Source: a virus (Duplodnaviria > Caudoviricetes). From it: DNA of 30,615 nucleotides. Where the stretch lies: positions 1-30,615 of IMG/VR virus record IMGVR_UViG_3300006105_000077; one strand, 5' to 3'. Each line of letters begins with the position of its first letter. Position 1 is the stretch's first letter. The translations under genes and the position numbers were made by a program. The notes beneath the pieces are model-generated. The model saw nothing but the letters and a program-made list of their open reading frames with translations. It was not told the DNA's origin and did not search any database. Shown here one piece after another: positions 1 to 30,615 of the stretch.

Positions 1-396
1 ATGTATCAACTTCTCGAGCGCCTTACGCAGCCAAGTGACCAACACGTCACGGGCGGTATGTACAACATGTTGCGCAAAGTTAAGCGCACTGGAAACGCTA
101 AGCCACCTTTCTATCTTCGTGAAATGATTCACCACAACGACACAGAGCTTCGTAACTTCTGGTTGCGTCTTCTCGGTACGTTGCAAACGATGGTTGAAGT
201 TGAAAATCGTTTGAATGACGGTGAAGACCACCATTTAGTCGCGTATCCCACTCCTACAAGCACGTGCGCTTGGGACTGCGACTTTCGAGCAGTGTGCCCA
301 CTGTTCGACGATGGCTCCCACGCAGAGGGCCTAATTGAATCTGCGTACCGAGTTCACAACCCATATGAAAGATACCAGACAGAGGTGACACTATGA
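1..396 (+). CDS. C-terminal part of PD-(D/E)XK / Cas4-like exonuclease (probably 5'-truncated by window edge)
   Basis: C-terminal P-x-P-x-x-x-C-x-W-x-C-x-F-x-x-x-C cluster (PTPTSTCAWDCDFRAVC); upstream of AAA ATPase and SSB as in phage recombination modules. Confidence 0.7.
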   Translation: MYQLLERLTQPSDQHVTGGMYNMLRKVKRTGNAKPPFYLREMIHHNDTELRNFWLRLLGTLQTMVEVENRLNDGEDHHLVAYPTPTSTCAWDCDFRAVCPLFDDGSHAEGLIESAYRVHNPYERYQTEVTL

Positions 397-1100
397 CGCA
401 AGGCGTCAGTATGCTAATTCACGGCTTAAGCAAGAGCGGTAAGTCGTACTTTGGAGACTCGGCGCCTGCGCCACGTCTCATTCTCGACGCTGAAGGTGGC
501 GCAAGCACTCGCTTCACGGGCTCATCGAAAGTTGTGTGGGACCCGATGCGTGATGCGCCTCCTGCGTATGACGGTACGTGGGAGACGTGCGTTGTATACG
601 TTCGTTCATTCCAAGACGTCCAACGTGTGTACGATTGGTTGAACTCAGGCAAGCACTCATTTCAAAGCGTCGTAATCGACTCGCTTTCAGAAACGCAACA
701 GCGTTGCATTGACGCTCTCGTAGGCACAGACCAGATGAAGACGCAAGACTGGGGCGACTTGCTTCGCAAGATGTCGGCTCTCGTTCGCTCTTACCGTGAC
801 CTCATTATTCACCCGACCAACCCATTGCAAGCGGTAATCTTTGTCGCTATGACGCGTGAGTTTAACAACGTACGACGCCCGTACGTTCAGGGCCAACTTT
901 CTAACACACTGCCTTACTACGTCGACGTCTGCGGTTACTTGTGGACGGAGCTCGGAGAAGACGGTGTCGTTAGACGGCGTTTGTTGTGTGCACCGCACAG
1001 TGCTTTTGAGGCTGGCGATCGCACTGGCAAACTTGGTAATGTTATTGACAACCCGGACGTCATCACCATGTTGGAGATGATATACGGTGGCAATAACTAA
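393..1100 (+). CDS. Sak4-like / AAA_24 phage ATPase (single-strand annealing recombinase)
   Basis: Walker A GLSKSGKS, LDAEGG, Walker B VVIDS; ATGA overlap with upstream gene. Confidence 0.8.
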   Translation: MTQGVSMLIHGLSKSGKSYFGDSAPAPRLILDAEGGASTRFTGSSKVVWDPMRDAPPAYDGTWETCVVYVRSFQDVQRVYDWLNSGKHSFQSVVIDSLSETQQRCIDALVGTDQMKTQDWGDLLRKMSALVRSYRDLIIHPTNPLQAVIFVAMTREFNNVRRPYVQGQLSNTLPYYVDVCGYLWTELGEDGVVRRRLLCAPHSAFEAGDRTGKLGNVIDNPDVITMLEMIYGGNN

Positions 1101-1145
1101 CGCATCAAAAAATAAAACACTTAGACTCTTAGAAGGAGTAGACGT

Positions 1146-1667
1146 ATGACAACTTGGGGCGACCTTTTGAAGGAAGCAGGCACCGTAACGCAGGGGTATG
1201 ACCCACTGCCCAGCGGTACCTATGATGTAACGGTCGAAAAGGCCGAACACAAGATTGCGCAGTCGGGCAAGTCAATGTTCGAAGTGCAGTTCAAAGTAAT
1301 CTCGGGACCGCACGCGAATCGCTTCGTGTGGAATCGCTTTGTAGTCGTACCTGACAGCCCTCGTGCTCTCGCGTACTTCTTCTCGAACATGCGTGCACTC
1401 GGCCTCGACTCTGACTTCTTTGCAGCATCACCAAGCGATGACGTTGTTGCCTCGGCACTCGTTGGTCGCACCGTGACGATTGAAGTCGGTCAGACTGAAT
1501 ACAACGGCGCACTGCGTAACGAAGTCAAGAAGGTGCTCGCGTCGAAGGGCGCAACTGCAACGGTCGCTGCACCTGTCGCTTCTGCTCCTGCCGCTCCTGT
1601 GACGCCTATGAGTGCACCAGCACCCACGCCCACCTCAGCGCCTGTTGCACCTGCCGCACCGTTCTAA
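1146..1667 (+). CDS. DUF669-type single-stranded DNA-binding protein
   Basis: YDPLPSGTY...SGKSM...F pattern, RNEVK, Pro/Ala tail ending in PF; AAGGAG RBS. Confidence 0.8.
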   Translation: MTTWGDLLKEAGTVTQGYDPLPSGTYDVTVEKAEHKIAQSGKSMFEVQFKVISGPHANRFVWNRFVVVPDSPRALAYFFSNMRALGLDSDFFAASPSDDVVASALVGRTVTIEVGQTEYNGALRNEVKKVLASKGATATVAAPVASAPAAPVTPMSAPAPTPTSAPVAPAAPF

Positions 1668-1676
1668 CGAGCAAAC

Positions 1677-2894
1677 GTGAAAATCGCAATTTACGAACCG
1701 GAGCCACGCATTTGTGGGCCGCTTACGTATGCGTATCACGTCAAGGCGGGTCTTATCGCACTTGGTCACGAAGTAGACGTAGTCTCCTTCACTAAGTCCG
1801 GTAAGGCCCGCGTCTCGTGGGGCACACCTAAGCCTGGCGCACGTTGGTGGTTGAAGCCAATTGACCGTGTCGATAAGAACTCAAACGCAATCTCAGTGTT
1901 GCAAGAATACGACATGGTTATTCTTCCTGAGATTCGCAATCCCTCTCACGACAAAGAGGCATTGAAGGAAGAGACTGTCCCGCTTTACGTTGACGCACTT
2001 GTGAAAGCCGGTGTGCCTTGGACAACTGCGTTGCACGGTACGAATTATGGTGAGAAGGAGACGGTGTTCACTGAGCAACTTCTCGCATCGCCAACACGTG
2101 GCAAGACGCTTGTCACGGCAAGTTGGTCATCAGTCGAATCGTCACCTTTGTTTAAAGACATCGATTGGGCGTTTGCGCATCTGCCTTACGTTCCTACGTT
2201 TGATGTTGACGCTGACATCCCTCGAGACCCGCGTACTGTGGGCGGAATGGGTCGCTTCATTTGGAATAAAGGCCAGCACATTGTAGCGATGGCTGGTGCA
2301 TTTCTTCCTGAAGACGTCACAGTAGAAATCTGGGGCGCGTGCTCAATTGGAATGTCTGCGTCTCCTACGTTCGTTGTGTACGAAGAATTTGTGCGTAAGG
2401 GCGAGTGGGAAGGCAAGCGCTTTGGCCCTGACGGGACCGATGGCAACGTCATTCAACCGTACAATTGGGAAGCACGTCTCCCAGGTCACGCAATGGTGAA
2501 GTACTTGGGCAATTATGACAAGCCGCTTCAAACAGCGTCACGCATGGTTGCACACGCTGGTTTGACGTCGGGCAACTTCTCTCGAGGGCTTGTCGAATTC
2601 TCAACGCTTGAAGCGATGGACGCCGGCGCATTCCCTATTGTGCCTAAGCACTTGTCGGACCCTGAGTTCGAAATGTTTGTGCTGCCTACGTACGAGAATG
2701 CATTGTCATTCGCAAAGCTTCGCGTCGATGATTCGACGGTGCGTGAACTCGCAAGCATGTATGAGAAGTGTCTCGATGTGTGGCAGAATGAAGCAGAACG
2801 TAAGCGTATCGTTCAGCACAACCGTGAAGTGATTCGCAAGCGCAATAACGTAGTTGCAATTGCACAAACGTTCGTTGATTCGGCGATGTCATGA
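1677..2894 (+). CDS. Glycosyltransferase (GT-B fold-like), possibly DNA-modifying
   Basis: N-terminal MKIAIY...G...LGHEVDVV; GRFIWNKG; EFSTLEAMDAG (ExxxxEA motif of GT4-like enzymes). Confidence 0.7.
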   Translation: MKIAIYEPEPRICGPLTYAYHVKAGLIALGHEVDVVSFTKSGKARVSWGTPKPGARWWLKPIDRVDKNSNAISVLQEYDMVILPEIRNPSHDKEALKEETVPLYVDALVKAGVPWTTALHGTNYGEKETVFTEQLLASPTRGKTLVTASWSSVESSPLFKDIDWAFAHLPYVPTFDVDADIPRDPRTVGGMGRFIWNKGQHIVAMAGAFLPEDVTVEIWGACSIGMSASPTFVVYEEFVRKGEWEGKRFGPDGTDGNVIQPYNWEARLPGHAMVKYLGNYDKPLQTASRMVAHAGLTSGNFSRGLVEFSTLEAMDAGAFPIVPKHLSDPEFEMFVLPTYENALSFAKLRVDDSTVRELASMYEKCLDVWQNEAERKRIVQHNREVIRKRNNVVAIAQTFVDSAMS

Positions 2895-3319
2895 GCGCAT
2901 GGGAGTGGCTAAAAGAAACTCGCACGCTTCAAATTGAAGCGTATGGGAAAGACCCTTCTGCGCTCACGGGCGAAGAACTTGCGGACTTCGTTCTTTGGAA
3001 TCACGTCGCTCTAGTCGACGAAATGAGCGAATTCCTCGGTGAAATTCAATGGAAGCCGTGGGCAAAGCCTCGCGGCGGCGCAAATCGAGATGCAGCAATC
3101 GGTGAACTTATTGATGTTGCTCACTTTCTCGCAAATCTCGCCGTCGCGATGGGATGCACTGATGAAGAATGGGTGCGCCGCTATAAAGCGAAGATGGAAA
3201 TCAACGCAAAACGTCAGCGAGATGGCTACGACAATAAGAACAAATGTCAAAAATGTCGACGCGCACTCGATGACGTCGCAGTTAAGTGCACATCTGAACG
3301 ATGTGTAGAGGAGCAATAA
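2891..3319 (+). CDS. Dimeric dUTPase / MazG-like nucleotide pyrophosphohydrolase with C-terminal Cys motif
   Basis: DEMSE...WKPW...ELIDVAHF...Y-x-x-K-x-x-IN-x-x-RQ-x-x-GY all-alpha NTP-PPase motifs. Confidence 0.8.
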   Translation: MSAWEWLKETRTLQIEAYGKDPSALTGEELADFVLWNHVALVDEMSEFLGEIQWKPWAKPRGGANRDAAIGELIDVAHFLANLAVAMGCTDEEWVRRYKAKMEINAKRQRDGYDNKNKCQKCRRALDDVAVKCTSERCVEEQ

Positions 3320-4524
3320 TGAGCAATACGTTTCGATTCGTCGACGTTCACGGGTTCGCTGGAGGTCTTTCACTAGGCGTCCAACAAAGTGGCTTTGAAC
3401 TTGTCGGCAAGAAAGAAACGAAGGGTGGCTTTGGCGCACCGAACATGGAAGCCAACCGTCACATTCTTGGAAATAATTGGGAGACTGAAGTCGAGTCGTA
3501 CGAAAATTGGACGCCAATTGACGCTGAGCTCGTCATCGGTAATCCACCGTGCAGCGGCTTCAGTTTGCTCTCGAGCAAGTCGTTTCGAGGTGTGAACTCG
3601 CGCGCAAATGCATGCATGTGGGGAATCACTGAGTACGCTGCGAAGATTGCGCCTCCCATCTTTGCGTTTGAGTCCGTGCAAGGCGCATTTACGCAAGGCC
3701 ATGAACTGATGGTTGACTTGCGTGCTCGTCTTGAAGAACTCACGGGCGCAAAGTACGACCTCACTCACGTGTTGCACTCTGCTCGTTCGATGGGCTCACC
3801 TCAAATGCGTCGTCGCTATATGTTCGTCGCTCACCGTGTGCCATTCGGCGTAGAAGAGCCTCAGCCTCGCGAGTTGCCTAACGTCTGGGACGCAATTGGC
3901 GACTTGTCGGGTCTTCAACTTCAATGGGAAGCGCAGCCGTACGTTCACGATGCATTTTCAAAGTGGGCAAAGTCAAAGCGCAATAAGACAAAAGTAGACG
4001 GTCACGTCACTCTCGACATTCCTCACACTCGTCGCGTCAAGGAGTTGTTGGCCACCGGCATGTGGGACCAAGGTATGGACCTCGGTAAAGTGATGCGTCG
4101 TCTCGATGATGAGAACATTGAATGGCCTGAGTTTTACGAACGTCGTCACGCGCACTTTCAAGGCAACGGTTACAACTTTGGTTTCACGCAACCGTATCGT
4201 TTGCGCGCTGATTACGTATGCCCAGTCATCACGGGTGGGGGTCTCGACTTGCTCATTCACCCAACTGAAGACCGCAACATTACGCACCGCGAAGTCGCGC
4301 GTCTCATGGGTTACCCAGACAATTGGAAGATTGAGCCGCTTCGCGATTACAAAGCATTGCGTTTGACGTGGGGCAAAGGCGTCACTGTTGACGTTGGTCG
4401 TTATTTTGGCGAATGGTTGTACAAGTCGCTTGACGGTACGCCTGGTACGTACACTGGCGAACTTATTGGTGACCGCGAACGTCTCATCAATGTCACTCAA
4501 ACGTGGAAGAAGTTTGAAGAGTAG
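3319..4524 (+). CDS. DNA (cytosine-5)-methyltransferase, divergent
   Basis: Motif I-like DVHGFAGG, catalytic GNPPCSGFS, motif VI variant FESV, QMRRRYMF, R-x-x-T-x-REVARLMGYP; start at ATG 3319 after GAGGAG. Confidence 0.85.
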   Translation: MSNTFRFVDVHGFAGGLSLGVQQSGFELVGKKETKGGFGAPNMEANRHILGNNWETEVESYENWTPIDAELVIGNPPCSGFSLLSSKSFRGVNSRANACMWGITEYAAKIAPPIFAFESVQGAFTQGHELMVDLRARLEELTGAKYDLTHVLHSARSMGSPQMRRRYMFVAHRVPFGVEEPQPRELPNVWDAIGDLSGLQLQWEAQPYVHDAFSKWAKSKRNKTKVDGHVTLDIPHTRRVKELLATGMWDQGMDLGKVMRRLDDENIEWPEFYERRHAHFQGNGYNFGFTQPYRLRADYVCPVITGGGLDLLIHPTEDRNITHREVARLMGYPDNWKIEPLRDYKALRLTWGKGVTVDVGRYFGEWLYKSLDGTPGTYTGELIGDRERLINVTQTWKKFEE

Positions 4525-4560
4525 TAACACCTTCGACTAATATTTCGAAGACACTAAAGT

Positions 4561-4600
4561 GAATTGGGGGCCCTTGATTGGGCCCTCAATTCCTTTTATT
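4561..4600 (+). terminator. Rho-independent terminator
   Basis: GAATTGGGGGCCC-ttgatt-GGGCCCTCAATTC hairpin followed by CTTTTATT. Confidence 0.8.
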
Positions 4601-4631
4601 GTAAGGTTTTCAAAGATTCTTTAAGAATAGT

Positions 4632-4660
4632 GTCACACGGGTACAAATTATTGTTATAGT
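4632..4660 (+). promoter_or_regulatory. Sigma70/SigA-type promoter with extended -10
   Basis: GTCACA-17 nt-TATAGT with TG at the extended -10 position, just after the terminator. Confidence 0.55.
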
Positions 4661-4704
4661 GATTCTGTCTGGTAATTCAACCGGGCAGGACGAAAGGACA
4701 CAAC

Positions 4705-5343
4705 ATGAAGGCAAGCGAAAAGCAAATCGCATTCATTGAGAAACTCATCAGTGAGCGTATCCGCATTACCCTCAACGAGAAGGACACTGAGTTTCTCTCA
4801 AACATTGAAGCAGCGTATCAGCGCGTTCGAGCACAGGACCAACTGACGATGCACGGCGCAAGTTGGGTAATTGACGCACTGCTTAGCATTTCAACGAAGA
4901 TTGCGGACAAGAAAGTTGAAGTCGAGCAGTCAGCACCAAGCATCCCACTTGGGACGTACACCGTCGTACTCGGTGAGAACGACTATGTCACGCTTCGCGT
5001 AGGCATTGCAACGTTCACTGAAGAGAAGCGAATCATGGTGTCATATCTCTCAGGTGCAGACAACGAAAACTCGTACACGGGCTTTGCATTCGTCAACGCC
5101 AACGGCATTAAAGTCTGGGGCAAGTTCGCAGGCAACGAGCGTCTTGCACACGCCGCAAAAGTGCTCTTCGCAATCGCACAGACTGAGGCGGGTCTCGGTC
5201 AAGCGCATGAAGAATTCCTCAAGCACGCTGAAGCGTACGCAATTGCAAGCGGTAAGTGCGCACGTTGTAATCGCAAGTTGACGGTGCCTGCGTCACTGCA
5301 CCGCGGTCTTGGCCCTGAGTGCGCTAACAAGGAGGGTCTCTAA
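4705..5343 (+). CDS. DUF6011-like protein (C-terminal Zn ribbon)
   Basis: ASEKQIAFI N-terminus; CARCNRKLTVPASLHRGLGPEC C-terminus; AAAGGA RBS. Confidence 0.7.
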   Translation: MKASEKQIAFIEKLISERIRITLNEKDTEFLSNIEAAYQRVRAQDQLTMHGASWVIDALLSISTKIADKKVEVEQSAPSIPLGTYTVVLGENDYVTLRVGIATFTEEKRIMVSYLSGADNENSYTGFAFVNANGIKVWGKFAGNERLAHAAKVLFAIAQTEAGLGQAHEEFLKHAEAYAIASGKCARCNRKLTVPASLHRGLGPECANKEGL

Positions 5344-5344
5344 T

Positions 5345-5866
5345 ATGTGGCTCGTTACGACAATCGGCTTCTTCTCTGCAACAATTTCGAATGTAGACGG
5401 GAGCGTGCAAATTCGAGCACGCGACCGTCAAGACCTCGAAAATCTCAAAGAGAAGTACGCACCAGAACTCAGTGACATCATCGAAACGTACACGGCGGAT
5501 TACCCATTCCGTGCGCTATGCACTCGAGAAGAATTCCCCTCAATTCTCGCTCGCATCGGTGCAGATGTCGACTACAGCAACTTCAAAGACGAAGTGTACA
5601 AAAAGCAAGGCGAAAAGCGAGCACGGCTTTACGGAGACGTGTGGACGACGCTTCTCGCTCTCGAAACGAAAGAAACGGCACAGAAGCGTGCAAAAGTTAA
5701 TGGTGTCCTTGACGTCACGGCACCAGAACTTCTCATTGGCGACAAAACGGAGTGGGGCATTGTAGCGTCAATCGTTTCTACTCGTGGCAATGTATCGACT
5801 ACTGTGACGTTCGAAGACGGTTCGACAAAGACGTTCAATAAGTTTGAACGCATCATTGTACTTTGA
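5345..5866 (+). CDS. Conserved phage hypothetical protein with C-terminal SH3-like barrel
   Basis: MWLVTTIGFFS...RAR...ADYPFR...DYSNFK pattern; starts 1 nt after upstream stop. Confidence 0.6.
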   Translation: MWLVTTIGFFSATISNVDGSVQIRARDRQDLENLKEKYAPELSDIIETYTADYPFRALCTREEFPSILARIGADVDYSNFKDEVYKKQGEKRARLYGDVWTTLLALETKETAQKRAKVNGVLDVTAPELLIGDKTEWGIVASIVSTRGNVSTTVTFEDGSTKTFNKFERIIVL

Positions 5867-5913
5867 TTGTGCAAGGTGTTAGAATGAGTTATACACAGGA
5901 CGAAGGGACGCAT

Positions 5914-6177
5914 ATGAAAAGCACTGTCGAGACTTGGAAGGGTCTCATTCCGGGTGACATAGTCACGGTCACTGAAGCACCCGGTTCATACAAATTCATT
6001 AACGCAACAATTAACGCCGAGACTGGTGAAACTTTGTGGGTCACCGTCATTGGCGGGCGTAAAGGTCGATCGTTAACACGTATGTTCACTGAAGAGCGTA
6101 TTGTGTTACCGAAAGAAAAGGCTCTGCAAAAGCAGAGGTCAAACCGTGGCATTGCCACAGAAGGAGAAGGACAATAA
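5914..6177 (+). CDS. Hypothetical protein
   Basis: ORF with GAAGGGA RBS before ATG 5914; stop overlaps next start. Confidence 0.55.
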   Translation: MKSTVETWKGLIPGDIVTVTEAPGSYKFINATINAETGETLWVTVIGGRKGRSLTRMFTEERIVLPKEKALQKQRSNRGIATEGEGQ

Positions 6178-7076
6178 TGTTGCCAACACTTAAAGGCGTC
6201 GCAAAAGTCGCCGAAGGTATTACCAGCATCAGCGAAGCACTCGAGCGTAACGGTCTCAACTGGTCCGTTGAAAAGCGCCCGACGTTCTACATGAAGGACA
6301 ACGGCACTCCAGCGCCAATGACTTCGTCTTACGCCACTCTTCGCAGTGACAACGAGGCGTATCTTGGCCGTGTCGGTGGGGACTACGTTCCAATGAGCAA
6401 CGCAAACGCACTCGCTCACGTGGACGCACTTCTCATCTCAGGTGCAGCAACACTCGACACTGTGTTCGAATTAAAGGGCGGTAAGCGCGTTGGTGCAACG
6501 TTGAAGTTGAACGAAGGCATCAACATTAAGGGTGAAGACTTGGTCGACATGTACATTACGGTGACGACATCGCACGATGGCACCCGAGCAACTCGCACGG
6601 ACATCACGCCGATTCGTCTCTTCTGCACAAATCAGTTGGCACTCATCAGTCGCACCGCGAAGCAGTCGTGGTCAGTGCGTCACCTCTCAACGATGGAAGA
6701 AAACTTAAAGTTCGTCGAAGAAGAGTTGCAAGAAATCACCGGCTACGCTGAGTGGTTCGAAAGCACGGCTAACGCACTCATCGAGAAGACGCTCACTGAA
6801 ATGGACTTGCAGCAGATTCTTGGCGCGTCACTCGACTTTGTCAAGGAGAAGGACAAGAAGGCGAAGATGATTAGCGAAATCACCGACGTCTTTAAGTACA
6901 GCAATCTCATCGGTGAGCAGTTCAAGGGCACTGCATGGGCTGGGCTGAACGCAGCGACTGAGTACTTTGACCACCACCGCAACTACCGCACGGCTGCTGC
7001 TCGTTACGCAGCAATCACGTCAGGAGTCGGTGCTCGAGTGCGCAACAACGTCTCAGAGAATCTCATTCTTCTCTAA
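6177..7076 (+). CDS. DUF932 (LGT_TIGR03299 family) protein
   Basis: GLNWSVEK, LGRVGGDYVP, SHDGT...TPIRLFCTNQL, VRH, GTAWAGLNAATEYFDH. Confidence 0.85.
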   Translation: MLPTLKGVAKVAEGITSISEALERNGLNWSVEKRPTFYMKDNGTPAPMTSSYATLRSDNEAYLGRVGGDYVPMSNANALAHVDALLISGAATLDTVFELKGGKRVGATLKLNEGINIKGEDLVDMYITVTTSHDGTRATRTDITPIRLFCTNQLALISRTAKQSWSVRHLSTMEENLKFVEEELQEITGYAEWFESTANALIEKTLTEMDLQQILGASLDFVKEKDKKAKMISEITDVFKYSNLIGEQFKGTAWAGLNAATEYFDHHRNYRTAAARYAAITSGVGARVRNNVSENLILL

Positions 7077-7531
7077 TGACGGTACGTCTAAACGTTTTGT
7101 TCAACGGGTCGCCAGACGAAGGTGAGCAAACGTTTCGCGAAGTTGTGGGAATGGGGTACGAACGTATCCCATTCTCACGCTTCGTGCGTTGGCGTCTCGC
7201 AAGCAAGAGCGCAGACATTTGGTCAATGGACATTGACGTTTTGCCACTCGATAGGCCAAGGGTAATCTATTTGCTCACACCGTTGAGTGTCTCTAATGAG
7301 GACGTAGAAGCCTCAATGCGGGACATAACTCACGCGAACGGGCTACCTTTAAGGCTAATGGGCGAAGAGACGTTGAGTGAAACACAACGCATTGAGATGA
7401 AGCACAATTGCGTAGATGTGTGCGACCGTGTGTTCGTAGTAAATTCAAATGAAACAATCGATGATGAAACGCAAAGCATCATCGATATCGCAACAGACAC
7501 GGGTAAGAAAGTTTCTTACCTTAAGTATTAG
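7076..7531 (+). CDS. Hypothetical protein, degenerate nucleoside 2-deoxyribosyltransferase-like fold
   Basis: IYLLTP...CDRVFVVN...T...I-x-x-A...GKKVSY resembles NDT-like Rossmann pattern; the usual Glu appears absent. Confidence 0.4.
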   Translation: MTVRLNVLFNGSPDEGEQTFREVVGMGYERIPFSRFVRWRLASKSADIWSMDIDVLPLDRPRVIYLLTPLSVSNEDVEASMRDITHANGLPLRLMGEETLSETQRIEMKHNCVDVCDRVFVVNSNETIDDETQSIIDIATDTGKKVSYLKY

Positions 7532-7539
7532 GAGACGAC

Positions 7540-7884
7540 ATGTCAGAAGACACCAACATTGAAGAAGTAGCACCGGCTCTCGAGAGTTCGCTTGACAAAG
7601 CGTTGAAGCGCGCCGAAGAAAAGGCGCAAGTGAGTGTCGTAGAAGAGACGGTTGACGAAGAGTCTTCAGAAGAGCGTCCTCCAATGGAGTGGCCGCTTCC
7701 CGTCTATCCATTGGTTGCCATGTTCGACGTACAAAAGGTTGACTTAGAGGACCAACAAGCGCTTGTCATCGCTTTGTACACGGGTGCTGGAGCGTCATTT
7801 GGTCTCGTCACGCGCGATGGTGCGTTGGCCCTTGCAAAGCGTCTCAAGCAAGTCGCCAATACGGTCGTTGAAGTCAAGAAGTAA
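7540..7884 (+). CDS. Hypothetical acidic protein
   Basis: ORF with AGGAG RBS. Confidence 0.6.
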   Translation: MSEDTNIEEVAPALESSLDKALKRAEEKAQVSVVEETVDEESSEERPPMEWPLPVYPLVAMFDVQKVDLEDQQALVIALYTGAGASFGLVTRDGALALAKRLKQVANTVVEVKK

Positions 7885-8048
7885 GGAGCAAATGCAGCAG
7901 AATAACCGCAGAGCAAATTCCCGCTAGCACACCGATAGGCAATACGTCTCGCCTGAAGTTTAGGCTCGGCTCGAATGCATTGACGGCGGAACGCTCGCAC
8001 AAGTGAAACGACCTAGGTCAAAGATAGACCACACTAAGGAGTAACAAC

Positions 8049-8474
8049 ATGCGAAAAAGTACGATCGCAAAATGGACGTTTGCAACAGTTATGTTAGCGA
8101 CTGTAACCGTCCCTCAAATCGCAAGTCAAGCGACAACTAAGACAACTGCAGTGACAACAACGACAATTAAAGTTGCACGGCACATTATGAAGAAAAAGAT
8201 GTATGTCCCTCTTGTCTCAGAGACAATGATGGCGATGTGGCGCAAAGTAAACATCTGCGAAGAAGGTGGGCGTTGGAATGTGCGCGGGTCGCTTTATTCA
8301 GGTGGACTCGGCATCACTAACGCAAATTGGATTGCGTTTGGCGGTGAAGCGTTATTCGGCCCAGCATGGGCTGCGACGCCAATGCAACAAGTTTTTATCG
8401 CGGAACGAATTCAAAAAAGATTGAGTGCTGGCGCTTACGTACCCGACCAATATGGATGCGGACACGGTTGGTAA
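8049..8474 (+). CDS. rpf: Secreted resuscitation-promoting factor (Rpf)-like lytic transglycosylase
   Basis: Signal peptide, Thr-rich linker, W-x-x-V-x-x-CEEGGRW...YSGGLG...W-x-x-FGG...AT-x-x-QQ-x-x-IAERI matches Rpf domain with catalytic Glu. Confidence 0.8.
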   Translation: MRKSTIAKWTFATVMLATVTVPQIASQATTKTTAVTTTTIKVARHIMKKKMYVPLVSETMMAMWRKVNICEEGGRWNVRGSLYSGGLGITNANWIAFGGEALFGPAWAATPMQQVFIAERIQKRLSAGAYVPDQYGCGHGW

Positions 8475-8535
8475 AATAAGAATGTGCATCACGAGATGCG
8501 CAGTACATAAATAGCACGGAATGGAGATTCACGCT

Positions 8536-9144
8536 ATGACAGTTGAACTAGACAAAGAAACAATCGCATACCTGAGCCGCCTAATCAAGCGCGGTGGGCA
8601 TCAAGGCGAGCAAGCGCGTGATGTGCTTAAAGCTGCGGGTCTTTCCGACAATGACTTCATCGCAAAAGAAGAAGAAGAGCGCGACTCTCACGGACGTTGG
8701 ACCAGTAGTGGCACACGTGCAGCGGCATCACAAGCAAGTGCTGCAGCGTCTTCTGCGTCGGCAGAAACAAAGGAAACTCGAAGTCGCGAGTTCAATCACA
8801 ATGACGTCAGTAGAGGCGGTGCGGAAGAGTTTGCAAAAGCGTTAGACAAAAGTGCTGCAGCGCATATGGCAGCAGCAGATGCGTGGCGTGAACATGCGAA
8901 TCAGTTGCGCAGTGAAGGAAAAAACGCAGAAGCACGCGCGGCTGAAACGGTAGCCAATAAGCACGAAGCGGCTGCCGAAAAGCACACGCAAGTATCGAAA
9001 GACTTCTCAGGTTGGTCGCGTGGCGTTGCTACGTTCACTCAAGGATACACGCGAGGCGTTGCTAGTCGGCAACCTGACACTGTCGATTGGCGAGTCGGTG
9101 AGCAACTCGACAAGTACAACGCAAAATACGGCGCAAATAAATGA
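8536..9144 (+). CDS. Cassette protein A: leader + RDxxGRW motif + His/Ala-rich helical payload
   Basis: GGAG RBS before ATG 8536; IAKEEEERDSHGRWTSSG at 8659-8712. Confidence 0.7.
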   Translation: MTVELDKETIAYLSRLIKRGGHQGEQARDVLKAAGLSDNDFIAKEEEERDSHGRWTSSGTRAAASQASAAASSASAETKETRSREFNHNDVSRGGAEEFAKALDKSAAAHMAAADAWREHANQLRSEGKNAEARAAETVANKHEAAAEKHTQVSKDFSGWSRGVATFTQGYTRGVASRQPDTVDWRVGEQLDKYNAKYGANK

Positions 9145-9746
9145 CGCTTAACATCACACCTGAATACCGTGCATATCTCGAAGCACAAGTAATGCGAGGC
9201 GGAGAGCGAGGTGCATCCGCGTCTTTGATTCTTATGAAGTATGACCCAGACCAAGCGCGAGACTCAAACGGAGAGTTTGCAAGCGGTTCGTCAGGCGGTG
9301 GTTCGCGCGAAGACCTCACTGGAAAGTACACACCAGCCGACTATGGCGCCGACCCTAAGTTCACTGAAGAAGTTAAAATGGCGCAAGAAGCAATGAAGAA
9401 CGGCGTTACGCCTGAAGAATTCAAGACAAAAAATGTAGCAGAACAAATTAAAAACGCTACTGGAAGAATTACTACTAGCCCATTCCTTGACTTAAATCAA
9501 CGTAGAGACACAGCTTCTGGGCACCGTGCTGCAGCCGGCGCACTTCGCGAAGCTGCAAAACTTACGTCTGACGCAGGTAAAAAAGCGGAGTTTGAACGCG
9601 CTGCAAGTTTGCATGATAAAGCTTATGAGGCGCACGGGAGAGTTTTTATAAAGCAAGACTCGGGCGTCAGTGATATGACTAAATACGAACGAAGCGCATT
9701 TAACGCAACTCAAAAAGCGATGGATGCAACAAAAGGTCTAATGTAG
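9141..9746 (+). CDS. Cassette protein B: leader + RDxxGEF motif + His/Ala-rich payload
   Basis: ITPEYRAYLEA...RGG leader; LMKYDPDQARDSNGEFASG. Confidence 0.7.
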   Translation: MTLNITPEYRAYLEAQVMRGGERGASASLILMKYDPDQARDSNGEFASGSSGGGSREDLTGKYTPADYGADPKFTEEVKMAQEAMKNGVTPEEFKTKNVAEQIKNATGRITTSPFLDLNQRRDTASGHRAAAGALREAAKLTSDAGKKAEFERAASLHDKAYEAHGRVFIKQDSGVSDMTKYERSAFNATQKAMDATKGLM

Positions 9747-10219
9747 TGTCAAACGAATACGAAAACTATCTTGAAGCACTCGCCATTCGCGGCGGGTCTG
9801 AAGGTCTCGCGGCCCAGGAGCAACTGGAAAAGCTCCGTGACGCTGAAGTCAAGAAGTCTAACGAAGATGAAGCACGTGACGAGCATGGACGTTGGGTAAG
9901 TGGCGGCGGCGGCGATTCAAGTAAAGAACACGCTGAGGCGATGACTAAAGCCGCGAACGAAGCAGAAGCTAAAAGTAAGTCGACTACTGACCCTTTAAAA
10001 CGCGAATCATTGCGCGGTCAAGCGAATGCGCTACGCGAAGCAGCGGCTGAGCGCGTTGCTGGTGGACACATTGATTACGTTGGAAAACAAAAAGAAGCGG
10101 ATGCCGCTGAAAAAGAAAGTATGTACAACGGTCGATCGACGCAAGGCTCAGCGTATCATGGTGGACGCTCAGACGGATACGCATATGCGAAACAAATTGC
10201 GTCAGACGGACATCGTTAA
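9746..10219 (+). CDS. Cassette protein C: leader + RDxxGRW motif + Ala-rich payload
   Basis: GTG start overlapping upstream TAG; EYENYLEALAIRGG leader; VKKSNEDEARDEHGRWVSG. Confidence 0.7.
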   Translation: MSNEYENYLEALAIRGGSEGLAAQEQLEKLRDAEVKKSNEDEARDEHGRWVSGGGGDSSKEHAEAMTKAANEAEAKSKSTTDPLKRESLRGQANALREAAAERVAGGHIDYVGKQKEADAAEKESMYNGRSTQGSAYHGGRSDGYAYAKQIASDGHR

Positions 10220-10253
10220 CGTTAGTCGTTCAAAGAAATAGTAAGAAAGCAAA

Positions 10254-11285
10254 ATGAAAAACATTACGCCTGAATACCAAGCTTATCTTGAAGCACTCGC
10301 TCTTCAAGGCGGTGCGCAAGGTCTCGCTGCGCGTGAAACGCTTGAAAAAGCAAAGACCGACTACGACAACATCATCTCCGATCGTAAAGGCGACCCAGCA
10401 AATGAAGACCTTTACAACGTTGTGATTCGCGAAGCAAAAAAGAAGTTTGATGTGTACCCGTCAGCGGTTGCAAATGCTTGGGTCGTTCAAGAATACAAAA
10501 AACGCGGTGGAACATACGGCCCCGTAAAGAAAGCGGAAGTCGCAGTCCCTGAGGGCCACACTGTTGAAGACGTATTGCGTCACGATAAAGGCCATGACGA
10601 TTGGCACGCATCGCACGGTGACCAACCTTGTAAAGATGAAGCAGACTGCGCACGTATGCGTGCAACGTATAAGTCATTTAGCGCAACGCTCGTCAAAGAA
10701 GAAGAACGCGATGAGCACGGACGTTGGACCAGTGGTGGCAGAGAAGCGGCGGCTCAAAATCTAATGGACCAAGCGAAATTTGTCGGTGAAATGGCTAAGT
10801 CGAACGATGACAAAGCTTACGGCATGATTGAAGGACTGTCTCGCGGCGCGCAAATAATTAGAACGTCTGAAAATCCGTCTGCTGAAATCGACAAAATTCG
10901 CTCAGGAATTAGCAGCACTGTCTCATCACACGAGCCGTACGGGTCTAATGAGCACGGACTTGACATTGGCTTACAACGAGCACAAATGCTAATTCCCAAT
11001 TCACCTGAAAGTCAGGTTGACACGTCTAAGTTGAGCCAACTGCTTGGACAAAAAAATCCTGGGAATAACGCGTACGACGGACCAATGCTCGCGCGTCATC
11101 TAGCAGAAGGCGACACAATCAAAGAAATGGGAATGATGCGCAGCACCGGTGTCGTGACGTCAGTCACGCATAATGGTGACGGCACTTTGACTGCTCAGTT
11201 TAATCGACCAGACGGTTCGTACGGCGGCTTTCAGAATTACGGTTTGACGGATATTGTTCGAGTTAATCGTTCAATGAAACAATAA
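10254..11285 (+). CDS. Cassette protein D: leader, DUF5872-like domain, His/Cys segment, RDxxGRW motif, SH3-like C-terminus
   Basis: ITPEYQAYLEALALQGG leader; LYNVVIREAKKKFDVYPSAVANAWVVQEYKKRGGTY; LVKEEERDEHGRWTSGG. Confidence 0.7.
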   Translation: MKNITPEYQAYLEALALQGGAQGLAARETLEKAKTDYDNIISDRKGDPANEDLYNVVIREAKKKFDVYPSAVANAWVVQEYKKRGGTYGPVKKAEVAVPEGHTVEDVLRHDKGHDDWHASHGDQPCKDEADCARMRATYKSFSATLVKEEERDEHGRWTSGGREAAAQNLMDQAKFVGEMAKSNDDKAYGMIEGLSRGAQIIRTSENPSAEIDKIRSGISSTVSSHEPYGSNEHGLDIGLQRAQMLIPNSPESQVDTSKLSQLLGQKNPGNNAYDGPMLARHLAEGDTIKEMGMMRSTGVVTSVTHNGDGTLTAQFNRPDGSYGGFQNYGLTDIVRVNRSMKQ

Positions 11286-11362
11286 GAATAGCGTGATGAA
11301 CACGGACGTTGTCAGTGTCGATCGCTCAAAAAGTAAAACGTAATAACGCATTAAAAAGAGGC

Positions 11363-12277
11363 ATGATGAAAGACACGCAAAAAATAAAAGAGTGGCCCGA
11401 AAGCTATTTTCCACTTTATTTTCGAGTGATGAACGAAAATAAAGTGCGTCTTCGAAAAAATAGCGTAGTGAACATCACGCCATCGAAAAACATCATCGAC
11501 TATTTTACGCATGAAAACGTTGAAACGTTTGTTTGCGATGATAAGTCAATGGTGAAACTTCTTGCGCCTGCGGGCACGTATCACATCACTGCAATTTTGC
11601 GTGACGGTACACTCTTTGAAGACGATTACGTTGTCATGGACCCATTTACTTCTTCAATTACAGAGACGTTCCGTGACGGGCAACCGATTATGTTTCGTCC
11701 TGGGCGATGGGATCGCTACATCCTCAAAGAAAACAGTTACAAACTTCTACCAATTGAAGGCGTGGTTATGGACCTTGGCGCTCACATCGGCACATTTACG
11801 CGTGACGCGCTTACGCATGAAAGTGTGACGAAAGTTATTTCATACGAACCTGACAACACAAACTTTAAGTTTCTTACAATGAACGTTACGTCGCCTAAAG
11901 TAACGTTAATTCACGGTGCTGTAGCAAATGAAGTTGGAGAGCGAACACTTTATTTAAGCTTAAAAGGTGAAGGTGGCGGGTCAGGTCTGCACAGTCTCAT
12001 CCGTGCAACAACGAATAGAGCTCCCATCACGGTGAAAACGTATGACTTTCGCGAAGAACTTGAGAAGCATCAACCGACTACGCTAAAAATAGACATTGAA
12101 GGCGCAGAACGAACGTTCTCTTTTAAAGATTTGCCGTCATCATTGCGTCACATTGCCGTTGAATTTGAGTTTGAACCTGAGATGGAAGAACAAACACGAG
12201 ACATTGAAGCGCAAGGTTTTCATATTCTTCAAGCGACAAAAGGTTGGGCAAAACTTCGCGTTTGGACGAGAGATTAA
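11363..12277 (+). CDS. FkbM-family SAM-dependent methyltransferase
   Basis: VMDLGAHIGTF, SYEPD, KIDIEGAE motifs; AAGAGG RBS before ATG 11363/11366. Confidence 0.85.
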   Translation: MMKDTQKIKEWPESYFPLYFRVMNENKVRLRKNSVVNITPSKNIIDYFTHENVETFVCDDKSMVKLLAPAGTYHITAILRDGTLFEDDYVVMDPFTSSITETFRDGQPIMFRPGRWDRYILKENSYKLLPIEGVVMDLGAHIGTFTRDALTHESVTKVISYEPDNTNFKFLTMNVTSPKVTLIHGAVANEVGERTLYLSLKGEGGGSGLHSLIRATTNRAPITVKTYDFREELEKHQPTTLKIDIEGAERTFSFKDLPSSLRHIAVEFEFEPEMEEQTRDIEAQGFHILQATKGWAKLRVWTRD

Positions 12278-12278
12278 C

Positions 12279-12665
12279 GTGGATGACGCGCAACTCCCTC
12301 TCGATAAGCGAGGGCGCCCTAATCGTTCTTACTTAGGTCATACAAGCGACATCATTCCCACACCGTGGGAGAATGAAGGTGCGTATCTTGAGCCTGGTGC
12401 ACCGCGTCGTTTCCCATTGCGTTCAGTTCGTACGTACGCGCAAGAGAAAGAACGTCGTCGTTTAGCGCAAATTGAAAATGCTGGACGGTGCCAAAGTCGA
12501 GCAAACAAATATGATGCATGGTGTCGCAAGTGGCCGATGAATGGGCTTGACGTATGTCGCTTTCACGGTGGGAAGTTTGCTCACTCAAAGAAAGCCGCAG
12601 CGCGCAATGTTGCAGAGCAGAAGTTGAAGCAGCAAGCGCAGAAGATTCTTCGAAACACGAAGTAG
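12279..12665 (+). CDS. HGGxSTG-like Cys/His domain protein
   Basis: RCQSRANKYDAWCRKWPMNGLDVCRFHGG; GTG start 1 nt after upstream stop (start uncertain). Confidence 0.6.
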   Translation: MDDAQLPLDKRGRPNRSYLGHTSDIIPTPWENEGAYLEPGAPRRFPLRSVRTYAQEKERRRLAQIENAGRCQSRANKYDAWCRKWPMNGLDVCRFHGGKFAHSKKAAARNVAEQKLKQQAQKILRNTK

Positions 12666-12674
12666 AATGTATAT

Positions 12675-12902
12675 ATGCGTACGCGTGATAACTCAACTAT
12701 CATCTCTCTTCGTGTTGAGAAAGCGTTGCACCGTGAATTCACTGCGCTGTCAACAGAACTTGGCGCTTTAACGCCTCGTAAATTGCGCGAAGCGTATTTG
12801 CAACAACTCAAAGAAATGCGCGTGCAAGTGAATGAAAAGCGTGCGCTTCACGGTCGTCCCACATGGGAAGAAGAATTTGGCACGCAGAATGTCGAAGCTT
12901 AA
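12675..12902 (+). CDS. Small protein, possible ribbon-helix-helix DNA-binding protein
   Basis: IISLRVEKALHREF...LREAYL strand-helix-helix pattern; TAGAAT 6 nt upstream. Confidence 0.45.
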   Translation: MRTRDNSTIISLRVEKALHREFTALSTELGALTPRKLREAYLQQLKEMRVQVNEKRALHGRPTWEEEFGTQNVEA

Positions 12903-14559
12903 GGCTGCACTCGAACAAGCACGCGGCATTGTAAAGTACAACGCTGACGAAGAACGAGATAGTCACGGTAGGTTCGCGGGTAGTGGTGGCCAAGGAATAC
13001 CATCTCACTCAGAGTTGATGAGCATGGAGAGGGTTTCAGGGCCTCTTGGGAGCCAAGGCGGTGAGTGGCGTAAGGACGCTAACGGCCAGCAGTATCTCGT
13101 TAAGCCGCTTATCGATGAGAAGCATGGACAAAACGAAGTCGCTGCTGCTGCGGTGTATCACGAAGCAGGCGTACGATTCCCTAACACGGGCGTAGTCAAA
13201 GACGCTAATGGAGACTCTTATCTCGTCAGTCAAAAGATTGATGGGCTCACTCAAAAGAGCGCCGGTGCGTGGCGACGCGACCCAGAACTTCAAGCGCGCG
13301 CAGCACACGACTTCGGCACTGACGCGTTGCTTAGTCACTGGGACGTGCACGGCTTAGAAGCAGACAACACTCTCGTTGCGCAAGACGGTACGCCTACTCG
13401 CATCGAGTCAGGCGGTGCGATGGCGTATCGTGCGATGGGCGGAAACAAAACGACATTCTCCCCTGACGCTGAATGGGTTGAACCGTCATCAATGCGTACG
13501 TCTGACCAAGGCCAAGCGATGTACGGAAACATGACTGATGCGCAAGCGGCCGATTCTCTCGAGCGTGCTGGCAACATCAATCTCGATAACGTTCAATCAC
13601 GGTGGGATGCGATGGGCATCCCTCGTTCAGTGTCTGACCCGTGGATGCAAACACTTCAAGCGCGACAAGCGCAAATTCCTGCGTTAGTTGCGTCATTACG
13701 CGGTGCAAGTAAAGCGTTAAGCGCGTTGAAGCAAGCACGGGCGCTTCTCAAATATGATGAGAATGAAGCGCGTGGTGAAAAGGGAAGATGGGTTGCTGGT
13801 GAAAATACTGGCGCGCATATTGAAGACCTTGCACAAAGTAGAAGTTTCATTAATCGCTTTCACGACTCTAAAGCAACAAATGTCGCTAGAGGAATCAGCG
13901 AAGGCAAAATTAAAGTCGTCTCTGCAACGCATGAAGGTAATACAAGTCACATTGTCACGGCACAAGGTACATTACACGTTACGCGCAATGGTAAAGAAGA
14001 ATGGGCTGGACACTTCTTTCCGAAAGGAATGCCAACTGAATCTGGCACTGGACGAGTCGTATTCTCTGGGAAGAACGTAAGCGGCCTAACAGGACCCGAG
14101 CAACTCGCATTGACTGGGTACAAAGGTGGAATGTTCGTAAACATCAATAATGAATTGCGCGGTACGGGCAAGCAAGAATTAAGTGAATACGATCGACAAC
14201 GAGTAAAAGAAAGCATTACGCAAATCGATCGTATGATGCAACGTTCACCGCTACCTGAAGCGCAAACAGTGTACCGTGGTGTTGCGGGAAAACTTCTTCA
14301 AGGCTTAAAAGTCGGCGACTCATTCACTGATAAAGCATACTCGTCTACGTCACTTTCAAGAAACGTTGCTGAACGTTTTTCTGGCGGTACACGCGGGAGT
14401 GTGCTCGAGGTTTCTCTACCTATTGGGACGCGTGGTATTGAGTTCACGGGTGGGAAACTTGGAAAAGTTGAGCAAGAGATTCTAGTCGACAGAAACACTA
14501 CATACACTGTGACGTCAATTTCTTCTGACGGCACTGTTCACGTGAAGGCTTCACAATGA
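12889..14559 (+). CDS. Cassette protein E: PI3/4-kinase/HipA-like domain + VIP2-like ADP-ribosyltransferase, each preceded by leader + RDxxGR motif
   Basis: Kinase: GSQGG...YLVK, NEV, DALLSHWDVHGLEADN, RIESGG; ART: VYRG, YSSTS, EQE (R-S-ExE). Confidence 0.8.
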   Translation: MSKLKAALEQARGIVKYNADEERDSHGRFAGSGGQGIPSHSELMSMERVSGPLGSQGGEWRKDANGQQYLVKPLIDEKHGQNEVAAAAVYHEAGVRFPNTGVVKDANGDSYLVSQKIDGLTQKSAGAWRRDPELQARAAHDFGTDALLSHWDVHGLEADNTLVAQDGTPTRIESGGAMAYRAMGGNKTTFSPDAEWVEPSSMRTSDQGQAMYGNMTDAQAADSLERAGNINLDNVQSRWDAMGIPRSVSDPWMQTLQARQAQIPALVASLRGASKALSALKQARALLKYDENEARGEKGRWVAGENTGAHIEDLAQSRSFINRFHDSKATNVARGISEGKIKVVSATHEGNTSHIVTAQGTLHVTRNGKEEWAGHFFPKGMPTESGTGRVVFSGKNVSGLTGPEQLALTGYKGGMFVNINNELRGTGKQELSEYDRQRVKESITQIDRMMQRSPLPEAQTVYRGVAGKLLQGLKVGDSFTDKAYSSTSLSRNVAERFSGGTRGSVLEVSLPIGTRGIEFTGGKLGKVEQEILVDRNTTYTVTSISSDGTVHVKASQ

Positions 14560-15398
14560 GTGACAATTACTTTGTATGGGACGATGAAGATGTCGTTATT
14601 CATCGTAATGAAAATGCCACCGAAAAGTCTTTAATGGATGCGTCTCGCGCTGATCGTTTTGCTTGGAGTGAAGATGACATCACTTCTAAAAATAAAGACG
14701 CAAAAAAATCGCTAAGCGTTCTTATTGAAGAAGCACGGGCAATTTCTAAATACAACCCAGAGCAAGAGCGCAACTATCACGGGCGTTTCGCTAGCGGCAC
14801 GAGCGAAGAAACGACTATGATACATCAGTCTGTCTTTAACGGTGCGACACTCGAGCAACTTGAAGAGAAGTACGGCAAAGATAACGCAGAAGTAGAAAAA
14901 ATTGGCAACGCTATTGACGCATGGACGTGGTCAAGAGACACTTCAACTAACATTCGAAATGAGTTCTCTGCAATGCAACGCGGCGAAACAACGAAATCGA
15001 ATGAAGGCGTCAAAGAAATCGCTGACACATTCGCAAGACTGCTAAGTGCAGCGCCACCAGTGGGCGAAATGTATCGCGGAATGTGTTTAAACTCGGAAGA
15101 AGCAGAGAAGTTTCTTCAGCAAGTGTATCAAGGACACGTTGACATCGGTCTTTCATCATTTTCGAAAGAGATGACTATTGCGGATAGATTCTCTGGGCTT
15201 GGCTTAAACGCAGATGAATTAGCGGGTCGCACGCCGTTTCGAATTACCGTTGAAGGTGGTGCGCGAGGCATTGACATTTCTGCGATGAGCCAATTAAAAT
15301 ACGAAAAAGAAATCGTTTCAGCGGGTCGTTTTGAAGTATTACAAGACAAACTAGGAGAGAATGGACAACACTTCATTCGTTTAAGGCAGGTGCAATGA
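14556..15398 (+). CDS. Cassette protein F: ADP-ribosyltransferase (R-S-E clade)
   Basis: ISKYNPEQERNYHGRFASG; MYRG, LSSFS, EKEIV; ATGA overlap with E. Confidence 0.75.
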   Translation: MSDNYFVWDDEDVVIHRNENATEKSLMDASRADRFAWSEDDITSKNKDAKKSLSVLIEEARAISKYNPEQERNYHGRFASGTSEETTMIHQSVFNGATLEQLEEKYGKDNAEVEKIGNAIDAWTWSRDTSTNIRNEFSAMQRGETTKSNEGVKEIADTFARLLSAAPPVGEMYRGMCLNSEEAEKFLQQVYQGHVDIGLSSFSKEMTIADRFSGLGLNADELAGRTPFRITVEGGARGIDISAMSQLKYEKEIVSAGRFEVLQDKLGENGQHFIRLRQVQ

Positions 15399-15556
15399 CA
15401 AAGATTAGTTGGATACCGAAAGACTGGAACCCCACGGTCGACATGCCTTCATTTGCAGAAATGCGTGAAGACATGCCGAAAGCAAATGAAGTGAATGACG
15501 CGGTGAAAGCCGTGCGCAGAGCGCGTAAAGTTTTGCGCGATAAAGAAGTAGAATAA
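15395..15556 (+). CDS. 53-aa hypothetical protein (not in ORF track)
   Basis: ATGA-coupled to F; MTKISWIPKDWNPTVDMPSFAEMREDMPKANEVNDAVKAVRRARKVLRDKEVE. Confidence 0.6.
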   Translation: MTKISWIPKDWNPTVDMPSFAEMREDMPKANEVNDAVKAVRRARKVLRDKEVE

Positions 15557-15560
15557 ACAC

Positions 15561-15800
15561 ATGAGTAAAGTACGTGCAAAAGACACGGGCAAGTATGGGA
15601 AGCATTCGACTGGACTAAGCGTTCAGCCGAGCATTGACCAACTTGACTTGCGCAGCACTACGCGCCCCGTAGTTAATAACTTTCAACGCGGTGAATTAGG
15701 ACCAGACGCAGGACGAGCACGGGCGAACATGCCTGCGGAATCTCAAGGCCCAACCGTACCCACGTTTGGACCTGAGACACCTCCGCACCCACATGCCTGA
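15561..15800 (+). CDS. Hypothetical protein
   Basis: ORF with TAGAAT 6 nt upstream of ATG. Confidence 0.5.
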   Translation: MSKVRAKDTGKYGKHSTGLSVQPSIDQLDLRSTTRPVVNNFQRGELGPDAGRARANMPAESQGPTVPTFGPETPPHPHA

Positions 15801-16254
15801 CTTTGAGTGTGCGGCAGGTTGCTCAAATAGAGGCGTAGAGGCCTCTCAAACCTTGACCATGTCACCCGTCCCACCCGAGGGATGGATTACCTTAGGGCTG
15901 GACATAGCGTCCGCTCAGCCTCCCTATCAGTTTAGGGACGGACGATATAGTGCGATTGTTTGCTCGCTTGATTGCGCAATCACGTTTTTGTCACGGCAAA
16001 AGCGATTGTTTGCGATGGATGTCACGCCTGCGGGTATCGGCTCAAACATTCACGTTCGTGAAGAAACGAGAAGCGACATCACGCGTCGCATCGGTGCGTT
16101 AATTTTGGAAGCGATCGATGAAATGCCAGATGATGGGCGTGCAGTTCTTATTCCGCTTGACCGTGAACGCGACCAATTGCATCGCAATGTTGCAATCGGC
16201 TTACTTTCTTTCGATACTCTCGAGAGCGACACGGAAGAGATCGCGGAAGCGTAG
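15793..16254 (+). CDS. Hypothetical protein with Cys motifs
   Basis: CAAGC...PPEGW...CSLDC; ATG 15793 overlaps upstream ORF end. Confidence 0.55.
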   Translation: MPDFECAAGCSNRGVEASQTLTMSPVPPEGWITLGLDIASAQPPYQFRDGRYSAIVCSLDCAITFLSRQKRLFAMDVTPAGIGSNIHVREETRSDITRRIGALILEAIDEMPDDGRAVLIPLDRERDQLHRNVAIGLLSFDTLESDTEEIAEA

Positions 16255-16653
16255 CGACTTCTTCTCTTCGTGCATAGGCACATGAAGCGCTTTAGCGAGA
16301 GAGTTTAACGTCACCATGTCATCGCGAGGCGATGGCTCAGTAATCATGTGCACCGCTGCGGCAGGCACCATCGCTGTCACGGTGCCTACTTGCGTATACG
16401 CCATTTGCGAGTTAATTGCGAAAAGAGCGCCGAGAGCGAATGCTCGTAACTGCTCTTCGTTAAACGAATCACATTCAATCTTCTCGAGATGTTCGCGAAT
16501 GCTTGCGCGCAATTGTTCAACGGTGACTTGCGCAATGCCTGGGCCAGTTTGCTCCATCGCCATCGTAAACATGTAACGAATCACATCTACCATTTCATCG
16601 TAATTTGGCACTTCGTCCTCTTCATCTTCGATGTATTCGTTGAAGTCCGACAT
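16201..16653 (-). CDS. Hypothetical protein
   Basis: 150-aa ORF, acidic N-terminus, TAGAAT 6 nt upstream. Confidence 0.6.
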   Translation of the reverse strand: MSDFNEYIEDEEDEVPNYDEMVDVIRYMFTMAMEQTGPGIAQVTVEQLRASIREHLEKIECDSFNEEQLRAFALGALFAINSQMAYTQVGTVTAMVPAAAVHMITEPSPRDDMVTLNSLAKALHVPMHEEKKSLRFRDLFRVALESIERK

Positions 16654-16657
16654 GAGA

Positions 16658-18808
16658 CTATTCTACAAAGTCGGGATTGAGAATGTATCGAGTTGTAGCA
16701 CGGCCGCCTTCATTATCAAGAGTGATGAAGGCGCCTTGCGATATAAGTTCATCAATCGCTGCGTCTGCGGCGGGTGTTGAATCATTCATTAGTTTCTTAA
16801 TCTGTGACCGTGAATGCGGCTGGTCATTAGCGCGAAGTTCGTGAACAATGCGCGTTTTAATCGCACGCTTTTGATTGTCATACTGTTGCGATAGCGCACC
16901 GATAGGAGCAGATGACGGTACGTCAACAGTGATGTCGAGACGTGAACCGTTATCGCGTGGGTGAAATTTCACTGTCGCTGCGGACTCACCTTCACGGCCA
17001 ACTTCACCGCCTCGGTCTTTCGCAATGACAAGATTGATGAAGCCGTCATTAGTGCGACTAAACGGCACGGTGCTTTCGACTGCGTATGCAGCGTGCAAAC
17101 GTCCAAGCTTATCACCTGCGCCTCGAGCCCAACGACCACGACCTTCACCGTTTTTCGTAACGTGGTCAACGATAACGAGCGCTGCTTGCGGCTTAATGCC
17201 TCGCATGAGCCACCGTGCATGAGCGTACCACGCACCAACTTCTGCGTTGTCTTTTTCGTTTAGTCCAAGTTCGACGAGTGCGGGCGCCATCGTATCGACA
17301 ATCACGAGAGACGGTTGCCATGCTTTAAGTTGTTGCTTCAACTTCAGCCATGCTAACTGACCTTTGCCCATGCCTTGCGGATTGAGGTAGCGAAGGTGCT
17401 CACTAACGAGTGACGGGTTGACGCCTAACGAAAGCAAACGCAACGCCATCGACTTACCGCCATCGTCTTCGTCATAGTCGAGATACGCAACAGTCTCGCC
17501 CGCTTCAATGCGTTCACGCACGAGATACAACGACACCCATGTCTTACCGTGACCGGGCTCACCGTAGATTGAGTGAAGACGTCCTGCATAGATGAGACAC
17601 TTCCCATCGCTGCGACGCAACATAGACGGGTATTCGCGCTCAATCTCTCCGCCCGACATCAATGCGCCTACGTCAAACGGCTCAGCGGGGTCGCGGTCAC
17701 CTTCATCTTCTTCGTCTTCATCTTCTGTCAAAGAGGTCAAATTATCCACAAAAGACGGGCCCTGAGATGATGTTGTAGGCCCTGCGAGAGCGGGGCTAAT
17801 GGTATTTACTGGCGCTGACGCGGCTGTTTTTTGTGATTGCTTGGCAGCACGGGCGTCAGTCTTCTGCGCCCATGCAACGAGCATCTCGTTCAGTTCTTCT
17901 GGCGCGTCCCAACGCTTATAGCCGCGTTCAATCTTTTCATATGCGGTGCCAAGTGGGAAGTAGTCCGATTCAGTCTGGTCGGTCTTCTCCCACACTTGCT
18001 TGACAATGATGTACGCCGTGTCGATCGAATCGCCGCGAGCACGAAGAATGCCAGCGAGACGTGTGAAGCCGTCATCACGTTCGCCTAAGCGAAAGCCTTC
18101 TTTAACGAGCGTCTGAACGTTAAGTGATTGTGTTGTCTCGAGCTTAGCGCCCGTGCTTGTTGTCGATGATTGACGCTTCTCATTCGCAAGAATCGTGATG
18201 AGATCGTTCGATATCGCAGACAACGCTGCGCCGTCACGCCAATGATAAAAGTTGCCGCTCACGTGTTGAGACGGTGCTGCTACGATGTACCCACCATCAG
18301 CCCTAATGTCAACGCCTGGGAGCCAATTAGTTCTACTCGAGATGAGAGGTCGCGGGCCTGAGACGGGCCCTGGCCAGTCAAGGAGAATGTGAGAGCCGCC
18401 ACCTCCTGTCGTCTGAATCTTTGTCGTAGGCAATTCAATGCCACGTGATGCGAGCCAGACCTTAAGCTCATATTCGCCGTCAACAATGTCATCACCGTTC
18501 TCACGAACGTCAAGGTCAAGAACAACGAGATTACTTGCGGCACCGGTCGCAATTGCGATGTTCATTTGCGGCGCTTGACGCGCCCACGCTTCAATCGTCC
18601 CTGTGTCGTTACTCGCGGACTTCAACCCATCGGGCACCATATAACCGATTGGGTGCTTGCCTGCGGCACGGCAATTCGTATCACCGCACGCACAACGTCC
18701 TTGAACGACCCACCAAATTGGGAGAACACGCCACCCGTGAGAAGCGTATTCGAGCGCGTATTCGAGAGAATTAGTAGGCATGATACGTTCTGCCGATGAG
18801 TGAATCAT
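16658..18808 (-). CDS. Bifunctional DNA primase/polymerase (Prim-Pol) fused to AAA/RecA-like helicase
   Basis: ALEYASHGWRVLP, GKHP, NIAIATG, VLDLD, TGGGGSH, DIRADGGYIVAAPS; Walker A GEPGHGKT, YLDYDE, VIVD, DHVTK. Confidence 0.9.
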   Translation of the reverse strand: MIHSSAERIMPTNSLEYALEYASHGWRVLPIWWVVQGRCACGDTNCRAAGKHPIGYMVPDGLKSASNDTGTIEAWARQAPQMNIAIATGAASNLVVLDLDVRENGDDIVDGEYELKVWLASRGIELPTTKIQTTGGGGSHILLDWPGPVSGPRPLISSRTNWLPGVDIRADGGYIVAAPSQHVSGNFYHWRDGAALSAISNDLITILANEKRQSSTTSTGAKLETTQSLNVQTLVKEGFRLGERDDGFTRLAGILRARGDSIDTAYIIVKQVWEKTDQTESDYFPLGTAYEKIERGYKRWDAPEELNEMLVAWAQKTDARAAKQSQKTAASAPVNTISPALAGPTTSSQGPSFVDNLTSLTEDEDEEDEGDRDPAEPFDVGALMSGGEIEREYPSMLRRSDGKCLIYAGRLHSIYGEPGHGKTWVSLYLVRERIEAGETVAYLDYDEDDGGKSMALRLLSLGVNPSLVSEHLRYLNPQGMGKGQLAWLKLKQQLKAWQPSLVIVDTMAPALVELGLNEKDNAEVGAWYAHARWLMRGIKPQAALVIVDHVTKNGEGRGRWARGAGDKLGRLHAAYAVESTVPFSRTNDGFINLVIAKDRGGEVGREGESAATVKFHPRDNGSRLDITVDVPSSAPIGALSQQYDNQKRAIKTRIVHELRANDQPHSRSQIKKLMNDSTPAADAAIDELISQGAFITLDNEGGRATTRYILNPDFVE

Positions 18809-18885
18809 ATGCGTCTTCCTGATGCGTCCCTGAGTTAATTACATTAACACTCAGCCGCGAATAATTACCGCGCTTTAAAAGAGTG

Positions 18886-19227
18886 TTAGGTGCTTTCCTC
18901 GAGACGACGGCGAGCACGAAGTTCACGGGACGTAGCGCGACGGTCTTTGATGTCGATGTTGATGAGACGTTTGCGCTGTTCTTCATTCATCCCTCCGTGA
19001 ATGCCGTCAACGATGCGATTGTCGATTGAGTACGCGAGACACTCGTCAATGACGGGGCATCGAGCACAGTAGTATCCGGGATTGCCTACTTCATCTTTTA
19101 CGACGAAGTCACTGATTGAAATGATGTCGTCTTCGGTTTCAATTTGTGGATAGAAAAGCGAAAAGCCGACGTCTTTGCATGCAGCGTCGTCTTTCCACTT
19201 TTCTGAGTTAGCGCTTTTTGCGCTCAT
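18886..19227 (-). CDS. whiB: WhiB-family transcription factor
   Basis: W-x-x-x-AAC...LFYP...CARCPVIDECLAY...GIHGGMNEEQR. Confidence 0.85.
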   Translation of the reverse strand: MSAKSANSEKWKDDAACKDVGFSLFYPQIETEDDIISISDFVVKDEVGNPGYYCARCPVIDECLAYSIDNRIVDGIHGGMNEEQRKRLINIDIKDRRATSRELRARRRLEEST

Positions 19228-19229
19228 CG

Positions 19230-19622
19230 TTATCCTGCGCTATTCAATACTTCGCTACACGCTTGCATCACGCCGATAACTTCACCCCACTCATCGAGTG
19301 TGCCATCGACAATGCGAACGAATATGGTGTCATCGTCCTCGTTAGTATACGTCTTAATTTCTGCAATGGCGGCGTCAACGGTTGACTTCACCATCTTTAC
19401 GAACTTCATCGCTGCGGTCCATGACTCGAGAAACGTTGCGTTCATTATGTCTTGCTGACTCACGGCGTTGAGAATGTTGCGATCGACAACGTGCCCTGCG
19501 TCAGTGAACTTCTTTAAGTTTGCGTGCGCAACGTTCGCTTCGTGACGGTGCAAATCACGCTCAACCTCTAACGCCATAATGTGATTGCGCATCGCTTTTT
19601 TTGAGTTTTTACGCGGTGTCAT
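19230..19622 (-). CDS. Hypothetical protein
   Basis: 130-aa ORF in tightly packed minus-strand operon. Confidence 0.6.
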   Translation of the reverse strand: MTPRKNSKKAMRNHIMALEVERDLHRHEANVAHANLKKFTDAGHVVDRNILNAVSQQDIMNATFLESWTAAMKFVKMVKSTVDAAIAEIKTYTNEDDDTIFVRIVDGTLDEWGEVIGVMQACSEVLNSAG

Positions 19623-19804
19623 TTGTCCTCTTTCTCGATGAGTCGTATAAATGCGCGAGCAATGTACAACGCGCCTACCTCAACGAAAAATGCGCCCAAG
19701 CCTGCACGTACGCTCACGGCGAACAACAGCACGGCTGGAAGAAATGCGATAACGCATGCAATAAAAATGACGAGCATGACGGCGAGTGCGTCAGTTAGTT
19801 TCAT
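19619..19804 (-). CDS. Small membrane protein
   Basis: Two hydrophobic segments; AAGGA RBS before ATG 19804. Confidence 0.55.
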   Translation of the reverse strand: MKLTDALAVMLVIFIACVIAFLPAVLLFAVSVRAGLGAFFVEVGALYIARAFIRLIEKEDK

Positions 19805-19940
19805 TTTTGTCCTTGTCTTCAAGTCCAACTTTGATAAAGCCTTTTGCAAAGCCGATTGCGAACCACTCATCATACGTCATTTCTTTTTTGAACGCATTAA
19901 TGATGTTCTTCTTAACTTCTGGCGTAATGATGCGTGACAT
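19791..19940 (-). CDS. 49-aa hypothetical protein (not in ORF track)
   Basis: MSRIITPEVKKNIINAFKKEMTYDEWFAIGFAKGFIKVGLEDKDKNETN; start overlaps upstream stop. Confidence 0.5.
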   Translation of the reverse strand: MSRIITPEVKKNIINAFKKEMTYDEWFAIGFAKGFIKVGLEDKDKNETN

Positions 19941-20095
19941 CACATGATGTCCTTATACGGTGCGATAGCTTCCGTGATTGCGACGTTAATGAATTCACTA
20001 AACGTCATATTGCGAAGAACGCATGCTTTTGCAATGTTCATTAATTCGTCGCCCGTGAAGTCAATTTCGATTGTTGTGTTTTTCGAATCACTCAT
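19940..20095 (-). CDS. 51-aa ribbon-helix-helix-like protein (not in ORF track)
   Basis: IEIDFTGDELMNIAKACVLRNMTFSEFINVAI; GGAG RBS. Confidence 0.55.
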   Translation of the reverse strand: MSDSKNTTIEIDFTGDELMNIAKACVLRNMTFSEFINVAITEAIAPYKDIM

Positions 20096-20279
20096 CATTG
20101 CTCCAAAGTATGTTTGATAGATACGGACTCACTAATGCATATTCTTCTGCTTCACGCCCAACAGCGTTAAAGATAGAGCGCAAAAGCTTCTTCTGTTTGC
20201 GAGGTAAACGTGTCGCGTAAGCAATGCATAGTCGTTTGTCACGCATAGTCACCGTCCAATATTCGCACTTTCGTTCCAT
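20088..20279 (-). CDS. Hypothetical protein
   Basis: 63-aa ORF filling operon gap. Confidence 0.45.
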   Translation of the reverse strand: MERKCEYWTVTMRDKRLCIAYATRLPRKQKKLLRSIFNAVGREAEEYALVSPYLSNILWSNDE

Positions 20280-20281
20280 GA

Positions 20282-20545
20282 TTAGCGCGTTCGCCCTCTC
20301 ATGTATAAACTCGCTGCTTCACGACACGGTGCACAACGACAACCATAATTTGCGTATGCGTTGTATGTTCCATGAATAACATAGTCCGGTACGATAACTT
20401 CTGGCGCGCACTTTTCGCAGAGAACGCGTTTGTCGCCTCTAAGCGTCTGCCAACCTGCGGCAATTGCTTTTGTCGTTGTAACGAAAAACTTCTTTACGCC
20501 GCATTCATCACATTCAATGAGCCAGCCTTTAATTTTCGCCATCAT
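20282..20545 (-). CDS. Zn-binding protein (CxxC pairs + HGT...GCRC..C motif)
   Basis: CDECG, CEKC, HGTYNAYANYGCRCAPCREA, a pattern typical of actinophage proteins. Confidence 0.6.
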   Translation of the reverse strand: MMAKIKGWLIECDECGVKKFFVTTTKAIAAGWQTLRGDKRVLCEKCAPEVIVPDYVIHGTYNAYANYGCRCAPCREAASLYMRGRTR

Positions 20546-20697
20546 TCACATCCGTTCATGCATTTTCTTTTGAGACGGTTATCTTTGCCGAAAATAAATT
20601 GTGTGTCGCATTTTGCGCAGTGATACACATCAACAACTATGCGTCGAACGACGGGTCCAGTCGGCGGTCTGTGCGTACGCTTCTTTGTCTTCTTCAC
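20542..20697 (-). CDS. 51-aa Cys-containing protein (not in ORF track)
   Basis: GTG start; ...YHCAKCDTQF...KCMNGCE; stop overlaps next start. Confidence 0.45.
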   Translation of the reverse strand: MKKTKKRTHRPPTGPVVRRIVVDVYHCAKCDTQFIFGKDNRLKRKCMNGCE

Positions 20698-20753
20698 AAT
20701 TCATTTGCTTTCGTGATAGCGGGTGGGCTATCGATTGTATTACGCTTTAAACG

Positions 20754-21035
20754 TTACGGCAGGCTTTTTGCTAATGTGTCACTGGTGTGTGCATCAATTA
20801 TGTCAGAGAGTGCTTGGTAGCAATCCCACCACCCCATGTCGTAGCCCTTGCGATGCGCCAGTTCGGTTTCAGTGGGTGGGTAGTCGAGGTCGGTCATGCG
20901 CTTGTCGTCGGCTTCGACTTCTCCCTTCGACGGTGGCTTGTGCTTCAGCAGGCGCTCGGAGATGAGTTCTAAAAGGAGTTCCTCGACACGCTTGCTATGC
21001 ACATCTCGTAGGGCTTGGCGTTCTTCGGGGGTCAC
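20754..21035 (-). CDS. Hypothetical protein
   Basis: MTPEERQALR N-terminus; GTGA coupling. Confidence 0.55.
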   Translation of the reverse strand: MTPEERQALRDVHSKRVEELLLELISERLLKHKPPSKGEVEADDKRMTDLDYPPTETELAHRKGYDMGWWDCYQALSDIIDAHTSDTLAKSLP

Positions 21036-21214
21036 GGTACGTCATCTCCCATGTGCATCTTATCGATGATTGCTTTGTTTCGATCGGCGACTTTCTTAAA
21101 GTCACCGTCCCAACCTTTGCCGCCCAGCCAAGCGGCGAACGCTGCGCCGAGCTCATCATCGGTGATGTTATGCTTTGCGACAAACGCGTCAAAATCGTCG
21201 AATGCTTCGCTCAT
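21032..21214 (-). CDS. Hypothetical protein
   Basis: 60-aa ORF coupled to neighbours. Confidence 0.55.
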   Translation of the reverse strand: MSEAFDDFDAFVAKHNITDDELGAAFAAWLGGKGWDGDFKKVADRNKAIIDKMHMGDDVP

Positions 21215-21218
21215 TTCG

Positions 21219-21293
21219 TTACCGTGCGATGAATGCGCGTAAGAAATAACCTGCGGCGAACGCTATCAATGCGTGTGCGACACCTATCGACAT
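21219..21293 (-). CDS. 24-aa hydrophobic peptide (not in ORF track)
   Basis: MSIGVAHALIAFAAGYFLRAFIAR; TAATG coupling to upstream gene. Confidence 0.4.
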   Translation of the reverse strand: MSIGVAHALIAFAAGYFLRAFIAR

Positions 21294-21475
21294 TACAACT
21301 CCAAGCCACACATTGGGCAGAACTTGAATGCGGTGTTTGCGCGGAAGTACTTGTGGTCGCCGTAACGACGGTCCTTGTTGTCGTGAGCTGATTCGAAACG
21401 ACGAAGGAGTCCGCCAACGTTCACGAGACCGTCAGTCACGGGAGTGTCATTCTTCTTTACGTTAATTGTCTTCAT
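21293..21475 (-). CDS. Hypothetical protein with C-terminal FCPMCG
   Basis: KFCPMCGLEL zinc-ribbon half; start reassigned to ATG 21475. Confidence 0.5.
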   Translation of the reverse strand: MKTINVKKNDTPVTDGLVNVGGLLRRFESAHDNKDRRYGDHKYFRANTAFKFCPMCGLEL

Positions 21476-21644
21476 TGTCTTCACTTTCTTTTGTAGGTGG
21501 GGTTGCGACACGGGCGGGTAAGCGACATTCGTCATACCATTCAATTAGCATTCCGAAGTCGTTACGTAACACGTGAGTGTATGCAATCACATTATCATCA
21601 GTGTCATATTCTTCAATTGGCATATCGCATAGTGTGCATTTCAT
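21462..21644 (-). CDS. Small Cys/His protein
   Basis: MKCTLCDMPI...YTH...C; ATGA coupling. Confidence 0.5.
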   Translation of the reverse strand: MKCTLCDMPIEEYDTDDNVIAYTHVLRNDFGMLIEWYDECRLPARVATPPTKESEDNEDN

Positions 21645-21829
21645 CGACGATACACCCACCAACACGTCATAATGATTGCGAACATCACAATCATAATGCC
21701 AAGCATTATGAACGGCAATTGGAGAAAGAACATCGCGCCTTCACGGTCACGAAAGTTATCGCTGAAAAACATCGCGAGACCGAAATATGCAAGCACGGGC
21801 AGTGCGAACTTAAGAATCTCGCGTATCAT
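21641..21829 (-). CDS. Small membrane protein
   Basis: Two hydrophobic helices. Confidence 0.55.
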   Translation of the reverse strand: MIREILKFALPVLAYFGLAMFFSDNFRDREGAMFFLQLPFIMLGIMIVMFAIIMTCWWVYRR

Positions 21830-22167
21830 TCCGGCTTCTTTTTCGTTATCTCATGAGGCCAATTCTTTTTCAGCCAATGATTCGAAACAATCTTCCATTC
21901 ACTTGTCATCTTCGGCGTCGCAGTTTGAATAGCCCGACATTGGTCGGGGGCGTCAAGGACGACAGGGTAAATGTGACGATACCGCCCATCGAATCGGATG
22001 TCTTTGATGATGGCTTCACCGCAATGTTCGCATTCTTCATGCGGAATGTGCTTATCAATGTCATGCGCTTCAGCGAGCGCGGTTGCTTCGCTTTCGGACG
22101 CACACGCCGTGAACACTGAACACTCGTGACACGAGAACACCCATATTTGATTAACTTTCGCCGTCAT
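21826..22167 (-). CDS. Cys/His-rich hypothetical protein
   Basis: CHEC...AH...H, CEHCGEAI...YRH...C; TAATG coupling at 22167. Confidence 0.55.
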   Translation of the reverse strand: MTAKVNQIWVFSCHECSVFTACASESEATALAEAHDIDKHIPHEECEHCGEAIIKDIRFDGRYRHIYPVVLDAPDQCRAIQTATPKMTSEWKIVSNHWLKKNWPHEITKKKPE

Positions 22168-22313
22168 TAGAGAGGCCTCCATTCATTACAGTCGCACGTG
22201 AGTGTGCACATCATTACATTGTCGATGAGACGGTGAGCGTCAGCGAGATGTGAGCACTCACAAATCGATGTGTCAATCACCGGCTCAATGTCATACGGTA
22301 TTGCAATTGTCAT
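22167..22313 (-). CDS. 48-aa Cys/His protein (not in ORF track)
   Basis: CECSHLADAH...C...CDC motif; AAGGAG RBS; coupled on both sides. Confidence 0.6.
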   Translation of the reverse strand: MTIAIPYDIEPVIDTSICECSHLADAHRLIDNVMMCTLTCDCNEWRPL

Positions 22314-22819
22314 ACTTCTCCTTCTGTGATAAGAATTCCCGTGTTCATGTCAAAACGTTCACGAACGACTTTACGCTTCTTGTTGTTCTTTTCGCTGACG
22401 AGACGAAATTGCACGAGACACGCTTCGCACGCTTGTTCGCCTCGACGCTTATGCGCACGGTACCCGCCAGCGCCAGGCTTCCCACATTCGAACGTACGAA
22501 TTGCGGGATTGTTTGTCGCTGATGTGTGCGGTTGACGAGTGAATGCATCAGTGAGTTTGACGCGGCGAATCTTACGTATCTGAATGCGCTCACGCTCAGT
22601 CGTCCCACCCCAAAAGCCGTAGCGTTCATAAAGGAGTGCGTAGTCTAGGCAATCGTTTACGATGGTGCACTTATCGCACATCATTCGTACTCGAAAAGGC
22701 ACCGGCTCTTCGAAAAAGTCGACCTTCGACTTTGCGCATTCGCCGAGTTCACGGATGTCGAGAAGACGACGCTTTGCGTCTTCTAACGTACCGTCAATTG
22801 TCTCTTTGTACTTCGTCAT
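22310..22819 (-). CDS. whiB: WhiB-family transcription factor with C-terminal Cys/His extension
   Basis: C...DFF...CDKCTIVNDCLDYA...GFWGGTTERER; CG-x-x-GAGGYRAH...ACEAC. Confidence 0.85.
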   Translation of the reverse strand: MTKYKETIDGTLEDAKRRLLDIRELGECAKSKVDFFEEPVPFRVRMMCDKCTIVNDCLDYALLYERYGFWGGTTERERIQIRKIRRVKLTDAFTRQPHTSATNNPAIRTFECGKPGAGGYRAHKRRGEQACEACLVQFRLVSEKNNKKRKVVRERFDMNTGILITEGEV

Positions 22820-23255
22820 TACTTGTCCTCTTTCGTCTTACAACTTTCTTTGTGTGCGTTTCGCAAAAAACGAAACGCCCACTTTTGTCGGGCGAACCCA
22901 TTTCGCCGCACACTTCACACGTTTTGCGAGCGAGCTCTTGCGCTTTCACTACAATAGCGATGCACTTTTTAACTAATTCGTCGTCATCATACGACGGGAG
23001 ACGAAAGAAATATTGAATCGTTCCGTTCGACTTCGTAAGTGACGTAATCTTATAGTTATGACACAGAGCATCAAGTTGCTCGTTAGCATTAACGATTAAC
23101 GGATACCAGCCAACGCTCACTCCTATGTGCGGCCAATATCCTGAACTCATTCGTTGAATGATGTCGAGCAATTGGTCACGGTAATCACCGGCATCATCAG
23201 GAATGAATTCAACGTCGCTTCGTGAGTGGCGGTTTTCTTGCACACGCACTCTCAT
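22794..23255 (-). CDS. Conserved phage protein with CxxCG...CxxH motif
   Basis: GWYPLI...G-T-I-x-Y...TCEVCGEMG...CETH. Confidence 0.6.
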   Translation of the reverse strand: MRVRVQENRHSRSDVEFIPDDAGDYRDQLLDIIQRMSSGYWPHIGVSVGWYPLIVNANEQLDALCHNYKITSLTKSNGTIQYFFRLPSYDDDELVKKCIAIVVKAQELARKTCEVCGEMGSPDKSGRFVFCETHTKKVVRRKRTSNDEVQRDN

Positions 23256-23293
23256 TTGCTTCTCCCTTCATGTAACGTGAATTCGTAGATGTC

Positions 23294-23302
23294 ACAATAA
23301 CA
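23294..23302 (-). promoter_or_regulatory. Extended -10 element (TGTTATTGT) for minus-strand operon
   Basis: Same TGTTAT(A/T)GT as at 4652 and 30494; no clear -35. Confidence 0.35.
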
Positions 23303-23557
23303 TACCTTTGTAACATCGGTGTGGCATTCGCAAAAAATATTTTCGAATCATAGAAATGAAGAAGCCTGTGCTCGGGAAGGGTGACCAAACACAGGCTCTC
23401 TTCATCTCACGTGCCGTGTGGCATGCATTAGGGACGCAAACGTGAGCGGGTTGGTGACGCTGTAGATGTCGCAACTCTTCACGGCGCGCCGGAGGAGTGG
23501 GACTCAATTATCGTAACATCGGCGATGAGTGCGTACACTCATTCTGAGACGGTGTTA

Positions 23558-23917
23558 CTAACGAAGTGCGGCTGCTGCCTTCGCGGTGATGCCAATTGTT
23601 GAGGAATCAATGATGCCGCTCGTTTGCGCAAGCATTGGGTCAGCAAACACACGAGACATACCGATAACATTAGTTTCATTCGCTTCATTGATGCACCATT
23701 GAATGAATTCGTCAGACGTCATGCTTTCTACTTCTGGCAAATTGTGCAATTGAGAAAGCAATTGTTCGGCGTATTGTTGTGACGCATCATTAAGACCCCA
23801 CACTTCTAAGTCATCGTTGTCGGGACCAATGTAGAAACGCATGCCCGTGTCGAAAAGTTTAGGCTTAAGTTCGAATGGGTTGTACTCGAAAATGCCGACA
23901 ACTTGTTTGCTCGCCAT
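23558..23917 (-). CDS. Hypothetical protein coupled to kinase gene
   Basis: TGATG overlap with upstream 813-aa gene. Confidence 0.6.
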   Translation of the reverse strand: MASKQVVGIFEYNPFELKPKLFDTGMRFYIGPDNDDLEVWGLNDASQQYAEQLLSQLHNLPEVESMTSDEFIQWCINEANETNVIGMSRVFADPMLAQTSGIIDSSTIGITAKAAAALR

Positions 23918-26358
23918 CAGTGCGCCTTCCTAACTAAAGTGCCAATCTTAATTTTGCCCGTGGATACGCGTTTGAGATGTGACGCAATGCTTTTCGTAAC
24001 AGACAATACGTTTGATGGGTCATTGAACGTTACGTCTGATTGCGATGACAATGATGAGACCGTGTTTGCGCCTAACGCAGTTGATAGCGCGCCAGGTATC
24101 ATGCCAATGCCTGAGCCTGAGCCTCTACCTAGGAGGTTAGGCTTATTATCGAATATGCCAGTCGAAAGATATCCTGGACTCGAAGTCATTTCAACGTTCA
24201 GGTCAACGTTTTGATATGAACGCATAAAGTCAGCGGTTGCGTCAACTACGTTTTGACGCAATGATTCAGCGAACGGCGTAGGCGTAAGAGTGACGGTGCC
24301 ATCGCGATTCGTTTGCGAATTTGTCATCAACGGCATTCCAATCATCGCATTTAACGCTTCAATTTGACTAATGCCCCAAGTTGTTTTCGGTTTTATTGCG
24401 TCGCCGGTGTTCTGTCTAATTTCATCAACGATCGGGCCAAAAGTAGTGTTTGCACGGAGTCCTGGTATGCGATTGGGAAGCACATCATTCATCTGTTGAT
24501 TGAAGCCAAAGCCTGCGTCGTACGGGACAACGCCAATGCTCGGGTCGGGGTTAATAAAGTAATTGCTGTCGTGACGGTCGCTGTTGCCGATAAGAGCGTC
24601 GAGCAACATCATGCGTTGCATTTGATCGAAGTTCGACGCTTGAACTGTTGCGTCGCTTGTGTGAGAAGCCGTTTTAAGTGAATTACCATTAGCATCACGG
24701 ATGCGGTCCATGATTACACCATTAAATTGCGCACCTGCTGGAAGTTTTGACGGGTCAGTGATGATAACCGCTGAGCCTGTGTAACTCGGCCGAATGTAGC
24801 ACGGAATTGTTGCAGCGTAATTTAGTCCAAGTCGTTGCGCAAGAAGAGAAGCGTACACTTCATTGCCAATTTCTTTGTAGCCGCTTGTGACTCTTTTCGC
24901 AAACAATTGACTACCATCAGCCGCTTCGACTCTAAACGTACCTGCGTTAATTGCGCCGCCTACGTTTACCTTTGTAATTTGTGCGCCTTGTGAAGCATCA
25001 AGGTTGCCTGGCTTTGCGCATGTCGCAGCGAGTTCAGCATTCGTAATGCCCCATCCGCCGTTACGCACATCACCTGCGCTGAATGGCGCGGCAGGACTTG
25101 ATGCGTCCAATTCTCGCGCACGCGCGTTTACAGCGCCAATGAATGCAGAGAATTCTTGCGTAGAGAGATTCTTTGCATTATCAATTTTTGCTTTATGCTC
25201 AAGTTTTTCTTTTTCTTCTTTCGCTCTTTTTTCTTCTTCCGCCTTAATCTTGTCTGCGGCAAGTGCTTTGTATTGCGCCCATTCGGACTCACTTGCAACT
25301 GGACGGGTCATTTGCGCCCTGCTCCACGCTCGTTGCGCAGCAGTGTACGTCTTAACGTAGACGTTTCCACCGTCGGTTTTTACGTAATAGTCAATACGCC
25401 CACGACCTTGGTCGCGAATACCGACAAGATCGCCTACAACTGTGCCTATTTCACCGTATGGAGCATCACTATTAAATGGGAGTGTTATGCGATTGCCAAC
25501 TGCAAAGTCTTCCCACGGTACGCTTCCATGAGTGCCGTACCATTTTCCATTCGCATCCATAACTGGAAATGACGGAATGCGACGTTCTTCTAGCGACGGA
25601 ACGCTTGCAACACGCGGTTCGCAAGAAACACTTGCAGACGACGGAATGACATGTGTTTCAACGCTTCCGTCTTCTTTGCGAACTTTCACTTCACGGGCAC
25701 CGCCCGGGACAGGCTTAATGCCCGTCACAACTCCTGAGACGACGAGACCGTTTAGTAGTTTCGTAATGCGGTCGCCTACTTCAACGTTTTTAATTGAGAG
25801 TGGAATCTTTTGTGCGTACTCTTTTTGAGATGACGACTCTTGTGGTGCGGGCGGTTTGACGCTTGCATCTGGCTTCACTCCAACGTCTGGCTTACCACCT
25901 CCAACGGGCTTCGCACCACCGTCCGCAGGCTTGCCACCGCCGGGCATCTTTGCGGGTGCAGTCTTCGGCTCCGCTTGCGTACCACGCGTCACAACGAATT
26001 GAACGGTGGGCTTAAAGTAGTTCGAGATGACGTGACCGTTCTTGAACTGAAGTTTGATGCGTGGCCCACGGTCTTCTTTGCCCGGCGCAGCGGGCGTAAT
26101 CGCAATCACTCGTCCACCGTCCATGAGCGGATTGCCGTGGTGAACGATGTCACCGACGCGAATCTTATCGCCATTGACGAACATTTGATTCTTGCCGTGC
26201 GGCGTGACAGTGCCGCCTTCACTCGCGAATTCACCCGCTTCAGTGCGCTCTTGCGTTGCGCCTGACACGGCGTCTTTCAAGAGAGTGCCGAGAACAATTT
26301 TGTTGGGAAGCGCCTGCTTTTGCTTCTGTACGACGCCAATGACAATCTTTTTGCTCAT
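23917..26358 (-). CDS. Cassette protein G: leader + RTxxGEF motif, three SH3-like barrels, HipA/PI3-4-kinase-like domain
   Basis: LLKDAVSGATQERTEAGEFASEGG; kinase GGAINAGTF...LFAK, NEVYAS, LDALIGNSDRHDSN, PYDAG. Confidence 0.8.
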   Translation of the reverse strand: MSKKIVIGVVQKQKQALPNKIVLGTLLKDAVSGATQERTEAGEFASEGGTVTPHGKNQMFVNGDKIRVGDIVHHGNPLMDGGRVIAITPAAPGKEDRGPRIKLQFKNGHVISNYFKPTVQFVVTRGTQAEPKTAPAKMPGGGKPADGGAKPVGGGKPDVGVKPDASVKPPAPQESSSQKEYAQKIPLSIKNVEVGDRITKLLNGLVVSGVVTGIKPVPGGAREVKVRKEDGSVETHVIPSSASVSCEPRVASVPSLEERRIPSFPVMDANGKWYGTHGSVPWEDFAVGNRITLPFNSDAPYGEIGTVVGDLVGIRDQGRGRIDYYVKTDGGNVYVKTYTAAQRAWSRAQMTRPVASESEWAQYKALAADKIKAEEEKRAKEEKEKLEHKAKIDNAKNLSTQEFSAFIGAVNARARELDASSPAAPFSAGDVRNGGWGITNAELAATCAKPGNLDASQGAQITKVNVGGAINAGTFRVEAADGSQLFAKRVTSGYKEIGNEVYASLLAQRLGLNYAATIPCYIRPSYTGSAVIITDPSKLPAGAQFNGVIMDRIRDANGNSLKTASHTSDATVQASNFDQMQRMMLLDALIGNSDRHDSNYFINPDPSIGVVPYDAGFGFNQQMNDVLPNRIPGLRANTTFGPIVDEIRQNTGDAIKPKTTWGISQIEALNAMIGMPLMTNSQTNRDGTVTLTPTPFAESLRQNVVDATADFMRSYQNVDLNVEMTSSPGYLSTGIFDNKPNLLGRGSGSGIGMIPGALSTALGANTVSSLSSQSDVTFNDPSNVLSVTKSIASHLKRVSTGKIKIGTLVRKAH

Positions 26359-26396
26359 GTGCACAATTCTACTTCACAGTGTGAAAACACATTGCG

Positions 26397-26467
26397 CTCC
26401 CGAGCAAGGATTCGAACCTCGATTCACAGAACCAAAATCTGTTGTCCTGCCGTTAGACGACTCGGGA
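26397..26467 (-). tRNA. tRNA-Gln (anticodon UUG), no encoded CCA
   Basis: Acceptor TCCCGAG/CTCGGGA, anticodon arm ACAGA-TTTTGGT-TCTGT, T-arm CGAGG-TTCGAAT-CCTTG. Confidence 0.92.
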
Positions 26468-26474
26468 ATGAGTG

Positions 26475-26774
26475 TTACGAAAGAACAGCGACGATTGCGT
26501 TGTACGCAATGTACAAGAATTCTTCACCGTCAACCTTGAACGTCTTCGCATTCCACGGTTGGAAGAGAACACGGTCGCCAGGACTCAATTGAAGGGTCAC
26601 GTGTGCACCTGAGAGGTCATACGTGTCTTCACTAACTGAGACTACTGTCGCAGTGTCAGGTGTTTCGGCGACAGTGTCGGGAAGTACGAGTCCCGACTGC
26701 GTGACGAGTTCTTCGGGCTGCGCATCGAGTTGAAGAATGACAAAGTTATTGCGAGGTGTGATGTTCGTTGACAT
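26475..26774 (-). CDS. groES: Co-chaperonin GroES (Cpn10)
   Basis: ITPRNNFVIL, TQSGLVLPD, GDRVLF, FKVDGEEFLYI...IVAVL. Confidence 0.85.
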   Translation of the reverse strand: MSTNITPRNNFVILQLDAQPEELVTQSGLVLPDTVAETPDTATVVSVSEDTYDLSGAHVTLQLSPGDRVLFQPWNAKTFKVDGEEFLYIAYNAIVAVLS

Positions 26775-26941
26775 GGCAATGACATTACTATTCACGGGCG
26801 AGTGAGGGCACGGGTAATGCACTACACTCAATTCGGGGTGAAGGGGCGATGAGTGTGTGAATATAAGGAGCGTATGAACGCGGGAAGAGTGAGAAGAGAG
26901 CGTGAGTGCTCGGAAACGCTATAACAATTTCTTCACACTTA

Positions 26942-27201
26942 GACTTTGTGTAGAAGAATTTCGTTCCGAAATTATTCTACACAAAAAGTCAAAGTCTGTG
27001 TCCGCAAAAAGTGTGTGTTTAGACGCAAGCATCAAAGACCTTGCGACGTAAGGCTTTTGACGTTAGTTTTGTATTCTTTTTTGTTTTGTATTATTTTTTT
27101 ATTAGTTTAGACGTCAAAGACCTTGTAACGTATAGTGAACGTTGAGTGAATTTTTGACGAATGAAATGATATGATGACATCATACGCAAAAAGCCTTACG
27201 T
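26942..27201. repeat. AT-rich intergenic region with long inverted repeat, direct repeats and T-tract
   Basis: Hairpin 26942-26990; TCAAAGACCTTGnnACGTA at 27032 and 27114; 13-bp IR 27046/27189. Confidence 0.7.
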
Positions 27202-27281
27202 TCAAACGATGTGTCGAAAGTAGTCAGGCAGCGTAAGGAAAATGACGCAATGGATTAAAACTATTTGATGAGAGTGAAGAG

Positions 27282-27980
27282 ATGAGACGTACATCACCGT
27301 ATGAAGGGTACATTTTGCGTGTGCTCGACATGATTCGTTCAAACGACGGCGCAATGACAAAAAGTGAAGTGACAAAGAAATGTCGCGGGAACACAAATCT
27401 TTTAGTCGCTGCAGTGAATGAAGCGATTGACGATGGTCTGCTTGATGTGAAAAAGCAACATCAAAATGCGAATGGTCGACCTTCAGCGATGCTTGTCATC
27501 ACCGCACGTGGTCGACAAGTTCATAAGCGGGCACTTCAGCGAGACATCGTTATTGTCAATGAAAAGGTGGTGCAGCCTCAATTTGCTTTCGAATCAACGT
27601 ACACTGAAGATGACTTCTTGCGCATTATGAATGTCAAAATCAGTGAAGATGACGCTTACGCGTACGCATCGTACGCAGAGAGTATCGGCGATGTGTTGTT
27701 GGCGAAGTATGATGAGTTAGCGTTGGTGAGCGTACAAGAGTTTTTGAACGACACTGCACCAACGTATTGGGCAGACAAAGAGAAGTCGGACATCGTTAAG
27801 ATGATGTACGCTGCTCAATATTGTACGAACCCTGCGCGCGTGGTCAACGTAATTGAAGGTGATGGAGTGTGGCGCATCAGCGCTTCTGACTACACAATTC
27901 AGCGTCTGCGTACGCTTGGCGATAGGTGGGCGTACAAGCGTTGGGCGAAAGAATTGTATGCGACATGGCGCTTCAATTAG
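27282..27980 (+). CDS. Hypothetical protein with N-terminal winged-helix-like domain
   Basis: RVLDMIR...MTKSEVTK...AVNEAIDDGLL...GRPS...IT-x-RG. Confidence 0.55.
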   Translation: MRRTSPYEGYILRVLDMIRSNDGAMTKSEVTKKCRGNTNLLVAAVNEAIDDGLLDVKKQHQNANGRPSAMLVITARGRQVHKRALQRDIVIVNEKVVQPQFAFESTYTEDDFLRIMNVKISEDDAYAYASYAESIGDVLLAKYDELALVSVQEFLNDTAPTYWADKEKSDIVKMMYAAQYCTNPARVVNVIEGDGVWRISASDYTIQRLRTLGDRWAYKRWAKELYATWRFN

Positions 27981-28139
27981 CCTCATGCACGTGTGTGTAT
28001 AACAACTATTAGATAGAAATATCTATGACACGAGATGATGATTGAGGGCTTTGAGTAGTGATAGCATAAATGACGTGAGTGATGAGAGAAAGCAGCACTC
28101 AACCTGGCTCACCTCAGCCCTCCATGTGAGTGGCCTCAC

Positions 28140-28420
28140 ATGTCAAGCGTCTCGCGCTCGAGACGTTGTGACGCACACGCGTGCGCGTGAGCGTGTGAGC
28201 GCGTGAGAGCGCACACATCGCGTGATGATGACGTCATCGCGTGATGATGAGTGATGATGAGCGTTGCGCATTACGCGTGATGATGAGCGTAATCGTAACG
28301 CTCATAACGATTCTTGCGTGATGAGCGTTCCACATTCCAAGGATTGTTGAATGTTGTCGATGAGTGATGATGCATCACGCGATGATGAGTGATGCGATGA
28401 GTGATGTGATGTGCGACGCA
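28140..28420. repeat. Low-complexity CGCGTGATGATGA repeat and palindrome tract
   Basis: Exact 13-mer at 28219, 28238, 28274 plus degenerate copies. Confidence 0.7.
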
Positions 28421-28672
28421 GCGTACGCTCTATCACACACTCGATGGCGACACCCCTGCAAACTCTTCACAATCGCAGGAAGAAACGAAACGTCGCAACC
28501 CTACCGAGATATGCCATGTGTCGCACGACGCGATAAGTGTAAACACATTTCATCGCGCACTACGCTTGATGAGTGTACACATCCAACTTGTTATGGAATA
28601 ATGGAACATCCACCCCACATAAAAAATGTGTGCGTTTGCGAAACGCTATAGGGTGTTTACAAGAAAAGGAGA

Positions 28673-28864
28673 ATGATGAAGAAGATACTCGACTTCATTG
28701 CCCAACTTCGTTGGGAGCGAAAGCAAGAGCGTGAGAAGTGGCACGCTTTACATGACCAAGATCGTTGCACGCGTTGTGAGATGCCTCGCAAATATCATGG
28801 GCGTATGCACTACGAAGGCAAGAGCACTTGCTCATTCTTCAAAGAGCCAGGAGTGAGCCGATGA
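28673..28864 (+). CDS. Small Cys/His protein
   Basis: AAGGAG RBS; CTRC...H...C. Confidence 0.55.
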   Translation: MMKKILDFIAQLRWERKQEREKWHALHDQDRCTRCEMPRKYHGRMHYEGKSTCSFFKEPGVSR

Positions 28865-29061
28865 CCTTTGTATACAAGGACACTGATGACCTGCTCGCTC
28901 AGGTGAACGCTTACGTCGATCGAGAGCGTGATGAATACGCTGCAATGTATCAAGCAGTGATTAACGAAGGCATCGAGGACAAACTCGACAAGATGCAAAA
29001 GAACTTGTTGCGCTTCCTCATCACTGCTGGCCTTTGTTCTCGTAAGAAAGCGTCAGTATGA
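28861..29061 (+). CDS. Hypothetical protein
   Basis: AGGAG RBS, ATGA overlaps on both sides. Confidence 0.55.
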   Translation: MTFVYKDTDDLLAQVNAYVDRERDEYAAMYQAVINEGIEDKLDKMQKNLLRFLITAGLCSRKKASV

Positions 29062-29489
29062 AGACCAACGTTGTCATCTGTGACATCGATGGGACGCTGA
29101 CAATCGAGAATCATGCGCTACGCAACCCATTTGATTGGGCGCGAGTTAGCATCGACTCACCCAACCCACCCATCGTCTATTTAGTCAACTCGTTGATTGA
29201 CGCTGGCATCGAGATTGTGTTTGTCACAGGACGCAGCGAAGAATGTCGAGAAGACACACTGACGTGGCTTGCGGACCACTTGTGGCTCAAGCGTGAGAAC
29301 ATCGAGTTGTATATGCGATCGAAAGACGATTATCGCAAGGGCCACGAAGTGAAGCGGGACATTTATCGTGAGAACATTGAAGGGAAGTGCACTATTCTCT
29401 TCTCGCTCGAAGATAAGCCGAGCCTCGTTGAGATGTGGTGCGACCTAGGATTGATGTGTCTACAAGTTAATGAAGGAGAAGATGTATGA
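29058..29489 (+). CDS. HAD-superfamily phosphatase (polynucleotide 3'-phosphatase-like)
   Basis: DIDGT, VTGR, LYMR-x-x-DDYR...VK, LED motifs as in PNKP phosphatase domain. Confidence 0.85.
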   Translation: MKTNVVICDIDGTLTIENHALRNPFDWARVSIDSPNPPIVYLVNSLIDAGIEIVFVTGRSEECREDTLTWLADHLWLKRENIELYMRSKDDYRKGHEVKRDIYRENIEGKCTILFSLEDKPSLVEMWCDLGLMCLQVNEGEDV

Positions 29490-29671
29490 CGTTCAGACAT
29501 TACAACGCAAAGAAACTTGCGTACCCAAGCGATTCGCTACGTTTCGGTTGCATGCTCAGGGCCGAAAAAGAAGTTGGCATCAATTTTGATGTGCACTTTG
29601 GCGCTCACACGTTTTCGTTCTGGTTTTACCCCACAGCAAAGTACGGGCGCGTCCCTTTCGGTGAGAGGTGA
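29486..29671 (+). CDS. Hypothetical protein
   Basis: AAGGAG RBS; coupled on both sides. Confidence 0.5.
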
Positions 29672-29862
29672 GTCGCATGAAAGAGTTGTACAGCCAAGTC
29701 ATTGAGTATGAGCAAGGCGAACTCAATGAAGAAGAGACGATTGCGCTCTTTCAGAGGTTGATTGACACAGGCGATGCGTGGAAGTTGCAAGGGCACTACG
29801 GGCGAATGGCAGCGCATCTCATCGAAATTGGAGCGTGCACGCCTGCGAAGGAGAGCGAATGA
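29668..29862 (+). CDS. Conserved small phage protein
   Basis: YEQGEL...[26 protein letters not shown]-x-G pattern. Confidence 0.65.
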
Positions 29863-30470
29863 ACGCAATCGGCTACGCACGAACGTCAACGCAGAAGCAA
29901 GACCTCTCGCTCGAAGTGCAAGAGAAACGTCTACGCGCTGAGGCAGAGTACCGAGAGTTCGACTTTGAACTCATCGGCGAAAAAGTGTCAGGGTCAGTTG
30001 CTCCTCTCGAGCGTCCAGGACTCTCAGGTGCCCTCGAGAAGCTTCGCATTGGTGAGGCTAATGTACTAATGGTTGCGAAGTTGGACCGAGTCGCTAGGTC
30101 AATGGGTGACATTGCTCGCCTCCTCGAAATTTCGAAGGAGCAGCATTGGAACTTCATTGCTCTCGACTTGGGCGTTGATACGTCATCACCTGAAGGGACG
30201 TTAGTCGTAGGCATCATGGCGTCAATTGCGCAGTGGGAACGAGCGCGTATCCAAGAACGTACGCGTGAAGCGTTGACACAAGCGAAAGCGAATGGTAAGC
30301 GACTCGGACGCCCTCGAATTCACAAGGCAGATGTTGCATTGCGCGCTAAACAATTGCACGGCGAAGGCTTGTCACTGACGAAGATTGCGAGTGCTTTGTA
30401 CGATGAAGGTTTCACTTCTTCAAAAGGCACAGCCCTTGTCCCATCAGCAATTCTAAGATTAGTCAAATAA
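29859..30470 (+). CDS. Small serine recombinase (resolvase/invertase family)
   Basis: YARTSTQKQ catalytic Ser, SG...[14 protein letters not shown]-x-x-I-x-ERT, GKRLGRP, C-terminal HTH; AAGGAG RBS. Confidence 0.9.
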
Positions 30471-30473
30471 GTA

Positions 30474-30502
30474 TGTACATTTGAGCATAAAGTTGTTATT
30501 GT
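30474..30502 (+). promoter_or_regulatory. Sigma70/SigA-type promoter with extended -10
   Basis: TGTACA-17 nt-TATTGT with TG extension. Confidence 0.5.
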
Positions 30503-30538
30503 TTCTTTCGGACCCAACGTTCAGTAAAGGAGAAATGC

Positions 30539-30615
30539 ATGGGACTGCAGATAAAAGACAGCATTGAAGGATTGCAAACGTATCGAAACGTTTTGCACAT
30601 TCTGTTTGAGAAGAA
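30539..30615 (+). CDS. Start of a gene running off the window
   Basis: AAAGGAG RBS; open frame MGLQIKDSIEGLQTYRNVLHILFEK. Confidence 0.5.
   Translation, partial: MGLQIKDSIEGLQTYRNVLHILFEK

Follow-up and report, generated by a model that had tools for sequence, protein, structure and literature searches.

The locus and its genes

The window, which is the whole stretch of DNA analysed (30,615 nucleotides), is a fragment of a freshwater phage that is likely actinobacterial. Head genes are absent from it, so the protease and capsid considered below were borrowed from a relative, G001. A cassette flanked by non-structural genes was found, together with a further tagged gene on the opposite strand. 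The features are listed below, with the position of the core Arg of each tag.

Protein A, 8536..9144, + strand: type-1 leader, IAK site at 8659-8667, tag (Arg at 8680), Ala-rich payload of unassigned fold
Protein B, 9141..9746, + strand: type-1 leader, LMK site at 9231-9239, tag (Arg at 9258), payload of unassigned fold
Protein C, 9746..10219, + strand: type-1 leader, VKK site at 9848-9856, tag (Arg at 9875), Ala-rich payload
Protein D, 10254..11285, + strand: type-1 leader, DUF5872-like module, His/Cys module, LVK site at 10689-10697, tag (Arg at 10707), payload
Decayed tag-like stretch, 11277..11311, + strand: spans and follows the stop codon of D and contains stops
FkbM-family methyltransferase, 11309..12277, + strand: no tag; absent at the corresponding place in the relative
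HGGxSTG-domain protein, 12096..12665, + strand: inside the cassette; E 7e-5, under the cut-off; true start likely further in
Protein E, 12832..14559, + strand: type-2 leader, IVK, tag (Arg at 12955), atypical kinase-fold domain, repeated leader, LLK, tag (Arg at 13771), R-S-E ADP-ribosyltransferase (ART)
Protein F, 14556..15398, + strand: type-2 leader, ISK site at 14742-14750, tag (Arg at 14769), likely R-S-E ADP-ribosyltransferase
Small ORF of 119 aa, 23558..23917, - strand: directly after G
Protein G, 23917..26358, - strand: short leader, LLK site at 26283-26275, divergent tag (Arg at 26247), several domains, the last HipA/PI-kinase-like

One leader type is common to A-D and another to E and F. 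Proteins A, B, C and F are single-module, while E joins two unrelated effector domains in one chain. The module joints of D carry Lys sites and delimit two extra modules without a tag; its DUF5872 match is below the cut-off, and its His/Cys module also occurs in the relative. No shared late promoter was found for the cassette. The gene for G adjoins a tRNA-Gln. The ORF after G matched no family in Pfam, PHROGs or NCBIfam and is a possible partner or immunity-like gene; a 79-aa ORF downstream of F likewise matched no family.

The HGGxSTG protein is kept in the relative (64% over 124 aa). It was considered as a small terminase and rejected, G001 having another candidate beside its large terminase. 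The decayed stretch is 77% identical to the DNA of tag A, is out of frame with the FkbM ORF and lies at the FkbM insertion junction. An independent run gives the same letters, and positions 11301-12293 are missing from one low-depth contig (depth 2.6). One run also contains a joint between tag A and tag D, with 30 letters on the short side. Since a loose end there runs on into the payload of A, a variant allele carrying D-like tag codons is a better reading of the joint than a deletion.

Properties of the tag

The first-pass annotation had reported eight copies of the tag in seven proteins, each after [ILV]-x-K, and all eight were found where it placed them. A composite pattern, derived from that annotation's own copies, matched 8 times across the six frames, whereas 200 residue shuffles averaged 0.04 matches and never exceeded 1. 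For the strict core RDxxG[RK][WF] alone the corresponding figures are 4 and 0.07. An Arg, a Gly and a basic-aromatic pair are invariant. In 3/8 tags (A, D and G) the leading aromatic is absent or the spacing divergent, and C has Ser at that place. The DNA copies are 64-81% alike. In a structure model of E both tags have pLDDT below 50 and lie outside the folded domain. The model used a 10-sequence alignment, which makes low pLDDT weak evidence of disorder, but it agrees with the earlier suggestion that the motif is probably not part of a folded payload.

The annotation had also suggested a DNA-binding signal. The freed tag would then bind packaged DNA and the payloads would ride out with the genome. 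The invariant Arg, Gly and basic-aromatic pair suit such a role, and DNA would be the sole partner common to all the head types described below. However, the net charge of all eight mature tags is 0 to -3, and none of 60 tag peptides matched a Pfam family (E up to 1). With such a charge, DNA binding is unlikely to be the main job of the tag, and we regard this reading as very unlikely.

Payloads

Two R-S-E ADP-ribosyltransferases had been proposed. The C-terminal domain of E is one by family match (Pfam PF03496, E 2e-20; an Alt-like phrog, E 3e-6). F has no ART match in Pfam, and its assignment depends on the R-S-E residues and on its likeness to the E ART (30% identity over 128 aa, pairwise E 1e-6). 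F also has a weak match to a 'minor head protein' PHROG (E 0.014).

Of the two proposed HipA/PI-kinase-like domains, the one in E, its first payload, is predicted to take an atypical kinase fold, with best TM of 0.47/0.55 to CtkA, but Glu stands at the likely metal-binding Asp position, assigned by eye, in 9/10 homologues. The domain in G scores only under the curated Pfam cut-offs (HipA_2, E 1.7e-4; PI3_PI4, E 0.017). For the helical domains of A-C described as His/Ala-rich, the Ala content holds (14-18%) and the His content was overstated (1.5-3.5%). No peptidase family was matched in the seven window proteins.

Payload exchange between the window and G001

G001 is complete, 88 kb long and syntenic with the window cassette. 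The G001 cassette shares its leaders and tags with that of the window (59-72% identity), whereas its payloads are unrelated; the similarity stops immediately behind the tag. The likeness to a G001 protein covers only residues 1-56 of A (61% identity), 5-47 of B (72%) and 1-51 of C (59%); two neighbouring housekeeping genes are 60-67% identical over their whole length. Furthermore, protein P0151 is the leader of F joined to the kinase payload of E. Judged from these alignments, payloads are swapped at the tag, which supports the interchangeable payloads of the first-pass annotation.

Of the 14 tag matches in G001, 7 lie in two giant proteins (1692 and 1500 aa), each after Lys. These giants are encoded between the portal and protease genes, and the last module of the 1500-aa protein contains HExxH. 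The capsid gene was called by position and belongs to a phrog of unknown function. The position of these tags, with head-gene context in other relatives, supports the link to the head module that had been predicted from sequence.

The G001 cassette is ∼20 kb from the head operon. The window proteins might instead be intracellular and descended from head cargo, the tag acting in the infected cell or being a relic. A cassette outside the head operon with non-structural flanks, the decayed tag copy and the three tags with a missing aromatic or divergent spacing are all consistent with this. On the other hand, the leader, the Lys and the tag are the only parts conserved between the window and G001, which implies that selection acts on them. 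We consider an intracellular role highly improbable.

The lysine site and the head protease

The protease that G001 provides matched Peptidase_S78 and XkdF in 9/14 aligned members each when its domain family was examined. Searched alone, it matched only S78 (E 0.048) and not XkdF. Its domain matched no solved structure, and the best match in the ESM Atlas (0.86) is unnamed. In the maturation of HK97 (gp4/gp5), an S78-type protease cuts at K103/S104 (PMC10275583).

The protease/scaffold of G001 contains 20 hydrophobic-x-Lys-small sites, compared with 10.5 ± 2.8 in shuffles, and the tail proteins contain 22 compared with 22.6. The pattern is loose: the cassette has 39 Lys sites against 31 ± 5 expected, many of them inside payloads, and neither the giants nor the portal shows a clear enrichment. 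Lys precedes the tag in 17/20 loci with this protease type and in 3/18 others (p 5e-5), whereas Asp precedes it in 9/11 DUF2213 loci and 4/27 others (p 2e-4). After clustering of the proteases at 50% the counts are 9/11 versus 3/14 for Lys and 6/8 versus 4/17 for Asp; at 40% the Lys association has p 0.054. With tags masked, only Lys sites are enriched in scaffold tails of the S78/XkdF-like family (175 versus 101), while Asp (114 versus 79) and Asn (47 versus 34) sites are enriched in DUF2213 scaffold tails. An unsupervised site test on 84 loci was not significant (0.31 versus 0.27, p 0.13); in 31 of these loci, a subset chosen post hoc, the values were 0.54 versus 0.29 ± 0.07. The Lys had been proposed as a cleavage site, and the scaffold enrichment and the 17/20 loci suggest that the prohead protease of this lineage likely cuts there.

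The association is weakened by the joint inheritance of protease type, tag variant and site residue.

The tag in other phages

The motif had been taken for a family of this phage. It is instead a widespread module header with matches in 835 protein clusters, preceded by Lys, Asp, Asn, Arg, Glu or Ala-Ala sites or by the start codon. Each module has one copy (median spacing 240 aa, n=420), with up to 9 tags in giant proteins and at least 100 aa behind the last tag in 146/150 proteins. When 30 of the 150 were scanned, 19/30 had Pfam matches, including ART-PolyVal, LPD1, InPase and GNAT, and 11/30 had no known domain. LPD3 was found in 2 locus proteins. The tag also occurs on MuF and portal fusions. 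MuF lies within the locus in 34/61 tag loci and 2/23 untagged loci, a control not matched for head modules; it is common but not in all tag loci and was rejected as a universal tag partner.

PHROGs matched the tag only to one portal family and unnamed families, and NCBIfam had no match. The sole solved-structure match, a weak one (E 0.67), is a tag-like peptide inside the baseplate hub gp113 of phage 7-7-1. The tag is carried by the cultivated Gordonia phage GodonK (gp67), DSL-LC01 and Orimi01, and K-type tags had no match among cultivated phages by tblastn. The part of the XkdF paper covered (PMC7824862) contains no such tag. No description of the tag was found in the papers covered; the supplements and FTP files of the polyvalent-protein work may list the motif.

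The distribution bears on two further explanations. In one, the tag itself is the prohead-loading address and acts before or regardless of the cut, the Lys only freeing modules or trimming an expression leader. Leaderless proteins that start with the tag in three scaffold-type head modules (L055, L025 and L163) fit this, and tagged genes that stand alone, at a distance from the head operon, must be addressed somehow. But one copy per chain would do, yet the giants carry many; some tags stand behind portal and protease carriers, proteins that enter the prohead in any case; and the type-1 leader also heads untagged Lys-delimited modules, in D and in a G001 protein of 159 aa. We consider a loading address unlikely.

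In the other, the tag is a prime-side protease-recognition or spacer element and a recombination handle, with no job after maturation. The tag starts 0-3 residues after the predicted cut, its DNA copies are alike, the likeness between relatives ends at it, and the FkbM junction lies inside a tag-like stretch (one contig, depth 2.6). However, one and the same tag stands behind the sites of different protease families, scaffold tails have cut-like sites with no tag beside them, and some tags form the native N-terminus, which requires no cut. This makes a mere recognition element or handle quite unlikely.

A proposed retained tag on head cargo

To our knowledge, the selection, release and ejection of head-packaged proteins are known in detail for few phages. 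Sequence comparison shows a modular build, payloads that change at the tag, a connection with head genes in relatives, and agreement of the residue before the tag with the sites in the scaffold tail of the protease itself. Since the tag heads swappable modules in hundreds of phage proteins, it is predicted to be an undescribed label on head cargo, one that is retained on the carried proteins and would help their delivery to the host.

In the model that we favour, the seven genes encode modules made of a leader, a hydrophobic-x-Lys site, a tag of ∼14 residues and a swappable payload. The leader, a removable carrier, would load modules into the prohead. The S78-type head protease would cut after the Lys, and the tag would stay as the new N-terminus of each freed module and dock it on a component of the head, so that the module is retained there and later ejected into the host, where ART and kinase-fold payloads would modify it. 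As a whole this model of leader, cut and retained tag has a probability of roughly 0.55. Packaging of the window proteins is quite probable, and cutting at the Lys nearly as much so. The balance leans slightly towards a job for the tag after cutting, and ejection with host modification by these payloads is an even call.

A wider reading is rather doubtful: the tag could be a universal post-maturation N-terminal delivery signal, unmasked by each lineage's head protease or by the start codon, which would queue each freed effector for ejection through portal and tail. If true, it would be the first protein-ejection sequence code shared across unrelated head types, sequence alone would identify the injected effectors among hundreds of protein clusters, and the tag could serve to bring proteins of choice into bacteria. 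The tag also marks the boundaries between modules and yields a list of candidate injected effectors, and the residue before it predicts the cut specificity of unstudied protease families such as DUF2213. The cultivated carriers make the tag model directly testable.

Comparison with known systems

The comparisons below draw on parts of the papers cited. The T4 internal proteins IPI-III and Alt resemble the window proteins in having a short N-terminal propeptide (in T4 the capsid targeting sequence) that ends in a hydrophobic-x-P1 site, and unrelated payloads, including an R-S-E ART, with packaging and ejection, which are predicted for the window (PMC9026906). In T4, P1 is Glu and the protease is gp21, whereas all eight window sites end in Lys, as distinct from the T4-type L/I-x-Glu cut, and the protease is S78/XkdF-like. 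The T4 signal is removed, while mature proteins of the window type are predicted to keep the conserved tag. Unlike T4 internal proteins, modules of the window type are also chained in polyproteins (PMC9026906).

HK97 gp4/gp5 agrees with the model in its S78-type protease and its cut after Lys. The HK97 protease acts on the scaffold domain of the capsid itself, and no tagged cargo is described in the part of the paper covered (PMC10275583). MuF toxins, like tagged proteins, have variable enzyme payloads behind a head-targeting part and genes by the portal (PMC5576092, PMC9503650). They have an N-terminal MuF domain, which was absent from all seven window proteins by Pfam and PHROGs; the word 'motif' is absent from the main text of PMC5576092.

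Polyvalent proteins share the multi-domain, head-associated build and a repertoire of ART, kinase, GNAT, InPase, LPD1/LPD3 and ParB, and proteolytic release of single units is proposed there as here (PMC5512222). Multiple unrelated effector domains were found in E, in the G001 giants and in P0001-P0150, and the domain repertoire is shared. The tag is not named in the part of PMC5512222 covered. The cutter proposed for polyvalent proteins is an embedded zincin MPTase, which is present in about 36% of them and is not a required feature, whereas tagged proteins have a head-protease site and a repeated tag at the joints, and, unlike polyvalent proteins, include many single-module genes (PMC5512222).

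Tagged proteins of the window

The eight motif copies reported in the first-pass annotation were all present in the seven tagged proteins A-G (two in E), each behind [ILV]-x-K. The composite pattern of the tag, a ~14-residue RDxxGR(W/F) motif, gave 8 matches in the window vs 0.04 in shuffles, and the strict core gave 4 vs 0.07. A helical leader is common to A-D, and E and F have a different leader in common. The window is one entire 30.6-kb virus record, and its two WhiB genes, Rpf-like transglycosylase, primase-polymerase, resolvase and tRNA-Gln suggest a phage of Actinobacteria. All 11 sequencing runs holding at least one-fifth of the words of the cassette, the cluster of tagged genes A-F, were freshwater metagenomes, and three of these runs may be where the record came from. 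Portal, protease and capsid genes were not found among the window's 37 scanned ORFs. Two other regions were noted.

Window 1677-4524: consecutive glycosyltransferase-like, dUTPase-like and C5 methylase-like genes, possibly a DNA-modification cluster.
Window 7915-8035 (+): leader region of the Rpf-like transglycosylase gene, conserved in G001 (L007 7175-7290), a syntenic relative; a possible cis element, with no Rfam match and a folding energy that is not unusual (z 0.49).

ADP-ribosyltransferase (ART) payloads had been claimed for two proteins. The second payload of E is an ART, and F likely has another. As for the kinase-like payloads, the first payload of E has an atypical kinase fold, while the kinase-like matches of G fell under the cut-offs. 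In a PDB comparison, the model of E's first payload (mean pLDDT 75) matched kinases throughout, with the best TM to CtkA; among the viral models nearest to it are a portal fusion and GodonK gp67. The payloads of A-D had no family match. By eye, the genes flanking G and its neighbors have nearly adjacent counterparts in G001, so this block may be an insertion.

Window 23558-26831: G, a small ORF downstream, tRNA-Gln and GroES.

Distribution of the tag

A 29-position profile built from the window's eight copies was searched against 1.84 billion cluster representatives, of which 835 matched at E 0.001 or better. Among the best 150 of the 835, 563 copies gave the consensus [YF]-[SDN]-[PE]-D-[QE]-[PAE]-R-D-x-x-G-R-[WF]-[TAS]-x-G-G, tags were spaced at a median of 240 residues, at least 100 residues followed the last tag in 146/150 proteins, and Lys preceded 366/531 anchored copies, which is partly a query effect. 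Pfam matches were obtained for 19/30 tagged proteins scanned, including ART (8), Zeta (3), MuF (3), PI-kinase-like (2), GNAT, InPase and LPD1.

Two DNA-pattern scans supplied tag loci, and 142 proteins were scanned: 5 controls and, from a list of 283 candidate ORFs, the majority of the first half. Among the matches listed, some tags sit on portal tails, in MuF proteins or within proteases, and others in solo genes. Three carriers are cultivated: DSL-LC01 and GodonK have the tag behind (L/V/I)-x-Ala-Ala and a spacer, and Orimi01 has it on the portal, after Asp and ahead of an ART. Judged by sequence, the tag is a real, widespread module tag.

Just one structure contained a tag-like peptide, that of the phage 7-7-1 baseplate hub (E 0.67; PMC12796354, consulted in part), and this case does not fit the head context. 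Another tag family, G-H-x-F-x-G-N-Q-[WY], was seen in 8 distinct copies, spread over loci and proteins that include P0157 and L054; this family and a GGxGSG variant also lie behind Lys, Asp or Glu sites, ahead of payloads.

L275 3903-5267: 7-7-1 gp113, a baseplate hub with a tag-like insert that has no leading aromatic residue.

Head genes and predicted cutting sites in G001

The complete 88-kb genome G001 contains 14 tag matches, 7 in its cassette and 7 in two giant proteins encoded between the portal and protease genes. The protease/scaffold has 20 hydrophobic-x-Lys-small sites vs 10.5 +/- 2.8 expected. The likely capsid has 3 Lys sites vs 1.3 in its first 100 residues and 1 vs 1.4 in the remainder. 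Tail proteins and the window's non-cassette proteins had no excess of such sites, and the cassette had just 39 vs 31 +/- 5. The group of the G001 protease domain matched S78 and XkdF proteases (9/14 members each), with G001's own member matching S78 weakly (E 0.048). The G001 protease matched head maturation protease PHROGs (E 2e-5), and its domain had no PF14550 match. HK97 is cut at K103/S104 (PMC10275583, consulted in part).

L010 5993-10495 (-): 1500-aa protein of G001 with a short Trp-containing leader repeated ahead of 3/4 tags; payloads 1-3 are mutually alike and GNAT-like by eye, and the last ends in HExxH.

The residue before the tag appears to follow the protease family

Profiles from 7 seeds located a protease in 53 loci. 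Nine were dropped, 8 because an identical or nearly identical contig was already represented and 1 because it came from outside the tag searches; among the 44 kept, 38 had an anchored tag. In these tests, whose window sizes were picked after seeing the data and whose loci share descent, Lys preceded the tag in 17/20 loci with a G001/XkdF-like protease vs 3/18 others, and Asp in 9/11 DUF2213 loci vs 4/27 others. With proteases clustered at 60%, 50% and 40%, the Lys link was 12/14 vs 3/17, 9/11 vs 3/14 and 6/8 vs 2/10 (p 0.054), and the Asp link had p values of 0.007, 0.03 and 0.04. A test on all locus proteins for the site-protease match was not significant. Independent support comes from the protease tails with tags masked: only Lys sites were enriched in G001/XkdF-like tails (1.73x), and Asp (1.44x) and Asn (1.38x) sites in DUF2213 tails. 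Asn replaces Asp both in scaffold sites and before the tag in L018, L077 and L175, two of them with DUF2213-type proteases, possibly a specificity switch inside one family.

Payloads appear to be exchanged at the tag

A leader-alignment search recovered two loci, one inside G001, which has the same gene order as the window from dUTPase through primase. A, B and C are 61%, 72% and 59% identical to their G001 counterparts only across the first 47-56 residues, with no likeness beyond; the comparison genes primase (67%) and DUF932 (60%) are alike along their whole length. In G001, the E slot is occupied by an ART together with an unnamed module and the F slot by a Zeta-type kinase. Of the 9 proteins homologous to the first half of E, one joins F's leader to E's payload and another has a different ART after the second tag. 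One further gene was observed as a variable insertion; it is missing from one low-depth contig of a lake run.

Window 11277-12293: FkbM methyltransferase, with its left junction inside a decayed tag-like stretch behind D.

A likely role for the tag after cutting

We infer packaging, cutting and the tag's job from sequence: a carrier or leader would enter the prohead, the protease would cut after Lys, and the tag, kept as the new N-terminus, would dock or eject the cargo. The tag itself might instead load cargo into the prohead, and the best evidence for such an address is the leaderless proteins of L055, L025 and L163, in which the tag is the protein start and whose genes belong to head modules comprising a portal, a MuF-like protein and a scaffold. 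A genome-wide search with the Lys-type profile recognized no protease gene in these modules; two L163 proteins match PHROGs labelled 'head maturation protease', via the MuF region and the tag region. In L166, a native N-terminal tag adjoins a DUF2213 protease. Action after cutting is nevertheless likely, because the tag is repeated per module, though one address per chain would load, because it also trails portal and protease carriers, and because it starts the protein in those three loci. In the structure model of E, both tags are of low confidence and lie off the folded domain. The window's tags are neutral to acidic, which disfavors the DNA-binding option raised earlier for the motif and favors a protein partner.

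Comparison with known systems

ARTs packaged in heads, MuF and portal fusions, and polyvalent proteins have been described before (PMC9503650, PMC5512222, PMC5576092, PMC7824862), and the polyvalent-protein paper credits processing to embedded zincins (PMC5512222). The main-text passages of the literature searched contained no description of this tag, which is apparently undescribed so far. T4 gp21 cuts after L/I-x-E, removing the loading signal of internal proteins (PMC9026906, consulted in part). The tagged modules would work like the T4 internal-protein system, yet they do not appear to be members of it.
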